Part shown: positions 1 to 64,000 of the stretch, one piece after another | Layout: every line of letters starts with the position of its first letter | Position numbering within the stretch: position 1 is the stretch's first letter | Assembly (NCBI GenBank): GCA_043797085.1 | Contig: JAZDQA010000008.1 | Span: 64,001-128,000 of the forward strand | From: Pseudomonadota bacterium | GTDB lineage: Bacteria; Campylobacterota; Campylobacteria; Campylobacterales; Sulfurimonadaceae | Direction: 5' to 3' | Length of the DNA stretch: 64,000 nucleotides | Program-made: the position numbers and the translations under genes | The notes under the pieces: generated by a model | Told to the model about the DNA's origin: nothing | The model's database searches: none | What the model saw: only the letters and a program-made list of their open reading frames with translations

Positions 1-2
1 CG

Positions 3-1460
3 GCTAAATATGGATATATCACGGATTTGGTCAAAGAAAATCGACTTAGCGGACTGAATGCTTTGGTTCAATCGGCTACAACCGTGGCGATACTCTCTGG
101 AATAATGGTTTACACCTTATTGTTTGAAACTTCTTTGCATGGTTCATATAGCAATGAAAGTGATATTTTAAAACAAATTGCACCGCTTGGCTGGTTGTTG
201 GTGGGAGGGTCTGTTGTGGAGTATCTGCTGACGTTGCGATTGCCCTCTAAACTCCCTGTTTCTAAAGCTCCTTTGAATCTTCGTCGATATATTCGAGGAT
301 TTTATTTTCGCAAAAATTGGCTTGCCATTCGTAATGATGAAAGTATTTTAGAAGCGATTATCGTTTTATCCCTTTTTTGGGCAATCTCTCAAGTTATTTT
401 GGCGTCATTTGGAGCGTATGCAAAGTCTACTTTGCACCAAGACAATACTATTGTTGTCCAAGGTCTGATGGCACTGGCTGCGTTTGGGATTATTGCCGGT
501 TCGTTTATTGCTTCACGTGTCAGTCGCTACTATATTCATAACGGTCTTATTCCTATGGGATCGATCATTTTGACGTTTACCCTCTTTGCATTACCGTTTG
601 CTACGTCACTTACTGTTATTGGCGGACTCTTTTTTCTGTTTGGGATAGGAGGAGCTGCCATGATTGTCTCTCTTAATGCCCTGATACAGTCTCGTGTTCT
701 AGCTGCACGATTGGGATATGTCCTTGCGGGAAATAATTGGATGCAAAATATTTTTATGACAGGCTTTTTAGTCCTCACGACCCTTGCTGCAATGTTTGGC
801 ATGAACAGTCTTTATCTATTTTGGATGATGTTTGGTGTCTCTTTGCTCCTATCGCTTTGGCTGATAAAGCGTCATGGAGATTATTTACTTTGGCTCTTTT
901 TTGAAAAACTTTTATCTCTTCGCTATGATATTAATCCTATCGGTTTGCATCATATTCCTCACAAAGGGGCCGTTTTGTTGCTGGGAAATCATATCAGCTG
1001 GATTGATTGGATTGTGGTTCAAATCGGTATTCCGCGTCGTATTGGCTACATGATGGAACGTTCTATTTATGATAATCCTCTCATTCGTCCTATTATGGAG
1101 CTTGGTCGTGTGATACCAGTATCGGCTCGTGCTTCCAAAGACGCGTTTAAAGCCGCTCAAGCGCGATTGCAAAATAATGAGATTATCGGTATTTTTCCCG
1201 AAGGAGGGATTAGTGCTACGGGTGAAATAGAGAAATTTTATTCGGGTTTTGAAATCGTAGCACGGGGAATTGATGGTGTTATTGTCCCCTTTTATATTCA
1301 TGGCATGGAAGGGAGTCTCTTCTCCCGTAGATCAAAACAACGCACGTGGTCTCGTCGCCGTGTCCGTATCATCTATGGAGCACCTATTCCTATGGACAGC
1401 GACGCCAAAACAGTATATGATGTTATTATTCATCTAAAGGAAGCTCATGGCTCTAAATAA
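3..1460 (+). CDS. MFS (LplT-like) transporter fused to a PlsC-type acyltransferase domain (short Aas-like protein); 5' truncated by the window edge
   Basis: Frame is open from base 3 (AKYGYITDLV). Many hydrophobic helices followed by NHISWID and FPEG acyltransferase motifs. No C-terminal acyl-ACP synthetase domain. Confidence 0.85.
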   Translation, partial: AKYGYITDLVKENRLSGLNALVQSATTVAILSGIMVYTLLFETSLHGSYSNESDILKQIAPLGWLLVGGSVVEYLLTLRLPSKLPVSKAPLNLRRYIRGFYFRKNWLAIRNDESILEAIIVLSLFWAISQVILASFGAYAKSTLHQDNTIVVQGLMALAAFGIIAGSFIASRVSRYYIHNGLIPMGSIILTFTLFALPFATSLTVIGGLFFLFGIGGAAMIVSLNALIQSRVLAARLGYVLAGNNWMQNIFMTGFLVLTTLAAMFGMNSLYLFWMMFGVSLLLSLWLIKRHGDYLLWLFFEKLLSLRYDINPIGLHHIPHKGAVLLLGNHISWIDWIVVQIGIPRRIGYMMERSIYDNPLIRPIMELGRVIPVSARASKDAFKAAQARLQNNEIIGIFPEGGISATGEIEKFYSGFEIVARGIDGVIVPFYIHGMEGSLFSRRSKQRTWSRRRVRIIYGAPIPMDSDAKTVYDVIIHLKEAHGSK

Positions 1461-1818
1461 ACCAACCCAACACACTTTGTTTAAAAATACCCGCTTTGCA
1501 CTGAATGGTCTTGTTGAAGTGACTCAAAATGAAAGATCGTTTCGTCTTCAAATCCTCCTCTTTGTTTCGGGTATGGCAATAGCATGGATTTTGCCAATTT
1601 CATTTATTCATAGTGCTGTGTTATCGGTTGCTCTTTTTATTCCTCTAATCGCTGAGGTCATTAACAGTGCTGTTGAACGTACTGTTGATTTAGTTACTCT
1701 TGAACATCATGAACTGGCTAAACGGGCAAAGGATGCCGGGGCTGCCTTTGTATTTCTTTCATTGGCAATGTTGACGTTCATTTGGGCATTGACTCTTTAC
1801 GATGCATTTTGTTTGTAA
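1447..1818 (+). CDS. dgkA: Diacylglycerol kinase (prokaryotic DgkA family)
   Basis: 123 aa, three hydrophobic segments, E-x-x-NSAVE-x-x-VD and AKRAKDAGAA motifs. Confidence 0.9.
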   Translation: MALNKPTQHTLFKNTRFALNGLVEVTQNERSFRLQILLFVSGMAIAWILPISFIHSAVLSVALFIPLIAEVINSAVERTVDLVTLEHHELAKRAKDAGAAFVFLSLAMLTFIWALTLYDAFCL

Positions 1819-1839
1819 CCTTCTTTAATCTCTTATCTA

Positions 1840-1860
1840 TCCCGATTTGATCGGGAATCT
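1840..1860. repeat. Degenerate REP-like palindrome
   Basis: TCCCGATTTGATCGGGAATCT hairpin resembling the GTCATTCC...GGAATCC family found elsewhere in the window. Confidence 0.45.
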
Positions 1861-2003
1861 ATTCCACTTTAAAATAACAATCAACTATTACTATTTATTG
1901 TATAAAAAATAAATTACTAAAATAAACATTATTTAATTTTTAAAATGATAATATTGCAGATTAAATCATATTTATTCATATTTTATAGTTAGCAAGGTTT
2001 TTA

Positions 2004-5000
2004 ATGGCTAAAAATTTCGGAGCACGTAAAAATAGCAAATATAAAGTCGTAAGTTCGTCTCCGAGTGTCAATAAAACTCCGAGAGGGTCCTCAACCCCAA
2101 ACATTCCTTATGATGTACAACAGGACTTGGGTGGATCAGAGGGGACATCCCCGAATGTCTTTTTTAACAGTGATCCCGTCTATGTAAAAACCTCCCATAG
2201 TACTAAAGTTACCGGAGATAAAGAGGGGAGCTCCGGAGGGGTAAAATCGGGGACGGTCGGTGCCCAGTCCGATCCTATAGAAGCATCTCCGAGTGTATTT
2301 GTCAATGGAAAAGCAGTAGTGCGCGTCGGTGACAAACAATACATGCAAGGGAAAAATACGGTCGGTAAAGTGACTTCATCTGAGAGCGGAAGCGCAGCAC
2401 ATATCACCGATGAGGGAAAAATAGAGGGAATTACTCAGCCCGAACCCATCCCTGAACCGTATGCAAAAAATAAACCCACCAATAACTCAGGAAGCGGTTC
2501 ATTAGGTTCCCGCACCGGTTCCCCAGTCCTCCTTGCCTCAGGTAAACTTTTTTATACTCAAAGTGATGTTGAGCTTATCGCTTCAATAGCTTTTGGGTTA
2601 CGTCGAACTTACATCAGTGACGGGCGAACAGGGATATTCGGCAGAGGATGGCAAAGCAGTTATGAGACTCGACTGAATCGAAGCGATCCGCATACTCTCA
2701 GTCTCATTTTTACCGACGACCAAACCTATCGCTTCACCTATGCCGAGAAAGGCTTTATCGATACGGATGATTTGGGAGCCAAACTCACTATCATCAGTCC
2801 ACAAACCTTTTTACTCGAATACTTTCATGATGCACATACCGAGCTGCATGTGAACGGATTTCTCACCAAGATCAAAGATCGTAACGGCAATACTCTCGAT
2901 TTTATTCGCGAAAATAACGGAAAACTCATCCGCATCACTTCGCATCACGTCACACTATCCTTTAGTTACAACAAAGAGGGGCTTGTCTCGCAGGTAAGTG
3001 ATCATACCCACCGTGTATGGAGCTATACCTATAACACATCAAATGAGCAACCTACTCATTATACCCTCACGCATGTCACTGATCCGATGGGTGGGGTGAT
3101 GCACTATGTCTATCAAAAGAACGCCCCCTATTTACTAGAACGTATCATCGACGAGAGTGGTGTTACAATACTCGATGTGACTTATGATACCGTAGGGCGT
3201 GTTGAGAGCTACACCGAAGAGGCTCTTAGCTATACCTACCGCTATGAGCCAAACCGCGTTATAAAAACAGAGGCTACTGGGGATAAAACGATTTACGGGA
3301 TCGACAACTTCGGAGCCATTCGCGCTATCACCTATCCTGATGGTTCCACAACACGAGAAGAGTATCATGACAACATCTCTATCGTTATCGATGAGGGGGG
3401 AAACACCCATATCCGAGTTTTTGACAACCGTCACCGTCTCATTCGTGAAATCACCCCCGATAAAAGCACTATACTCTATAGCTACAAAGGAAACAACCCC
3501 TACCCATCACACATAAACCGTGAGGATAAAATCACGACGCATGTATATGATGAGCGTTACAATAAACTCAGTACCACATACAGCGACGGGACAACCGAGA
3601 GCTATTCGTATGAGGAGGTGAATGGCAAAGCCAGAGAGACCACCCTGGGGTATGATCGCGGCAACAAGATCACTTTTATCGACCGCTCCGGTGTCTCTAC
3701 CTCGTATGCCTACAACGATTTAGGACAACAGATCCGTATCAGCGATGCACTCGGAGGTGTTACTCAAAACGTCTATGATGATCTCGGTAACCTCGCGACG
3801 ATTATCGATTCACAGGAGCGGATCGTGCAGTTCGAGTACGACACCCTCTCACGACTGATAGCTATCACGGACAATGCTCTCATAAACACTCGCATCTATT
3901 ACGACAACGCAGGACGCATCAGTGCCGTTCGTGAACATAGCGGGGGGATGACCCGATATGCTTATGATAGTAACGGCTTTTTATCACGCATGATCAACCC
4001 CGCCGATCAGCTCCGCATCTACACCTATGAGGGTAATCGTCTCGTCTCGATTTTGCGTGAAGACGGAGAGAGTTACCGATTTACCTATGATAAAAAAGGG
4101 CGCAGAATCTCTCAGAGTATCGGCGATAAAACACTCTCATACAGTTACGACACCTTGGGTAATTTGTTGCGTATCGATGATGGTCTTACCGCTATCGAAT
4201 ACGTCTATGATGTCAATGCCAACATACTATTAGAGCGTTTAGGGGAGGAGAGTGTTTCGTATGCGTATAACACCGATGGTTCCAAACGCTTTATCGGCTA
4301 TGAGGGGATGAACTATCAATTGCAGCGTGATGAGAGGGGCAATCTTGCCCACATACGCAGAGGGTTAGAATTGTACGCCTTCCAATACGATCCATTGAAA
4401 AATCAAACCGCCCTCTCGTATCCCAACCGTCTCACCCAAAAGAGTCTATTTGACCCGTTAGGTCGACTGATAGAGCGGAGCGTTGCCGATGATACCCTCG
4501 TCTATACCTATGACAAAAGCTCACGCCTCACTTCGCGTAACAAACGTCCCTATCTCTATGATGAGGCGGGTCGTATCATCCTCTGTGATGAGGAGAGCTA
4601 TGCCTATGATGAGTTGGGCAATATCATCATCGACAACACCCTGATCGATCCCCTAACCCACCGATTGCTTCGGTACGGTGATAGCGATTTTACCTACGAT
4701 ACATTAGGACAGATGATAGAGAAAACCTCTCCTGAGGCCCGCACTACCTATACCTATGATATCGAGGGGTATTTGATAGGGTATCAGCGCACGGAATCGG
4801 ATTCGTCATTCCGTGCACGGTCATGGAATCCATCCCCCGTATTGGAACTTCGTTTCACCTACGACCCACTAGGGAGACGAATCAGCAAACACTTTAAGTC
4901 GTTTGTGGTGAGCCAGTCGAACCATGAAACGATAGAGGAGTACCACCACCGCTACCTCTACGCAGGAGACAACATCGTAGCCATCTATGATGCAGACACA

Positions 5001-6284
5001 GATGAACTGATTGCTACACTCTTGCATGATGAGGGGATTGATACACCTCTCTCCATCAGTGTTTATCCAACTACTCCTCTTAGTTCTGAGGAGCAATACC
5101 ATTATGAAACATTGGATGAGAGCGAGCAATATCTTTTTAGAGAGTCACGTATTCAAACCTATTACTACCACCGAGATCATCAGAACTCTATTCTCTCTTT
5201 GACAGATAGAGAAGGTAAGATTGTTGAGAGCTACAGTTATGATGCCTATGGGAAAATCATCCATAGTACCAAGAGTGTAGAAACCTATAACCCTTATGGG
5301 TATACGGGACGGGAGATAGATGCGCCTGATCTGTATTACTATAGAGCACGTTATTATGATCCTACTATAGGACGATTCATCACTCCCGACCCGATAGGGT
5401 TTATGGGTGGGGATACGAACTTCTATCGCTATGTTGGGAATGATCCGGTGAATTTTATTGATGATAGCGGGTTTAGTGCACACGCAACAGGCGAAGCAGT
5501 TAATCATTCTCAACAAATGCTTTCAAAAACTACCGCAGGAACGAATCCGACCCCTCCAAAACCTAAACCCTCTAATGGTGGAGGAGCTTCGGCTAAAATG
5601 AATTGCGGGGTTAAGGTGGCAGGAACTCCACCAAAACTAAAAGAGGAATGTTGTAAAAAACCTGTTCCAGCGATAGCTCCAACACCAAATTCACCAAACT
5701 ATTATCAACTTAGACATGATAATTATAATACAAGACATGAACCATGTGGAAAGATTCCTGGTCCACCTGTATATTATAAGGAATATGGTTATTATTATTG
5801 CAATAAGTTTTTGACTAAAACATATCAAAATCTATCACCTGCTGGGCAAAAATGGTTAAACGAAACTTTAAAATTGCTCCAAATATTTATGGACAAAGGA
5901 TTGGTTAATTTAAACTACACATCAACTAACAACAAAAGGTTTACCAATAAAGTCACAACTATTGGACTACAAGCTTTTTATACTGGAATTGAGTGTCGAA
6001 ATATAGATCATAAGGATTTTGCATTTGCGACACACCCTGATGCTTACAGACCAAAAGATATGAAAACTCTCCCTTGCAGCGATTTACTAAAAATTTCTAA
6101 AACTCCCGACTGGAAAGAATGGCTAGATGGTGCTACATGGGAACAAGCCAATATTATGCGTGAGAAAATGGGTGTGTGGTCAACTATTAACAACTGTAGC
6201 AAAGCAGAAGCTGGCATGAGAACCGATCAGATCAAAGAAAAAGCGGAAGATTTACTAGAATCTATACGAAGCTTATTCCAATGA
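2004..6284 (+). CDS. Rhs polymorphic toxin: N-terminal DUF4150 (PAAR-like) domain, YD-repeat core, variable C-terminal domain
   Basis: KTP...IPY...GGVKSGT...SPSVFVNGK PAAR-like N-terminus; many YxYD repeats; core end YYYRARYYDPTIGRFITPDPIG...DPVNFIDDSG; AT-richer tip from ~5472. Confidence 0.93.
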   Translation: MAKNFGARKNSKYKVVSSSPSVNKTPRGSSTPNIPYDVQQDLGGSEGTSPNVFFNSDPVYVKTSHSTKVTGDKEGSSGGVKSGTVGAQSDPIEASPSVFVNGKAVVRVGDKQYMQGKNTVGKVTSSESGSAAHITDEGKIEGITQPEPIPEPYAKNKPTNNSGSGSLGSRTGSPVLLASGKLFYTQSDVELIASIAFGLRRTYISDGRTGIFGRGWQSSYETRLNRSDPHTLSLIFTDDQTYRFTYAEKGFIDTDDLGAKLTIISPQTFLLEYFHDAHTELHVNGFLTKIKDRNGNTLDFIRENNGKLIRITSHHVTLSFSYNKEGLVSQVSDHTHRVWSYTYNTSNEQPTHYTLTHVTDPMGGVMHYVYQKNAPYLLERIIDESGVTILDVTYDTVGRVESYTEEALSYTYRYEPNRVIKTEATGDKTIYGIDNFGAIRAITYPDGSTTREEYHDNISIVIDEGGNTHIRVFDNRHRLIREITPDKSTILYSYKGNNPYPSHINREDKITTHVYDERYNKLSTTYSDGTTESYSYEEVNGKARETTLGYDRGNKITFIDRSGVSTSYAYNDLGQQIRISDALGGVTQNVYDDLGNLATIIDSQERIVQFEYDTLSRLIAITDNALINTRIYYDNAGRISAVREHSGGMTRYAYDSNGFLSRMINPADQLRIYTYEGNRLVSILREDGESYRFTYDKKGRRISQSIGDKTLSYSYDTLGNLLRIDDGLTAIEYVYDVNANILLERLGEESVSYAYNTDGSKRFIGYEGMNYQLQRDERGNLAHIRRGLELYAFQYDPLKNQTALSYPNRLTQKSLFDPLGRLIERSVADDTLVYTYDKSSRLTSRNKRPYLYDEAGRIILCDEESYAYDELGNIIIDNTLIDPLTHRLLRYGDSDFTYDTLGQMIEKTSPEARTTYTYDIEGYLIGYQRTESDSSFRARSWNPSPVLELRFTYDPLGRRISKHFKSFVVSQSNHETIEEYHHRYLYAGDNIVAIYDADTDELIATLLHDEGIDTPLSISVYPTTPLSSEEQYHYETLDESEQYLFRESRIQTYYYHRDHQNSILSLTDREGKIVESYSYDAYGKIIHSTKSVETYNPYGYTGREIDAPDLYYYRARYYDPTIGRFITPDPIGFMGGDTNFYRYVGNDPVNFIDDSGFSAHATGEAVNHSQQMLSKTTAGTNPTPPKPKPSNGGGASAKMNCGVKVAGTPPKLKEECCKKPVPAIAPTPNSPNYYQLRHDNYNTRHEPCGKIPGPPVYYKEYGYYYCNKFLTKTYQNLSPAGQKWLNETLKLLQIFMDKGLVNLNYTSTNNKRFTNKVTTIGLQAFYTGIECRNIDHKDFAFATHPDAYRPKDMKTLPCSDLLKISKTPDWKEWLDGATWEQANIMREKMGVWSTINNCSKAEAGMRTDQIKEKAEDLLESIRSLFQ
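3608..3655. repeat. 42-bp in-frame palindromic insertion in rhs with GTATGA direct repeats
   Basis: GTATGA at 3608-3613 and 3650-3655; internal GGTG..TGGC-AAA-GCCA..CACC hairpin; adds EEVNGKARETTLGY. Confidence 0.6.
4805..4832. repeat. REP-like palindrome read in frame within rhs
   Basis: GTCATTCCGTGCACGGTCATGGAATCCA matches intergenic 23437-23464 at 23/28 positions. Confidence 0.7.
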
Positions 6285-7468
6285 AAAAGGTTTTTAAAAT
6301 ACTTATGTGGATCGTTTTAGGCTTCATTGGCATTATCACTATAGTCCTAGTGATATTCTTTAATTTTCAAACAATCTCAAACTTAAGAATAGGATTAAAA
6401 ATGCAAGGTTTTACCGAAAAAACAACGCAATGGACAGATATAGACTTTTCAACGGTGATAGAAGGTGAAACACCATATATTGGTAGATACGACAATAAAC
6501 CATATCCAGCGTTAGAGAAATACAGGGTAAACGGTATTTATGGTATCAAAAATCTACTGTTAATCTATGGTACTGACGATATAAGCGCACTTGTTGGTGA
6601 TAAAATGCTTGAATACGATAAGTACGAACAAGCCTATATCTTTCGCTCCACTGATAACGGGAAATCGTTTGAAAAAGCTTGTTTAGGGCATGGCACAATC
6701 AGCTACGTTACAGGAACACCTATTTTTGCCAATAATCTACTTTACATCCAAGTCGATGAACAAGACACTCAAAAGGTACGTTATTACCGCTCCGAAGATA
6801 TGGGTAAAACATGGATTTCCAATGATTGGAAACCAACATCGGTCTGGAGGGATGGGACGATATTTATCGAAAACGAAGAAAATAAAAGTGCTACTATAAG
6901 TCAAGATCATAGTAAAACATGGCATCCGCTATCGGGTACACTAAAAGAGTTTTATGATAAAACGCAATCATTGCTACAACTAAATGAAAATACTTTAGTG
7001 GGCATGACAGACAACAAAGAATTTCTATTCCTTGATCTAAAAACCATGAAAATAGAAAAAAAGATTTTTGAAACGCCTGAGAATAAAAAAATAGTTGGAT
7101 TTGCTATTAGCAATCATCAGCTAGGCTTGGAGCTTGAAGAGTATGCTCTTAATGATGGAAGAGATATACAAACATCGTATTATTTTCCGGAAACTAAAGA
7201 ATATGTGAATCTTCCAAAACAGTTACCATATCACGTTTATTGGGATGTCAAAGATAACTACATTGGTGGAATTATGCATTATGGCGATGATGTGTTTGGG
7301 ACAATTGTTCATGTTTATACGTTAGATCGAGGCAAACACTGGAGTTATGAAATACTGGATAAATATAATCTAATGACAGCATCTGCGTATATCGATGGTC
7401 AATTTTGGTTTGTTGCAAGTAAAGATTCTGCTGGAGGTGTTTTTTTAACCAAAGGGAAAATTGAGTAG
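6281..7468 (+). CDS. Putative Rhs immunity protein; membrane-anchored BNR/Asp-box beta-propeller
   Basis: ATGA overlap with rhs stop; N-terminal TM helix; Asp-box repeats STDNGKSF, SEDMGKTW, SQDHSKTW, TLDRGKHW; AT-rich. Confidence 0.7.
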   Translation: MKKVFKILMWIVLGFIGIITIVLVIFFNFQTISNLRIGLKMQGFTEKTTQWTDIDFSTVIEGETPYIGRYDNKPYPALEKYRVNGIYGIKNLLLIYGTDDISALVGDKMLEYDKYEQAYIFRSTDNGKSFEKACLGHGTISYVTGTPIFANNLLYIQVDEQDTQKVRYYRSEDMGKTWISNDWKPTSVWRDGTIFIENEENKSATISQDHSKTWHPLSGTLKEFYDKTQSLLQLNENTLVGMTDNKEFLFLDLKTMKIEKKIFETPENKKIVGFAISNHQLGLELEEYALNDGRDIQTSYYFPETKEYVNLPKQLPYHVYWDVKDNYIGGIMHYGDDVFGTIVHVYTLDRGKHWSYEILDKYNLMTASAYIDGQFWFVASKDSAGGVFLTKGKIE

Positions 7469-7620
7469 TGGCACTATCCGCCAATAATGCAGGATGTATC
7501 AGTGCCGTTCGTGAACATAGCGGAGGGATGACTCGCTACGCCTATGATGAACGCGGATTTCTATCTCGTATGATCAATCCTGCCGATCAACTCCGTATCT
7601 ATACCTATGAAGGTATATAA
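7468..7620 (+). pseudogene. Orphan Rhs core fragment (50-aa remnant)
   Basis: 7486-7614 repeats rhs 3906-4034, with 40/43 aa identical. Confidence 0.85.
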
Positions 7621-7662
7621 AGAAATTGTAAAAGCAATGAATCTTGAAATCGGAGAAATAAA

Positions 7663-8390
7663 ATGAAAAAAGTCGGATTAATATTTATACTGATAATTTT
7701 ACAATTATCAGTATATGCTAGTGATTATTTTGAATTTAAATATACTAAAGTTGGCTCAGTTCAAATTTTTAGAAATGGATTGAAACTCGATGTCTCTAAA
7801 ATTGAGTATATTGCTGAACCTTCCAAAGGACATGAAGTTGATTTGGATAATGATGGAATTCCTGAGATTAAAATTACCTTTATAGACTTGGGCGGATCTA
7901 GCGGTACTGAGTCAAAATTTTTGAAATATGAGCCAAAAACAAATACTATAAAAGAAATAGTATCAAATGTTGATTTGCATAATGTAAAATTTATTAATAG
8001 TTATATTATTAGTTCTTATAGTGATGTTGGTTTCTGGTATGAAGCAGTTTCAATATATGATACTAAAAGCAATAAAATAAATTTACTCTATAAAGATCAA
8101 AACGGATATACTGACTTAGGGTTATTAAGACATAAAGGTAATTTTACTCAAATAGTTGATAAAAATAAAAATATTTTAGAGAGACAACCACTTATTCTAC
8201 CTTTAACATCTAAAAGTATTTTGTATAAAAATCCTTCCGAATCATCTCAATCAAAAATGTACCTAATCGCAGGCGACAAAGTTACATTGTTAGATAATAA
8301 AACTGACGAATCGGGCAAGAATGGTACTACATCAGCTACCAAGGGAAAAAAGAGATAAAGGCGTGGATAAAAGCTGAAGTGGTGAAATGA
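7663..8390 (+). pseudogene. Secreted protein with C-terminal SH3-like domain, frameshifted near 8317; candidate orphan immunity gene
   Basis: Signal peptide and DLDNDGIPE motif. KMYLIAGDKVTLLD continues in another frame as EWYYISYQGKKEIKAWIKAEVVK* ending at 8390. Confidence 0.65.
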
Positions 8391-8679
8391 ATCTCTCCCG
8401 TTGAAAAATAAAGAATTTCAAGACGTTTTACCTTGGTTTTTTTGGGCTAGTAAAAGAAGCAAAATAGGGAATTTTTTAAAGGTGAGGTATCTATCGACAC
8501 TGGAGATGATGCCGTAGAAGCTACCAAAAAAGCAATACAAGGTCTATTCAAATAAAAAAAGTTTTAAGGATATTCATTTGCCCTATTTTTTGAATTAATA
8601 TGTCATTTTGACATCTATTTGTAATCCTCTCTAAAATCCTACTACACTGCTTTTACTATAAATCAGGGGAGGGCATATA

Positions 8680-9966
8680 ATGATTATCCATTTAGACTTG
8701 GATTGCTATTTTGTCTCTGCTGAGCGAACGAGATCACCTTATTTGAAAGGTAAACCTGTCGTTGTGGTAAAGAGCAGTGATAGGGCAATATTCTCTAAAG
8801 AAGATACCACATGCGTTATGACACGCAGCGTTGGGGGATTTAACTCATTGTTTCAGCATGAAAAGCAATGGAGCCCTTACAATCCTAATCAATGGAAGAA
8901 AGATTTTTTAGACGAGCAGGGGAGAATTCACGGTATCGTTATAGCTAAAAGCTATGAATGCAAACCCTACGGCATAAAAACGGGAACAACCTTGAGTGAT
9001 GCCTTGCGCATGTGTCCGAATCTATTGGTAGTGCAGGGGGATCATCTCTTCTATCAGCTCACTTCAAGCCGTCTTGGCGAATTCCTTCAAACTAAAATAC
9101 CGGTTTTAGAACAATATTCGATTGATGAGTTTTGGGGAGAGCTAGACGGTTGGGTGGAAGATGGAGATGTGTATGATTTTATTGCCGCACTGCAAGAGGA
9201 GATATTACAGAAGTTTGATCTTCCGATGTCCATCGGAGCATCCAGCGCCAAATGGATCGCTAAACTGGCGACGGATTTTAATAAGCCCTATGGTATCACC
9301 ATTGTTCCCAAAGAAAAAATAATTGACTTCGTTTCACCCATGAGTATCGATGCATTTCCCGGAATCGGTAAAGCCCTTTCCAAACGTCTTGGAAGTTACA
9401 AGATAAAAACCTTAGGAGAGGTACTAGAATCCGCTCATATGCTTCAATCATGGGGCAGGGCGGGTGAAGACCTGATCAGACGTATTAGCGGCACTGACCG
9501 CGAGAGGGTTAATCCAAGCCATGATCGTAAATCCATAGGAATATCGCGCAACTTCACAGCAACCATGGACAGAAATGAGATAAAACGCCGAGTTATTATC
9601 CTCTCACGACATTTATCGCATACCATTAGCAAGCTGGAAGTAAATCCAACCACCTATTCATTTGCCCTCAAATACAACGGTGGAGCCTCTTCGAGTATCT
9701 CTACAACCATTGACCGAGCATTTAGCGAAACACTGATGCGCCATATTGCCGTTGAAACGATAAGCAAGATTGATAATCTTCCTCGCTACGGTATTCACTG
9801 TATTTCCATGTCAGCTTCCAACTTTGCCTCCGCAACAAAACCAAAAACGTTCTCCCTGTTCGATCGGGATGATGATGAAAAGTCTGTAGCCTTAGGGGAA
9901 CAGATCACAAAACTGCGCGACAAGTACGGAGTAGATATTTTAAGGTGTGCTATTGAGAAGGGGTAG
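8680..9966 (+). CDS. dinB: DNA polymerase IV (Y-family)
   Basis: IIHLDLDCYFVS, SYE, YSIDE and KWIAKLA motifs. Confidence 0.92.
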   Translation: MIIHLDLDCYFVSAERTRSPYLKGKPVVVVKSSDRAIFSKEDTTCVMTRSVGGFNSLFQHEKQWSPYNPNQWKKDFLDEQGRIHGIVIAKSYECKPYGIKTGTTLSDALRMCPNLLVVQGDHLFYQLTSSRLGEFLQTKIPVLEQYSIDEFWGELDGWVEDGDVYDFIAALQEEILQKFDLPMSIGASSAKWIAKLATDFNKPYGITIVPKEKIIDFVSPMSIDAFPGIGKALSKRLGSYKIKTLGEVLESAHMLQSWGRAGEDLIRRISGTDRERVNPSHDRKSIGISRNFTATMDRNEIKRRVIILSRHLSHTISKLEVNPTTYSFALKYNGGASSSISTTIDRAFSETLMRHIAVETISKIDNLPRYGIHCISMSASNFASATKPKTFSLFDRDDDEKSVALGEQITKLRDKYGVDILRCAIEKG

Positions 9967-9978
9967 GGGGATAGTATG

Positions 9979-11088
9979 TCATGACCATGAAATACAAGTG
10001 ATTTCTGCTTGTGAACCAAGCCTCATGGGCGGTCCCCAAAATCCGATACCGCTATTGACATAAATATGGCGATTGGATCCCAGAGGATAGAGCCCTTTTA
10101 TGTAAGGCTGTGCCAACCGGACTAGATATTCAAACGGCCAGATTTGCCCACCATGGGTATGACCGCTGAGAATCAAGGAGGGGGTAAACCCTTCCAGATA
10201 CTCTACGTATTTAGGCTGATGGGCTAAGAGCAGTGTTGGAGCGTTACTTGGGATATCTTTCATAGCTTGTCTGATGTCAGGTGCATGAGAACCAAATCGG
10301 TATCCAAAGAGATCATAGACTCCGGCGATGTAAAAATCATCAATCTTAACAGAGCTGTTTTCCAGCACATGGATACCCAGTGTTTTTAGATGAGCGATGG
10401 TTTCATCCAGCGAATGAAAATATTCATGGTTTCCCACAATGTAATAGGTCCCGTAACGGCTTTTAAGATGGCGCAGCTCATCAATCGTCTCTTTGATGAC
10501 ATTGACATGCGCATCAGATAAATCTCCCGTTATGGTGATGATATCAGGATTGAGTTGATTAATCATTTGAACACTTTTGCTCACAAACTCTTTATCGATG
10601 AGTCCTCCAATGTGCATGTCGCTTATTTGGGCGATGGTGTAGGTTTTGCCGTTGAAGCGGTTTTGTTGTACGTCGACAAACTTGACGACAGGATCTTTGG
10701 AACCCTCGTGTATTCCAGCTGCGATATAGGCACCTCCAAGAGTTAAAAATCCGATGTCGGTAGTCCGTTTGAAAAAAATCCGTTTTTCCGGACTAAATGG
10801 GGTATATTGCTGAAGAAGATGAAGTATTTCGTACAAGATCGTTCCGATAAAAAGGACAAATCCGACACCAATACCCAATGAAAGTACAAAATAGAGGACT
10901 TTAGGGGGGCTGAGGGTGTAACGGCTTGCGAGGTAACCGATGATGACAATCATGTTGAGCATGAGTAGATATTTTAAGAGTGATTTGGTTTGTACTTTAA
11001 CATGCAAACGACTGATCACACGGGTATAAGCCAAATAGTGAACCATTGCAAAAAAAATAGTGATAATAAAAGGGAAGAGACTTTTCAT
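9979..11088 (-). CDS. Membrane-anchored metallophosphoesterase (YkuE/YaeI-like)
   Basis: N-terminal TM helices; DMH, GD, GNHE, GHTHGGQ motifs. Confidence 0.88.
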   Translation of the reverse strand: MKSLFPFIITIFFAMVHYLAYTRVISRLHVKVQTKSLLKYLLMLNMIVIIGYLASRYTLSPPKVLYFVLSLGIGVGFVLFIGTILYEILHLLQQYTPFSPEKRIFFKRTTDIGFLTLGGAYIAAGIHEGSKDPVVKFVDVQQNRFNGKTYTIAQISDMHIGGLIDKEFVSKSVQMINQLNPDIITITGDLSDAHVNVIKETIDELRHLKSRYGTYYIVGNHEYFHSLDETIAHLKTLGIHVLENSSVKIDDFYIAGVYDLFGYRFGSHAPDIRQAMKDIPSNAPTLLLAHQPKYVEYLEGFTPSLILSGHTHGGQIWPFEYLVRLAQPYIKGLYPLGSNRHIYVNSGIGFWGPPMRLGSQAEITCISWS

Positions 11089-11201
11089 AGGGTCATTTTA
11101 ACGAAAAAAAGTGTCATATCTGATGCATTTTGCTTGTAACATTTTCGTAAGAGACTTTAGCTTATAATTGCAAAAATATTTACCAACTAAAGGGTTTAAC
11201 T

Positions 11202-12386
11202 ATGGCAACTGCACTTATTATCGGCGCCGGCGGAGTAGGGCGTGTTGTGGCACACAAATGTGTTATGAACAACAGTACATTCGATCGTATTATTTTGGCA
11301 AGCCGTACGTTAAAGCGTTGCGAAGAGATCCAAAGTGAACTTCCAGAGGGTGCAATCGAAATAGCGACCGTGGATGCGGATAATACTCAAGAAGTTATTG
11401 ATCTCATTAACCGTGTTAATGCGGATATTCTTATCAATGTTGCTCTTCCGTACCAAGATTTGACCATCATGGACGCATGTATCGCGACCAAAACACCGTA
11501 TCTCGATACGGCGAACTATGAACATCCCGATGAGGCAATGTTTGAATACAAAGAACAATGGGCAAAAGATCAGGCATTCAAAGATGCAGGTATTATGGGA
11601 CTATTGGGAAGCGGATTTGATCCGGGTGCAACCAATGTTTTTTGTGCGTATGCTCAAAAACACTATTTTGATGAGATCCATACGATCGATATTCTCGACT
11701 GTAACGCGGGCGATCATGGATACGCTTTTGCGACGAACTTTAATCCTGAAATCAATTTACGTGAAGTAAGTGCAAAGGGGCGTTATTGGGAAAATGGTGA
11801 GTGGATAGAGACAGAACCGATGGAGATTATGCAAGTATGGGATTATCCTGAAGTGGGACCAAAAGACAGCTATCTCCTTTATCACGAAGAGATGGAGTCC
11901 CTTGTTAAACACATCAAAGGGCTTAAACGTATCCGTTTCTTTATGACATTCGGTCAAAGCTACCTTACCCACATGAAATGTCTCGAAAATGTCGGAATGT
12001 TGGGAATCAAAGAGGTTGAACACAAAGGGATGAAGATCGTTCCGATGGAATTTTTGAAAACCTTGCTCCCTGATCCTGCGTCATTGGGTCCACGAACCAA
12101 AGGGAAAACCAACATCGGTATCGTAGCCGAGGGTCTAAAAGACGGCAAAAAACGTAAAATTTATATTTATCAGATCAAAGATCATGAAGAGTGCTATGCC
12201 GAGGTTAAATCTCAAGGTGTTTCATACACTACGGGTGTTCCAGCAGTTATCGGTGCAAAACTGATGGTTGAAGGGAAATGGAGCGGTAAGGGTGTGTTCA
12301 ATATGGAACAGATGGATCCTGATTTCTTTATGGATGAGATGAACACCCAAGGGCTTCCTTGGAATGTTATCGAGATGGACGTTTAA
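11202..12386 (+). CDS. Carboxynorspermidine/carboxyspermidine dehydrogenase (saccharopine dehydrogenase family)
   Basis: GAGGVG Rossmann motif, YLDTANYE, GFDPG, FATNFNPEINLRE; nspC nearby. Confidence 0.9.
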   Translation: MATALIIGAGGVGRVVAHKCVMNNSTFDRIILASRTLKRCEEIQSELPEGAIEIATVDADNTQEVIDLINRVNADILINVALPYQDLTIMDACIATKTPYLDTANYEHPDEAMFEYKEQWAKDQAFKDAGIMGLLGSGFDPGATNVFCAYAQKHYFDEIHTIDILDCNAGDHGYAFATNFNPEINLREVSAKGRYWENGEWIETEPMEIMQVWDYPEVGPKDSYLLYHEEMESLVKHIKGLKRIRFFMTFGQSYLTHMKCLENVGMLGIKEVEHKGMKIVPMEFLKTLLPDPASLGPRTKGKTNIGIVAEGLKDGKKRKIYIYQIKDHEECYAEVKSQGVSYTTGVPAVIGAKLMVEGKWSGKGVFNMEQMDPDFFMDEMNTQGLPWNVIEMDV

Positions 12387-13183
12387 CGAAAAAGTGCACT
12401 TGCATATCCGACGACACGGGCGGTATCTCCGCTTGCGTCGGCACTTGTTCGATAATCGAGTAAAGTAGCTTCCAGTCCTCTCTTTTTAGCGACGCTTAGC
12501 ATTGCTTCTACCCCTATCATTCCACACGCTTCACACCCATGATGCAACTCTTGCACATTTTCAGTACGAATCGCTTCCAGACAAACAGAATCGAGTTGTT
12601 TTGCCTTTTCAAGAGAGTAATAATGGCTCAAATCGGTACTAATAACGACAGCTGTATCAGGCAGATTTAAAACATACTCGATGATTGGTGAAATCTGTGA
12701 GGGATTAGAGTTGGCATATACCAGTTCAACAACTTTAACTTCATTCATATAATGTTTGATAAAGGGCATCTGCACTTCGGTACTGTGCTCGTGATGCGCT
12801 TGGGGAAAATATGAAATGTCTAAGTGCTGTATCAAATCTTTGACGAGTTTATGATCTATTTCTAAATTTCCAAGCGGCGTTTGATAGACTTCCATATCAG
12901 AAATACTTACCCCTTCAAATCCTACACGGTGGGATGGTCCGATGACAACAATGGTTTTTAAAGCGTTGTGGGAGAGGACACGATAGGCAATATTGGCAGT
13001 AAACCCTGAATAAATCCATCCAGCATGGGGGACAATCACCGCAGATCCGTAAAAAGAATCAAATTTCTCTAATGCTTCCGGATGAGATTCTAAAACAGTG
13101 TTGAAGTGATCTATCATTTGGATGATTTCATTCGATGTTGCAGGGTAAAAGCTTCCTGCGACGCTCATGGTTCGAATGCTCAT
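12383..13183 (-). CDS. amrB: AmmeMemoRadiSam system protein B (MEMO1 family)
   Basis: VAGSFYP, PHAGWIYSG, GPSH, EHSTEVQMPF, STDLSHY. Confidence 0.9.
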   Translation of the reverse strand: MSIRTMSVAGSFYPATSNEIIQMIDHFNTVLESHPEALEKFDSFYGSAVIVPHAGWIYSGFTANIAYRVLSHNALKTIVVIGPSHRVGFEGVSISDMEVYQTPLGNLEIDHKLVKDLIQHLDISYFPQAHHEHSTEVQMPFIKHYMNEVKVVELVYANSNPSQISPIIEYVLNLPDTAVVISTDLSHYYSLEKAKQLDSVCLEAIRTENVQELHHGCEACGMIGVEAMLSVAKKRGLEATLLDYRTSADASGDTARVVGYASALFR

Positions 13184-13184
13184 T

Positions 13185-13733
13185 TTAGTCCTCCTTTATT
13201 TTCTCAACTTGATAGGTATATATTTCGGGATGATACTCCAGTGGATCATTCCCAATACCTGCTTTTATCCCTAAATGGGCAAAAAAAGTTTCAAAATCAT
13301 TGAGTTCTTCCCATACCTGAGGCAAAAATGTTGCCTGATAGTTTCCTACTCTTAGAATCACGCCATCGGTTCTTGGGTGAATACGTGATTTTAAATCCGA
13401 TTTATCGGTATAAGGAACTAATTTAGGTTCGCTTAACAGCGAGACTTCTATGTTAATTTCAGTAAATTCAGCGGGGCTAAGAGGTGAAAAACGGGGGTCA
13501 TTAAACGCTGCTGATTGGGCATTGGAGATTAAATCATCTAAAAGAGGACGGTGTGCGACAAGAGAACCAATGCACCCTCGTAATTGTCCGTGCAGTGTCA
13601 AAGTAACAAAAGTTGCTTTCGGCTCGGACAGTTCAGGATGAGCAGCCAGTAACGCTTTTTTATCCATTTCCAGTCTCGAAAATCGTTTGAGTATAGACTC
13701 ACGCGCTATGGAGAGATAGAGTGAGGGAATCAT
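13185..13733 (-). CDS. amrA: AmmeMemoRadiSam system protein A (AMMECR1 family)
   Basis: ATFVTL, LRGCIG, AAFNDPRF, ATFLPQVWE. Confidence 0.9.
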   Translation of the reverse strand: MIPSLYLSIARESILKRFSRLEMDKKALLAAHPELSEPKATFVTLTLHGQLRGCIGSLVAHRPLLDDLISNAQSAAFNDPRFSPLSPAEFTEINIEVSLLSEPKLVPYTDKSDLKSRIHPRTDGVILRVGNYQATFLPQVWEELNDFETFFAHLGIKAGIGNDPLEYHPEIYTYQVEKIKED

Positions 13734-13754
13734 GTTGACCTCCTATGAAATAAA

Positions 13755-14366
13755 TTATTCTACAAAGCTATTCGCTTTGGTATAAATAGTATAAAGTTCT
13801 TCATGCGTTAAGTTTAGTTTGGGTGCAATAGCGTCAATCATCCCCTCTAAATTTTTTGTTTTTTCGAGTTTTTCAGTGATTGTCAAAATTTTACCCAAAT
13901 AGCCCTCTCGCGATAAAAGCGCATCCCTTATGGATTTTCCTACAACAATTTTCTCCAGCAGCTCTTCCATCGTCATTTGGAAATAAAGATCTATCAACGA
14001 TAAGCTTCCGGTTAGAAATGCTTCATCAGAAAGTTCATTTTTTTTGTGTGCAATGACCAATTCTCGCATCATATTAGCTCTAAATTTAGCTGATTTGATG
14101 GTTTCTTGACTCAAATTTGTTTCATTATCACTTGAATACACAAAAAGACCAAGCCATGAATGTAATCTTGCCGGTCCAAGCAGATTTATAATTTGTCGAA
14201 CACTGGTGATTTCACTTCTAAAATTGTATTCGGCAGAGTTAATATAGCGTAAAAGATTAAACGTAAGTTCCGGATAGAGGGAAAATTTATCGGTAATAAT
14301 TTTTAAATCGGTTGTTTCATTTAATGTGTTTAAGACATCAATGACATTTAGACTTTTTACATTCAT
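13755..14366 (-). CDS. Stand-alone HDOD domain protein
   Basis: PELTFNLLRYINSA, ITSVRQIINLLG, AFLTGSLSLID. Confidence 0.8.
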   Translation of the reverse strand: MNVKSLNVIDVLNTLNETTDLKIITDKFSLYPELTFNLLRYINSAEYNFRSEITSVRQIINLLGPARLHSWLGLFVYSSDNETNLSQETIKSAKFRANMMRELVIAHKKNELSDEAFLTGSLSLIDLYFQMTMEELLEKIVVGKSIRDALLSREGYLGKILTITEKLEKTKNLEGMIDAIAPKLNLTHEELYTIYTKANSFVE

Positions 14367-14459
14367 AGCGGTTACCTTATTGTTGTATGGTTGTTTATTT
14401 TAGGTGAAATCATCTTAAATACTCTCAAGAATAAGGGGTATAGTAGTAAATCCAATTTT

Positions 14460-14475
14460 TGGAACTGTTTTTGCT
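14460..14475 (+). promoter_or_regulatory. Canonical sigma54 promoter (GG-N10-GC) upstream of the M15 peptidase gene
   Basis: TGGAAC-TGTTT-TTGCT, matching the Campylobacterota flagellar sigma54 consensus. Confidence 0.7.
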
Positions 14476-14557
14476 AAATTTTAAAAGCTAAAATCCGATA
14501 GTATTAAAAATAGATTTTTTATAATACATTTTACAGAATGATGAAGGAAAATGAAGA

Positions 14558-15313
14558 GTGGACAGAAGAACGTTTTTAACACTAAGTGCACTGACCGCTT
14601 CGAGTCCTCTCTTTGGAATAAGGGAAGAGATAGATTTGGCCGAAAAAAGAAAAGGTGCAAATAGTCTTGTTACTTCGCTTTTAAAAAAACTTATTATTGT
14701 GCAAAATCAAGTCGGCTATGTTCAGTTTAACATTTTAAGTTTTGATGATTTATTGAAAACAGCAGCACAGTGCAAAAAACCGCTTCAGCCTGAGGAAATT
14801 GATTATATTGAATCGATCTTTTATGGTGATCCGCGAAAATATGGTTTTTATGGAGAGAGAACCGTTCCTGAACTTACCGTAGTAACACCTAAAAAAGATG
14901 TTATTTATATGGATAAAACAGGACATTTTCTGATGAAGGGAGCAGCCAGTGAAAAATTTGCCCAAATTAAACGTCTGATTGGTCCCGATCTTGTTCTCAC
15001 ATCGGGCGTACGTGCTCCTGTTAAACAGCTTTATCTTTTTTTGAAAAAAATGGAGTATGCGGGCGGTGATTTACGCCTCACTTCTAACTCCATAGCTCCT
15101 CCCGGCTTTACATTCCACAGTGTCGGTGATTTTGATATTGGTAAAGCGGGATACGGACATTTTAATTTTACCGATAAATTCCAAGAAACAGATGTTTTCA
15201 AAAAGCTTTATGACGGCGGATACATATCTATTCGTTACACATCCAATAATCCATACGGTGTTCGATTTGAACCGTGGCATATCAAGGTCACAGGCGGTTT
15301 TGAGACGGCTTAA
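14558..15313 (+). CDS. Tat-exported M15 (VanY-like) D-Ala-D-Ala carboxypeptidase family protein
   Basis: RRTFL twin-arginine signal; TSGVR, APPGFTFH..GDFD, EPWH. Confidence 0.82.
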   Translation: MDRRTFLTLSALTASSPLFGIREEIDLAEKRKGANSLVTSLLKKLIIVQNQVGYVQFNILSFDDLLKTAAQCKKPLQPEEIDYIESIFYGDPRKYGFYGERTVPELTVVTPKKDVIYMDKTGHFLMKGAASEKFAQIKRLIGPDLVLTSGVRAPVKQLYLFLKKMEYAGGDLRLTSNSIAPPGFTFHSVGDFDIGKAGYGHFNFTDKFQETDVFKKLYDGGYISIRYTSNNPYGVRFEPWHIKVTGGFETA

Positions 15314-15359
15314 TACCCTTTTATGATACAATGACGCCATTAAAATTAAGGATTTTTGG

Positions 15360-16505
15360 ATGTCTGGTATCGATTTGACTCAACTGCCTCATACCCCTAT
15401 GTACATTTGCGAAGAAGCTCTTTTAGAAAAAAATTTAGACCTTTTAGGACGTGTTCAGCGTGAATCGGGAGCCAAAGTTATCCTTGCTCTCAAAGGGTTT
15501 GCAATGTGGTCAACTTTTCCGCTTGTGTCGCAATATCTCCAAGGATGTACCGCGAGCGGATTGCATGAAGCCAAGCTTGCACGCGAGAAGATGAATAAAG
15601 AGGTGCATACCTATTCACCTGCATTCAAAGACGATGAAATCGATGAAATAGCGCGTATTTCCGATGATATTGTGTTTAACTCTCCTGCTCAGTTTCACCG
15701 TTATTATGAGCGTGTCAAGACTATCAATCCTACTATCTCTGTTTCTTTGCGTGTTAATCCTGAATATTCCTCTTCTCCCGTGGATTTGTATAACCCTTGC
15801 GGTCTTTACAGCCGTTTGGGAACGACAATAGCCAACTTTGACCCTGCCATTGTTTCGAAGCTCGATGGGCTCAATTTTCATGCATTGTGCGAACAAAATG
15901 TCGATGCTCTCGAAGGGGTACTTGAAGCGTTTGAAGCAAAATTCGGCGATTACATCGACACAATGAAGTATATCAATTTCGGAGGAGGGCATCATATCAC
16001 CCGTGTTGATTATGATGTTGATCGTCTTATCGAAGTGATTCGTGCATTTAAAGCTCGTCATAATGATATTATCGTCTATCTTGAACCCGGTGAAGCCGTT
16101 GGATGGCAGACGGGAACACTTGTTGCCTCAGTTTTGGACATTGTCCGCAATGGAATGGATATCGCCATTCTCGATACCTCTGCTGAAGCACACATGCCCG
16201 ATACTCTGGCAATGCCGTATCGTGCAATGATTCGACATTCAGGTGAAGCAGGAGAGAAGGCGTATACGTATCGATTTGGTGGGAATACGTGTCTTGCAGG
16301 GGATATTATGGGAGATTATTCGTTTGATGAACCGCTTAAAGTCGGAGATAAAATTATTTTCGAAGATCAAATCCATTATACCTTTGTGAAAAATACAACA
16401 TTTAACGGGATCAAGCTTCCTTCCCTTGCTATTTGGACGAAAGAAAATGAGCTAAAAATCGTTCATGAATTTGGATATGAGGATTATCGAAACCGTCTCT
16501 CCTAA
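15360..16505 (+). CDS. nspC: Carboxynorspermidine decarboxylase
   Basis: LALKGF, HFH-like NFHALCEQ, NFGGGHH, EPGEA, CLAGD, TTFNG. Confidence 0.93.
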   Translation: MSGIDLTQLPHTPMYICEEALLEKNLDLLGRVQRESGAKVILALKGFAMWSTFPLVSQYLQGCTASGLHEAKLAREKMNKEVHTYSPAFKDDEIDEIARISDDIVFNSPAQFHRYYERVKTINPTISVSLRVNPEYSSSPVDLYNPCGLYSRLGTTIANFDPAIVSKLDGLNFHALCEQNVDALEGVLEAFEAKFGDYIDTMKYINFGGGHHITRVDYDVDRLIEVIRAFKARHNDIIVYLEPGEAVGWQTGTLVASVLDIVRNGMDIAILDTSAEAHMPDTLAMPYRAMIRHSGEAGEKAYTYRFGGNTCLAGDIMGDYSFDEPLKVGDKIIFEDQIHYTFVKNTTFNGIKLPSLAIWTKENELKIVHEFGYEDYRNRLS

Positions 16506-17578
16506 ATCAGCTCTTCTCTGAGCTTTTTAATAATTTCTTGTTCACGTCGAGAGATATATTTACTAAGTTCTGCCTCTTGCTGCACTGTCGGAGTTATTTT
16601 GAAATGGTATTTGTATCCACCTTCATACGCAGATTTGAAGATCAGTTGACCTTGTACTTCACAGGTTTGTTCCATGATCTCAGTGGGAAAAAGCAGGGTT
16701 ACATCAACAAAAGGTGAGAGTGAGTAAAAATCTTTGCTCGTGACGGCAATCCCTCCGATTGAAATATCATAGGCTTGTGCTTGCAATGTAAGTGATGGAT
16801 GAATAATGGTGAATTTGTAGGGTTGATGCGGATGAACACGAATACTTTGACGGTGGAAAAGAGATGTTTGAAGCTGGTCAAAGCGGCTTAGTTCTAAAAG
16901 TCGTTCTCCCATGAGTGTTATTGGATTGACCGAAGCATAAACATCATACATAAAGTGATCATTTTTAAGAAGATAAATACCATTTTGTAGCAGTGAAGCA
17001 GTCTCTTGGAGAGGATGCGGTCGGATAATGACACTTTGCTTATCGGTGTGGAGTATTTCTGCCGGATATTGGATCGGTACACCGTAATACGTATTGAGCA
17101 CGGTGATACTCTCTGAATTTTGTCTCAGCATTTCAAGTGCATTGATAAGAGCATCTTCAAATATAAACAAGGACTCATCTTCGAAACGTTCGGCAGCATA
17201 GGCGATAAATTGTTCGATTGCAAAAGCAAAAGGGGGAATTTTTTCCCAGCCTCCAACCGTTCCGTAAAATGATTTGATATAGTGATTTAAAACAATATAA
17301 AAAGTATCAGAAAAAAATCGTTCAATTTTACTTTGTTCTAGAACGTGCTTGCGTATATCATGAAGAATATTTTTAAAGTCTTGATTCGTATTGACAAAAA
17401 GAGCGTCAAACAGCGGAGTGAAAAGATTTTGGAAACGGCTTTGTGATATAGGATTTTGATCAATATCGGTATAGACTTTCCATGCAGCTTTGAGAAAGAT
17501 TTGACGGAATGATTTTAGGTCAAAATTCGGATCTGAAAGAGATTTAAATACATCAAGAAAAGCTTTATTAGTTGACAT
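16502..17578 (-). CDS. PilZ domain protein
   Basis: RQSIR (RxxxR) and DISIGG (DxSxxG) in the C-terminal domain. Confidence 0.78.
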   Translation of the reverse strand: MSTNKAFLDVFKSLSDPNFDLKSFRQIFLKAAWKVYTDIDQNPISQSRFQNLFTPLFDALFVNTNQDFKNILHDIRKHVLEQSKIERFFSDTFYIVLNHYIKSFYGTVGGWEKIPPFAFAIEQFIAYAAERFEDESLFIFEDALINALEMLRQNSESITVLNTYYGVPIQYPAEILHTDKQSVIIRPHPLQETASLLQNGIYLLKNDHFMYDVYASVNPITLMGERLLELSRFDQLQTSLFHRQSIRVHPHQPYKFTIIHPSLTLQAQAYDISIGGIAVTSKDFYSLSPFVDVTLLFPTEIMEQTCEVQGQLIFKSAYEGGYKYHFKITPTVQQEAELSKYISRREQEIIKKLREELI

Positions 17579-18509
17579 TTGTAGGTTCTTCCATTGTAAA
17601 TGAAACTGCTGCTTTTATGGCATTAATATAACTTAATGTCGATGCTTTATTTTGGTACGCAATATCAAATGCCGTTCCATGATCGACAGAGGTTCGTATG
17701 ATTGGAAGCCCCAGTGAGACATTGATCCCCTCATCAAAATAGAGTGCTTTGAGGGGGGCTAGTCCTTGGTCGTGATACATGGCGATGTAGTGGGTAAAAT
17801 GCTCACGTACACGAGGTGTAAAGGCAACATCGGGGACAAGCGGTCCTATGAATATTTTTTCACCCAGTTGTTCGTTTACGCGGGCTATGGCTTTTTCGAT
17901 TTCACGTTCTTCATCCCCTAGTACACCATTATCTCCTGCATGAGGATTGAGTCCTAACACAGCAATATTTTTAACTTTCATACTCTCATAAAAACGGAGC
18001 ATAAAATCAGTGAGTTCATCGGTATTGATATGACTCATAACATCTCGAAGCGGAATATGTTCTGTAAAGAGGGCTACATACATTTTTTCGCATCCGAGCA
18101 TCATGATTGCTTCTTGGTTGAATATGTCTCTTAATGCGTCGGTATGACCTTTGTACTGTATCCCTGCCATCATCCATGCCTCTTTGTGAATGGGGAGAGT
18201 TACGATAGCATCTACTGCCTTACTGCGTGCTAGATCCACCGCACTTTTAAAAGAATCAAAACTGTATTTTCCGCTGGATGCCGATACTTCGCCTGCGGTG
18301 ATAGTGAATTCTCCTGAAACTTTAAACATATGAAAATCATTGGGAATTTGTTTTTTCAATAATAGTGCAGCTTGATGCGACATCGTGTAATTAATGCAAT
18401 ATAAAGGGGTACAAAGGCGTTTAATTTGATCATGTGCTTTGAGAAGTATCTCAAAACCAACGCCGTTTAGATCACCAACACTGATGGCGATACGCTTTAG
18501 CGCTGACAT
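17568..18509 (-). CDS. pdxA: 4-hydroxythreonine-4-phosphate dehydrogenase
   Basis: GDLNGVG, GHTD, GLNPHAG, MYHDQG, RTSVDHGTAFDIA. Confidence 0.95.
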   Translation of the reverse strand: MSALKRIAISVGDLNGVGFEILLKAHDQIKRLCTPLYCINYTMSHQAALLLKKQIPNDFHMFKVSGEFTITAGEVSASSGKYSFDSFKSAVDLARSKAVDAIVTLPIHKEAWMMAGIQYKGHTDALRDIFNQEAIMMLGCEKMYVALFTEHIPLRDVMSHINTDELTDFMLRFYESMKVKNIAVLGLNPHAGDNGVLGDEEREIEKAIARVNEQLGEKIFIGPLVPDVAFTPRVREHFTHYIAMYHDQGLAPLKALYFDEGINVSLGLPIIRTSVDHGTAFDIAYQNKASTLSYINAIKAAVSFTMEEPTNVN

Positions 18510-19300
18510 AGACTTTTCATATCTTGGACAGCATGAGCGAGACCGGTAAAAATGGATCTGGCAATGATACTTTGACCAATGTTGAGCTCTTCTATCGTAG
18601 TGATGTTGACGATTTCTGTAACATTTTGATAATTTAGTCCATGTCCTGCGGCGACTTTTAATCCTAAACTTCGTGCATGATTCGCGGCTTCTACGACATC
18701 GCCATAGGCACTTTCAAGCCGTTCATCGAGTTGGGCTCGGCTAAGGCGCAATGAGTCAATAGCGTGATGAGAATGGGGAAGGCAACTGTGACGCATGGCA
18801 TAGATATTGGCATAGCTTCCTGTGTGCAGTTCTACCCATTGAGCCCCTAATTTAGAGGCAAGCTCTACCGCCTCTCGTGTAGGATCGATAAAAAGGGAGA
18901 CTTCGATTTCATGGGCTTTTAATGTATTAATAGTGTTTAATATTGATTCGTAGTGTCCTGATACATCGAGTCCTCCTTCGGTGGTTACTTCTTCTCGCTT
19001 TTCAGGAACAAGCGTCGCACGGTGAGGATGCAATGCACATACGATTTCTATTATCGCAGGATCTATCGCACACTCCAAATTGACAGGAAGCACAGAGGAT
19101 GCGATAATACGGCGAGTATCTTCATCATGGATATGGCGACGATCTTCTCGTAAATGAATCGTTATTTGATCCGCACCCGCTTGTGCGCAAATCGCTAATG
19201 CCATAAGTGGATCAGGATCATTGATCTTACGTGCTTCACGTAAAACTGCAATATGATCTATGTTGACACCTAGAGTCATTTTAGGCTTGCCGTTTTGCAT
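18497..19300 (-). CDS. pdxJ: Pyridoxine 5'-phosphate synthase
   Basis: LGVNIDHIA, HLREDRRHI, TTEGG, ELHTG, AGHGL, ELNIG. Confidence 0.95.
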   Translation of the reverse strand: MQNGKPKMTLGVNIDHIAVLREARKINDPDPLMALAICAQAGADQITIHLREDRRHIHDEDTRRIIASSVLPVNLECAIDPAIIEIVCALHPHRATLVPEKREEVTTEGGLDVSGHYESILNTINTLKAHEIEVSLFIDPTREAVELASKLGAQWVELHTGSYANIYAMRHSCLPHSHHAIDSLRLSRAQLDERLESAYGDVVEAANHARSLGLKVAAGHGLNYQNVTEIVNITTIEELNIGQSIIARSIFTGLAHAVQDMKSLCQR

Positions 19301-19395
19301 AAAAATCCTTTTGTATGATTTTAAATTTTCTTAAAGCTATTAACGAATTATACCGAACAATTAATGGCAAAAAAATAGGATACAAATACCCCCTC

Positions 19396-19411
19396 TCGCA
19401 CAAATCTTGCA
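19396..19411 (+). promoter_or_regulatory. Non-canonical sigma54-type promoter for the nifN operon
   Basis: TCGCAC-AAATC-TTGCA (CG-N10-GC), ending 26 nt before ATG 19438. Confidence 0.7.
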
Positions 19412-19437
19412 ATACAACTTTTAATCAAGGAGTTGCC

Positions 19438-20736
19438 ATGGAATTCTCCCTCAGCAAACACGAACATAAGCCTCTTCAAGTCAACCCGATCAAACACTCT
19501 CAGCCTATGGGAGCGACGCTTGCATTTTTAGGGGTAAAGGATTGTATGCCTCTTATGCATGGTGCTCAGGGGTGTGCGTCGTATACAAAGGTCTTTTTTA
19601 CCCGACATTTCAACGAACCTATCGCGATTAACAACACCTCGGTGAGCGACATCACTGCCGTTTTGGACGGTGGAGATTACTCGATATTGATGGCGATTGA
19701 GAATATCCAAAACAAAGAGAAAAACCTCAAACCCTCTATGATCGGTCTACATACGACAGGATTGACGGAGACTAAAGGGGATGATGTGCGCGGTGTGGGG
19801 ATGCATATTGAGATTCCGTATGTGTTTGTCAATACTCCCGATTATGAGGGGGGGATGGAGAGTGGCTGGGCGCTTACAGTGAGCGCGATGATCGAACAGC
19901 TCACTGTTTCTGCTACCGAGACCAAACCAAATAAACTCGTATTTCTTCCCCATTTGAGTACGCAACCGATTGAGGTGGAGAAGATCAAAGCGATGTGTGA
20001 GGATTTCGGGTTTGAGACCTACGCGCTCCCTGATCTTTCGACTTCACTGGACGGGTATTGGGAAGCGGGGCAGGGGAAACTCTCTAACGGCGGGATAACG
20101 GTCGATCAGATTCGTGATTTAGCCTCCTCTAGCGTTGTGGTCTCTATCGGTGCATCGATGAAAAAAGCGGCTTTGGCACTCCAAAAAAAGAACCCTGCGA
20201 TTGAACATATCCATTTTGATCATTTGATGGGATTGGATGGGTGCGACAATTTTGTAAGTGCATTGATGAAAATCCGACAAGATGAGCCAAAACCGATGAT
20301 AAAGCGGTGGCGTTCACGTTTGCAAGATGCGATGCTCGATTCGCACTTTCTCATCGGGAGTTCCCATTTCGTCATCACGGGTGAACCGGATATGCTGGCG
20401 GGAATGTGTGCGTTGATACGCAGTGTCGGCGGAACCATCGATGCAGCGGTATCTACGACGTTTAGTGATTCGCTGCATCTGATCGAAGCGGAGAATATTT
20501 TCGTTGGGGATTTGGAAGATGCACGACGCTTTTTTGATAAAGCGGATATGGTGATCAGTAATTTTCATGCAGAACGAATCTTGCATAGTTATCACGATAC
20601 GGCATTGGTAATACGAGGTTTCCCCAATTATGAAGAGTTAGGGAATCAGCTTAAAAACGATCAGCTGTATGAGGGAAGTACGTACTTTTTATTTGAAATA
20701 GCCAATGCACTCAGAAAGGTCAAACATGAACACTAA
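19438..20736 (+). CDS. nifN: Nitrogenase FeMo-cofactor scaffold beta subunit NifN
   Basis: NPIKHSQPMGA, HGAQGCASY, RHFNEPI; RBS AAGGAG before ATG 19438 (ORF track start is further upstream). Confidence 0.93.
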   Translation: MEFSLSKHEHKPLQVNPIKHSQPMGATLAFLGVKDCMPLMHGAQGCASYTKVFFTRHFNEPIAINNTSVSDITAVLDGGDYSILMAIENIQNKEKNLKPSMIGLHTTGLTETKGDDVRGVGMHIEIPYVFVNTPDYEGGMESGWALTVSAMIEQLTVSATETKPNKLVFLPHLSTQPIEVEKIKAMCEDFGFETYALPDLSTSLDGYWEAGQGKLSNGGITVDQIRDLASSSVVVSIGASMKKAALALQKKNPAIEHIHFDHLMGLDGCDNFVSALMKIRQDEPKPMIKRWRSRLQDAMLDSHFLIGSSHFVITGEPDMLAGMCALIRSVGGTIDAAVSTTFSDSLHLIEAENIFVGDLEDARRFFDKADMVISNFHAERILHSYHDTALVIRGFPNYEELGNQLKNDQLYEGSTYFLFEIANALRKVKHEH

Positions 20737-21178
20737 AATCACAATAGAGGGAAATGACATGATGGATAGCGCTTTGCGAGTTGCTTTTGCAACCAAAGAT
20801 ATGGAAGAGATCAACGCCCACTTCGGAGGGGCAAAAGAGTTTGTGGTGTACAACGTTTCTAAAGACGGTTATGAAGTTTCTGAGGTGATTAAAACCGACA
20901 GTACTGATCCCGAGGATGATGATAAAACCGATTATCGTGTTCGTGCATTGAAAGGTGTCAACATCATGTACTGCGAGAGTATCGGCGGTACGGCGGCGGC
21001 AAAAGTGATCCGTGCAGGGATTCATCCGATGAAAGTGAGTGAATCAACGTTAATCGAAGATGTCCTCAAGACTTTAGTAGGAATGATTAATGGCAATCCG
21101 CCACCGTGGATAAAACAGATTATACAAATGAAAACCGAACACGATGTTCGACAAGACCGATGGGCAGTGGGCGAATGA
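20726..21178 (+). CDS. nifX: FeMo-co carrier protein NifX
   Basis: RVAFAT, INAHFG, IGGTAAAKVIRAGIHP, PPPW; follows nifN. Confidence 0.9.
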   Translation: MNTKITIEGNDMMDSALRVAFATKDMEEINAHFGGAKEFVVYNVSKDGYEVSEVIKTDSTDPEDDDKTDYRVRALKGVNIMYCESIGGTAAAKVIRAGIHPMKVSESTLIEDVLKTLVGMINGNPPPWIKQIIQMKTEHDVRQDRWAVGE

Positions 21179-21190
21179 TAAATGAGCATT

Positions 21191-21253
21191 GGGCTTCCTG
21201 CCGAAGGAAACTCAGCGTTAGCGTAGTCAAGAGGGGCTTAGCTCCTTTGGCGT
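21191..21253. other. GC-rich double-hairpin intergenic element
   Basis: TTCCT-GCCGA-AGGAA and AGGGGC-TTA-GCTCCT stems between nifX and the DUF269 gene. Confidence 0.4.
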
Positions 21254-21275
21254 ATAAAAATTAAAGGTAATAATT

Positions 21276-21731
21276 ATGGAAGCAGAAAAAACAATGAATC
21301 CTTTTGGTGTGGAACTTATCCGCCAAATCCGTGCGCTTGATCAGTTTGGAAATTGGGCAAAAATTACGGATGATGAATTACTCATCAAGAAATACGTCAA
21401 GACCAAAGAGGAGCTAAAAGCCGTTCCTGTAATCGCGGATATTGATGAGATGATGATAAATGACATCAAAATGATCTACAAAGCGATTGCATTATCGTTC
21501 GAGCGCCAAACGGGTGTTGTGTGCAATGTTATCATGGAGATGAGCCATGAGGGATTTGGTCGATGCGCGGTTCTTACAGATCGTATTTGTATCGTGGACA
21601 AGTATTTTAAAGATGCACACCGTTTTAGCTTTCGTACCCTTGACGCATTGTTCGAAGAAGGGGACAAAAATTTGGCTAAAGCGATTGCAATCTATGAACA
21701 ATTTAAACCATGTAATGGTCAACAGGGGTAA
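21276..21731 (+). CDS. NifX-associated nitrogen fixation protein (DUF269)
   Basis: RALDQFG, SHEGFGR, DAHRFSF motifs; position after nifX. Confidence 0.88.
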   Translation: MEAEKTMNPFGVELIRQIRALDQFGNWAKITDDELLIKKYVKTKEELKAVPVIADIDEMMINDIKMIYKAIALSFERQTGVVCNVIMEMSHEGFGRCAVLTDRICIVDKYFKDAHRFSFRTLDALFEEGDKNLAKAIAIYEQFKPCNGQQG

Positions 21732-21734
21732 AAA

Positions 21735-22250
21735 ATGGCAACAATAGGTATATTTTTCGGTAGCAGCAGTGGAGTGACGCGGGGAGCGGCAGAGCTTTTG
21801 TCTGAACAACTTTCAGGTTCTGAATTGATAGATATGGAAGAAGATTTTGACGGGATTGAGCAGTTTGAGGAGTTTGATGTTCTTCTCCTTGGTTCTTCCA
21901 CATGGGGGCAGGGTGATCCGCAACGCGACTGGGTTGATCCGTTATATGATCTTGGGAACGACACTCCTGATCTTAGCGGTAAAAAAGTAGCTTTTTTCGG
22001 TGCCGGTGATCAGAAGACGCACGGGGAACATTTTCTAAGCGCTCTTGGAAAAATGCATGATTTGTTTGTATCTTTGGGTGCGCAAGCGTATGGATTTACC
22101 TCTACCGATGGATATGACTATAAATATTCTCTAGCCGAGCGTGACGGGAAATTTTGCGGGCTTGGAATCGATGATGTGAACCAAGAAGATTTGACCGAAG
22201 AACGTGTTGTCGGTTGGGCAAACCAGCTCAAAATTGAGATGGGATTATAA
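21735..22250 (+). CDS. Long-chain flavodoxin (NifF/FldA-like electron donor)
   Basis: GSSSGVT, STWGQG, FGAGDQ, GLGID. Confidence 0.9.
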   Translation: MATIGIFFGSSSGVTRGAAELLSEQLSGSELIDMEEDFDGIEQFEEFDVLLLGSSTWGQGDPQRDWVDPLYDLGNDTPDLSGKKVAFFGAGDQKTHGEHFLSALGKMHDLFVSLGAQAYGFTSTDGYDYKYSLAERDGKFCGLGIDDVNQEDLTEERVVGWANQLKIEMGL

Positions 22251-22260
22251 GGAGATTACG

Positions 22261-22635
22261 ATGGGAACGTTAAACGAATTTCAACATATTACAGACACTG
22301 AGGAGTTTTTCGAGTTTTTCGATTTGGCATACGATGAGCGTCTTGTAAATTCAAAACGGTTTCATATCATGAAAAAATTTGGTGAAATGGTCGAAAAATC
22401 CAAAGGTCATGATATGGGCAGTGATGAAAAATTACTTGAGTTCTATAAATTTGCTCTCATCAGTGTGTATAAAAATTTTGAAAACGGTTACAGCCCATCT
22501 GCTGCCGATGTTTGGGAAATGTTTGATAAACCCAGCGGATGCGGTACATGTGCAACGTCCACAAGTTGTAATGATGTAGAGGAGGTGAGTCATGGAGTCC
22601 ATGCCTGTACAAGCCAAGCCACAATTACATTCTGA
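22261..22635 (+). CDS. nifW: Nitrogenase-stabilizing protein NifW
   Basis: EEFFEFFDLAYD..LVNSKRFHIMKKF; RBS AAGGAG before ATG 22261. Confidence 0.85.
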   Translation: MGTLNEFQHITDTEEFFEFFDLAYDERLVNSKRFHIMKKFGEMVEKSKGHDMGSDEKLLEFYKFALISVYKNFENGYSPSAADVWEMFDKPSGCGTCATSTSCNDVEEVSHGVHACTSQATITF

Positions 22636-23038
22636 AGAAGAGATGCCTATCAATGATGAGGCACGAAAAACCAATCTCTATAAGATGTCAACCAAAGATG
22701 AGATTTTATCTCTCTACCGAGTCGGACAGAGGGTTCGATTGGTAAAAGCGATACGAAATGACGGAACCTATCCGCATGCTGGGGTTGGTGATACTCTCGT
22801 TGAGGCAGGGTCAGAGGGTTATGTTCGTAAAATCGGTGATTTTTTACAGACAATTCGAGTATATGAAGTGAACTTTATCGAAGAGGGTTTGACCTTCGGA
22901 TGCCGTGAAGCGGAACTGGAAAGTGCACTCGAAGACGACGGATACGATGAGGTCGCCGAAGAGCTGCAATGGCTCAAAGAACATCGTGCGCAACGTGCCG
23001 CAGAAAAATTGGCGCAATCTCAAGAAGAGGGGGAATAA
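22592..23038 (+). CDS. nifZ: Nitrogenase maturation protein NifZ
   Basis: GQRVR..IRNDGTYP..G..GYV..IGDFLQ..GCREAEL. Confidence 0.9.
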   Translation: MESMPVQAKPQLHSEEEMPINDEARKTNLYKMSTKDEILSLYRVGQRVRLVKAIRNDGTYPHAGVGDTLVEAGSEGYVRKIGDFLQTIRVYEVNFIEEGLTFGCREAELESALEDDGYDEVAEELQWLKEHRAQRAAEKLAQSQEEGE

Positions 23039-23125
23039 TATCGACTCTTCTGAGATTTTTGCATATCGTATCAAGATGAATTGGTGCCCTTGGGGCTAAA
23101 TAATGTAATTAACAAAGGAGTTGGG

Positions 23126-23416
23126 ATGACAACACGTGTAGAAATTATAAATGACTTTTTGGCAATCAACGTCATACCGGGTAAAACGATTCAAGATATC
23201 GTTGAAGCATCGGGAAGTGCATTGCCGTTTGGCTGTCGTGATGGCGAATGCGGTACTTGTGTAGTGATGATCGAATCAGGGATGGAGTTCATGAGCCCTA
23301 TCAATGATAAAGAAAAAGCGGTGCTTAAAACAGTGGGTGAAACCAGTGCAAAAGCACGTCTTGCTTGTCAAATGAAAGTTATCGCCCCAAATGGATTGGT
23401 ACGGGTTAAATATTAA
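23126..23416 (+). CDS. [2Fe-2S] ferredoxin
   Basis: CRDGECGTC and RLACQ; RBS AAGGAG before ATG 23126. Confidence 0.9.
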   Translation: MTTRVEIINDFLAINVIPGKTIQDIVEASGSALPFGCRDGECGTCVVMIESGMEFMSPINDKEKAVLKTVGETSAKARLACQMKVIAPNGLVRVKY

Positions 23417-23436
23417 TACGTATATATACGCATTTT

Positions 23437-23511
23437 GTCATTCCGTGCTACGACACGGAATCCAGTGCTCTTAAATCCAGGAGATGGATCCCGTATCAAG
23501 TACGGGATGAC
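23437..23511. repeat. REP-like inverted palindrome pair
   Basis: GTCATTCCGTG..CACGGAATCC, spacer, GGATCCCGTA..TACGGGATGAC. Confidence 0.85.
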
Positions 23512-23570
23512 GAGAAATCTGCCTCTTTTTTAATCACTTATATCTTTCATAATCCTCTATAATACTTATT

Positions 23571-23586
23571 GAGAACAAAATATGCA
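23571..23586 (+). promoter_or_regulatory. Non-canonical sigma54-type promoter upstream of rpoN
   Basis: GAGAAC-AAAAT-ATGCA (AG-N10-GC). Confidence 0.68.
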
Positions 23587-23624
23587 GTCTCTTGGATAGA
23601 TTTATAGATTTTAGGTGGATTATT

Positions 23625-24890
23625 ATGCAAACAACTCTCTCTTATAAACAAAAACAACTCCCACGACTTTCGATGCAGACATGGCTTCCATTGTTGCAAT
23701 GTTCCCTCAATGATCTTGAAAAACATTTACAAGTTATAACCAATGAAAATCCATGTATAGAGATGAAATCAGGTTTTGAAGAGTCCAATGCACAAGCAGG
23801 AGGTGCATCGGCGTACGGTGCATTTCAAAACTATGTTTCGAATGCTTCGAGTGATCAGATTGAATGGCTTAGTATCTCTTCGACTTCATTGTATGAAAAA
23901 CTGGATGAGCAAATTGTAGCACCACTTTTTCCAACCCCAATATCTCAAAAAATTGCTCGACAGATCATCTATTACATCAGTGATGAGGGATATTTTGAGG
24001 GAAATGTGGAAGAGATCGCCCAGCAATGTGATACGGATTCTCATACGGTTGAGCGTGTACGTCAACGGTTTGCGCATTTAGAGCCTTCCGGCGTGGGAGC
24101 GTGTGATTACAAAGAGTCCTTTTTGTTTCAGCTCAATGATTATGAACTGGATGATGATTTGAGTATCTTGCTCTCTGCTATGATTTTACAGTTCGATAAG
24201 ATGGAGAAATTTATCAAAAACCCTCGTTTTGGAGATGCAAAACACGTACTGCAACATCTCAAAAATCCTCCGGCGTTGGAATACATGGAGCCTGAAACGC
24301 AAATTATTCCTGATTTATTTGTCGAGTTTTCAGGATCGGAGTTGAACATTCGGATTAATCATACTTTTTATCCCGATTTAAAAGTCAGTATGATCGATAA
24401 GTACGATAATTTTGCCAAACAAAAATTCAAAGAGGCACGCGAACTCGTCAAACTTCTCGATTTGCGCAAAGCAACTCTCTATAACGTTGCCTTGGTATTG
24501 ATCGAGAAACAGTACAGCTTTTTTATGGGAGGAGAACTTAAACCGCTTCGCCTCCAAGATGTTGCCGATGAACTGGGCTTTAATGAATCCACGATTTCCA
24601 GAGCAATTTCGGATAAATACATGCAAACTGAGCGAGGGTTGTATCCCTTTAAAGATTTTTTCTCCAACTGCATCGGAGAAGTATCGACTTCAGAGATTAA
24701 ACACTTTTTGAAACGGCTTGTTTTGAGTGAAAATAAAGATGATCCGTTTAGTGATAAAACACTGCATGAGATGATCGAAGAGCGATTTGGGGTAAAAATG
24801 GTACGACGGCTTATTGCTAAATATCGTCAAGAACTTGATATTCCATCGTATAAAGAACGATTGTTTTTATATAAGCTAGAGCTGCTTTAA
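23625..24890 (+). CDS. rpoN: RNA polymerase sigma54 factor, nif-linked, with variant RpoN box
   Basis: Q/L-rich region I, ENP, EPSGVGA, HTH LKPLRLQDVADELGFNESTISRA, PFSD, RpoN box VRRLIAKYR; likely start ATG 23625. Confidence 0.93.
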   Translation: MQTTLSYKQKQLPRLSMQTWLPLLQCSLNDLEKHLQVITNENPCIEMKSGFEESNAQAGGASAYGAFQNYVSNASSDQIEWLSISSTSLYEKLDEQIVAPLFPTPISQKIARQIIYYISDEGYFEGNVEEIAQQCDTDSHTVERVRQRFAHLEPSGVGACDYKESFLFQLNDYELDDDLSILLSAMILQFDKMEKFIKNPRFGDAKHVLQHLKNPPALEYMEPETQIIPDLFVEFSGSELNIRINHTFYPDLKVSMIDKYDNFAKQKFKEARELVKLLDLRKATLYNVALVLIEKQYSFFMGGELKPLRLQDVADELGFNESTISRAISDKYMQTERGLYPFKDFFSNCIGEVSTSEIKHFLKRLVLSENKDDPFSDKTLHEMIEERFGVKMVRRLIAKYRQELDIPSYKERLFLYKLELL

Positions 24891-25103
24891 ACGCGCACAA
24901 CTTCCTCTATTTCTACTTCTACAACAGCTATTTCGCTGTTGTAATTATAAGACACAAGAACTTCTTTTTGTAATCATCCTGCAACATTTACTTCTATAAA
25001 CATAGCTATATCACAATTGTGATTTTTTTGTGATACTTTAACAATAAGATTGCTGAAATTTGAAAGTCTCTGAAATCACACATAATGCATAGAGGTAGTA
25101 AAA

Positions 25104-25490
25104 ATGGCAAAAAGAGTAATAATCGTCGATGATTCCAGAGCAGTAGTTGCGACGGCAGAATTAGCACTGGATGGGTTGATTAGCAGTGGTGTGATCGAGT
25201 TTAAATCGTATTTGAATCCATTGGAGTTATTGGGTGCATTGCAAGCGGGAAACGAGAATTTCGATCTGCTCATCAGCGATGTTAATATGCCTGAGATGAA
25301 TGGTTTGGATTTGGCGCGATTGATTAAAGCCGATGATCGATACAAAACAAAACCCATCATTATTTTGACTACCGAAAGTTCAGAACAGATGAAAATGGTC
25401 GGTAAAGAGATCGGAGTTACAGGATGGATGGTCAAGCCTTTTAGTGAAGAGAAGCTGGTGAAATCCCTCAAAATGGTATTGGGGGTATAG
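25104..25490 (+). CDS. cheY: Chemotaxis response regulator CheY
   Basis: Single REC domain: VDD, DVNMP, LTTE, VKPF. Confidence 0.88.
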   Translation: MAKRVIIVDDSRAVVATAELALDGLISSGVIEFKSYLNPLELLGALQAGNENFDLLISDVNMPEMNGLDLARLIKADDRYKTKPIIILTTESSEQMKMVGKEIGVTGWMVKPFSEEKLVKSLKMVLGV

Positions 25491-25492
25491 CA

Positions 25493-25990
25493 ATGGAGTC
25501 CAATATCGTCCAGTCACGAAAGGAACGCTACCTCACTTTTTTCCTAGGAGAGGAACAATACGGAATCTCAATCGATCGGATCAAAGAGATCATTGCGATG
25601 ATGAAAGTGACTCAAGTGCCTAAAACTCCCCACTATATGCGTGGCGTGATCAATTTGCGCGGATCCATCATCCCAGTAGTGGATACTCGTCTTCGTTTTG
25701 GGATGGAGCCGCAAGAAGAAACGATGCACACGGCAATCATCATTGTCGAAGTGGAAAAAGTAAATATTGGATTTATCGTGGATCGTGTCGAAGAGGTTGC
25801 CTCTATCGATACGGCACGTTTGAGTGAGCCTCCGAAATTTGGCAGTCATATCGATACTGATTTCATTTGCGCTATGGCCCAGATCGAAGAAAATGTTGTG
25901 ATGATTTTGGATGTAATCAAGCTTTTTGAAGCCGATGAGTTGGTGAGTTTAGAACAAATACAGCAAATACAAATGCGTGAGGGAGAATGA
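25493..25990 (+). CDS. cheW: Chemotaxis coupling protein CheW
   Basis: YLTFFL, GVINLRGSIIPVVD, GFIVDRV. Confidence 0.93.
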   Translation: MESNIVQSRKERYLTFFLGEEQYGISIDRIKEIIAMMKVTQVPKTPHYMRGVINLRGSIIPVVDTRLRFGMEPQEETMHTAIIIVEVEKVNIGFIVDRVEEVASIDTARLSEPPKFGSHIDTDFICAMAQIEENVVMILDVIKLFEADELVSLEQIQQIQMREGE

Positions 25991-25991
25991 G

Positions 25992-27629
25992 ATGAATTGG
26001 TTAGAAAATATGGTGCTACAAACTAAATTGGTATTATTAACCGCAGTTATGATGATTGCTCTTGCTACGTTAGGGTATTTGGGGTACAGTACAACACAAA
26101 AATGGGAAAGTGGAATCACAGAAGTAGGGGGAGTAAAGCTTCCATCTATCGTTGGTATCATGGAAATGCGTACGGGGATCAATCAAGTAGTGATTCAGCA
26201 AAATCGTGTACGAGCACTTAAAGATGATCCAATGATGAACGCAAAGCTTGAAGATGCTCGCGAAAAGCTTGTTAAAGGATTTGAGCGGTTTGACAAAGGG
26301 TATAAAATTTATGCACCGCTTCCGCAAACGCCCGAAGAGGCTATCGAGTGGAAAAGTTTTGAAGAAAATTTTGGTAAATGGAAAGAAATGAGTTTATCGT
26401 TTCGTGCCAATACTCTGGTTCCTTTGATAAACAATACCGATCCGGCAATGGTAGATGTCTATTTCGAGCAAATGAAAGAGTTTATTGAATCAAGCCGTGC
26501 TCCTCGTCAGGCGGCATTGGAAAGTATGGATAAAATCGCTAAGATTAATATTGATGGTGCAGATGCAGCGGTTAAGACGGCACAAAAAGATTCAAGCAGT
26601 GCGGTACAAATGACCATTCTAATCATCCTTATTTCTTTTGCAATATCGATACTATTGGCAATACTGATCATTCGTTCCATTACCCGCTCTATCACATCAA
26701 GCGTTACTTCTATCCGTGATGGCGCGATGCAAATCACTTCGGCTTCCGATCAAGTAGCTGCATCGTCTTCCTCTCTTGCACAAGGTGCCAGTGAACAAGC
26801 GTCAAGCGTTGAAGAGGTAAGTGCAACATTAGAAGAGAGTACGGCGATCAATACACAAAATACCGATAACGCACGTCAAGCCGATATTTTGGCTAAAAAT
26901 GCCAATGATTCTGCACGTGCAGGATTTGAAAAAGGGGAACAGCTTTCTCGTTCCATGCACGCTATTACCGATTCAGCGGCAAAAATATCAGGAATCATAA
27001 AAACTATCGATCAAATCGCATTCCAAACCAATCTTTTGGCGCTCAATGCAGCCGTTGAAGCGGCGCGTGCGGGTGAACATGGTTTGGGCTTTGCCGTTGT
27101 AGCTGATGAAGTGCGTAATCTCGCACAACGTGCGGCATCTGCAGCAAAAGAGACCTCGGTGATTATCGAAGAGGTTGTCTCTCAGATCAAAGAGGGAAAT
27201 CAAATCGCCCTCGCAACCCATACATCATTCCAAGAAATTGTCGAACAGTCGAAAAAAGTGTCTAATCTTATAGGTGAAATCGCCATTGCCGGTAAAGAAC
27301 AAGCAGAGGGTATGACCCAAATCAATCAAGCTATGGGGCAAGTCGATCAAGTGACACAGCAAGTTGCTGCAAACTCGGAAGAAGCCGCTGCGGCTGCTGA
27401 AGAGCTTAATGCTCAAGCTACTTCGATGATGGAAACTGTACGAATACTTGCTCAAATGGTTGGAATGACAACAGATGCTCCAGCAACAAAAGCAAAACCG
27501 CTCCGTCATTTAGAGATGAAAGCTCCAGTAGCTCAACGTAGAACTATGAATATTCCTCAAAGCAGAGGCTCTTCCACTAAAGCGGATGATATTTTTCCTC
27601 TCCATGAAGATGATTTGAAAGAGTTCTAA
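25992..27629 (+). CDS. Methyl-accepting chemotaxis protein (four-helix-bundle-like sensor, short signalling domain, acidic C-terminal DLKEF)
   Basis: Two TM helices; IAFQTNLLALNAAVEAARAGEHG.GFAVVADEVR. Confidence 0.93.
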   Translation: MNWLENMVLQTKLVLLTAVMMIALATLGYLGYSTTQKWESGITEVGGVKLPSIVGIMEMRTGINQVVIQQNRVRALKDDPMMNAKLEDAREKLVKGFERFDKGYKIYAPLPQTPEEAIEWKSFEENFGKWKEMSLSFRANTLVPLINNTDPAMVDVYFEQMKEFIESSRAPRQAALESMDKIAKINIDGADAAVKTAQKDSSSAVQMTILIILISFAISILLAILIIRSITRSITSSVTSIRDGAMQITSASDQVAASSSSLAQGASEQASSVEEVSATLEESTAINTQNTDNARQADILAKNANDSARAGFEKGEQLSRSMHAITDSAAKISGIIKTIDQIAFQTNLLALNAAVEAARAGEHGLGFAVVADEVRNLAQRAASAAKETSVIIEEVVSQIKEGNQIALATHTSFQEIVEQSKKVSNLIGEIAIAGKEQAEGMTQINQAMGQVDQVTQQVAANSEEAAAAAEELNAQATSMMETVRILAQMVGMTTDAPATKAKPLRHLEMKAPVAQRRTMNIPQSRGSSTKADDIFPLHEDDLKEF

Positions 27630-27630
27630 G

Positions 27631-27894
27631 ATGCAATTCGACGGAGATGTCCTCACGATAGGATTGGATATGTCGATGGAAGAGATTCGAGAGTTTGAAG
27701 AGTTTGTTCGACCTCGTTTGGAGTATATAGAAACCATTGAAGCCGAAGATGGGACGCAGCTGCGAAACAGTGCATTGTTAGCACTGTTGATGAGTTTAAA
27801 ACGGACAAAAAAAGAGCTGAAAATACCTTTTATCGAACGTGGTGAAGCAGCTTCGGCTGCTTACGGAACGTTGCATTGGATGTGTCATGACTAA
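27631..27894 (+). CDS. Small chemosensory-operon protein (STAS-like by position)
   Basis: 87 aa, tightly coupled between MCP and cheA. Confidence 0.55.
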   Translation: MQFDGDVLTIGLDMSMEEIREFEEFVRPRLEYIETIEAEDGTQLRNSALLALLMSLKRTKKELKIPFIERGEAASAAYGTLHWMCHD

Positions 27895-29965
27895 ACAAGA
27901 ACAAGTCAAAGCGATTTTTATCGAAGAAGCGGGTGAAATCATCGAAAAATTGGATGTCGATATTCTCCGATTTGAAGAGAACTCGGCTGATTTTGATCTA
28001 CTGAATGAGATTTTCAGAGGAGTTCATACCCTAAAGGGAAATGCCAATGCGTTTGGCTTTACCCGTTTGGGAGAATTTGTACACCATTTCGAAGATGTTC
28101 TCGACCACTATCGCAGTACCAAAGAGGATGTAGAAGAGCATCATCTGGAACTCTTTGTCGGTAGTGTGGATGTTATAAAAGAGGTCATGACATGTGAACT
28201 CGATGCACTTCCTGATTTGCCCTTGGATTATGCAGGATGCTTGGAGAAGATCAAACACCTCATAGCGTCGAAAAAAAATAAATTCGTAGAACCGAGTATA
28301 GAAGTAAATATGCAAGTATTTAATGATTTAGCCACAGAATTTGCTTTTGATGATATTCAGCTTCAAGATACAGCAGTAGAGAAATGTATTGAAATCCATC
28401 AAGCTTTACGTACTGAGGGGCTAAATCTCTATCGCATCGAGTTAACGCTCGATGGTGATTGCTATAAACGAGGGTTTGATCATCTTTTGTTTTTGAAGTT
28501 ATTGGCCCAAAATGCAACTGCATTGGAAAGCTTCTTTGAGCTTGACAATGTTCATTCTTTGGATACCTTCAGCAGTGATGAAAATGCGATCACGAGAGTA
28601 AGTGCAATTCTTTTGAGTGCTCAAACACCCAACGATGTAGCAGAGAATTTTGAATATTTATCCGATCATGAATACAGCATCGTGCTCATTGACCCTATTG
28701 TTGTGTCTGTAGAAAAAGTACAAGCGGTTGTCGTTGAAAAAAGTCCCGATACAGAGGTGGCAAAAACATCCTCTGCGAATGCACCAAAATCTACTATTCG
28801 TATTGATACGTTCAAACTTGACGAGCTTTTTGATTCGGTTGGTGAACTGGTAATCGCCCAAAACTTCATCGCCCAAAATGAAAAAATACGTGCCATCGAA
28901 GATGAATCGATCAGCCGAGCCATTGAAACGCTGTCCAAAATCACAAAACGAATTCAAGACCGAGTTATGAGTCTGCGAATGGTCGCGATACGCGATACTT
29001 TTGACAAGATGAAGCGAGTGGTTCGCGACACGTCTAAAAAGACGGGAAAAGAGCTTCATCTAAACGTCCAGGGTGAAGAGACAGAAATCGACAAAACGAT
29101 GATAGACAGTTTATCGGATCCATTGATCCATATTATCCGAAATGCTATCGATCACGGGCTTGAAGCGGATGGCGCTGAGAGACTGAGTGTCGGTAAAAAA
29201 GTAGAAGGGACAATAACGCTTCGTGCCTATCATAAAAGTGGCAGTATCGTTATCAGTGTCAGTGACGACGGACGAGGAATCAACAAAGAAAAAGTATTGA
29301 AAAAAGCGATTGAGCGAGGGATAATCACGGGGGATGAAAATTTGACCGATTCTCAGATCTTTGCACTCATTATGCAGCCGGGATTCTCAACAGCGGATGC
29401 TATCAGTGATCTCTCCGGACGCGGAGTTGGTTTGGATGTGGTGAAAACCTCGATCGAAAAACTGCGCGGGAAGATCGAAATTGAATCCAAAGAGGGAGTA
29501 GGGACAACATTCTCCATGGTTCTTCCTCTGACGTTGGCGATTATAGATGGAATGCTGGTTCAAGCTGCCGGTGAGATTTATATTATTCCGACTCTCAGTG
29601 TGGTGGAATCTTTTCGACCCGAACGTGAAATCGTCCATGCCCTCAAAGAAAAAGGGGAATTTGTCTCTCTGCGAGGACAGCATATACCGGTTATCCGTCT
29701 CAGTGATATATTTGAACTCCCCACTAAGCGAATCGAGCCGTGGGAAGGGATTTTAGTCTGTGTCGAAACGGAAGCCGGGCGTATTGCTATCATGGTGGAT
29801 GAACTTGTAGGTCGGCAGCAAGTGGTGATAAAACCCTTGGGCAAGGCATTGGCGAAACTTAAAGAGATCACAGGTGGTGCAATTTTAGGAAGCGGTGACA
29901 TTGCTCTTATTCTTAATGTCGATGAACTGCGTCCTCTAATCGAGGCTCCTCATGGTGGAAATTGA
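27887..29965 (+). CDS. cheA: Chemotaxis histidine kinase CheA
   Basis: HTLKG HPt domain, HIIRNAIDHG, DDGRG, GRGVGLDVV, C-terminal CheW-like domain; start ATG 27887. Confidence 0.95.
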   Translation: MTKQEQVKAIFIEEAGEIIEKLDVDILRFEENSADFDLLNEIFRGVHTLKGNANAFGFTRLGEFVHHFEDVLDHYRSTKEDVEEHHLELFVGSVDVIKEVMTCELDALPDLPLDYAGCLEKIKHLIASKKNKFVEPSIEVNMQVFNDLATEFAFDDIQLQDTAVEKCIEIHQALRTEGLNLYRIELTLDGDCYKRGFDHLLFLKLLAQNATALESFFELDNVHSLDTFSSDENAITRVSAILLSAQTPNDVAENFEYLSDHEYSIVLIDPIVVSVEKVQAVVVEKSPDTEVAKTSSANAPKSTIRIDTFKLDELFDSVGELVIAQNFIAQNEKIRAIEDESISRAIETLSKITKRIQDRVMSLRMVAIRDTFDKMKRVVRDTSKKTGKELHLNVQGEETEIDKTMIDSLSDPLIHIIRNAIDHGLEADGAERLSVGKKVEGTITLRAYHKSGSIVISVSDDGRGINKEKVLKKAIERGIITGDENLTDSQIFALIMQPGFSTADAISDLSGRGVGLDVVKTSIEKLRGKIEIESKEGVGTTFSMVLPLTLAIIDGMLVQAAGEIYIIPTLSVVESFRPEREIVHALKEKGEFVSLRGQHIPVIRLSDIFELPTKRIEPWEGILVCVETEAGRIAIMVDELVGRQQVVIKPLGKALAKLKEITGGAILGSGDIALILNVDELRPLIEAPHGGN

Positions 29966-30776
29966 GTTAAAACCGGAAGAATTTGCACTTTTTCGTCGTT
30001 ATATTTATGACAAAGTCGGAATCGCATTATCTGAACAAAAAAGTACATTGGTAAAAGGACGGCTGAACAAACGGCTCAATCAGTTGGGTTTACACTCATT
30101 CCGTGCTTACTATGATTATTTGATCGTGGAGGAATCGGGCGAAGAATTAGCATTGTTTATCAATGCCATCTCGACCAATGTCACCTCCTTTTTCCGTGAA
30201 GGGGCGCAATGGAAATGGCTGGAAACGTATTTGCCCGCACTCATTGCGTCAAAGCGGGAGAAAAAAATTCGTATCTGGTCGGCTGGATGTTCCAGTGGTG
30301 AAGAACCTTATACTATTTTGATGTTTTTACAGCATCATTTGAGTGATTTCGAGCAATGGGATATTAAGATTTTGGCAACCGATATCTCGGCTAAAGTCCT
30401 CTCAAAAGCCATTGCAGGCAAGTATGATGCCAAGCAAGTAGAATCGCTTTCTAAAGAGATTCTCCATCGTGCCTTTGATAAAGTAAAAACCCAACAAGGT
30501 TTGACGTATCAGATAGCACCTCATTTACGCCAGAAAGTTCTGTTTCGTCTTTACAATCTGGTAACCGATCCATTTTTTTTCAAAAATAAATTTGACATGG
30601 TTTTTTGCCGTAATGTGATGATTTACTTTGATGATACGACCCGTCATGAACTAATCGGCCGTTTTACCACGGTATTGCCAAAAGGAGCTCCTCTTTTTCT
30701 AGGGAGTTCCGAATCTTTGACCACCCATCGCGAGACACTAAAGCTTTTGGGTTCGTCGATCTATCAACGTTTATAA
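29952..30776 (+). CDS. cheR: Chemotaxis methyltransferase CheR
   Basis: TNVTSFFRE, WSAGCSSGEEPY, CRNVMIYF. Confidence 0.95.
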   Translation: MVEIELKPEEFALFRRYIYDKVGIALSEQKSTLVKGRLNKRLNQLGLHSFRAYYDYLIVEESGEELALFINAISTNVTSFFREGAQWKWLETYLPALIASKREKKIRIWSAGCSSGEEPYTILMFLQHHLSDFEQWDIKILATDISAKVLSKAIAGKYDAKQVESLSKEILHRAFDKVKTQQGLTYQIAPHLRQKVLFRLYNLVTDPFFFKNKFDMVFCRNVMIYFDDTTRHELIGRFTTVLPKGAPLFLGSSESLTTHRETLKLLGSSIYQRL

Positions 30777-30786
30777 AAGGGCTCCT

Positions 30787-32139
30787 ATGGAGAAACTACA
30801 AACCGCTATGACACTAAAAGAGGCCAAATTCGACATCAATGAGCTCTTTTTTTCGATTACCGATCAAGACAGTACGATTCGTTCCGGAAATGAAGTATTT
30901 ATTCGAATTAGCGGCTATAGAAAAGACGAATTAATCGGAAGTTTTCATAATATTATCCGCCATCCCGATATGCCTAAAATCCTTTTTAAAACGTTTTGGG
31001 AGTATTTGCAAGCGGGTAAACCGATTGTGGCGTATGTGAAAAACAAGACAAAAGAGGGGGGATACTATTGGGTTTTAGCGGCGGTTTTTCCTCTCAATGA
31101 CCGCTATGTTTCGATTCGTATTAAACCCAACAGCACGCTCTTCACAGCAGCAAAAGAGCTTTATTTTAAATTATTGATGGCAGAAACAAAAGAGAATGTT
31201 GAAGCCAGTGATACACTCTTACCGCAACTATTAAGTGAGCTAGGATACACAACGTACGATCATTTTATGAGTGATATTTTACTCCACGAGTTGCAAGAAC
31301 GCCAAAAGGTCATTTCATATTCAGAAAATGAATCACAGCTTGAATCTCCTTTGACTTTGGCTTACAGCTACAGTAAAACACTCATGAAAGAGTATGACCG
31401 CTGGTTTGACAAAATAGAGATGTTTAGCCAAGTAAAGTCGATGTTTGAAGAAAAAGGTATGGTTCTGCGTCTTCTTGCACGTGAGATTGTGTTTTTGTCA
31501 CTCAATGCCTCGGTATCGTCCTATAAAATTGAAAACGGGGGTGAAACGTTTGGTGTCCTTGCCCGTGATATTCGGATAAATGCAAAAGAGAATGATGCTC
31601 TAATCGATCAGATTCATCGCAGTGTTGAGATGATAACACTCTTGCTTAATGAGGTTATTTTTTCTGTTTCCACCCTACGGCTGCAAATTGAGATGGTGCT
31701 CTTTTTTTTAGAAGAGGTATTGCATAACAGTGATGAGTTTGGGATGAATGAGATAGTGAATAATATGAATGATTTAGTCGTTTTGGTCATAAATTATACG
31801 GATAAATTAAACGCGGTTCAAACACAGCTGGAGACAAAAATTCAAGAGACGCTTATTAATCTTGATCAGCTCGAACAGCAAATGATGTATTTGGGCTACG
31901 TTCAAATCTATGGCATTATCGAAGCTGCTGCGAGCCAAGATGAGTCCGCACGGTTTCAAGTTATCTTCTCACAACTCAAAACGTTGGTACAGCAAACCTC
32001 TCATGAGATTGAAACAATGCAAAAAATGGGAGCAAGTTTTTATTCTGAAAACCGTATTCTGATGGAAAAATCAGCCGGTATTGAAAAAGTATCGAAACTT
32101 TTAAAAGAAGAAATTCTAATCCTGCAAAGAAGGAAATAA
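30787..32139 (+). CDS. Soluble Aer-like PAS protein with degenerate MCP-signalling-like region
   Basis: HNIIRHPDMP and NKTKEGGYYWV PAS motifs; FLSLNASVSS..GETFGVLARDIR; no TM helix evident. Confidence 0.75.
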   Translation: MEKLQTAMTLKEAKFDINELFFSITDQDSTIRSGNEVFIRISGYRKDELIGSFHNIIRHPDMPKILFKTFWEYLQAGKPIVAYVKNKTKEGGYYWVLAAVFPLNDRYVSIRIKPNSTLFTAAKELYFKLLMAETKENVEASDTLLPQLLSELGYTTYDHFMSDILLHELQERQKVISYSENESQLESPLTLAYSYSKTLMKEYDRWFDKIEMFSQVKSMFEEKGMVLRLLAREIVFLSLNASVSSYKIENGGETFGVLARDIRINAKENDALIDQIHRSVEMITLLLNEVIFSVSTLRLQIEMVLFFLEEVLHNSDEFGMNEIVNNMNDLVVLVINYTDKLNAVQTQLETKIQETLINLDQLEQQMMYLGYVQIYGIIEAAASQDESARFQVIFSQLKTLVQQTSHEIETMQKMGASFYSENRILMEKSAGIEKVSKLLKEEILILQRRK

Positions 32140-32143
32140 TAAC

Positions 32144-32938
32144 ATGGATGAAATAACTTTTTTAAGCCGTAAAATTTTAGATTTGAATAAACAACTCATC
32201 GAAAGTGAAAAAGCAAAGTCACGGTTTTTATCCCTGATAGCCAATGAGCTTAACAATCCCATGACAGCGATTTTAGGAATGATACCTCATTTGGCACCTC
32301 CTGTTGGGGATGCCAGAGAAGCTATTTTTGATTTAGCACACGAAGAGGTTCTACTGTTAGATTCTCGAATCCAAAATCTTGTTGCTGCTTCTGAAATAGA
32401 GAGTGGAAAAATGGACACTACTTACGCACTGGTTGACCCAAAAGTTCTGATCGAAGAAGCACTGGAATCGTTTAAATATCGTATTAAAAATAAAAATATC
32501 ACTGTTAAACTTCAGAGCAATTTGGAGGTAAAAATCGTCTCTGACCCCAAAAAACTTTATCTGATTCTCAAAAACGTTTTAGCCAATGCGTGCGATTACG
32601 GAGAGGCTGGGGAAATTGTCAATGTTGATATTACACAAAACGATTCCAACCTTATTGTTGAAATCAAAAATCAAGGCACTCTTCCTCACGTAGAGTATAA
32701 ACCTCAAATCTTTACCCGTTTTGCCAACGGTCCCCAAGGAGATCACGGTCTGGGTCTTGGATTAAGCATTGCTCGTGAGCTTTGTGAACGATTGGGTGGA
32801 AATATCGATTATGATGCACAAGAATCGACAGTAACGTTTACCATGACGTTCCCTCTCCAATCAACACTTCCCGATTCTCAAGCCTGCGGTTCAAATGAAT
32901 TTTTATTTGAATCCTTTGATGATGCAATAGAACTCTAA
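32144..32938 (+). CDS. Sensorless histidine-kinase-like protein lacking the phospho-His
   Basis: H-box reads ANELNNPM; N-box NVLANA; G2 box GLGLGL. Confidence 0.75.
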   Translation: MDEITFLSRKILDLNKQLIESEKAKSRFLSLIANELNNPMTAILGMIPHLAPPVGDAREAIFDLAHEEVLLLDSRIQNLVAASEIESGKMDTTYALVDPKVLIEEALESFKYRIKNKNITVKLQSNLEVKIVSDPKKLYLILKNVLANACDYGEAGEIVNVDITQNDSNLIVEIKNQGTLPHVEYKPQIFTRFANGPQGDHGLGLGLSIARELCERLGGNIDYDAQESTVTFTMTFPLQSTLPDSQACGSNEFLFESFDDAIEL

Positions 32939-33420
32939 TGATTCAAGGAACCTCTACCTTTATCCATGTCGGACAGATTCATGTGGACAGCTCACCCGCT
33001 GCGATTTCTACTGTTTTAGGATCGTGTGTTGCGGTATGTTTGTACGATGCTAAACTAGGTATCGGGGGGATGAATCATTATTTGCTCCCATTTTGGAACG
33101 GTAATGGTCTCCAATCACCGAAATTTGGAAATATATCGATTCCAAAACTGATCGAATCGATGTTTTCTCACGGATCGACGCATAGAACGATTCAAGCAAA
33201 AATATTTGGCGGAGCCTCGATGAATATCATGGCAACGGAAGCAATGATGATTGGACAAAAAAACATTTTGGTAGCTAAAGAGATTTTAGATGAGTACAAA
33301 ATCGCCATTGTGGCAGAAGATGTGGGCGGTCAAAACGGTCGAAAGATCCAATTTGATCTGGAACGGGGAAAAGTGCTGTTAAAGTACACTTCTCGCAGTG
33401 ATTGTGGAATAGGGGGATGA
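32938..33420 (+). CDS. cheD: Chemoreceptor glutamine deamidase CheD
   Basis: TVLGSCVAVCLYD, GGMNHYLLP, AKIFGGA, DVGG. Confidence 0.93.
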   Translation: MIQGTSTFIHVGQIHVDSSPAAISTVLGSCVAVCLYDAKLGIGGMNHYLLPFWNGNGLQSPKFGNISIPKLIESMFSHGSTHRTIQAKIFGGASMNIMATEAMMIGQKNILVAKEILDEYKIAIVAEDVGGQNGRKIQFDLERGKVLLKYTSRSDCGIGG

Positions 33421-33424
33421 TGGA

Positions 33425-34447
33425 ATGGCAATACGAGTATTGATTGTCGATGACAGTGCTACGGCTCGGGCAGTTTTAAGTGATATTCTAAGTGGCGATC
33501 CGATGATCGAAGTGGTAGGAACAGCGTCCGATGCTTATATCGCACGCGATAAAATCGTTGAGTTGCGTCCCGATGTCATATGTTTGGATGTCGAGATGCC
33601 TCGCATGGATGGGATAACGTTTTTAAAACGACTGATGCACTATATGCCCATTCCGGTGATTATGGTCTCATCGTTGACTCAAGCAGGAGCTAAGACGACG
33701 TTAGAAGCTCTCGAATCAGGAGCCGTGGATTTTGTCCCTAAGCCCCATTCTCATATCTATGACGGCAAAGATGAGATGCGGGATGAGCTGATAGCAAAGA
33801 TAAAAATTGCTTCCCGTGTAAAAGTAAAACAGCATATTCTTCGCAGCACCGCACAAGCCAACACCACTTCGCTTGCAGAAACAACCAATAAGATCTTGGC
33901 GATTGGGGCTTCTACTGGAGGTACCGAAGCACTCAAAGATGTGCTGATGGGACTTCCCCGCAATGCACCGGGCACGATTGTCGTTCAGCACATGCCCGCT
34001 AACTTTACAGGAGCGTTTGCCCAGCGTCTCAACTCACTGTGTGCGATGGAAGTTCGCGAGGCTTGCAATGGTGATTCGATTACGCCGGGATTAGTATTGA
34101 TAGCTCCGGGTGATTATCACATGGTAGTACGCCGTTCAGGTGCTCGTTACTATGTCGAAATCGGAAGTGGTGAAAAAGTATCGGGTCATCGACCATCTGC
34201 TGATGTACTTCTCAATTCGGTCGCTAAAATCGCTGGAGCCAATGCTATTGGCGTTATCCTAACCGGCATGGGCGGTGATGGGGCGAAAGGGCTTTTGGCA
34301 ATGCGCAATGCAGGAGCACGAACGATTGGTCAAGATGAGGCTAGTTGTGTCGTGTACGGTATGCCCAAAGTCGCGTATGAACTGGGAGCAGTCGAAAACC
34401 AACTTCCTCTCTCCAAAATAGCCAATGGTATTCTCGCTGTATTGTAG
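33425..34447 (+). CDS. cheB: Chemotaxis methylesterase CheB
   Basis: REC domain plus GASTGG, QHMP, LTGMGGDGA. Confidence 0.95.
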   Translation: MAIRVLIVDDSATARAVLSDILSGDPMIEVVGTASDAYIARDKIVELRPDVICLDVEMPRMDGITFLKRLMHYMPIPVIMVSSLTQAGAKTTLEALESGAVDFVPKPHSHIYDGKDEMRDELIAKIKIASRVKVKQHILRSTAQANTTSLAETTNKILAIGASTGGTEALKDVLMGLPRNAPGTIVVQHMPANFTGAFAQRLNSLCAMEVREACNGDSITPGLVLIAPGDYHMVVRRSGARYYVEIGSGEKVSGHRPSADVLLNSVAKIAGANAIGVILTGMGGDGAKGLLAMRNAGARTIGQDEASCVVYGMPKVAYELGAVENQLPLSKIANGILAVL

Positions 34448-34548
34448 TATACTGAGACTGTTTTATGATTTTTATTATCTATGATATGCGTTAAAAATAG
34501 CGACTAAACGTTTTTATCATTTAAGATTTTTTAGAACAGGCAGGGGAC

Positions 34549-35598
34549 ATGATTACGATTAAAAATTTGCAGAAGTTTTCACTTCGATTAAAAATGTTGT
34601 ATGTAGAAGACAACGATTCAGTACGAGAAGAAACGGCCAAGGTCTTTAAACCACTTTTTCAGAGTGTTGATGTAGCTTCAAACGGCAAAGAAGGACTGGA
34701 AAAATACAATAAAGCCCTTTATGATATCGTTATTACCGACATCAATATGCCGATAATGAATGGTATAGATATGATCGAACGTATACGGGAAATAAATCCT
34801 GAGCAAAAAATCATAGCAATTTCAGCACACGACGAAACGACGATACTTCTTAATCTCATTCGCAAAGGGGTGAGCAGTTTTATCATTAAACCTATCAATC
34901 TTGATGACATGCTGACGGTACTTTATCCTGTTTGTCGAGATGCGGATGCACAAAATACGAATATTGAGCTTTTCAATGCACTTCAATCAGAGCGAAAAAA
35001 ACTCAAACAAATGGTTGGGGTGTTGACCTCGTATTTGCATACAGTCGACATCAAAAACGATCAATTGGGAGAACTCTCTACGCAAATGCATACGGAGGAA
35101 AAATCACAGCTTTTAGAAGAATATTTTGCCAACGATGAAGATCAAGGTGATGAAAAAGTTGTTTTCATTTTGGATGATTGTGAGGAAATAAGAGATTTAT
35201 TAAATGAAATTCCTGATGAACTCGCCAACTACACCCAAGATTCTCAGATGCATCATATTCATAGAGTACGTGATGCTATTTCCAAAATATCCAATATTTT
35301 GTTTCGGTACAGCCCATTTTTGGATCCTTTGGCGGAGAGCTTAGAGCGACTTTCCCGTCTTATCGCAGAAGAAAAAGATTTTATTCCAATGCTTGATAGC
35401 AAACCTGATCATATACTTAAACTTTTTGATTCGATTTGTATCGATTTAAGCATTTATGTAAAACGCTTTGCAACTGAGAGTATGGCGATGAAAAACATTC
35501 ACCATATCCATCAACCTACTACTATGAGCATTCAGCAAATTATCACACTTATTTCCCCTGATGAGAATGAGGAGGAGGGTGATATTGAATTTTTTTAA
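34549..35598 (+). CDS. Response regulator (REC plus helical C-terminal domain)
   Basis: YVEDN, TDINMP, IKP; C-terminus EEEGDIEFF. Confidence 0.8.
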   Translation: MITIKNLQKFSLRLKMLYVEDNDSVREETAKVFKPLFQSVDVASNGKEGLEKYNKALYDIVITDINMPIMNGIDMIERIREINPEQKIIAISAHDETTILLNLIRKGVSSFIIKPINLDDMLTVLYPVCRDADAQNTNIELFNALQSERKKLKQMVGVLTSYLHTVDIKNDQLGELSTQMHTEEKSQLLEEYFANDEDQGDEKVVFILDDCEEIRDLLNEIPDELANYTQDSQMHHIHRVRDAISKISNILFRYSPFLDPLAESLERLSRLIAEEKDFIPMLDSKPDHILKLFDSICIDLSIYVKRFATESMAMKNIHHIHQPTTMSIQQIITLISPDENEEEGDIEFF

Positions 35599-38158
35599 AA
35601 AATGTGATCCTGTCAGCATAACAGTATTAATCGTTTTAATTGGCTTGCTGAGTTTTATTCGACTCAATGAAGGGTATTTGCCTTTTCATGTTATTGTTGA
35701 ATTATTTGCGGTTATTATAGGCATTATTATTGCGGTTATTGCCTATTATATGCATGCCTTTACCCGAAATAATTTCCTCCTATTTTTAGGTATTGGCTTT
35801 TTCTGGGTTGCTTTTTTAGATCTTTTCCACATGCTCAGTTATCATGGTATGAATCTGTTTTCGTATGTTTTGACACCAAATTCTGCAACAACTTTATGGA
35901 TTTTCGGTCGTATACTGTGGATCATAACAATTTTATTGGCTCCCTTTATTCTTTTTAAGAGAGTATCACCACGTTTTATTTTTAGTGTGATGGGTGCTCT
36001 ATCAATCACTATTTATGTAGCTACCTTTACGGACTCTATGCCACTTATGTACTCTTCGAAAGGGTTAACACCGATGAAAATCGGACTTGAGTACACTGTG
36101 ATATTCTTCTCACTGCTTGCTATGTGGATTTACTATATCAAGCAAAATATCTTTAATCCGATGATGTATCGTATGATTCAGTTATCGTTGATATTTGGGA
36201 TTGCGGCAGAGAGCTGTTTCACCCTCTACACGACTGATGTCTATGGCATTATGAATTTTACAGGACATATTTTCAAATTTCTTTCCTATTGGATGATATT
36301 TCAAGGAATTGTTGTTGCTGCACTCAAAGAGCCTTTTTCGGTGATGGCAAAAGCATCCAATACGTATGATACGATTCCCGTATCCGTTGTGGTTGCGGAT
36401 GCTGAGGGAATAGTCCGTCAGGTCAATCAGGCAACAAGTCGATGTTTTGCTAAATCGTCTGAAGATATGGTGGGACAGGATAATCATGATATTTTGCATC
36501 CTTCTGGCATCGATAAAGACCAGTGTGCCGTGTGTCGCGCCATTGCACTCAAAAAACAAACAACGGTGGAAGTTGCTTTTGGAAAGCAGCACAAACAATA
36601 CACGGTAAGTCCCATAGAAATAGAGGGAAAAGTAACAGGAACACTCCAAATTTGCACCGATATGACAGAGCGTAAAAAGTTTGAAGATGCTCTTTTACAT
36701 GAAAAAGAGACGGCACAAAATTATTTGGACATTGTTGATGTCATGTTACTGGTTATCGATACAGATAAAAAAGTTCAATTACTCAATCGCAGAGGGTGCG
36801 AAATCATCGGTTACGATTTTGATGAAGTTGTTGGTAAAAATTGGATTGAAAACTTTTTGCCTAAACGATTTCGTAATGAGGTAGTAGAAGTAAGCAATCA
36901 ACTTATGAAGTCGGACAAAGTAGCGAGTTACCATGAAAATCAAATTTTAAGAAAAAATGGGGAAGAGCGGCTAATCGCATGGAGAAACACACCTTTATTT
37001 GATCTTGAAAATAACTTTATTGGTATTTTGTGTTCAGGTGATGACGTTACAGACAGACGTAAAGAACAACAACAAATCAAAGAGAGTGAAGAGTTCTATC
37101 GAACCATTTTTTCGTCGGTCAATGAAGGCATTTTAATTCTACAGGATAATATCATCACAGACTGTAATGAGCCGGCATTGGAACTTTTCGAAAAAGAAAG
37201 AGCAGAGCTGATCGGTATGGATATTTTCGATTCGGCAGATAATATTGAGTGTCGTGATAAGAGTCTGGACTTTTACTTAGATACAGCTTATCACGGCTTT
37301 GACTCTATGGCAGAGTGTTCGCTGACATTGCATACAAAGGAAACAAAAGTAGTGGAGTTCACCCTCTCTGGTTTGGAAAATGAAACTGAAAACAAACTCG
37401 TTATGATCGCTCGAGACATGACTAAAAAGATTGAATCCGAAAGATTATTCAATCTTCAGACACGTCAAGCGCAGATGGGAGAGATGATTTCGATGATTGC
37501 TCATCAGTGGCGTCAGCCTCTCGCCATCATAAACGCCATTACCACTCAAATGCGCTTTAAAGAATACATGAATGGGTATGAAGATTCGGTCGAACAAAAC
37601 AATCTAATCAAAATTGAGGAACAGTGTACTCATCTCTCTCAAACCATTTCTGAATACAGAGATTTTTTCCGACCCGATAAACCCAAAGAATATTTTGAAC
37701 TCTCTTTACTTTTGAAGCATGCTCTCCATTTGATTGAACACACGCTCAAAAATCAGGGAATTGAAATTGAAGAAGTGATTCAGGACGATCCTAAGCTTTT
37801 CAGTTATCGAAACGAAATTTTGCAGGTCCTGATTGCTTTGTTAAAAAATTCATTGGATGCCTTTGAAGACAATGAGCTTGAGTACGGAAAAATAGTTATT
37901 ACCTTGAATAGTGATGATACCTACTGTATGTTAAGTATTCATGATAATGCAGGTGGGATTAAACCTGAAAATATGAATAAACTTTTCATCCCTTATTTTA
38001 CGACAAAAAATAAAAACGATGGAACAGGGTTGGGTCTGTATATGAGCAAGATGATTATTCAGGATCATTGTCACGGTATACTAGAGGTGTACACCCAAAA
38101 GAATGAAACAACATTTACCATAAAAATCCCTCATACAAAGGAAGCTCATGATGTTTAA
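35561..38158 (+). CDS. Membrane sensor histidine kinase (MASE3-like TM domain, PAS domains); start may be GTG 35579 or TTG 35585
   Basis: HVIVELF..DLFHMLSY multi-TM region, PAS repeats, AHQWRQPL H-box, DNAGG, GTGLGL. Confidence 0.88.
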   Translation: MRMRRRVILNFFKKCDPVSITVLIVLIGLLSFIRLNEGYLPFHVIVELFAVIIGIIIAVIAYYMHAFTRNNFLLFLGIGFFWVAFLDLFHMLSYHGMNLFSYVLTPNSATTLWIFGRILWIITILLAPFILFKRVSPRFIFSVMGALSITIYVATFTDSMPLMYSSKGLTPMKIGLEYTVIFFSLLAMWIYYIKQNIFNPMMYRMIQLSLIFGIAAESCFTLYTTDVYGIMNFTGHIFKFLSYWMIFQGIVVAALKEPFSVMAKASNTYDTIPVSVVVADAEGIVRQVNQATSRCFAKSSEDMVGQDNHDILHPSGIDKDQCAVCRAIALKKQTTVEVAFGKQHKQYTVSPIEIEGKVTGTLQICTDMTERKKFEDALLHEKETAQNYLDIVDVMLLVIDTDKKVQLLNRRGCEIIGYDFDEVVGKNWIENFLPKRFRNEVVEVSNQLMKSDKVASYHENQILRKNGEERLIAWRNTPLFDLENNFIGILCSGDDVTDRRKEQQQIKESEEFYRTIFSSVNEGILILQDNIITDCNEPALELFEKERAELIGMDIFDSADNIECRDKSLDFYLDTAYHGFDSMAECSLTLHTKETKVVEFTLSGLENETENKLVMIARDMTKKIESERLFNLQTRQAQMGEMISMIAHQWRQPLAIINAITTQMRFKEYMNGYEDSVEQNNLIKIEEQCTHLSQTISEYRDFFRPDKPKEYFELSLLLKHALHLIEHTLKNQGIEIEEVIQDDPKLFSYRNEILQVLIALLKNSLDAFEDNELEYGKIVITLNSDDTYCMLSIHDNAGGIKPENMNKLFIPYFTTKNKNDGTGLGLYMSKMIIQDHCHGILEVYTQKNETTFTIKIPHTKEAHDV

Positions 38159-39581
38159 AAGCAAGTTGGACCAAATTATAGAATATGCGAAAGGGATGTC
38201 TGTTTTGTACGTTGAAGATGAAGCATTGATACGTGAAAATAATAAATATTTATTGAATACCATTTTTTCAGATGTCCAAACCGCTTCCAATGGAGCTGAG
38301 GGTCTTAAACTTTATGAAAAAAAAGCATTTGATATCGTCATAACTGATATTATCATGCCTGAGATGAACGGTGTAATGATGGTGAAGAAAATAAAAGAGT
38401 TAAATCCAAAACAATCTATCATTATCACTTCCGCATCGGAAGAGAGCGCTCATTTATTAGAACTTATTAATCTAGGAGTAGCAGAATTTCTCCTAAAACC
38501 GATCAAGACTGAACAAATAATTTCGATTCTCAATGAAGTTGTGACCAATATCTACAATCAACGTAAAGTGGATGAGCTAACTGTCCATCTCAAACAAGAG
38601 CTTCTCCATCAAACTACTCTCTTGGAACAATATAAAGAGGTAGTAGACGTATCCACAATCGTGACCAAAACCAATATATATGGAAAAATAATTTACGCGA
38701 ATGATTTGTTTTGTCAGAAAACTCTTTACCGTCCAGATGAAATTATTTCAAAAAGTCATAGGGTTATCCGTCATCCGGAGATGAGTAAAGAGTTTTATCA
38801 AAACCTTTGGGAAACGATTTTAGACAAAAAAATATGGAACGGAAACATTAAAAATATCAAAAAAAATGGTGAAAACTACATTACAGAAACAACCATAAAA
38901 CCTATCTTGGATGAATTTGGATCTATTCTTGAATTTATCAGCATTAGCCATGATGTTACAGAATTGTATGACATTAACGATGAGATATGGCAAACGCAGC
39001 ATGAGATGCTCTCATTGTTAGGTGAAGTAGGGGAGACAAGATCGCAAGAAACGGGTAATCATGTACGGCGCGTGGCAAAATACTCCAAACTTTTAGGTGA
39101 ATTATACGGACTTGATGAGGAACAGATACGCTTGGTTTACAGCGCTGCTCCTATGCACGATATCGGCAAAATTGGAATTGCGGATGCCATTTTGTTAAAA
39201 CCGGGAAAATTGGATTTTAATGAATACGAAGTGATGAAAACGCACAGCAGTATCGGGTATGATATTTTGAAACACTCAACTCGTCCTTTGCTTCAAGCTG
39301 CGGCGATTATCGCCCTCGAACACCATGAAAAGTGGGATGGTTCCGGCTACCCAAATGCGGTGAGTGGCGACAAAATACATATTTATGGACGTATCATTGC
39401 CCTGGCTGATGTGTTCGATGCCTTAAGCTGTGAGCGTGTCTATAAAAAGGCATGGCCTATTGAAAAGATAATCGAGCTGGTTGTCTCTGAGCGAGGATGT
39501 CATTTTGACCCGACACTGGTGGATTTGTTTATGGATAATATAGAAAAGTTTACGGAAATAGCATTTAAATACAAAGATTAG
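38148..39581 (+). CDS. REC-PAS-HD-GYP c-di-GMP phosphodiesterase
   Basis: REC, RHPEM PAS, HDIGK, HHEKWDGSGYP. Confidence 0.9.
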   Translation: MMFKSKLDQIIEYAKGMSVLYVEDEALIRENNKYLLNTIFSDVQTASNGAEGLKLYEKKAFDIVITDIIMPEMNGVMMVKKIKELNPKQSIIITSASEESAHLLELINLGVAEFLLKPIKTEQIISILNEVVTNIYNQRKVDELTVHLKQELLHQTTLLEQYKEVVDVSTIVTKTNIYGKIIYANDLFCQKTLYRPDEIISKSHRVIRHPEMSKEFYQNLWETILDKKIWNGNIKNIKKNGENYITETTIKPILDEFGSILEFISISHDVTELYDINDEIWQTQHEMLSLLGEVGETRSQETGNHVRRVAKYSKLLGELYGLDEEQIRLVYSAAPMHDIGKIGIADAILLKPGKLDFNEYEVMKTHSSIGYDILKHSTRPLLQAAAIIALEHHEKWDGSGYPNAVSGDKIHIYGRIIALADVFDALSCERVYKKAWPIEKIIELVVSERGCHFDPTLVDLFMDNIEKFTEIAFKYKD

Positions 39582-39592
39582 AAAGGGCAACA

Positions 39593-40273
39593 GTGGCAAA
39601 ATTTAACGAATTTAAAAATCTATCTGTATTGTATGCCGAAGACAATACAGCCCTGCGAGAGATAACCGAAAAAACGTTACAGCTGGTAGTCGGTAAAGTT
39701 TACTCTGTAGCCGATGGGGTGCAAGCGTTAAATATCTATAAAAATAACCCCATTGATATTGTCATTCTTGACATACACATGGGCAGTTTCAGCGGTATTG
39801 AGGTTGCAAAAAAGATTCGTGAAGAGAATGATAAAGTACCCATCGTCATCGTATCAGGATCCATAGCAACTGAAGATTTACTGGCAGCATGCAAACTTAA
39901 TTTGGTTGATTATATTCATAAACCCATCGAGTTTAATGCCTTGGTAAAAGTACTCTATTCAGCCGTAGACAAGCTTCAATCTCACGGGCTACTTCTTGCA
40001 AAAATCAACGATAACGTATCGTACGATTATTTTGCCAAAGCTTTTATCAACTCAAAAGGGGTAAAAATACCTTTGACAAAAAATGAGATACATGCAATTG
40101 AATTGCTCCTCTCAAATCGCGGACAAATTATCCCTTATGAATCATTTTCTCAAGAGTTAGATGACGTAATAACAGACGGTGCATTAAAAAATCTCATTCT
40201 TAGAGTTCGTAAAAAAATGGGTGACGACAGTAATCTCATCAATTTATCCAAGATCGGATATTCAATAGTTTAA
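39593..40273 (+). CDS. OmpR-family response regulator
   Basis: REC plus winged helix (LTKNE, ILRVRKK, IGY). Confidence 0.85.
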   Translation: MAKFNEFKNLSVLYAEDNTALREITEKTLQLVVGKVYSVADGVQALNIYKNNPIDIVILDIHMGSFSGIEVAKKIREENDKVPIVIVSGSIATEDLLAACKLNLVDYIHKPIEFNALVKVLYSAVDKLQSHGLLLAKINDNVSYDYFAKAFINSKGVKIPLTKNEIHAIELLLSNRGQIIPYESFSQELDDVITDGALKNLILRVRKKMGDDSNLINLSKIGYSIV

Positions 40274-40292
40274 GAAGTGTGTTGAGTAGGGA

Positions 40293-40310
40293 TAGTACCA
40301 TAAGGTACTA
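40293..40310. terminator. Possible bidirectional terminator hairpin
   Basis: TAGTACC-ATAA-GGTACTA between convergent genes. Confidence 0.35.
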
Positions 40311-40330
40311 CATTACTTATAATTCAATGG

Positions 40331-40726
40331 CTAGCTCGATGGTGTATCAACCGCCGTATAGAATGTATTGGTTTTAGACGTCGTTCGTGGTGCGGGTTGT
40401 GCTAGGGCTGTTTCATCTTTTTCTCCTGTACGGATACGTTCCACTTCCAGTACCGGTGTGACCCACATTTTACCGGCACCGTGACCCAAGTCTTGTGTGT
40501 GTGCTCGAATACATTCCATCGCAGTTGCTTTATGTGCATCATCAGAGACAACGATTAAAAGCATCACTTTTGGGAACAAATCGGGTGCGTTGTTTTTCTC
40601 CGCGATTCCCAGTGATCCTTTTCCGACAACATCCATGACGGTAACCCCTTCGATCTCATTATCAAAAAGCTCTCGTAATACATCATTAAGACAGTGACGG
40701 TTGAAAACGGCTGTAATTTGAAACAT
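40331..40726 (-). CDS. P-II family nitrogen regulatory protein (atypical T-loop)
   Basis: GVTV..V.GKG, PKV, GAGKMWV.PV...RIRTGE. Confidence 0.85.
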   Translation of the reverse strand: MFQITAVFNRHCLNDVLRELFDNEIEGVTVMDVVGKGSLGIAEKNNAPDLFPKVMLLIVVSDDAHKATAMECIRAHTQDLGHGAGKMWVTPVLEVERIRTGEKDETALAQPAPRTTSKTNTFYTAVDTPSS

Positions 40727-40762
40727 AGTAAATCCTTTAAAAATTCAAGATATTTACTTCCC

Positions 40763-40778
40763 TGCATATTTTGTTCTC
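40763..40778 (-). promoter_or_regulatory. Non-canonical sigma54-type promoter for the P-II gene
   Basis: Minus strand GAGAAC-AAAAT-ATGCA, identical to the rpoN site. Confidence 0.7.
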
Positions 40779-40838
40779 AATGTTTTGTACGACAAAAATG
40801 TCGTTATATTACGCATTATTAAATAATCACACCGTTTT

Positions 40839-40912
40839 CGTCATTCCCGCGAAGGCGGGAATCCAGCTTTGCTTAGAGGAGATGGATCCCCGTGTCAAGC
40901 ACGAGGATGACG
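40839..40912. repeat. REP-like inverted palindrome pair
   Basis: CGTCATTCCCGCGAAGGCGGGAATCC...GGATCCCCGTGTCAAGCACGAGGATGACG. Confidence 0.88.
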
Positions 40913-40948
40913 AGCGATCAAGGTTGATGACGCTTGGTATTATTAGTC

Positions 40949-40964
40949 AAGAACACCATTTGCA
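40949..40964 (+). promoter_or_regulatory. Non-canonical sigma54-type promoter for the nifU operon
   Basis: AAGAAC-ACCAT-TTGCA (AG-N10-GC). Confidence 0.7.
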
Positions 40965-41000
40965 ATATGTCGGATAATATCATCCATCAAGGAGCAATCA

Positions 41001-41978
41001 ATGGCACGAGACACATTAATCGGCGGAGCATTATGGGAAGAATACTCATTAGAGGTTCAACGACGTATGAACGATCCTATCAATATGGGAGAGATCACTC
41101 AAGAAGAGGCGGATGCGGCTCAAAAACAACTTATTATTGCTGATTTTGGTGCGGAGAGCTGTGGGGATGCTGTACGGTTGTACTGGATGATTGATCCTAA
41201 AAACGATGTTATCATTAAAAGCCGTTTTAAAAGCTTCGGATGCGGTACTGCGATAGCAAGCTCCGATATGATGGCTGAACTATGTATGGATAAAACAGTA
41301 GATGAGGCGTTAAAAATCACCAATATCGATGTGGAAAAAGCGCTTCGGGATGAGGAAGATATTCCAGCAGTACCTGGGCAAAAAATGCACTGTTCGGTTA
41401 TGGCGTACGACGTTATCAAAAAAGCGGCATCCATCTACAAAGGGGTGGATATGTCAGAGTTTGAGACAGAATTTATCGTCTGCGAATGCGCACGTGTCAG
41501 TCTCGACACCCTCAAAGAGGTGATTAAACTCAACAAACTTGACTCCATCGAAGCCATTACCGACTATACCAAAGCGGGCGGTTTTTGTAAATCGTGTATC
41601 AAGCCGGGAGGTCATGAGAAAAAAGATGTTTATCTCGTAGACATGCTCGCAGAAATCCAAGGTGAACTTGCCAAAGAGGCAATCAGCAAAAAAATCAAAG
41701 AGGCAAAAGGGGATGGAAATTTCAATGCGATGAGTTTGGTTCAAAAACTCCGCAGTATCGAATCAATCCTCGAAGAGTACATTCGTCCAACACTTAAAGC
41801 CGATCACGGAGATGTCGAAGTCATCGATCTCAAAGAAGTAGAAGACGGCCATGAGCTTTACATCCAGTATAAAGGTGAATGTATGAGCTGTTCGATGAAC
41901 ACAACAACAACCCTTGCCGGAATGCAGGATATGTTGAACTTTAAACTCAAATCAAACTTGCGCGTGATGGTCGTCTAA
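41001..41978 (+). CDS. nifU: Fe-S cluster scaffold NifU (three-domain)
   Basis: SCGD, FGCG, KMHCS; central CxC...CxxC; C-terminal Nfu CMSC. Confidence 0.93.
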   Translation: MARDTLIGGALWEEYSLEVQRRMNDPINMGEITQEEADAAQKQLIIADFGAESCGDAVRLYWMIDPKNDVIIKSRFKSFGCGTAIASSDMMAELCMDKTVDEALKITNIDVEKALRDEEDIPAVPGQKMHCSVMAYDVIKKAASIYKGVDMSEFETEFIVCECARVSLDTLKEVIKLNKLDSIEAITDYTKAGGFCKSCIKPGGHEKKDVYLVDMLAEIQGELAKEAISKKIKEAKGDGNFNAMSLVQKLRSIESILEEYIRPTLKADHGDVEVIDLKEVEDGHELYIQYKGECMSCSMNTTTTLAGMQDMLNFKLKSNLRVMVV

Positions 41979-43099
41979 TGTCACACGCAACCAAAGAGGG
42001 AACGTTTGGGTATCTCAAAAAATTCGGGAAATATTCAAAAGATTTTTACCGCTTTAACGGAGAACTCTTTTTTCCCTCACTTGGAATTGGTACCTATAAA
42101 CCAGAACCGTACAAAGAAGAAAATTACATTATCAACTACGCTGAAGCGATAAAAATGGCACTGAGAAACGGTGTCAATTTCATCGACACGGCGATCAATT
42201 ACCGTTATCAGATGTCAGAGCGAGAAATCGGTGAAACGCTCATGGCAATGTTTGCTAGCGGGGAGATAAAACGTGATGAGGTGATCATTGCTTCGAAAGC
42301 TGGCTTTATACCTTTGGATTTCCCATTTCCTGAGAATCCGTACGGTTGGATTCAGGAAAATATGATTGAACCAAAATTAGCAACGGAAGAAGATATTATC
42401 ATCGATCAGCACTGTATGACCCCTGCATATTTACGCTGGAGTTGTGAGCAGTCGTTGAAAAATCTCTCACTTGAGACCATCGATATTTTTTTACTGCATA
42501 ATCCCGAAACCCAACTCGGATACGTTGAACAGGAAGAATTTTATGCTCGGATTGAAGCGGCATTTGAACTTTTTGAACAACTACGCTCTGAGGGTAAAAT
42601 CGTTGCTTACGGCATCGCGGCATGGAATGGATTTTTGTACGAAGAGGAGCATATGGAGTACATTTCGCTTACCAAAGTGATGAGCATTGCACGACGTGTC
42701 GGAGGTTTAAATCATGGATTCAAATACCTCCAAAGCCCGTTCAATATGGCAAAACCTCATGCGTACAGTTACGCTAATCAGCAGGGTGAGGATGGGCTGT
42801 ATTATTCTCTTATGGATGCCTGTGCCGGGTTTGGTTTGAGTTATTTAGGCTCATCTCCGCTGTTGCAAAAAAATCTTTTCAAACGTCCGTTTAGCACTAA
42901 AATCGGGGAACTTATGAATACAAGTGAGCTTACGGATGTGGCAAGTGCCTTGCAGTTTGCACGAAGTGCAGGAGCGATTACCGCAATTTTCGGTGCGGTT
43001 ACACCTTCTCATGTCATGGATAATACCATTTTGGCGTATGTACCAAGTGCTTCGAGTGAAGCCATGGCGAGTTTGATGCGAGAATCCTATGCTGTATGA
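41978..43099 (+). CDS. Aldo/keto reductase family protein
   Basis: LGIGT, IDTAINY, IASKAG, LLHNPE. Confidence 0.85.
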   Translation: MSHATKEGTFGYLKKFGKYSKDFYRFNGELFFPSLGIGTYKPEPYKEENYIINYAEAIKMALRNGVNFIDTAINYRYQMSEREIGETLMAMFASGEIKRDEVIIASKAGFIPLDFPFPENPYGWIQENMIEPKLATEEDIIIDQHCMTPAYLRWSCEQSLKNLSLETIDIFLLHNPETQLGYVEQEEFYARIEAAFELFEQLRSEGKIVAYGIAAWNGFLYEEEHMEYISLTKVMSIARRVGGLNHGFKYLQSPFNMAKPHAYSYANQQGEDGLYYSLMDACAGFGLSYLGSSPLLQKNLFKRPFSTKIGELMNTSELTDVASALQFARSAGAITAIFGAVTPSHVMDNTILAYVPSASSEAMASLMRESYAV

Positions 43100-44747
43100 T
43101 GTTGTTGTTGTTGGCAGTGGCATATCGGGATTGTACGCGGCACTCTATGCTCGTCGTGAAGGTTTAAAAGTCGCCCTTATCTCTAAAAGTACACCACTTC
43201 GCTCTAACTCTGCTGTTGCATCGGGAGGGATTAATGCGGTGCTAAAAACCACTCGTCACGACAGTTGCCGCGATCATATTGCCGATACGCTTAACGGAGC
43301 CGATAATTTGGGACGTTTTTCTGCGATTAGCGGGATGATTGTGGGTGCGGAAGCGATTATAGATGAGCTGCAAAAAATGGGGGTTGTTTTTGATACCGAT
43401 GAGAACGGTTCGATAGCACAGCGTCCTTTTGGTGGAACCAAAGCAAAGCGTACCTGTTACATAGCCGATAAAACCGGAGCCTCTATCACCCAAACTCTTT
43501 TGACACAATGTCGTAAAGAGGGGGTGAAGATGTTTTCAAATCACCTGATGCTCAGTATCGCGACATTTAATGAGAAGCTTTCGGGTATCACGATGCTTCG
43601 TCGCCGTGATTCACAGGTGATTGCTTTTGCGTGTAAATCGCTGGTTCTTGCAGGCGGTGGTTATGCGGGAATTTATCGAGGACATTCAACCAATTCACAA
43701 GAATCCAGCGGGGATATGTTAGCCCTTGCATTACGCGCCAAAATGCGTTTGGTAAACATGGAGTTTGTTCAGTTTCATCCGACCACACTGCTCAACAGCG
43801 GTACACTCATCAGCGAAGCGGCACGGGGTGAGGGGGCAACTATCGTCGATGAAACGGGTCACCGATTTACCGATGAACTCCAAACCAGAGACAAACTCTC
43901 ACGGGACATTGTTCGCCATCAGCTAGCGGGTCATAAAGTCTTTCTTGATTTTCGCCATTTAGGTGAAGCCTTGATCGATAAAAAGCTCCCTTCTGCCCGT
44001 AAAAATGCCCTCAATGGAGCAGGTATTGATATTGTCACCGAACTTCTCCCTATAACTCCATCTGCCCACTACACGATGGGAGGGATTTGGTCTCGTGATG
44101 ATGCTTCCAGCGACATTGATAACATTTTTGTCTGTGGTGAATGTGCGTATAGCGGTGTCCACGGTGCGAATCGTTTGGGTGGAAACAGTTTACTAGAGGG
44201 TGCTTATTTTGGGAAAGTTGCCGGAACCAATGCAGCAAAAGCAGCAAAAAAAGGGAAATTTCAGCCGATTGATTACGCACAAGTAGCAAAAGAACTACGC
44301 TACATTGACACTATTATAGAGGGTGAAAGCCGGTTTAACATCAATACGATGCGTCGAAATCTCGGAAATATTCTCTATAAAAATGCAGGAGTATTTCGCA
44401 ATCACGACTCTCTTGCAAATGCATTGGAATATATCCACTATTTGATGAAGATGTCTTCAGGTTTATCTTGTGTCAACAAAGAGCGCAGTGACAACGTAGA
44501 ACTGTTGTCGATCATCGAATTTCGAAATGCACTCACTGTTGCCGAAGCCATGGTGATGTCTGCATTGGGGCGTGAAGAGAGCAGGGGCGTCCATTTTCGC
44601 GATGATTTCCCCGATACGAATGATGTTGATTACAAAGTCGATACGATTATCCGCCGTCTAAGCGGGACGTTTTTACGAATCAGTTTTGAGGGGCATCTTG
44701 CCTCGGATTGGTTATATCGGATTCGGAAGTTTTTTCACGTCATGTGA
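43089..44747 (+). CDS. SdhA/FrdA/NadB-family flavoprotein
   Basis: GSGISG, QFHPT, SEAARGEG, AHYTMGG, HGANRLGGNSL, REESRGVH. Confidence 0.85.
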   Translation: MLYDVVVVGSGISGLYAALYARREGLKVALISKSTPLRSNSAVASGGINAVLKTTRHDSCRDHIADTLNGADNLGRFSAISGMIVGAEAIIDELQKMGVVFDTDENGSIAQRPFGGTKAKRTCYIADKTGASITQTLLTQCRKEGVKMFSNHLMLSIATFNEKLSGITMLRRRDSQVIAFACKSLVLAGGGYAGIYRGHSTNSQESSGDMLALALRAKMRLVNMEFVQFHPTTLLNSGTLISEAARGEGATIVDETGHRFTDELQTRDKLSRDIVRHQLAGHKVFLDFRHLGEALIDKKLPSARKNALNGAGIDIVTELLPITPSAHYTMGGIWSRDDASSDIDNIFVCGECAYSGVHGANRLGGNSLLEGAYFGKVAGTNAAKAAKKGKFQPIDYAQVAKELRYIDTIIEGESRFNINTMRRNLGNILYKNAGVFRNHDSLANALEYIHYLMKMSSGLSCVNKERSDNVELLSIIEFRNALTVAEAMVMSALGREESRGVHFRDDFPDTNDVDYKVDTIIRRLSGTFLRISFEGHLASDWLYRIRKFFHVM

Positions 44748-44764
44748 CGATGAATTGGACCTTT

Positions 44765-44853
44765 CGTCATCCTCGGACTTCACGTGCCCTTTAGGGTAGA
44801 TCCGGGGATCCATCTTAATTAATAGTTGGATTCCCGCCTTCGCGGGAATGACG
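44765..44853. repeat. REP-like inverted palindrome pair (reverse orientation to 40839) with nested 18-bp insert
   Basis: CGTCATCCTCGGACTT[CACGTGCCCTTTAGGGTA]GATCCGGGGATCC...GGATTCCCGCCTTCGCGGGAATGACG. Confidence 0.88.
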
Positions 44854-44879
44854 GAGACTAAATAAAAAAGGAAGCTATT

Positions 44880-45092
44880 ATGGCAAAAGTAATGTTGCGC
44901 GTTGATTCAAAAAAAGAAATTTCTTTTTATTTCGCTAAAAAAGACATGGAAGAGACAATTGTAAAAGTAGAGTTTGATACGGATGAAAAATGGGGTGGCG
45001 AAGTGGAACTTGGCAATGGTGAAAGATGGTTTATTGAACCTGCTGCAAAGAAATTTCCCTCTGAAATGGTAGCAAAACGCTTGGGTGATTGA
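44880..45092 (+). CDS. nifT: Nitrogen fixation protein NifT/FixU
   Basis: KVMLR...AKKDMEE..V...WGG.V.L.NG. Confidence 0.88.
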   Translation: MAKVMLRVDSKKEISFYFAKKDMEETIVKVEFDTDEKWGGEVELGNGERWFIEPAAKKFPSEMVAKRLGD

Positions 45093-45194
45093 TAAAAATA
45101 GTCATTTAAAAATCTTTTTCCTTAATTGGCGGAATTTTACAAGACATTTGTGTCATTGTATCCTATGATTACCGCTCATTAAAGGATTTTTTGA

Positions 45195-46019
45195 ATGAAT
45201 ATTGTTTGTCATGATAGCGCTTATATTGATTCGATTTATCATGTCCCCGTAGAAACCTACAAAGAGGAGCATGACTTCCATTTTTTTGGTGCTCCTTCGG
45301 TACATGAACATATTATTTTAAATAATGATTGTGCCACAATTTGTTTTAATATTAATGGAAAAATTTATGAACATGATGGTCATATCGTCTGCGGTAAATT
45401 CACTCACGCTCCAAAAATAAAAATCATTTTTAAAAATACGGACAGAAGATTGACCATCATACGTCTAACGTCATACGGAATGTTCAAGCTGACGGATACC
45501 CCTATAGAATCCATGGTAAATCTTGTCGCTTCAGGGTCAATTATTGACATTGATACTCTTTGTGATGGAGACATAGAGAACTATATCCGTAAGATTGATG
45601 CACTTATGAGTGAAGAAAGTAACGATAAGTCTTACAATATGACGCGTGAAATCATCCGTTACGTTAATGCTAATTTTCTTCATCTGCCCAGTCATTCTTC
45701 TAAAACGGTAGCAAAAGAGTTTGGTATCTCAGAGAGTTCTTTACGTCGTTATTTTAAAAAATATCTTGGTATTAATCTCTCTACATACATTATTACGGTC
45801 AAGCGAAAAAAGATGATTCAAGCCATTTATGAAGACAATTATGATTCATTGAGTGTTCGGGAAAATGGTTATTATGATCAATCCCATTTTTTGAACGATT
45901 TTAAACGTCTTTACGGTGTGCCGCTCAAGGAATATTTCAATGAAATGCAAATAATGAAAGAACGTTCTCCCGATTTGATGAAATTTTTATATCATTGTAA
46001 TATAAAAAGCAGTGTCTAA
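45195..46019 (+). CDS. AraC-family transcriptional regulator
   Basis: SESSLRRYFKKYLG and GYYDQSHFLNDFK. Confidence 0.85.
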   Translation: MNIVCHDSAYIDSIYHVPVETYKEEHDFHFFGAPSVHEHIILNNDCATICFNINGKIYEHDGHIVCGKFTHAPKIKIIFKNTDRRLTIIRLTSYGMFKLTDTPIESMVNLVASGSIIDIDTLCDGDIENYIRKIDALMSEESNDKSYNMTREIIRYVNANFLHLPSHSSKTVAKEFGISESSLRRYFKKYLGINLSTYIITVKRKKMIQAIYEDNYDSLSVRENGYYDQSHFLNDFKRLYGVPLKEYFNEMQIMKERSPDLMKFLYHCNIKSSV

Positions 46020-47004
46020 AAGGGATGAAATGATCGCACAATTGCACTCCATAACCCATTCAACACCCATCGGAAATCTTTTTAATAGCAACCATCAAAT
46101 AAGAGCATTTGAAAGCGATACACTTTTAAGTGAAATATTGGAGTACTTCTCGACCTGTTCCGCTGATGTGATTATTATAACCCAAAAAGCAATTTCCATT
46201 GGAATCTTTACACTTAAAGATATGATGCACTCTTTACGAAATTTTGAAAATCTTCTTCGTCCGATTAGAGAATTTATGACAGCTCCTTTGCATACATTTT
46301 CTGCCGTACAAAGTATCGCAGAAGTCCTTGATACAATGAGAGAGGTCTCTTTCAATAAAATTGTTGTAATGAATGAGGATAAAATTATTGGAGTGATCGA
46401 TCATCACCATCTATTATCCAAATGCTATACTCAGCTGGCACCCATAATTAAGCATGAATACAACCTGATTCACTCGATACTTGGTCTCGTAGGTGAGGGA
46501 CAACGGGGATTGCTCAAGCTTGCTACTACTGATGCTTTGACGGGAATTGGAAATCGACGGTTGTTTGAAGAGATTTTTCAAGCACATCAATCCCTTGAAA
46601 ATCGTTATGATGTAAATCTTTTTTTATTGATATTTGATATTGATGATTTTAAAAAGATTAACGATACATTCGGACATAATGCAGGGGATTCCGTTCTTAA
46701 AGAACTCGTTAAATTAGTGAGTAAATCCATTCGGAAATCGGACGTTTTTGTTCGCTGGGGGGGAGAAGAGTTCGTGATTCTCTTACGCTATCCTGATCCT
46801 TTAGGGGTGATGGATATTGCTGAACAAATTCGTAAGCGAATTGATGCTCACAGTTTTGAGGCGATTATGCACGTAACATGCAGTTTTGGATTAACCTCTA
46901 TTAACCCTAACGAAAGTGTTGAAAAAGTACTATCACGAGCAGATATGGCACTGTACCGAGCTAAAGCCGATGGAAAAAATACCATTCGCTTAGAGATGGG
47001 ATAA
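46012..47004 (+). CDS. CBS-pair GGDEF diguanylate cyclase
   Basis: CBS-like N-terminus; DALTG, RKSD I-site, RWGGEEF. Confidence 0.88.
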   Translation: MSKRDEMIAQLHSITHSTPIGNLFNSNHQIRAFESDTLLSEILEYFSTCSADVIIITQKAISIGIFTLKDMMHSLRNFENLLRPIREFMTAPLHTFSAVQSIAEVLDTMREVSFNKIVVMNEDKIIGVIDHHHLLSKCYTQLAPIIKHEYNLIHSILGLVGEGQRGLLKLATTDALTGIGNRRLFEEIFQAHQSLENRYDVNLFLLIFDIDDFKKINDTFGHNAGDSVLKELVKLVSKSIRKSDVFVRWGGEEFVILLRYPDPLGVMDIAEQIRKRIDAHSFEAIMHVTCSFGLTSINPNESVEKVLSRADMALYRAKADGKNTIRLEMG

Positions 47005-47103
47005 TTTATTAATTTTTATTAACATTATAGATTAATTTACGCTATAATACTTTAAATAAATTTTTATTAACATAATTATGCTTTTCTAAAACGATGAGGA
47101 AAA

Positions 47104-48078
47104 ATGACTACAGAGATAGTTCCTATTACGCACGCAACACAAGTTGGTACCCTTTTTGATGAGAATTATGTGTGCGGTATTTTTGATGGTGATGTGATAC
47201 TGCAAAAAGTCTTAGAATATATTGCATACAACAGTTCGGATACGGTTATTATTACACAAAAGTCTTCTGCAGTAGGTATTCTGACACAAAAAGATATCTT
47301 ACGAGCACTTTGTAATTTTGATAATACCGGTCTTCCTGTTAAAGATTTTATGACTTCTCCCCTTCATACTTATGATGCGTCAATGAGTATTTCAGATGTT
47401 TTAGATGCTATTGACGTGACTGATTATAATAAAATTGTTGTCATAAAAGATAAACATATCATGGGTATAATCGATAAGCGTGATCTTCACTCTATATGTT
47501 ATGCTCAGTTGAACCCTTTAATCAAACACGAGTACAACATGATTCATTCATTGATGGATTTAGTCGGTGAGGGTGAGCGTGGATTGCTCAAAATGGCAAC
47601 AACGGATGTACTAACCGGAATCGGAAATCGACGATTGTTTGAAGAAATCATGCAAGCACATCAATCATTAGGTAATAGGTACGATGTGCCATTATTTTTA
47701 CTTTTATTTGATATTGATAATTTCAAAAGTATCAATGATACCTTTGGTCATAATGTAGGGGATTCTGTTCTAAAAGAATTAGTGGTTTTGGTGGAAAAAT
47801 CGATTCGTAAATCGGATATTTTTATTCGTTGGGGCGGGGAAGAATTTGCGATTTTGCTCCGTTATACGGAGCCAATGACGGTTATGAAAATTGCCGATCA
47901 AATTCGTAGTCGGATTGATAAAAATAGTTTTGAAACGATTGTTCACGTAACGTGCAGTTTTGGTTTAACATCGATTTTACCTAATGAAACTCTTGAAAGT
48001 ATATTTGAACGTGCCGATAAGGCACTTTATCGAGCAAAATCAGACGGTAAGAATGTCGTGCGAATGGAACTTCCTTAG
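47104..48078 (+). CDS. CBS-pair GGDEF diguanylate cyclase (paralog of the previous gene)
   Basis: Same architecture; RKSD and RWGGEEF. Confidence 0.88.
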   Translation: MTTEIVPITHATQVGTLFDENYVCGIFDGDVILQKVLEYIAYNSSDTVIITQKSSAVGILTQKDILRALCNFDNTGLPVKDFMTSPLHTYDASMSISDVLDAIDVTDYNKIVVIKDKHIMGIIDKRDLHSICYAQLNPLIKHEYNMIHSLMDLVGEGERGLLKMATTDVLTGIGNRRLFEEIMQAHQSLGNRYDVPLFLLLFDIDNFKSINDTFGHNVGDSVLKELVVLVEKSIRKSDIFIRWGGEEFAILLRYTEPMTVMKIADQIRSRIDKNSFETIVHVTCSFGLTSILPNETLESIFERADKALYRAKSDGKNVVRMELP

Positions 48079-49703
48079 ACGTCTATCCCGTACTGCTTGA
48101 TCTTATACCCGATTTGTCGAGCTGTCATTCCTAGTAATCGTGCCGCTTTGGTCTGAATACCGTGTGAATCTATTAATGCCTGAACAATCGACTCTTTTTC
48201 CAATTCCAAAAGGCTCTTTTTGGTCATTGGTGCACCACTTTCGTGAGTGGGTTGCGGTGCAGGAGTTGTAATGTACACCGGTGGTGCTATCGTTGGTACT
48301 TCCGGCTGCATGTAGAGCTTTTGGTAGTTAAACGGCAATACATGATTGAGCATCTCCGGCTGAAGCTCTCCGTCGGGACAGATGAGAACGATTCGCTCCA
48401 TAGTATTTTGAAGTTCTCTGATATTTCCCGGCCACGGATATTCTAACAATACCTCCATAGCCCCTTTGGTAAAAGACATATTTTTGCGATGTTCTTTCAT
48501 AAAGCGGTGGAGATAGTGCTCAATGAGCAATTTTACGTCCTCATAGCGCTCACGAAGCGGAGGAAGATTGAGAGGGATGACGTTAAGGCGATAAAACAGG
48601 TCTTCTCGAAATTCACCTTTGCGTACCATATCTTCGAGATTACGGTTGGTAGCGGCAACGAGGCGGACGTTGGTTTTGATCGTTTTGTTCCCGCCTACAC
48701 GCTCAAACTCCTGCTCTTGCAAAATACGCAGTAATTTTACTTGGAGAGAGGGGGTAATGTCTCCGATCTCATCGAGAAACAGTGTCCCGCCATCGGCGAG
48801 TTCAAATCGTCCTTTTCTCAGTTCTCTCGCATCAGTAAAGGCTCCCTTCTCATGTCCGAAGAGTTCGGATTCGAGGAGTGTTTCGCTGATAGCAGCACAG
48901 TTGAGTTTGATAAACGGTCCGTTTTGACGACGGCTGAGATTATGAACCGCTGTGGCGATAAGCTCTTTACCCGTACCCGTTTCACCACGTATAAGAATAG
49001 TTGCATCAGTGGGTGCGACGGTATTGATCATCCCAAATACATGTTGCATTTTGGTACTTTTTCCGACAATATTTTCAAATTTGTAATCTTTTTGCATCTC
49101 TTCTTTGTAGTACGTTTTGAGTTCAGTGAGAGACTCTTTTTCTTTGGTAATGGTTTGCTGAACTTTCATCGAGCCTACGAAAAGTGTTCCGACTATGGTG
49201 AGCATTCGGACGATTTCGTCGAAATCCAAAGGGCTTTTTTTCCCGATATTCGCCGAAATAACCCCGATTACTTCTTCGTCTTGGAGTAGGGGAACCGCGA
49301 CGTAGGAGACCATTTGCGTCGAAATATGCCCCATTTTATTGAGATAATTGATGTTGTTATGGATGTTTTCGATCACGATAGGTTCACGGCTTTTCGCCGC
49401 TAATCCCGTAGCTCCTTCACCGAAACGGTAGGTTGCCATTTTCTTTTGATGCGATTCAAGGTCGATGGAAATGAGAAGCTCAAGCTCATCTTTATCCTCT
49501 TTCTTTTTGAAAAGAGCACACCGTTCGACATAGCCATGCTGTTTGAGTTTTCGCATAGATTTTTCGATACTTTCATGAATATCGACAGTACTCGTAAGAA
49601 TGACAGCGATTTCATACAGTAAATTAATCTCTTTGTACGCAAATGTCAGTGCACAGGTCTGACATTCTTCTCTATTAGGGATATTGGGGCTGTAAGTCAT
49701 CAT
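48075..49703 (-). CDS. nifA: Nif-specific sigma54 enhancer-binding activator NifA (GAF-AAA+-HTH)
   Basis: GAF domain, GETGTGKE, ESELFGHEKGAFTDA, WPGNIREL, HTH QTKAARLLGMTARQIGY. Confidence 0.9.
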   Translation of the reverse strand: MMTYSPNIPNREECQTCALTFAYKEINLLYEIAVILTSTVDIHESIEKSMRKLKQHGYVERCALFKKKEDKDELELLISIDLESHQKKMATYRFGEGATGLAAKSREPIVIENIHNNINYLNKMGHISTQMVSYVAVPLLQDEEVIGVISANIGKKSPLDFDEIVRMLTIVGTLFVGSMKVQQTITKEKESLTELKTYYKEEMQKDYKFENIVGKSTKMQHVFGMINTVAPTDATILIRGETGTGKELIATAVHNLSRRQNGPFIKLNCAAISETLLESELFGHEKGAFTDARELRKGRFELADGGTLFLDEIGDITPSLQVKLLRILQEQEFERVGGNKTIKTNVRLVAATNRNLEDMVRKGEFREDLFYRLNVIPLNLPPLRERYEDVKLLIEHYLHRFMKEHRKNMSFTKGAMEVLLEYPWPGNIRELQNTMERIVLICPDGELQPEMLNHVLPFNYQKLYMQPEVPTIAPPVYITTPAPQPTHESGAPMTKKSLLELEKESIVQALIDSHGIQTKAARLLGMTARQIGYKIKQYGIDV

Positions 49704-49793
49704 CTTGTAATCTTTTTTATAAGTTATCCCTAATTGTAGTACAAATTATACGAATTAGCATTCAGCATTATGGATAAAAAATAAGCAGTTAAA

Positions 49794-49809
49794 TAGAACA
49801 TTATTTGCA
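49794..49809 (+). promoter_or_regulatory. Non-canonical sigma54-type promoter for the tpx operon
   Basis: TAGAAC-ATTAT-TTGCA (AG-N10-GC). Confidence 0.7.
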
Positions 49810-49842
49810 TCCTATCCAATAAAATTCCGACAAGGAGAAGAA

Positions 49843-50391
49843 ATGAACATTACTGTCCATGGAGAAACAACATTATTAGAGGGCAAAGAGATGACCATCT
49901 GGCGTGAAGCTCCGGCAGCTCGTGTCACATCGTTAGATGGAACCCAAAACGTCATTGGGATGATTGCCCCGACTGCACAGTTGCTTATTGCTATCCCTTC
50001 GCTTAAAACCGAAGTGTGTTCATTGGGAGCTAAAAAGTTTAATGATCTCGTTAAACAGTTCAAAAAACTCAAAACCGTAATGATTACGACGGATGATATC
50101 GAATTTGTGAACGATTTTGTCACACGTGAGGGGATTGATGCAGCTGACATCGTTATCGATACCAATCGTGATTTTGCTAAACGTTATGGATTACTCATAA
50201 CCGAAGGGAAGTTAAAGGACCGTCTTGCACGTGCTGTATTTGTCATCGATCAGGAAGGTATGATCAGCTATAAAGAAGTCGTTCCTGAAATTACTGATGA
50301 AGTAGATTACGATAAATGCATTGAGGCAGTGGATAAAGCGGCTAACTTCAAGAAAAAAGGGCATGAACACGAAAACTGGATGGGTGTCTAA
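49843..50391 (+). CDS. tpx: Thiol peroxidase (Tpx-type peroxiredoxin)
   Basis: PSLKTEVC (PxxxTxxC), LARAVFVID, EVVPEITDE.DY. Confidence 0.82.
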   Translation: MNITVHGETTLLEGKEMTIWREAPAARVTSLDGTQNVIGMIAPTAQLLIAIPSLKTEVCSLGAKKFNDLVKQFKKLKTVMITTDDIEFVNDFVTREGIDAADIVIDTNRDFAKRYGLLITEGKLKDRLARAVFVIDQEGMISYKEVVPEITDEVDYDKCIEAVDKAANFKKKGHEHENWMGV

Positions 50392-50405
50392 CTAAGGAGC
50401 GTATC

Positions 50406-50840
50406 ATGGTAGAGCAATATTTGATGTGGTTAAATAATCATAATTTTTCAGGTGAAGATTTGGAAGAAAAAGGATTTAATGGTAATACCCCTTTGCTGTT
50501 AGCAGCCTTGGAAGGCAATGCCATGATGGTATCTCGTTTTATTGAAGCAGGTGCCAATTTGTATGCTATTAATGGTGATTTTAACGGGGTATTATTTAAT
50601 GCCTGTTATTCCAATTGTCCTGAAGTTATCCGAATTTTGATTGATGCCGGTGCAGATATTGATGATACCAATGAAGAGGGGACGACAGCACTTATGTATG
50701 CAGCATCCGCGTCACGCGTTGAGTGTGTGAGCATGTTACTGGCATTGGGTGCTAATACGCAATTGCACAATGAAGATGGATTCAGCGCGATCGAACTGAC
50801 GAGCAATCGTGATGTTTTTCGGCAACTTCGTAGTGCGTGA
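50406..50840 (+). CDS. Ankyrin repeat protein
   Basis: GNTPLLLAA, GTTALMYAA repeats. Confidence 0.88.
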   Translation: MVEQYLMWLNNHNFSGEDLEEKGFNGNTPLLLAALEGNAMMVSRFIEAGANLYAINGDFNGVLFNACYSNCPEVIRILIDAGADIDDTNEEGTTALMYAASASRVECVSMLLALGANTQLHNEDGFSAIELTSNRDVFRQLRSA

Positions 50841-52041
50841 ACAAACCCTTCTCACTCCCGAATGGGTAGCGCAAAAGGCGACCTTTTTGGATTGGGATTC
50901 TCAACCCTCACTTTTTAAACACTATCCACATTTTTGTTATCGTACTCCTTTAAGCAATCACCCATCACTTCAATGGTTAATGGAATCGAGATGCATAACG
51001 TCCCAGCAGATGGTTGCCCATAAACCCTATTATCGTCTTAATGTCCCCTCGGCAGGAAATCTACAGCCTATTGAAATCTATGTGCAGATTCGAAACCTCT
51101 CAGGTTTGCTGAGCGGACTGTATCATCTGGATATATTGACCCAAGAACTCGTTTTAATCACTGAGATAGGGGCAGCAGGAATTGAGCCCTACTTAGAACT
51201 GGATCATCGTTTTACTGGCTGCATTGTGATGCTGTCAGTCGTTCCTTTTCGCTCATCATGGAAGTATGGATTGCGAGCTTGGCGGTATCTCTATCTCGAT
51301 CTTGGACATCAAATCGGTGCGCTTTCTTCATCCGTACGACATTTTGGGCTTAATCTGACAAAAATGTTCACACTCGATACAGATGCGCTTAATCGTGTTA
51401 TGGGAATGGGTGAGGATGAACGAATCATGGCGGTCTATGGAGTCGGTGAAAAGTCAACGCGACTCGCAAAACGGCTAGAGGAACCATTGATGAGCGTACA
51501 ACCGACGGATTACACCATGCGTGATACTTTATTAGTAGACACCATTAAAGTAGCGCCTCTCTACAGTGAAATTCCTAACAGTATGAAGATGGATGATTTT
51601 CTGGCTCTTAACAGTACTCGCAGAAGTGCGCGGGGATTTAATGCCCATGCGATGAAGGATACAGATATTTTGGCATTGATGAGTATAAAAGCTCATGTGT
51701 CCCTCGAAGTCATACCAATCCTCTTGCAAGCACACAGTATGCAATTAGGTTTGTATCGAAACGGAGAATGTACCGTGAGTGGAAATTTTAATTCTGAAGT
51801 AGTTCATTTGCTTTTAGATCAGCGTTTTATTTCAGGATCAAATATGGTACTATTAATTTATGCGGTGGATTTTAAGGCGCACTCACATATAGAGGCTGGG
51901 ATTTATGCTCAGGAGATTTATACCGTGTGTGAGTATCATGGAGTCGGATGCAGTGGAATAGGGGCATTTTATGACAATATAGGCTCCCAATGGTCGAACA
52001 ATCCATTGCTGTATGCAGTGGCAATAGGAGGAAAATTATGA
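50809..52041 (+). CDS. SagB/nitroreductase family protein (start may be GTG 50833)
   Basis: PSAGNLQP, SWKY..RAWRY..LDLGH, RRS, SGIGAFYD. Confidence 0.82.
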   Translation: MMFFGNFVVREQTLLTPEWVAQKATFLDWDSQPSLFKHYPHFCYRTPLSNHPSLQWLMESRCITSQQMVAHKPYYRLNVPSAGNLQPIEIYVQIRNLSGLLSGLYHLDILTQELVLITEIGAAGIEPYLELDHRFTGCIVMLSVVPFRSSWKYGLRAWRYLYLDLGHQIGALSSSVRHFGLNLTKMFTLDTDALNRVMGMGEDERIMAVYGVGEKSTRLAKRLEEPLMSVQPTDYTMRDTLLVDTIKVAPLYSEIPNSMKMDDFLALNSTRRSARGFNAHAMKDTDILALMSIKAHVSLEVIPILLQAHSMQLGLYRNGECTVSGNFNSEVVHLLLDQRFISGSNMVLLIYAVDFKAHSHIEAGIYAQEIYTVCEYHGVGCSGIGAFYDNIGSQWSNNPLLYAVAIGGKL

Positions 52042-53126
52042 TTATCGGAGTTCCAAAAGAGATTAAAACCGACGAGTTTCGCGTAGGTATTACCCCATCG
52101 GGTGTGATGGAGTGCATCAAAGCAGGACACAGCGTATTTGTTGAATTCGGTGCAGGTGTAGGGAGCGGATTTACAGATGCTCAGTACAGTGATGCCGGTG
52201 CAGTTATTCTAAATACAGCGGATGATATTTATGCGAGTGCAGATATGATCTTCAAAGTCAAAGAACCGATTGAGGTAGAGTATGCGAGATTAAAAGAGGC
52301 TCAGATACTATTCACCTATCTCCATCTAGCAGCGGATAAGCGCTTAACTGAAGTGTTATGTGAGAAAAAAATCACGGCATTGGCATACGAGACGCTGAAA
52401 GTTGGGCGACGGCTTCCTTTGTTGGAACCGATGAGTGAAATTGCCGGACGGATGGCGACACTGTTTGGAGCAGTTCATCTGGGACGTTACAATGGCGGGA
52501 GCGGACGACTGCTTGGCGGTGCCGTTGGAGTGGAGACAAATCGTGTTGTGGTACTGGGTGCGGGAGTTGCGGGCAAAGCAGCAGCGGATGCAGCGGCCGG
52601 ATTAGGTGCTGAAGTGACCATGTTTGATATTAATATCGAACGCTTAACCTATTTACGTGATGTAATGAGCCCAAGAGTCTCGATGATGTACTCGACACAT
52701 GATAGCATATTAAATAGTATCAAAGATGCTGACTTGGTTATCGGTACAGTATTGCTCCCCGGTGCAAAAGCTCCTAAGCTCATTACCCGAGATATGCTAC
52801 GTATCATGAAAAAAGGGTCAGTTTTAGTCGATGTTTCCATCGATCAGGGGGGATGTTTCGAGACCTCTCATGCTACTGCGCACTCTCATCCGACGTTTGA
52901 AGTGGAGGGAATCGTCCACTACTGCGTCGCCAATATGCCAGGAATGTATCCGCGCACCTCGACGATTGCCCTGACGAATGCGACATTACCGTATGCACTA
53001 AAAATTGCTTCGACACCGTTGGAGAAATTGTTTGAAGATCCTTCTATGAAGGATGCTCTAAACACCTATAATGGTAAAGTAACGAATGAAGCAGTTGCAA
53101 TCGCCCATGGAATGCACTATGAATGA
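52038..53126 (+). CDS. ald: Alanine dehydrogenase
   Basis: IGVPKEIK..EFRV, KVKEP, FTYLHLA, PMSEIAG, DQGGC, VANMPG. Confidence 0.95.
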   Translation: MIIGVPKEIKTDEFRVGITPSGVMECIKAGHSVFVEFGAGVGSGFTDAQYSDAGAVILNTADDIYASADMIFKVKEPIEVEYARLKEAQILFTYLHLAADKRLTEVLCEKKITALAYETLKVGRRLPLLEPMSEIAGRMATLFGAVHLGRYNGGSGRLLGGAVGVETNRVVVLGAGVAGKAAADAAAGLGAEVTMFDINIERLTYLRDVMSPRVSMMYSTHDSILNSIKDADLVIGTVLLPGAKAPKLITRDMLRIMKKGSVLVDVSIDQGGCFETSHATAHSHPTFEVEGIVHYCVANMPGMYPRTSTIALTNATLPYALKIASTPLEKLFEDPSMKDALNTYNGKVTNEAVAIAHGMHYE

Positions 53127-53436
53127 AACCGATAAAGCACACGAAATATTAGCGATTTACCGTTTTTACAAAATGGACGGTAAGTTGTATCACTACGACG
53201 AAGATGATCGCCTCGATGAACTGTTTGATGCAGTTGTACATGCCATCAATGATTGCGGTATGCTCAAACCCCTCTTGCCTAGAGAAGAGTTTGTTGTCCC
53301 TTGTCGGGGGATACTGAACAAAGAGCGTGCATGGTTACAGCGGTTTGAACATCAAGACACAAAAGCTTTTTTTCTGAGTGATATTTATGACTTTTTGAAG
53401 CTGTTTACAGGGCGAACGAAGTTGCGAGTAGGTTAA
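53119..53436 (+). CDS. Hypothetical protein
   Basis: 105-aa ORF overlapping the ald stop. Confidence 0.65.
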   Translation: MNETDKAHEILAIYRFYKMDGKLYHYDEDDRLDELFDAVVHAINDCGMLKPLLPREEFVVPCRGILNKERAWLQRFEHQDTKAFFLSDIYDFLKLFTGRTKLRVG

Positions 53437-53437
53437 C

Positions 53438-53453
53438 TCGAACACATTATGCA
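53438..53453 (+). promoter_or_regulatory. Non-canonical sigma54-type promoter for the flavodiiron gene
   Basis: TCGAAC-ACATT-ATGCA (CG-N10-GC) in a 42-bp intergenic gap. Confidence 0.62.
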
Positions 53454-53478
53454 TTAGAATCTGAAAGACTCTATAAGG

Positions 53479-54714
53479 ATGCTAATGCTCCCCGATATCG
53501 TTGAAATCAGAGACGGTGTCTATTTCACCGGTGCCTTTGACCCTAAAATCCGTACTTTTGACATCATTATGAAAACTGCCAATGGAAGTTCCTATAACAG
53601 TTATGTCGTTCGTGGAAGCGAAGGTGTTGCGGTTATGGATACCGTGAAAAAAGAGTTTTCAGATGATTTTTTTGCTCGACTTGAACGGGTATGCGATTAC
53701 GATGAAATTCGCTACATCGTCCTGCATCATCTTGAGCCTGACCACTCAGGAGCATTAATCGAGCTGATGAAGCGTGCGCCTGAAGCCCAGCTCATTATCT
53801 CAGGACGTGCGGTGATGATGCTTAAGGGAATTATTAAAACGGATATACCTTACGAGATTGCTACAACGGGAAAAATTATTTCACTGGGTGATAAAACTAT
53901 TGAGTTTTTAATGACGCCATTTTTACACTGGCCTGACACGATGAGCAGCTATTTACACGAAGAGAAGCTTCTTTTTAGTGGGGATGTGTTCGGAAGTCAT
54001 TATTATGACGAGCGTCTTTTTGACGATGATGTGGGCGATTTTATGTATGCTTTTCAATACTATTATGACCACATCATGCGCCCTTTTAAACAGCATGTGC
54101 TTAATGCCTTGGAACTGTATCGCAAGTTTGATATAGATATTATCGCACCCTTGCATGGACCCATTTTGCGTACGAATCCGATGAGTTACATCGATAAATA
54201 CGCTTTGTGGAGTTCTCAGTCCAAATTTCGTAAAAATGAACTGGGGATGAAAATGCTCTCGGTGTTTTATATCTCCAGCTATGACAATACGCATAAAATG
54301 GCGGAAAAAGTAACTGAAGGTGCGGATAGTGTTGCAGGAATACGGGCAAGTATGTATGATTTGGCATCATTGGATGAACACAATATGATCACACTGCTCG
54401 AAGAGTCCGATGCCATTATGATCGGTTCTCCTACGATTAATGGGGATGCTGTTAGACCTGCATGGGATTTATTGTCGTGTATGGCGTATTTGGAGAGCAT
54501 CGGTAAAATCGGTGCGACGTTTGGTTCTTATGGATGGACGGGAGAAGCTCCTGAAATGCTGCATGAACGGTTACGCGGGTTGAAATTTCGTGTGCCGTTG
54601 AAACCATTAAAAATCAAGCTGATCCCAACCGAAGAAGAGCTGGAAGGCTGTGTTGTATTTGGACGTGAGATTGCCGAGATTGCGATGGGAAAAATGATTG
54701 AGATAGACCTTTAG
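53479..54714 (+). CDS. fprA: Flavodiiron protein (FprA/NorV-type O2/NO reductase)
   Basis: HLEPDH, LHWPD, SGDVFG, APLHG, flavodoxin domain FGSYGW. Confidence 0.9.
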   Translation: MLMLPDIVEIRDGVYFTGAFDPKIRTFDIIMKTANGSSYNSYVVRGSEGVAVMDTVKKEFSDDFFARLERVCDYDEIRYIVLHHLEPDHSGALIELMKRAPEAQLIISGRAVMMLKGIIKTDIPYEIATTGKIISLGDKTIEFLMTPFLHWPDTMSSYLHEEKLLFSGDVFGSHYYDERLFDDDVGDFMYAFQYYYDHIMRPFKQHVLNALELYRKFDIDIIAPLHGPILRTNPMSYIDKYALWSSQSKFRKNELGMKMLSVFYISSYDNTHKMAEKVTEGADSVAGIRASMYDLASLDEHNMITLLEESDAIMIGSPTINGDAVRPAWDLLSCMAYLESIGKIGATFGSYGWTGEAPEMLHERLRGLKFRVPLKPLKIKLIPTEEELEGCVVFGREIAEIAMGKMIEIDL

Positions 54715-56606
54715 TACTCAATAAACGTGAGTGATAGAACATCATTTTTATAGTTATCTTCTACTTTATATTCACGGTAGCCTTGAGATTGTGCAATACC
54801 TAAAAGATATTTTTTTCCGTCATAAGTGACAAAATGATGTGTTGTATTTTTGGAATTAAACCGTAAGATTTTCTCATCTAATTCCATTTTCTCCATAGGT
54901 TTAGCATTGAGATAGCTTGTGGATAATACAATTCCTTTGCGATCTATAAAACATGAAAAACCGCTTTTTTGTGATGGGAAGCTATCGTTTAATATTGCAT
55001 TAAATTGTGGAGCTGCATCGAAAACAATACCGATTCCCCCTAAAATTTTATTTTTATTTTGAATTGTTGCACTGTAGATATAGGTTGCTTCGTTCTTGTA
55101 AAATGGTGTATTTTCAAATGGACTGACAAAATAGTTTTGTGAAGAAGTATTGTTAAAGATTTTACTGATGTAGTCCCCTGAAACTTTTTTACCGATGAGG
55201 GTTGAATCGTTTGATGAAGCGATAATAGTTGAATGACTATCATAAATAAAGAGGTTCGTATATACGGTATAAAGGGAATTAATATACGCTAGAACGTCAT
55301 GCAGTCGTTGGCTGTCAGGAATGTCTCGTGAGAGTTCTTTTTCAAATATCGGAGTCATCGCCCACCATCGACAGTCATTTGCCCGTTCGTATAGATTTCG
55401 ATCCATAATTTCGATAGCAAGATTTGCGGATGCTTTTGCATCAAAAATAAGTCCATCCATGATGGTGTTTTCAAGATTAGTTACTGTGTCTTTAATCGTG
55501 GAAAGGATGGAAGAGCTGACGGTACGTAAATTATCCAGGACGGGTGTTAGGACATATACCCGTTCTTTGGATGCGATGAGCTCACCATTAATGATAACAT
55601 CACTCAAATCTTCAATCACATCATCCGCTTTTCGTATAATAGATTTAATGTTATCGTCCAAAGTGCTTTTTTGACTGATAGGGTCTTTTATAGGCGGATT
55701 TTGGGTACTTCTTTTGACATTGATATATGCAATACTATTCCAGGATGTGCCGTAGTATCCTTCGTAGCCTTTTGTTTTTGCTGATATAAAAAGATTCCCA
55801 TCATGATATGAAATTTCTGAATTAATCATTCCTTTTCGATACTCTTTTAATATTTGGTTCGATTCATTAGAAGAGGAGCTGATCACCTCTTTACCGTCGG
55901 TAAAAAAGATATGTTCATTCGGATTTAATAGGGATGAAAAAATACGATTCATCTCATCTTCAAAACGAAAACATAAAATTAAAACACCTATTGCTTGATT
56001 ATTATGAGTGATTTTTTGGGCGAATAAGAGTGTTTTATTTTGAGTTGAAAAAAGATCGCTATGGGCATATTGTTCAATGTATCCATCATTTTGTAAAGCA
56101 TTATTTATAATGGGATCGGAACTAGCGGTAATTGAATTCGTTTCATTAATATTGAGTCGAATGTTCCCTTGCGTGTCGGTGATGATTATTTCATTGTAGA
56201 CACTGTATTTCATCGTGTATTCAATCAAACGTTCTTGCAGTGCTTCTGAAGTGTTATTTTCATTTAAAAATTCAATTATGGCTGTATCGGTTGCTAAAAA
56301 GCCGACATCAGCTGTTCGTTCAAAGAGATTTCGGATTAGGATATCGATACTGATCTGGGCTTTAGCGCGGAGCTCTTCGGTATATTTTTTTAAATTTTCA
56401 CGAATCAGGAGCGGGATAAGCTCTGTTTTTAAATCACTAAAGGTCTCGATCGTTTTTTCGGTAAAAGAGAAAAGATTTGCCGCTTTTTCGAGAGCACAAA
56501 TTTTTCCTGTGAGAATAATTTTTTTTAGGAATCGGTTTTGATCATCGAGAAGTTTTACACTGTTTTCAATAAATGGAAAAATTGTTAAAAATTTTGAATA
56601 GTCCAT
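54711..56606 (-). CDS. Soluble tandem Cache-like sensor protein
   Basis: Internal duplication RNLFERTADV..YSVY / RNLYERANDC..YTVY; no TM helix or output domain evident. Confidence 0.65.
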   Translation of the reverse strand: MDYSKFLTIFPFIENSVKLLDDQNRFLKKIILTGKICALEKAANLFSFTEKTIETFSDLKTELIPLLIRENLKKYTEELRAKAQISIDILIRNLFERTADVGFLATDTAIIEFLNENNTSEALQERLIEYTMKYSVYNEIIITDTQGNIRLNINETNSITASSDPIINNALQNDGYIEQYAHSDLFSTQNKTLLFAQKITHNNQAIGVLILCFRFEDEMNRIFSSLLNPNEHIFFTDGKEVISSSSNESNQILKEYRKGMINSEISYHDGNLFISAKTKGYEGYYGTSWNSIAYINVKRSTQNPPIKDPISQKSTLDDNIKSIIRKADDVIEDLSDVIINGELIASKERVYVLTPVLDNLRTVSSSILSTIKDTVTNLENTIMDGLIFDAKASANLAIEIMDRNLYERANDCRWWAMTPIFEKELSRDIPDSQRLHDVLAYINSLYTVYTNLFIYDSHSTIIASSNDSTLIGKKVSGDYISKIFNNTSSQNYFVSPFENTPFYKNEATYIYSATIQNKNKILGGIGIVFDAAPQFNAILNDSFPSQKSGFSCFIDRKGIVLSTSYLNAKPMEKMELDEKILRFNSKNTTHHFVTYDGKKYLLGIAQSQGYREYKVEDNYKNDVLSLTFIEY

Positions 56607-56745
56607 GTTTCTCCATTTTATATATTTTACTAATAATTGTATTGTAAATAGTAATATAGCAGATAATTGGAATTTTTTTATACATGAAATAATTTTATTA
56701 ATGATTATTATTTAATCATCTACTGTTTTAGTTCTTATGGAAGAA

Positions 56746-56761
56746 TCGAACAATAATTGCA
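56746..56761 (+). promoter_or_regulatory. Non-canonical sigma54-type promoter for the nifQ operon
   Basis: TCGAAC-AATAA-TTGCA (CG-N10-GC). Confidence 0.7.
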
Positions 56762-56791
56762 TTATTTGTACATATATATGGGAGGAATAGC

Positions 56792-57121
56792 ATGAGTGAA
56801 CTCGACATCTTACGTCATGAAGTTGAAAGCTATTTGAAAAAATACGCTATTAATGAGGAAGCACGGTATATTATTGCTCCCTTGATTGCTAGAAAATCAC
56901 TGGAAATGAATCACCTCTATCAAGATTTAGGCTTTAAAAGCCGCTCTCAGATGGGTGCGTATATGGCAGAGCATTTCCCTCACTTAGCCGAACTTAAACC
57001 CAAAGATAAACTCTGGAAAAAATTTCTCTATGATGCTATTGGCAAAGTAGCACCTGCGTGTGCGACGTGTAATGACCAAGAGCATTGCTTTACGTGTCTC
57101 ATAGCCGAGGCGAGCGCGTGA
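56792..57121 (+). CDS. nifQ: Molybdenum donor NifQ
   Basis: NHLYQDLG, WKKFLY, APACATC..CF. Confidence 0.88.
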   Translation: MSELDILRHEVESYLKKYAINEEARYIIAPLIARKSLEMNHLYQDLGFKSRSQMGAYMAEHFPHLAELKPKDKLWKKFLYDAIGKVAPACATCNDQEHCFTCLIAEASA

Positions 57122-58131
57122 AGACACCATCAATCACGACCACAGAACTCTATCGTCATCTCGATACTCTGATCGCGGCTGATATTCCTGTATTTATTCA
57201 TGGCTCTCCGGGGATTGGAAAATCGTACATTGTTGCTGATATAGCAGTAAAGCATGGATTACAGCTTGTCGATGTCCGTCTCTCACAGATGGATCCGGTC
57301 GATTTACGTGGTGTTCCTGCAATTCGTGATGAGCAGACGGTATGGATGGCTCCCGTTTTTTTCCCGAAAGACCAAAATTCAAGCGGGATACTCTTCCTCG
57401 ATGAACTAAACTCTGCACCTCCCTCAGTGCAAGCGGCGATTTATCAGTTGGTATTGGATCGTAAGATGGGTGAGTATTCACTGCCAAAAGGGTGGCGTAT
57501 CATTTGTGCAGGGAACCGCATATCCGATCGGGGTGTCGTGTTTCGTCTCCCGACACCGTTAGCCAATCGGATGGTACATCTCAGTGTAGAAGCACGATTT
57601 GAGGATTTTAAACTCTTTGCAATTCGTGAGGGATTGCACTCGTTTGTGATTGGATTTTTAGGATTCCGTCCCGATTTACTTACCTCAGAACCCATCAGTG
57701 ATGATGACAGCAATCCTGCATTTGCAACACCGCGAAGCTACCATATGCTTTCACATATCCTCAAACATAATGAGAATACTGCGAACATTGCTCCTATTAT
57801 TTACGGTCTTATCGGTTACGGTGCAGGGATTGAGTTTTTATCGTATGTGAAGGTGTACGAAAAACTCCCCGATGTCGGGGCAATTTATCGAGGTGAATAC
57901 CCGAGTGTTGATAAAAGTGAACCGGCACTGCTGTATGCTCTCGTTTCGGCGATGGTGGAACTGTATCGTGGAAGTGCAGAGCAAACGACACATTTATTTG
58001 GTTTTGCTCAAAAATTGCCCACCGAATTTGGGGTAATGCTGATCAAAGATACCATTGTTAAAGATGAAAATATTGCAATGTGTTCTGAATTCGACGAGTG
58101 GATCGAGCGCTATGGCGACTACATCCTTTAA
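57118..58131 (+). CDS. MoxR-family AAA+ ATPase
   Basis: GSPGIGKS, LFLDELN, AGNR, LANR, TPRS; GTG start overlapping the nifQ stop. Confidence 0.88.
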   Translation: MKTPSITTTELYRHLDTLIAADIPVFIHGSPGIGKSYIVADIAVKHGLQLVDVRLSQMDPVDLRGVPAIRDEQTVWMAPVFFPKDQNSSGILFLDELNSAPPSVQAAIYQLVLDRKMGEYSLPKGWRIICAGNRISDRGVVFRLPTPLANRMVHLSVEARFEDFKLFAIREGLHSFVIGFLGFRPDLLTSEPISDDDSNPAFATPRSYHMLSHILKHNENTANIAPIIYGLIGYGAGIEFLSYVKVYEKLPDVGAIYRGEYPSVDKSEPALLYALVSAMVELYRGSAEQTTHLFGFAQKLPTEFGVMLIKDTIVKDENIAMCSEFDEWIERYGDYIL

Positions 58132-59263
58132 TGATCAACTCGAAAAAATACGGGTTCAGTTTCTCTTTGATCACCCTTTTTTAAGCGTCCTAGCTCTCTC
58201 GATTCCCCACAAATACCAGAGCAATCTTCACCTCCTTTTTGAGACGGATGGGGTGAGTATTCGTGTTGATGAGAACAAAACGATGGGCTATGATGATGCC
58301 CGTCTCAAATATCTCTACGCTCATGTACTGCTCCATATCCTCCTCAAACACCCTTTTCGGATGAAGGGTCGGGAGAAGCCGACATGGAATCGCAGTTGTG
58401 ACATCGTGATCGGATTACTCCTTAACGATTTTCAGCGGGTGGGTAGTGCGGATGAAGAGGCAATAGTGATTGAGTCGTTTCACGACAAAAGTGTCGAAGA
58501 GGTATACCACGCCCTCTATCGTGAGAGTAATGAAGGAGAAGGAAAGCAAAGCGAAGAGAATCCGACACAGCAAAAAATGGACATCGTCGAGCATGAAGGA
58601 GATACCAAGGTTGCAGAAGAAGAGATCGATGCCCTGATCATCCAAGCGATGGGTGCAGCGCGCAAGCAGGGGAATATCCCAGCATCGTTGCTGGAGATGT
58701 TCGATGAGATCACCAAGCCTTCTATTGATTTGCATACGCTCTTACACACCTACATGACAGAGAGTTTTTTCGATAAAGAGTCTGATTTCTCTCATCCGAA
58801 TCGCCGTTTTATCCATCAGGGACTTTATCTTCCCGGATACCGCTATGATCGCAACCGTTTGAGTTTTTTTATCTTTTTGGATCGCTCTATGAGTATTACG
58901 GGGGAAGTTTTTTCACGCTTTTTAGGGATTATCGACTCGATTGTTCGCATGAGCCATGATTTCGAGGTGAGTGTGATCCCATTCGATGAGAGGGTCTATA
59001 CGGAAGAAAAAAAGAGCTACGATGCACAGTCAATATTGCCTAATATTAACTGTGCAAAAGGGAACGGTGGAACGCAATTCGCTCCCGTATTGGAGTATCT
59101 GAATCTTCATGCAGGAGAAAAGAACCTCGCCATAATCTTAAGCGACGGTTATTTCACGGTGGAGAAAGCGCCTGCTATGCAGACCCTTTTTTTGCTCAGT
59201 GAGAAAAAAAATTTAAAAAGGTTTGAACGCTATGGAGACGCCGTCTACTTTGACTTATCGTGA
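58112..59263 (+). CDS. DUF2201-like protein: metallopeptidase-like N-domain plus VWA domain
   Basis: AHVLLH, DRSMS (MIDAS), GGT.F, LSDG. Confidence 0.82.
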   Translation: MATTSFNDQLEKIRVQFLFDHPFLSVLALSIPHKYQSNLHLLFETDGVSIRVDENKTMGYDDARLKYLYAHVLLHILLKHPFRMKGREKPTWNRSCDIVIGLLLNDFQRVGSADEEAIVIESFHDKSVEEVYHALYRESNEGEGKQSEENPTQQKMDIVEHEGDTKVAEEEIDALIIQAMGAARKQGNIPASLLEMFDEITKPSIDLHTLLHTYMTESFFDKESDFSHPNRRFIHQGLYLPGYRYDRNRLSFFIFLDRSMSITGEVFSRFLGIIDSIVRMSHDFEVSVIPFDERVYTEEKKSYDAQSILPNINCAKGNGGTQFAPVLEYLNLHAGEKNLAIILSDGYFTVEKAPAMQTLFLLSEKKNLKRFERYGDAVYFDLS

Positions 59264-59945
59264 TCATATTGAAACTCTAAAAGACGATTTGGATTTCGAG
59301 GAGCAGGGTGATGCTATTTACTTGCATCATGAGGATGATGATGCACGACTGCTGTGGGCATTTCATCGTCCCAGCGGTTCCCATCCCGTCCAAGTGGGAG
59401 ACCCGAACACCGACGTAGCAATTATGGCGTTCAATCATTCACGACTAGGGGCATTTGAGCGTTTTACGCGTCTTAATCCATCTGTTATCAGCGATCCTGA
59501 TTTACGCCGTCATATCCGTAACCGTAGTCGAATGCTTTTTCGTGCTCTTGTGGATAACGATTTTAGCGAACTGTTGGAAGTATTGAATCTTTACCCTGTT
59601 TTTATCGATCAAGCGTGTGATCAGATGATTAACGGTCGTATTTGGAATGAGCATTATGCCTCACCCTTGCGTGCATCACAGTTTTTAGATGTAGCGAATG
59701 AACAGATACATGAGAAACTTGCCGAGGGAGTGATTCGCCGCCTACGACCGCTTAAACACCAAACATTTGATGAGGCGAAAGGTCTTTTATCCGAGTTGGT
59801 AAGTCAAGTACAAAAGTTGCATTCAGTGATCAAAGTGCACTATGTCAAAGAGTTTGAAACATGGATGAAGAGTGAGAAACTTCATCCGCTTCAAGTGATT
59901 GTACTGACGAAACAAATTGCCCTATTGAAGGAATCCCATGACTGA
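59232..59945 (+). CDS. Hypothetical protein
   Basis: 237-aa ORF overlapping both neighbours in the nifQ operon. Confidence 0.75.
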   Translation: METPSTLTYRDHIETLKDDLDFEEQGDAIYLHHEDDDARLLWAFHRPSGSHPVQVGDPNTDVAIMAFNHSRLGAFERFTRLNPSVISDPDLRRHIRNRSRMLFRALVDNDFSELLEVLNLYPVFIDQACDQMINGRIWNEHYASPLRASQFLDVANEQIHEKLAEGVIRRLRPLKHQTFDEAKGLLSELVSQVQKLHSVIKVHYVKEFETWMKSEKLHPLQVIVLTKQIALLKESHD

Positions 59946-60180
59946 AATGAAACTCAAAGTGATGAAAACGATCTTTAACCTCAGCGATGAATGGGAATAC
60001 AACATTTACGAATCCGATGATATCGCCGAATACGCTCAAATGGACAAAACCGAAGTTAAAAACATCATCTCAGAACTTTATGAGGAGGGATATTTGGGTG
60101 AGTGTATGACTGTGGGAGACGATGGATTCGATACTTTTTACCTCAACCGTCGCGGACGTGCAGTCATCGGGATAGAGTAA
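59938..60180 (+). CDS. Small acidic winged-helix-like protein
   Basis: DIAEYAQMDKTEVKNIISELYEEGYL...LNRRG. Confidence 0.6.
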   Translation: MTEMKLKVMKTIFNLSDEWEYNIYESDDIAEYAQMDKTEVKNIISELYEEGYLGECMTVGDDGFDTFYLNRRGRAVIGIE

Positions 60181-60611
60181 TGAGGAAGCTCGTCGTGTTT
60201 TATGAGAAGCCTTTTTGTGCTGCTAATGCTAAACAAAAGCAGATATTGCGATCCAGTGGCTGTACCCTCATCGAGCGCAATCTTCTCGAACACGGATTGG
60301 ACGCAGAGGGACTTCGCAGTTTTATGGGGGATACACCAGTTATTGATTGGTTTAATCCTGCTGCCCCCGCGATTAAAAACGGTGAGATTTTTCCAAACGC
60401 TTTAGATAAAGCAGCGGCGATGGAACTGCTGATGAGCGATCCAATCTTGATTCGCCGACCATTGATGATTATCGGAACTGAAAAACTGTGTGGTTTTGAT
60501 GCGGTAAAAGTAGCTGAAATTCTCGATAGAACTGTCGAACCGATGCCAAAGATAAACTGTATGGAAAAAGGGTGCTTGGAGACTTCAGAATTAAAGAACA
60601 ATGGCAGCTAA
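60180..60611 (+). CDS. Nitrogenase-associated ArsC/Spx-family protein
   Basis: FYEKP.C..N.KQ, WFNPAAP, PILIRRPLM; TAATG coupling to the upstream gene. Confidence 0.85.
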   Translation: MRKLVVFYEKPFCAANAKQKQILRSSGCTLIERNLLEHGLDAEGLRSFMGDTPVIDWFNPAAPAIKNGEIFPNALDKAAAMELLMSDPILIRRPLMIIGTEKLCGFDAVKVAEILDRTVEPMPKINCMEKGCLETSELKNNGS

Positions 60612-60803
60612 TTGCTGATTGGATGATTATAAGAAATTATGGTTAATTAAGTTTGCTATAAAGGGTTCATTATATTCCAACAAAAAGGATTGAAGAGTCC
60701 CGTCGTTTTCAAAATTTGTAAACACAATTTTTTTTGTTATCTTTTTAAGAGTTTTCTGCTAGTATATTTATTATTTGTAAGACATCTTGAAAAAAGAAGT
60801 ATT

Positions 60804-63389
60804 ATGCGGAATCTTAATCTTACCAAACAGCTTTTTTTGATCATTAGTGCTTTTATTTTGTTTGCCGTCGTTTTTATGACGTTTCATCTCTATTATCAAA
60901 CTTCTTCACTCATTGAAAAACGTGCGATAAGCCGCTCGAAATCTCTTCAAACTTACTTTATGTCGATGCGGTACATTTATCATAATCAGTTTTTAAACAG
61001 CGGATTGGAGTTAAACGATTCTACGGTCGGTTTTTTACCCGCTCATGCGGCATCGTTTATCAGCGATGAATTTTCCAAACGGACCCAAGATGGTATTTCG
61101 ATACGCAATGTCTCTGACCGTCCTCGCAATCCTACCAATATGGCCGATTCGGACGAATTGAGAGCGATGAAAGCTTTCGAACAAAATCCTGAGCTCAAAG
61201 AGCGCTTTACGAACATCCGCCAAAACAATCAAGACTATTTTTTTTATGCCGCACCTATCAAAATCGAACCTTATTGCATTCAGTGTCACGGAAAAAAAGA
61301 GGAAGTTCTCCCCTACATCGCCGGTCGATATGAAACCGCATATAATTATAAGGTAGGAGATATTCGAGGCATCACCAGTATCAAAATCCCGAAACAATTA
61401 ATTGCAAAAGAGACACTATCGATCTTTTGGACAGAAACCATTCTCAATTTGGCAATCATAGCACTGCTATTGGGGATGATTTACTATGTAATTCGTTTGT
61501 TCACACGACGAGATATCGAATACAAGCATCTGTTAGAAGAAGAAGTTCGTAATCGTACCGCAGATCTCGAAGAGACTGCAAAGAAACTTGAAGAATCAAA
61601 TCGCTATCAGCAGCATTTATTCTCGATTCTCCGCACGGTTGCTGATAGCAACAAAATTCTCATCACAACTCAATCACTTGAAGAGCTAATCGAAAAAACA
61701 GCACAGTGTTTAGAAGAGAATCCCTCTTTCTCTATAGTTCGGATCTCTTTGCTGGAAAATGAACATTTGAATCTAAAGGTTTTATTCGGGCTTGAAGTTG
61801 ATTGGGATATCCTGCCGATTGAAAAGAGTGTTTTGAATACCAATCAGCCTTCAATAATCAGCGATTTTTCATCAACTGTATCCGAAACGTGTAGGGTAAA
61901 CGTAGAGAGATTTCAGATTACGGGAATGTATGTTTCACCGTTGAGAAAAGACTATTACGCATCTGAAGCGTTCGGTGTCATGATGATTTGCACGACACAA
62001 CCGGGCGGTTTTACGGATGAAGAGGGTGCAATGATCGATGAACTCTCCGGAGATTTAGGCTTTGCCATCAATTCCTTTTATCAACGAGAAGATATTGTCA
62101 AACTTTCTTATTTTGATCCATTGACCGATTTGCCAAACCGTAGGCTGTTTATTGAACGATTGACTCATGCTATGCTCACCAGTGCACGGACGTTACAATA
62201 CGCAGGTTTGCTATTCATCGATTTAGATCATTTTAAAGGGGTTAATGATTTAAAAGGGCACTATGCCGGTGATAGTGTTTTAAAAATGATGGCTCAGCGA
62301 TTGTTGAGTGTTTTACGGCAAAACGATATTATCGCACGTTTTGGCGGAGATGAATTTGTCGTATTGATAGAGAATTTAGGAAAAACACAACACGAAGCGG
62401 CATTATCAGTTCAAGCAACCGTGACAAAAATTCTTGAGGTATCCAAAGAACCATTTATAATTGACGATCAATTGTTTTATCTAAGTGCTAGTGTCGGTAT
62501 CGTGTTGTTTTATGATGATGAATATACGATGGATCAATTATTCACGTATGCAGACAGTGCTATGTATGCCGCAAAAAATAGTGGACGAAATACTGCCCGT
62601 TTTTATGATTCAGCGTTACAAGAGACGATGAGTGCACAAGTAAAGTTGATACAAGATTTATGTATCTCTATGTCTAATAATGATTTTTATTTAGTCTATC
62701 AAGAGCAGGTTAATAATGAAGGTGATACGGTTGGAGTCGAAGCGCTGATCCGATGGCAGCATCCAAACAAAGGGATCATATCGCCTCTTGAATTTATTCC
62801 GATTGCTGAAACTTCCGGATTAATCATTCCTTTGGGAGGGTGGATAATGCATCAAGCAATTTGGCAGCTTGTGAACTGGAAAAATGATCCGATTAAACAA
62901 CATTGGCGTATCTCAGTCAATGTCAGCCCTAAGCAGTTTGAAGAAGAGGATTTTGTTCCTAAACTGCAACGATTAATGGAAGAAATACCATTTACAGCAT
63001 CTCAACTCCGTCTCGAACTGACTGAGGGGTTGTTGATTCAAAATGCACAAAAAGCGATGGATAAAATCAACATACTTAAAAGCCTTGGGTATACATTATC
63101 GATTGATGATTTCGGAACCGGTTATTCGAGTTTATCGTATCTAAAAAATCTTCCGATTGATGAACTCAAGATCGATCAATCATTTATCAAAGCTCTCTCA
63201 ACCAGTGATTCGGATAAAACAATTGTACAAACGGTTATTACGATGGGGCATACATTTGGATTGGAAGTCATCGCCGAAGGGGTTGAAACGGCTGAGCAAT
63301 GTGAAATACTCAAAGCGATGGGATGCGATATTTACCAAGGCTATCTTTTCAGTCGACCTCAGAAAGCAGAATATTACAATGTGGTGTGA
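60804..63389 (+). CDS. Periplasmic c-type heme (DUF3365-like)-GAF-GGDEF-EAL protein
   Basis: Two TM helices flanking PRNP.N..D and CIQCH; RFGGDEF; EALIRW; DDFGTGYSS; likely start ATG 60804. Confidence 0.88.
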   Translation: MRNLNLTKQLFLIISAFILFAVVFMTFHLYYQTSSLIEKRAISRSKSLQTYFMSMRYIYHNQFLNSGLELNDSTVGFLPAHAASFISDEFSKRTQDGISIRNVSDRPRNPTNMADSDELRAMKAFEQNPELKERFTNIRQNNQDYFFYAAPIKIEPYCIQCHGKKEEVLPYIAGRYETAYNYKVGDIRGITSIKIPKQLIAKETLSIFWTETILNLAIIALLLGMIYYVIRLFTRRDIEYKHLLEEEVRNRTADLEETAKKLEESNRYQQHLFSILRTVADSNKILITTQSLEELIEKTAQCLEENPSFSIVRISLLENEHLNLKVLFGLEVDWDILPIEKSVLNTNQPSIISDFSSTVSETCRVNVERFQITGMYVSPLRKDYYASEAFGVMMICTTQPGGFTDEEGAMIDELSGDLGFAINSFYQREDIVKLSYFDPLTDLPNRRLFIERLTHAMLTSARTLQYAGLLFIDLDHFKGVNDLKGHYAGDSVLKMMAQRLLSVLRQNDIIARFGGDEFVVLIENLGKTQHEAALSVQATVTKILEVSKEPFIIDDQLFYLSASVGIVLFYDDEYTMDQLFTYADSAMYAAKNSGRNTARFYDSALQETMSAQVKLIQDLCISMSNNDFYLVYQEQVNNEGDTVGVEALIRWQHPNKGIISPLEFIPIAETSGLIIPLGGWIMHQAIWQLVNWKNDPIKQHWRISVNVSPKQFEEEDFVPKLQRLMEEIPFTASQLRLELTEGLLIQNAQKAMDKINILKSLGYTLSIDDFGTGYSSLSYLKNLPIDELKIDQSFIKALSTSDSDKTIVQTVITMGHTFGLEVIAEGVETAEQCEILKAMGCDIYQGYLFSRPQKAEYYNVV

Positions 63390-63426
63390 TTTGGAAGTGT
63401 AACCTAAGAGAGTGTGAATAAGTTTC

Positions 63427-63460
63427 TCATCCCATACTTTATGCTAGATACGGGATGACG
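63427..63460. repeat. Degenerate REP-like hairpin between convergent genes
   Basis: TCATCCC...GGGATGACG. Confidence 0.5.
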
Positions 63461-63467
63461 GAGGTGG

Positions 63468-63986
63468 TTATACAGCTCCGAAAGCAAGTTTTCCTTGAGC
63501 GGTTTGAGATGCTTTAATCTCTTCGTAGGTTTTATCGGCAAGACGAAGATTTGTACGTTTGAGCTCATTACAGACGGTATCGATTTTTTCTTTGTCTGAC
63601 AATTTTTTCAAATCACCTTTTGAGAGATCAGCGTAATCGATGACTTCATTCCAAACAGAGCTTTCATCGAGTGCATACATGTAGAAAGTGATTCCTTCGT
63701 AAACAATTTTACCTTTTCCATTAATATCAGAGATAAAGAGAAGATATTTTCCCTCTGGAGTCAAATACTCTTTGTATTTTGCAACAAATCCTTCGAACAG
63801 GTTAATCGTAGGGAGTTCACACGCTAAAAAGTCGATAGTGTCGCTGTTAGTAGCGAGCAAGACTTGTTTGACAATCTCTTTAGGAGGAAGCGTGTTTTCT
63901 GATGAGATCACTTTACCCTCAGTCACGATGAGGCATCCACGATAGGCGTAGTTGTACGATTCAGTTTTGCCGTTGAATACGATCAT
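63468..63986 (-). CDS. Hypothetical protein
   Basis: 172-aa ORF; upstream context lies at the window edge. Confidence 0.7.
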   Translation of the reverse strand: MIVFNGKTESYNYAYRGCLIVTEGKVISSENTLPPKEIVKQVLLATNSDTIDFLACELPTINLFEGFVAKYKEYLTPEGKYLLFISDINGKGKIVYEGITFYMYALDESSVWNEVIDYADLSKGDLKKLSDKEKIDTVCNELKRTNLRLADKTYEEIKASQTAQGKLAFGAV

Positions 63987-64000
63987 CCACTCTAATTTGT

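What the first reader, a model, noticed from the sequence alone, without database searches (positions are those of the whole stretch)
19396..56761. Candidate orthogonal nif-dedicated sigma54 system: seven -24/-12 promoters lacking the GG
Seen: seven transcription units carry (A/C)G(A/C)ACA-N4-(A/T)TGCA with exact 10-nt spacing, with the GC about 27-40 nt before the start codon. They are nifN 19396 TCGCAC-AAATC-TTGCA; rpoN 23571 GAGAAC-AAAAT-ATGCA; P-II 40763-40778 (minus) GAGAAC-AAAAT-ATGCA; nifU 40949 AAGAAC-ACCAT-TTGCA; tpx 49794 TAGAAC-ATTAT-TTGCA; fprA 53438 TCGAAC-ACATT-ATGCA; nifQ 56746 TCGAAC-AATAA-TTGCA. None has GG. A canonical TGGAAC-N5-TTGCT sits at 14460, outside the nif region. 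Established: the -24 GG is near-invariant in sigma54 promoters and is read by the RpoN box. Inference: the co-located RpoN, whose RpoN box is altered, reads AG/CG promoters and insulates the nif regulon from a canonical flagellar sigma54. I know of no description of this but cannot search.
Basis: partly seen in the sequence, partly recalled or inferred. Interest (0 to 1): 0.92.

Follow-up and report, generated by a model that had tools for sequence, protein, structure and literature searches.

The report
Second sigma-54 with GG-less nif promoters
A sulfur-oxidising Sulfuricurvum carries two sigma-54 factors, and all its nitrogen-fixation promoters have lost one of the two guanines that sigma-54 promoters almost always keep, apparently because a dedicated, altered sigma-54 encoded among the nif genes reads them.

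Summary
All seven sites are at the stated coordinates, each 26-40 nt before a start codon, and the pattern is enriched (12 hits against 2.1 expected). A matrix built from those seven sites finds eight more intergenic sites genome-wide. All eight lie before nif-region genes (nifH, nifB, nifS, nifE and others).

"Lacking the GG" overstates it: only the upstream G (-25) is lost, and the -24 G is invariant.

The genome has two rpoN genes and two activators: NifA, and an FlgR without a DNA-binding domain. Flagellar promoters read TGGAAC-N5-TTTGCT. The two classes differ completely at -25 and at -11.

The nif-linked RpoN belongs to a nif-associated lineage in Campylobacterales. Its sub-clade has changes at two positions in or beside known -24 DNA contacts (T457, S470), and only that sub-clade has GG-less nif promoters.

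Three relatives whose only sigma-54 is this type still have GG-less nif promoters. Two others use both forms. So -25 reading looks relaxed rather than switched.

Mutual orthogonality is untested, and no transcription start data were obtained. The scan reached the same reading on the adjacent window (e1-7797590).

The parts
19396..19411 (+). nif-class -24/-12 promoter before nifN (CG at -25/-24)
   Evidence: nifN by TIGR01285
23571..23586 (+). nif-class promoter before the nif-linked rpoN (AG at -25/-24), which implies autoregulation
   Evidence: in 57 public loci with a site at this place, position 2 is A in 56, T in 1 and G in 0
23592..24890 (+). nif-linked rpoN (sigma-54 paralogue). Likely start is the ATG at 23625. 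RpoN box VRRLIAKYR, with L at K. pneumoniae position T457 and Y at S470
40763..40778 (-). nif-class promoter before the P-II-family gene (40331-40726, minus strand)
40949..40964 (+). nif-class promoter before nifU (41001-41978), divergent from the P-II promoter
48075..49703 (-). nifA (GAF + AAA+ + HTH_8), the presumed activator of the nif-class promoters. No nif-class site lies before it
49794..49809 (+). nif-class promoter before the thiol peroxidase operon (tpx, ankyrin, SagB-like, alanine dehydrogenase)
53438..53453 (+). nif-class promoter before the flavodiiron (FprA-like) gene
56746..56761 (+). nif-class promoter before the NifQ-domain gene
14460..14475 (+). canonical flagellar/envelope-class sigma-54 promoter (GG, T at -11) before a VanY-type peptidase gene
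20570..20585 (+). possible eighth site, inside the nifN 3' end and 119 nt before the nifX ORF. Uncertain: the distance is long
   Evidence: sister genomes carry a promoter 31-36 nt before nifX

Best explanation
The seven sites are genuine sigma-54-type (-24/-12) promoters of a NifA-dependent nitrogen-fixation regulon, with 15 sites in the genome. Their -24 element has lost the upstream G. The class reads [A/T/G][A/C/T]GAAC-N5-[A/T]TGCA.

The most likely reader is the sigma-54 paralogue encoded among the nif genes. It belongs to a nif-associated RpoN lineage of Campylobacterales. In the Sulfuricurvum/Sulfurimonas sub-clade it carries substitutions in or beside residues known to contact the -24 DNA: T457 to L, V, S or A, and S470 to Y or F. 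These probably relax the requirement for G at -25.

The second paralogue, together with an FlgR that lacks a DNA-binding domain, drives flagellar and envelope promoters of the form TGGAAC-N5-TTTGCT. The cell therefore appears to run two parallel sigma-54 circuits, each with its own activator. Their promoters differ at -25 (non-G against G) and at -11 (A against T).

Shown here: the motif classes, their gene associations, the two paralogues and two activators, and the clade-level co-occurrence. Inferred: which sigma reads which class, that canonical sigma-54 is excluded from the GG-less sites, and that this protects the nif genes from an enhancer-independent FlgR.
For: - The motif is enriched in the window: 12 hits against 2.1 expected.
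- A matrix from the 7 window sites gives 70 hits of 11.5 bits or more genome-wide: 7 training sites, 8 new intergenic sites and 55 inside ORFs. All 8 new ones lie within 130 nt before a same-strand start. They precede nifH, nifB-nifV, nifS, a nifE-like gene, ferredoxin genes and a SIR2-like/clpP/clpX operon.
- Position 2 is G in 0 of 15 nif-class sites and 14 of 14 flagellar-class sites (Fisher p = 1.3e-8). Position 16 is A in 15 of 15 nif sites and T in 14 of 14 flagellar sites.
- Genes behind the GG class include FliD, a flagellin-N protein, FlgH, rod proteins and a PseB-like enzyme.
- There are two rpoN genes and two activators. The FlgR-like one lacks HTH_8.
- Orthologous nif genes in sister genomes carry TGGAAC-N5-WTGCA at the same place.
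- Y/F470 genomes: 45 of 54 nif promoter candidates lack G at position 2. S470 genomes: 2 of 27, both doubtful (with G135 reassigned by hand).
- G396, G313 and G390 have this RpoN type as their only sigma-54 and only AG promoters.
- T457 is reported to hydrogen-bond the -24 DNA, and the 457/458 double substitution abolishes DNA binding (PMC2715252, passages).
Against: - There is no transcription start, binding or expression evidence. RNA contigs were uninformative.
- The co-occurrence of RpoN changes and GG-less promoters is essentially one clade, so one evolutionary event (quick tree).
- The same S457/F470 protein serves GG promoters in G228 and G366 and AG promoters in the Sulfurimonas-like genomes. 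These residues therefore permit the -25 base rather than dictate it.
- G135 has T457 with Y470 and mixed promoters.
- GG loss does not follow the number of paralogues cleanly.
- Relatives with two paralogues and a T457/S470 nif RpoN keep GG.
- The absence of G in 15 sites has about a 0.035 chance under base composition alone.
- The classical NifA upstream site TGT-N10-ACA is found at 1 of 15 promoters.
- rpoN sits behind its own promoter class, so how expression first starts is unexplained.
Confidence: 0.65

Rival explanations
1. The two circuits are kept apart mainly as in Cereibacter sphaeroides, by the -12/-11 region and by each activator working only with its own sigma-54. The loss of the -25 G would then be an incidental, tolerated change rather than the insulating feature.
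For: Position -11 separates the classes completely: A in 15 of 15 nif sites and T in 14 of 14 flagellar sites. It also does so in sister genomes that keep GG. In C. sphaeroides the -11 position and cognate activators give RpoN1/RpoN2 specificity (PMC11999139, passages). Sigma-54 and activator numbers match one to one in six genomes.
Against: It does not explain why G is absent from all 15 sites here and from 56 of 57 rpoN promoters in public relatives. It also does not explain why the change is confined to the clade with altered -24 contact residues.
Confidence: 0.3
2. There is no change of specificity. Either sigma-54 can use both classes, and the -25 G decayed by drift in an AT-rich genome because strong NifA-dependent activation tolerates a weak -24 element.
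For: Position 2 is not replaced by one new base: it is A in 10 sites, C in 4 and T in 1. G228 and G366 use both forms with one sigma. The chance of no G in 15 sites is about 0.035 from composition alone.
Against: Canonical sigma-54 is reported to depend on GG (PMC11999139; PMC12096077). No flagellar promoter here has lost it: 14 of 14 keep G. S470 genomes keep GG at 25 of 27 nif promoters. The RpoN changes sit in or beside DNA-contact positions.
Confidence: 0.15
3. The motif is not a promoter but the binding site of some other nif regulator.
For: There is no transcription start evidence, and the motif lacks the canonical GG.
Against: The motif is not palindromic. It has the exact sigma-54 spacing and an invariant G...TGC. 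It lies 26-75 nt before start codons in one orientation only. It is replaced by canonical TGGAAC-N5-TTGCA before orthologous genes in sister genomes.
Confidence: 0.03

Closest known systems
Specialised RpoN paralogues of Cereibacter (Rhodobacter) sphaeroides: RpoN1 with NifA for nif genes, RpoN2 with FleQ for flagellar genes (Poggio et al. 2002, 2006, as described in PMC11999139, passages read)
   Same: A nif-dedicated and a flagellar sigma-54 sit in one cell, each with its own activator. The promoter classes differ at -11.
   Different: There both classes keep GG. Here the nif class has lost the -25 G and the nif paralogue is changed in the RpoN-box region. The lineage is also different (Campylobacterales), and the flagellar activator lacks a DNA-binding domain.
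Engineered orthogonal sigma-54 variants R456H/Y/L with rewired -24 elements (PMC12096077, abstract and passages read)
   Same: A sigma-54 changed in the RpoN box is paired with nif promoters whose -24 element departs from TGG, and is used to run a nif cluster apart from the host sigma-54.
   Different: Those are laboratory mutants of R456, and their promoter changes the second G. Here both arginines are kept, the changes are at 457 and 470, the first G is lost, and the system is natural. That paper's discussion treats the natural R456/TGGCA pairing as the one evolution settled on.
Flagellar sigma-54/FlgR system of Helicobacter and Campylobacter (PMC9696931, passages read)
   Same: The second paralogue, the DNA-binding-domain-less FlgR and the TGGAAC-N5-TTTGCT promoters before flagellar genes match this system.
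   Different: Those organisms have a single sigma-54 and no nif genes. The Campylobacter consensus is recalled, not taken from a call.
nif-cluster rpoN (nifR4) of Rhodobacter capsulatus
   Same: An rpoN gene lies in a nif cluster and is used for nif expression.
   Different: Its promoters keep GG. This comparison is recalled; only the search listing of PMC6925177 was seen.

Membership tests
Sigma-54 (RpoN) family | Activator-interacting, core-binding and DNA-binding domains | tested here: met
   PF00309, PF04963 and PF04552 all hit. TIGR02395 scores 318 bits against a cut-off of 277.
Sigma-54 (RpoN) family | Canonical RpoN box ARRTVAKYR with Thr at position 457 | tested here: not met
   The box reads VRRLIAKYR. 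Both Arg, Lys, Tyr and Arg are kept, and Thr is replaced by Leu. In 22 clade relatives the residue is S, V or A, never T; G135 is the exception with T.
Sigma-54-dependent (-24/-12) promoters | GG at -25/-24 | tested here: not met
   0 of 15 nif-class sites have G at -25, and 15 of 15 keep G at -24.
Sigma-54-dependent (-24/-12) promoters | GC at -13/-12 with fixed spacing to the -24 element | tested here: met
   15 of 15 sites have TGC at positions 13-15 of the 16-mer.
Sigma-54-dependent (-24/-12) promoters | A cognate AAA+ activator is present | tested here: met
   NifA with GAF, AAA+ and HTH_8 domains lies in the window.
Sigma-54-dependent (-24/-12) promoters | Transcript starts about 12 nt after the GC and depends on rpoN | not testable with these tools
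   Only RNA contigs were available, and they show no starts.
Specialised RpoN paralogue systems (C. sphaeroides type) | Two or more rpoN genes, each with its own activator | tested here: inconclusive
   There are two rpoN and two activators, and numbers match one to one in five relatives. The pairing itself is inferred.
Specialised RpoN paralogue systems (C. sphaeroides type) | Promoter classes differ at -11 | tested here: met
   A in 15 of 15 nif sites against T in 14 of 14 flagellar sites.
Specialised RpoN paralogue systems (C. sphaeroides type) | The paralogues are not interchangeable in vivo | not testable with these tools
   This needs genetics or in vitro transcription.
NifA activators | Score over the NCBIfam equivalog cut-off, and GAF-AAA+-HTH architecture | tested here: inconclusive
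   TIGR01817 scores 526.0 bits, just under the cut-off of 528.85. The architecture is as expected.
NifA activators | Upstream activator sequence TGT-N10-ACA before target promoters | tested here: not met
   Found at 1 of 15 nif-class promoters within 260 nt upstream. The genome background is 0.048 per 260 nt.
Engineered orthogonal sigma-54 (R456 variants) | Substitution of R456 | tested here: not met
   Both arginines of the box are retained.

The most novel reading that the evidence does not exclude
This may be a natural, evolved counterpart of the engineered orthogonal sigma-54 systems. A nif-dedicated sigma-54 with a remodelled RpoN-box region (positions 457 and 470) no longer needs the near-invariant -25 G. 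That would have let a whole nif regulon move to promoters the cell's canonical flagellar sigma-54 cannot occupy. The regulon would then be shielded from an FlgR activator that works without enhancers and so would fire any closed complex it meets.
Probability: 0.4. Interest if true: 0.85.

Novelty: new variant of a known kind. Interest (0 to 1): 0.75.

Why it matters
The GG of the -24 element and the RpoN box are treated as near-invariant across bacteria. The 2025 work that engineered orthogonal sigma-54 factors treats the natural R456/TGGCA pairing as the one evolution settled on.

A natural lineage whose nif regulon has abandoned one G, together with changes at -24 contact positions, would show three things. 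Sigma-54 promoter recognition can evolve. Residues other than R456 could be used for rewiring. And there is a reason for it: coexistence with an activator that has no DNA-binding domain.

It also matters in practice. Standard sigma-54 promoter models that require GG will miss the nif regulon in Sulfuricurvum, Sulfurimonas and relatives, which are important dark diazotrophs in groundwater and sediments.

Tried and rejected
- **RNA evidence.** One run search and one laying of four runs gave only assembled contigs. There were no starts or ends, and one contig runs across the fprA promoter. Nothing can be said about transcription starts.
- **Classical NifA site.** TGT-N10-ACA is present at 1 of 15 promoters. 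A dyad screen gave ACA-N4-TGT in 6 of 14 upstream regions against a background of 0.039 per region. This was not followed further.
- **GG loss tied to a second sigma-54.** Among the 13 Y/F470 genomes with no GG, 10 have two or more sigma-54 matches and 3 have one (G396, G313, G390). G228, G366 and G381 have one and keep mostly GG. G306 and G135 have two and are GG-only (n=2) or mixed. There is no clean association.
- **A sigma-70 promoter or terminator between the ferredoxin gene and rpoN.** None was found on the coding strand, so first expression of rpoN stays unexplained.
- **The careful tree did not finish.** Only the quick tree was used.
- It carried typed motif lists. The table was computed from coordinates instead.
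- **The five intragenic pattern matches** in the window (20432, 20572, 29363, 46869, 51730) are treated as chance, except possibly 20572.
Full report
**Observation.** The window is G000:C8:64001-128000 of a 2.40 Mb, 14-contig genome with about 41% G+C. Close relatives are titled Sulfuricurvum. All seven sites are at the stated coordinates. GMAC-N5-WTGCA occurs 12 times against 2.10 expected, and 0 of 100 shuffles reach 12. Seven of these are the claimed intergenic sites and five lie inside ORFs. Each claimed site ends 26-40 nt before a plausible start codon. The genes behind them are nifN, rpoN, a P-II-family gene, nifU, a thiol peroxidase, a flavodiiron protein and a NifQ-domain protein. The canonical site at 14460 is real and precedes a VanY-type peptidase. 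One correction to the title: the sites keep the second G of the GG pair, and only the upstream G is replaced.

I built a weight matrix from the seven window sites alone and scanned both strands of the genome.
- At 11.5 bits or more there are 70 hits: the 7 training sites, 8 new intergenic sites and 55 inside ORFs.
- All 8 new sites lie within 130 nt before a same-strand start.
- They precede nifH-D-K, nifB-nifV, an epsilon-type nifS, a nitrogenase-component-1 (nifE-like) gene on another contig, ferredoxin and NifX-like genes, a divergent small ORF, and a SIR2-like/clpP/clpX operon.

**A second promoter class.** Intergenic GG-N9-TGC sites close to gene starts include 14 of the form TGGAAC (or TGGAAT, TGGCTC, TGGTAC)-N5-TTTGCT. 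I picked these 14 by eye from the 52 listed. They lie before FliD, a flagellin-N protein, FlgH, two rod proteins, a PseB-like dehydratase, an LPP20 lipoprotein, two D-Ala-D-Ala peptidases and others.

Comparing the two classes:

| Position | nif class (15 sites) | flagellar class (14 sites) |
|---|---|---|
| 2 (-25) | G in 0; A 10, C 4, T 1 | G in 14 |
| 16 (-11) | A in 15 | T in 14 |

- Fisher's test on position 2 gives p = 1.3e-8.
- The flagellar spacer is T-rich.
- By base composition alone, no G in 15 sites has a probability of about 0.035.

**Two sigma factors, two activators.**
- The genome has two rpoN genes: the one in the window, and one at C8:33293-34507 with 42% identity. Both have the three sigma-54 domains.
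- Only two sigma-54 activator domains exist.
- One is NifA in the window, with GAF, AAA+ and HTH_8 domains. TIGR01817 scores 526 bits, just under its cut-off of 528.85.
- The other is a 384-residue receiver-AAA+ protein that ends at the lid domain, with no HTH_8. [quoted passage not shown]

**The altered RpoN.** I aligned the protein to K. pneumoniae sigma-54 in solved structures. The window protein has Leu at T457 and Tyr at S470, keeps D439, R455 and R456, and has Lys at N471. The flagellar paralogue keeps Thr. Xiao et al. state that D439, T457 and N471 can hydrogen-bond the -24 DNA, and their 457/458 double substitution abolished activity and DNA binding (PMC2715252, passages and table row).

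**Relatives.** In an order-level sample of 401 genomes, 301 have a match to this RpoN and 87 have nifH.
- Matches of 55% identity or more, in about 22 genomes of five families, form the close group. All have S, V, L or A at 457 and Y or F at 470. G135 is the exception, with T457 and Y470.
- More distant nif-linked RpoNs (43-51% identity) mostly have T457 and S470, and often lie beside nifH.
- In family f10 the 15 of 39 genomes with any rpoN match are the same 15 that have nifH.
- A quick tree of 51 RpoNs puts 4 flagellar-type proteins apart from 47 nif-linked ones (support 99). The Y/F470 proteins fall in one sub-clade (support 87-94). The careful search did not finish.

**Promoters in relatives.** I scanned 89 fetched loci with a pattern that ignores positions 1 and 2 (NNG[AC]A[CT]-N5-[AT]TGC[AT]).
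- I kept hits 10-130 nt before a start.
- I dropped hits inside another called gene, hits before unannotated genes or before nifD/nifK, and duplicates.
- G135 was mis-sorted by my regular expression, and I moved it by hand to the Y/F470 group.

| RpoN type | Promoters lacking G at position 2 | Genomes |
|---|---|---|
| Y/F470 | 45 of 54 | 13 with no GG, 4 mixed, 1 GG only (n=2) |
| S470 | 2 of 27 | 14 GG only, 2 mixed |

- Both S470 exceptions are doubtful internal hits.
- Two genomes without a fetched nif-linked RpoN had 3 GG sites.
- In 74 public loci around close relatives of this rpoN, 57 sites were found before the gene. Position 2 is A in 56, T in 1 and G in 0.
- These genomes are kin, and the pattern amounts to roughly one evolutionary event.

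**What the single-sigma genomes show.**
- G396, G313 and G390 (99% complete) have this RpoN type as their only sigma-54. Their nif promoter candidates are all AG: 2 of 2, 2 of 2 and 4 of 4. If these genes use sigma-54 at all, this RpoN type reads GG-less sites.
- G228 and G366 are complete single-contig genomes with one sigma-54 and one activator. They have GG before nifH and the P-II gene (and before nifB in G228), but AG before rpoN.
- The same S457/F470 protein therefore serves both forms. That argues for relaxed rather than switched reading of -25.
- GG loss does not track paralogue number cleanly (see Tried and rejected).
- Genomes with two paralogues and a T457/S470 nif RpoN keep GG.

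**Mechanism proposed.** There appear to be two parallel circuits.
- NifA with the nif RpoN acts on non-G(-25)/A(-11) promoters, including the rpoN gene's own promoter.
- The enhancer-independent FlgR with the canonical RpoN acts on GG/T(-11) promoters.
- A canonical sigma-54 is expected not to occupy GG-less sites. This rests on established dependence on GG, as stated in PMC11999139 and implied by PMC12096077.
- That would protect nif genes from FlgR.
- The reverse exclusion would have to come from the -12/-11 region or from activator-sigma pairing, as in C. sphaeroides.
- All assignments of sigma to promoter class are inferred.

**Literature.**
- No paper in the library holds rpoN, nifA and Campylobacterota together.
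- Searches with Sulfuricurvum and Sulfurimonas listed no paper on this. One Sulfurimonas species description mentions nifA once and rpoN not at all (listing only).
- The closest precedents are the C. sphaeroides paralogues and the engineered R456 variants.
- No supplements were read.

**Earlier scan note.** e1-7797590, on the adjacent window of the same genome, reached the same reading. My tests were made independently of its text.

**Verdict.** It is a new variant of a known kind (specialised sigma-54 paralogues), with a natural GG-less -24 element as the new feature.

Noticed in passing
window 25104-40273: A complete chemotaxis-like signalling cluster lies inside the nif region, between rpoN and the P-II gene. 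It holds CheY, CheW, an MCP, CheA, CheR, a PAS protein, a histidine kinase, CheD, CheB, and further response regulators and kinases. It may feed signals into nif control.
   Followed up: no
window about 23430-23560, 40832-40870 and 44825-44857: A short inverted-repeat element recurs in nif intergenic regions. In the laid runs it has very high summed depth, many loose ends and joints between copies, so it is a widespread repeat.
   Followed up: no
window 23571-24890: The nif-linked rpoN sits behind its own promoter class, which implies positive autoregulation. No sigma-70-like promoter or terminator was found upstream on its strand, so how expression first starts is unexplained.
   Followed up: partly
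upstream of nif-class promoters, e.g. window 40779-40948; L004, L005: The classical NifA site TGT-N10-ACA is missing at 14 of 15 promoters. Dyads of the ACA-N4-TGT kind occur in 6 of 14 upstream regions against 0.039 expected per region. They are a candidate for a different NifA site.
   Followed up: partly
L004:11662-14313 (G000:C8:159662-162313): A SIR2-like protein, ClpP and ClpX form an operon behind a nif-class promoter. An earlier scan note (e1-7797601) treats it.
   Followed up: partly
window 19315-20736; L007:7663-9018: nifN has no adjacent nifE. The nifE-like gene is on another contig (C3) behind its own nif-class promoter.
   Followed up: partly
G337 (L010, L092) and G207 (L015, L093): Two relatives carry two nif-type rpoN copies each: 91% and 73% identity in G337, and 77% and 61% in G207.
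   Followed up: no
family f10: In this family, rpoN was found only in the 15 of 39 genomes that also have nifH, and it often lies next to nifH. Sigma-54 there looks like part of the nif gene set.
   Followed up: partly
window 2004-6284: There is a 1426-residue RHS/YD-repeat protein with an RHS-associated core domain, followed by unannotated ORFs.
   Followed up: no
window 49843-53436: The peroxidase promoter drives an unusual operon: thiol peroxidase, an ankyrin-repeat protein, a SagB-type dehydrogenase-like protein, alanine dehydrogenase and a 116-residue ORF with no family.
   Followed up: no

Follow-up and report, generated by a model that had tools for sequence, protein, structure and literature searches.

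The GG dinucleotide of the -24 element is treated as a near-invariant anchor of sigma-54 promoters. Rhizobial nif promoters carry the canonical GG, and the motif TGGAAC-N5-TTGCTT matches the RpoN flagellar promoter consensus of Campylobacter and Helicobacter. The rpoN2 gene of Rhizobium etli is reportedly NifA-dependent. In Cereibacter sphaeroides, the paralogs RpoN1, which acts on nif genes with NifA, and RpoN2, which acts on flagellar genes with FleQ/FleT, have been reported to be non-interchangeable (PMC11999139, citing Poggio 2002, 2006), and the discrimination between them involves the -11 position together with the cognate activator (PMC11999139); the accessible text of that paper contains no description of a difference between the two promoter classes in the -24 GG. 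Engineered E. coli sigma-54 variants R456H/Y/L read GA, GC or GT at -24, that is, with the second G changed, and the combination of R456 with TGGCA is discussed there as the one chosen by nature (PMC12096077, accessible part). At the protein-DNA interface, D439, T457 and N471 of K. pneumoniae sigma-54 can form hydrogen bonds with the -24 DNA; upon the AC457/458 double substitution, DNA binding drops to 2%, in a variant that is also unstable in vivo (PMC2715252, accessible part); the accessible text of two reviews (PMC5095919, PMC6028918) gives no residue-to-base contacts.

We analyzed a 64,000-nucleotide stretch of DNA (hereinafter, the window) from a member of the Campylobacterota in which a sigma-54 gene, rpoN2, is located in a nif gene cluster. 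At the sequence level, the nif-dedicated sigma-54 and the regulon-wide variant -24 element are real, and no description of them was found in the literature searched. The first-pass annotation of the window attributed the variant element to a single Thr-to-Leu replacement in the recognition helix; we predict, instead, that the RpoN2 paralog as a whole reads the variant AG/CG class of nif promoters.

A nif-linked sigma-54 paralog

The rpoN2 gene (23625..24890, + strand) encodes a 421-amino acid sigma-54 paralog. The longest open reading frame spans 23592..24890 (+), with a TTG start at 23592, and the ATG at 23625 is the probable start because the orthologues consist of 421 amino acids. The protein contains the region I activator-interacting domain (PF00309, 28.5 bits), the core-binding domain (PF04963, 108 bits) and the C-terminal DNA-binding domain (PF04552, 155 bits), all above the respective cut-offs, and matches TIGR02395 with 318 bits (cut-off 277), so that it belongs to the sigma-54 family.

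The genome (2.40 Mb in 14 contigs) encodes two sigma-54 factors, as judged by two PF04552 matches. The gene for the other one, the housekeeping RpoN1, which is 41% identical to RpoN2, adjoins the gene for an LptB-like ABC ATPase. There are only two true sigma-54 activators, namely, NifA (48075..49703, - strand; TIGR01817, 526 bits, cut-off 528.85) and a 398-amino acid FlgR-like protein encoded on contig C7. The rpoN2 gene closes a cluster that encompasses nifN, nifX and the genes for a NifX-associated protein, a flavodoxin, NifW, NifZ and a 2Fe-2S ferredoxin (19438..23416, + strand; NCBIfam assignments, NifZ by Pfam), directly downstream of the ferredoxin gene (fdx), from which it is separated by two hairpins identified by eye that are possibly terminators (23440-23461 and 23488-23508, that is, within 23440..23508, + strand). 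The nifN...fdx-rpoN2 order is conserved in all related loci with sufficient flanking sequence. The other nif genes are dispersed: the window harbors nifU, nifQ and nifA; farther along the same contig are nifS, nifB-nifV and nifH-x-nifD-nifK; and nifE is on contig C3. Thus, the description of this gene as a nif-linked second sigma-54 holds, and a second sigma-54 gene in a nif cluster, in a genome that also encodes NifA, has the configuration of a dedicated nif paralog.

The RpoN box, VRRLIAKYR, is encoded in frame at 24801..24827 (+ strand; GTA CGA CGG CTT ATT GCT AAA TAT CGT). Compared to the signature ARRTVAKYR, both arginines and the AKYR end are retained, and compared to the housekeeping VRRTIAKYR box of the same genome, the Thr-to-Leu replacement is the sole difference; the Arg-Arg pair is present in all 79 sigma-54 factors compared (see below). 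As the first-pass annotation had read it, Leu directly follows the Arg-Arg pair, with the codon CTT of Leu396 at 24810-24812. In the alignment with K. pneumoniae sigma-54 (7qv9_M), L396 is equivalent to T457, R394/R395 to R455/R456, D377 to D439, K410 to N471 and Y409 to S470. The hydrogen bond reported for T457 (PMC2715252, accessible part), combined with this equivalence, supports the location of the box residue at the -24 DNA interface. The -12-binding helix-turn-helix (HTH) segment, ESTISRAISDKY (24585..24620, + strand), had been described as normal, which is accurate for its STISRA core, identical in 79 of the 79 factors, but not for Asp330, which is specific to the RpoN2 clade whereas the other 65 factors have Asn, Gly or Ser.

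A sequencing error at the Leu codon, which would have undone the original reading, was not borne out. The RRL variant recurs in 7 of the 120 best-matching protein clusters and in 11 of 63 species-representative loci, and synonymous forms of the codon (CTT, CTG, CTC, TTG) coexist in the main Leu clade. Among public sequencing runs, each of which matched at most 0.24 of the sampled words, contigs from three other runs, two of DNA and one of an RNA library, cover the codon and differ from the window at neighboring third positions; among the differences listed for these contigs, none falls at 24810-24812 (31 further differences lie beyond those listed). Given the recurrence of RRL in relatives, the synonymous codon variation and the spanning contigs without a listed difference, the Leu is not a sequencing slip.

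Two classes of predicted promoters

All promoters discussed here are motif predictions, and we infer the assignment of each class to a sigma factor. The nif class consists of about 13 predicted promoters genome-wide, with the consensus [A/C]G[A/C]A[C/T]-N5-xTGCA. In the window, the motif MGMAY-N5-HTGCA has 13 matches compared to 3.9 +/- 1.9 expected, and none of 100 shuffled sequences reaches 13. The -24 dinucleotide is AG, AG and CG upstream of nifH, nifB and nifN, respectively, and the -12 TGC is normal, so that the earlier statement that these promoters have AG or CG in place of GG but retain the -12 TGC is confirmed for these three genes and extends to the nif-class sites across the genome.

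When well-placed sites (25-80 nt before an open reading frame) were scanned genome-wide, those with a non-GG -24 element and A at -11 were found to precede nifE, nifN, nifU, nifS, nifB, nifH, nifQ, rpoN2 and the clpP operon, as well as the peroxiredoxin operon, a flavodiiron gene and the open reading frame 40331..40726. Sites with GG at -24 and T at -11 precede genes for FliD, FlgH, a flagellin-like protein, an FlgE/F/G-like protein and a rod protein, as well as a few envelope genes, and the flagellar-class promoter is TGGAA(C/T)-N5-TTGC-T, typically TGGAAC-N5-TTGCTT. Across the genome, the mixed -24/-11 combinations included no nif or flagellar site. As far as computation goes, the nif genes appear to have a promoter class of their own, a feature of a dedicated nif sigma-54. 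Genome-wide predictors of promoters and surveys of regulons are likely to miss this nif regulon if they rely on GG, because its -24 element is AG or CG.

Upstream of rpoN2 itself, there is a predicted promoter, GAGAAC-aaaat-ATGCA (23571..23586, + strand), about 39 nt before the ATG at 23625, and the orthologue in genome G219 is preceded by TAGAAC-aaaaa-TTGCA; the presence of a nif-type promoter upstream of rpoN2 suggests NifA-dependent autoregulation. The predicted nifN promoter, CTCGCAC-aaatc-TTGCAAT, with CG at -24 (19395..19413, + strand), is conserved, about 42 nt upstream of nifN, in 27 related loci, and a candidate internal promoter, AGAAC-gaatc-TTGCA (20571..20585, + strand), lies at the 3' end of nifN, upstream of nifX. 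Further motif matches include the predicted promoter of nifU, CAAGAAC-accat-TTGCAAT (40948..40966, + strand), and that of the divergent open reading frame 40331..40726 (- strand), AGAAC-aaaat-ATGCA (40763..40777, - strand); the putative promoter of the peroxiredoxin operon, ATAGAAC-attat-TTGCATC (49793..49811, + strand), which is divergent from nifA; and CGAAC-acatt-ATGCA (53439..53453, + strand) before a flavodiiron/flavorubredoxin-like gene (53479..54714). The nifQ gene (NifQ identified by Pfam) is preceded by ATCGAAC-aataa-TTGCATT (56745..56763, + strand), a predicted promoter with CG at -24. In contrast, a GG-class candidate, TTGGAAC-tgttt-TTGCTAA (14459..14477, + strand; motif match), precedes a VanY-like open reading frame (14558..15313).

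The canonical NifA site, TGT-N10-ACA, was detected upstream of only 1 of the 11 nif-class promoters searched and therefore lends no support to NifA dependence. Recurrent (A/T)TGTC motifs were noted by visual inspection alone.

The box residue and the -24 element in orthologues

In the 63 species-level orthologue loci, the box residue is Val in 35, Ser in 16, Leu in 11 and unreadable in one, and in the best 120 protein clusters, it is Ser in 92, Val in 21 and Leu in 7; Thr is absent from both sets. The 54 scored nifE and nifN promoters next to these orthologues have CG (41), AG (11) or TG (2) at -24, and none has GG: the 27 nifE promoters comprise 10 AG, 15 CG and 2 TG, and the 27 nifN promoters 26 CG and one AG. 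By the adjoining box, 9 of the 54 belong to Leu, 33 to Val and 12 to Ser, without a single GG next to any of the three, so that the -24 deviation does not track Leu. Hence the Leu that had been proposed as the specificity switch is likely not one, given that Val and Ser relatives adjoin the same AG and CG nif promoters.

The orthologue tree was built without the box column. Four state changes were mapped on this tree, one between Ser and Val and three from Val to Leu. Thus, Leu, a conservative replacement, emerged from Val on at least 3 independent occasions, and at the three Val-to-Leu origins the -24 hexamer shows no visible change. A broader sample of 150 representatives of clusters at 50% identity contains Thr in 131, Ser in 9, Val in 2, Ala in one and Leu in none, with 7 lacking a readable box; accordingly, the possibility that RRL is common in non-nif RpoN proteins, which would have counted against the original proposal, did not materialize. 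The rarity of Leu reflects its recent origin from Val within a single genus.

Sigma-54 repertoires across Campylobacterota

Among 401 sampled Campylobacterota genomes, 51 encode NifH, and 79 sigma-54 factors were recovered from these 51. The phylogenetic tree of the 79 factors has two clades, both supported by 100% SH-aLRT: a housekeeping one with 33 members and a nif-associated one with 46. The box is RRT in all 33 housekeeping factors, whereas the nif-associated factors have Thr (29), Ser (12), Val (4) or Leu (1), that is, a residue other than Thr in 17 of 46 compared to 0 of 33. Families f7 and f4 have no sigma-54 other than the nif-type factor, which is encoded about 1-12 kb from nifH.

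One clear core promoter of nifH is found per genome, at -42 to -93. Across the 51 genomes, the -24 dinucleotide of this promoter is AG in 12 genomes, which all belong to family f1, and GG in 36 at a score of at least 6; there are two further, weaker GG promoters, one in G008, which scored lower, and one in G153, which was read by eye, and one genome has a sub-threshold nifH-like match without a candidate promoter. The genomes with AG at nifH carry boxes with Leu (1), Val (3), Val and Ser (1) and Ser (6), and in one the box was not recovered. All 29 genomes with a Thr-box nif-type factor have GG, whereas Ser-box factors co-occur with AG in 6 genomes (7 with G365, which has a Val and a Ser copy) and with GG in 5, in g6, f9 and G177. 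The proposed mapping of box variants against nif neighborhoods supports the original reading only in part: residues other than Thr are confined to nif-type factors in this sample, but non-GG promoters accompany Val and Ser as well as Leu. Non-GG nif promoters occur only where the RpoN2 paralog clade is present. An apparent counter-example, G219, with AG promoters and only a housekeeping sigma-54, was rejected because the N-terminus of its rpoN2 runs off the end of the nif contig. Nor is the presence of two sigma-54 factors always accompanied by non-GG: families f11 and f9 and the genomes G187/G386 have both types of sigma-54 yet retain GG at nifH.

An informative contrast involves genus g6, represented by two genomes, each a single contig and 99-100% complete. 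Their sole sigma-54 is of the RpoN2 type with an RRS box; they encode one enhancer-binding protein (EBP), and no housekeeping sigma-54, FlgR-type activator or FlgH was found in them. The nifH, nifB and nifE promoters of g6 are GGGAAC, TGGAAT and AGGTAC, respectively, whereas the dinucleotides at these genes are AG, AG and CG in the g2, g4 and g5 genomes, which have the same RRS box but also encode RpoN1, FlgH and a second activator. Thus, the -24 state follows the sigma-54 repertoire rather than residue 396, which is consistent with selection against promoters that RpoN1 can recognize in genomes that encode it. Related genomes are not independent, however, and in the tree the distribution of GG and non-GG amounts to about two events, with non-GG gained at the root of the f1 subclade and lost again in g6.

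A putative clade-specific DNA-reading surface

The factors of the f1 subclade differ from all 65 other sigma-54 factors at Asp330, Arg364, Lys378, His381, Phe/Tyr409 and Phe414. Asp330 is near the -12 HTH, Lys378 adjoins the equivalent of D439, and position 409, which is Phe or Tyr in all 14 f1-subclade factors and Ser in all 65 others, adjoins the equivalent of N471; position 396 itself is Ser, Val or Leu in the subclade and Thr in most other sigma-54 factors. The location of these changes beside the reported contacts D439, T457 and N471 suggests that the reading surface was remodeled as a whole. A search of the DNA-binding domain for a residue that would separate the GG-associated g6 factor from its AG-associated sisters yielded no convincing one, so that tolerance of G, A or C by RpoN2 is an assumption. 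Position 413, following the KER motif, had looked like a switch, with Lys or Arg in 65 of 66 GG-associated factors and a non-basic residue in 11 of 12 AG-associated ones; however, it failed on the 63-locus set, where five Ser-box loci with Lys413 still have AG or CG nifE promoters, and was ruled out.

Possible routes to the variant promoter class

Taken together, these observations are best explained, with a probability that we put at roughly two in three, by a nif-dedicated paralog with a remodeled -24-reading surface, the promoters of which are insulated from RpoN1, and in which Leu396 is the product of drift rather than a switch. Under this scheme, RpoN2 and NifA would read the non-GG/-11A class, and the housekeeping RpoN1 and the FlgR-like activator would read the GG/-11T class; a base other than G at the first -24 position, along with A instead of T at -11, would exclude RpoN1 from the nif promoters. 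RpoN2, in turn, would tolerate G, A or C at the first -24 position through the surface shared by the Sulfurimonadaceae subclade (Lys378, Ser/Val/Leu396, Phe/Tyr409, Phe414), and residue 396 would have lost constraint and drifted from Thr to Ser to Val to Leu. Most likely, Leu396 represents conservative drift at a relaxed contact position.

The contention that the Thr-to-Leu replacement in the recognition helix switched specificity from GG to AG/CG starts from sound premises: the nif promoters are indeed non-GG, T457 is at the DNA interface and can form a hydrogen bond (PMC2715252, accessible part), the housekeeping paralog in the same genome has Thr, and Leu is missing in the 150 diverse representatives. 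We nevertheless regard it as highly improbable because orthologues with Val (33 promoters) and Ser (12) adjoin the same non-GG promoters, nifH has AG with Ser, Val and Leu boxes alike, and Val gave way to Leu at least 3 times without a visible change in the -24 hexamer. A broader version, under which several residues (396 along with K378, F/Y409 and F414) jointly re-specified the -24-reading surface, with the loss of Thr to Ser, Val or Leu as a permissive step that was required and Leu or Val as a later optimization for A or C at the first position, draws on the restriction of non-Thr boxes to nif-type factors (17 of 46 against 0 of 33), the presence of Thr in 131 of the 143 readable diverse boxes, the clade-specific changes that flank all three reported DNA-contact positions, and the first -24 base, which is A or C in 52 of the 54 promoters and T in 2, hinting at positive recognition over mere tolerance. 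Yet Ser retains the hydroxyl and occurs with GG in g6, f9 and G177, the g6 factor has every clade-specific residue but three GG promoters, and position 413, the sole site that looked correlated, failed on the larger set, all of which makes this version unlikely. The loss of Thr may still have played a contributory role, considering that T457 is reported to contact DNA, that only 2% of the DNA binding remains in the AC457/458 variant (PMC2715252), that the non-Thr residues are confined to nif-type factors in this sample and that the step from Ser to Val takes two base changes.

Alternatively, the two sigma factors might be equal in specificity and bind both classes, with AG/CG weakening the closed complex and thereby tightening control by NifA, and with labor divided through the pairing of activator and sigma factor and through the sites that the activators bind. 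The nif promoters are classically weak sigma-54 binders, and f11 and f9 keep GG with two sigma-54 factors, in accord with this possibility; moreover, the cognate EBP-sigma interaction is part of specificity in C. sphaeroides (PMC11999139, accessible part). It is difficult, however, to account by promoter strength alone for three promoters that flip together where RpoN1 is absent, for non-GG elements at about 13 of 13 sites here and GG at 0 of 54 in relatives, or for the retention of the paralog in the nif cluster across the family, and we give this alternative little credence.

Returning to the dedicated, insulated paralog, its strongest form is that of a natural orthogonal sigma-54/promoter pair in Sulfurimonadaceae, with a remodeled -24-reading surface, a NifA-driven regulon that has A or C at the first -24 position and A at -11 and is thereby insulated from the flagellar sigma-54, GG regained at all nif promoters examined in the lineage that lost RpoN1, and residue 396 as a by-product of the remodeling; this is a tentative proposal to which we assign somewhat less than an even chance. 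If true, a regulon devoid of the first G, a dedicated paralog and the reversal to GG would show how two sigma-54 regulons are separated in one cell. The negative outcome is useful as well: with Leu likely not the determinant, the clade-specific surface (378, 396, 409, 414 and Asp330) is a better target of mutagenesis than 396 alone.

Comparison with known systems

Within the literature searched, neither a clade of nif-type sigma-54 factors nor nif promoters lacking GG were found to be described for Campylobacterota/Epsilonproteobacteria, and nothing relevant turned up on natural non-GG sigma-54 promoters. Part of the system resembles the RpoN-FlgR pathway of Campylobacter and Helicobacter, with RpoN1 (VRRTIAKYR), the 398-amino acid FlgR-like activator and TGGAAC-N5-TTGCTT flagellar promoters, but this likeness pertains to the housekeeping RpoN1, the factor against which the nif promoters seem insulated, not to rpoN2.

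The second sigma-54 gene amid nif and fix genes is reminiscent of rpoN2 of R. etli and Mesorhizobium loti, which is located on a symbiosis plasmid or island, with prx-rpoN beside nifQ, nifS or nifW. The annotated rhizobial plasmid loci L243 and L244 have the order peroxiredoxin-rpoN-nifQ, and in the window, the peroxiredoxin operon and nifQ are likewise preceded by predicted nif-type promoters. Unlike RpoN2, the rhizobial copies keep ARRTVAKYR or ARRTVTKYR, and Thr is retained in the three rhizobial plasmid sigma-54 copies compared, two of which are beside nifQ.

As in Cereibacter (Rhodobacter) sphaeroides, there are several sigma-54 paralogs, one dedicated to nif and NifA and one flagellar with its own activator, and the promoter classes differ at -11, here A in the nif and T in the flagellar promoters. 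In this member of a different phylum, Campylobacterota, the -24 element of the predicted promoters also differs between the classes (AG/CG as opposed to GG), a difference of which the accessible text on C. sphaeroides makes no mention. Like the engineered R456 pairs (PMC12096077, accessible part), the system is predicted to depart from TGGCA at -24, to be insulated from the native sigma-54 and to be activated by NifA. The route is different, which also speaks against Thr-to-Leu as a switch of the known kind: in the engineered R456H/Y/L variants, R456 and the second G are changed, whereas RpoN2 keeps both arginines (R394 and R395) and the first G is replaced with A or C. A natural pair of this kind would be a promoter-level exception to the R456-TGGCA rule and could join the engineered R456 variants as a source of parts for orthogonal, activator-gated expression.

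Nif-associated sigma-54 factors across the phylum

The nif-associated clade of sigma-54 is represented throughout the phylum Campylobacterota. In families f7 and f4 (loci L130-L145 and L149-L154), the nif-associated factor is the sole sigma-54 and is encoded approximately 1-12 kb from nifH. The Sulfuricurvum genome G365 (loci L120, L170 and L187) encodes three sigma-54 factors, namely a housekeeping one and two of the nif type, with either Val (RRV) or Ser (RRS) following the Arg-Arg pair of the RpoN box; the RRS factor, the second nif-type copy, clusters with a Sulfurimonas sequence.

In genomes that encode two sigma-54 factors, the base 5' of the GG in the nifH promoter is mostly a non-T (loci L086-L115 and L195-L214), the sequence being CGG or, in G187 and G386, RGG. 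Counted without regard to kinship, a non-T base is found in 14 of the 15 genomes that combine the B2 type with a housekeeping copy and in both two-sigma-54 genomes of family f9, and T (TGG) in 14 of the 15 genomes with the nif-type factor alone. The non-T base in the two-sigma-54 genomes may represent a second, milder form of insulation.

The 3' end of rpoN2, the nif-cluster sigma-54 paralog analyzed here, is matched without a difference, also at the Leu codon, by a contig of 152 nt that derives from a metatranscriptomic library, run X17 (window 24788-24935); because DNA carry-over is possible, this match is only a weak hint of rpoN2 expression.

Genomic context and the predicted nif regulon

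Genes for a thiol peroxidase, an ankyrin-repeat protein, a SagB-like dehydrogenase, alanine dehydrogenase and a flavodiiron protein (window 49843-54714) are located behind or near predicted nif-type promoters and likely constitute an oxygen-protection and ammonia-handling branch of the nif regulon. Genes of the AAA+/VWA type follow nifQ (window 57085-59945), and elsewhere in the same genome, G000 (contig C8, 161483-162360), a predicted nif-type promoter precedes the gene upstream of a second clpP-clpX pair.

In G000, nifN is preceded by pdxJ and pdxA on the opposite strand (window 19301-19440), and nifE is found on a separate contig (C3, 19660-21018), under its own predicted AG-type promoter. 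In the closest relatives (loci L023 and L024; RpoN2 99% identical), nifE lies about 1.8 kb upstream of nifN. The separation of the two genes in G000 is due either to rearrangement or to the assembly or binning of the sequence.

A chemotaxis cluster (cheY, cheW, MCP, cheA and cheR; window 25104-30776) begins directly after rpoN2; among the related loci compared, CheY is encoded immediately downstream of rpoN2 only in these same two relatives. A further region (window 2004-7468), in which the gene for an RHS/YD-repeat protein of 1426 aa precedes ORFs that match no known family, is possibly a polymorphic toxin-immunity locus.

Motifs upstream of nif promoters

Among the 11 predicted nif-type promoters in G000, only that of nifB has the canonical NifA site, TGT-N10-ACA, upstream. 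In family f1, visual inspection of the sequence upstream of nifH showed recurring (A/T)TGTC motifs as well as a conserved palindrome, ACAAATTTGT.
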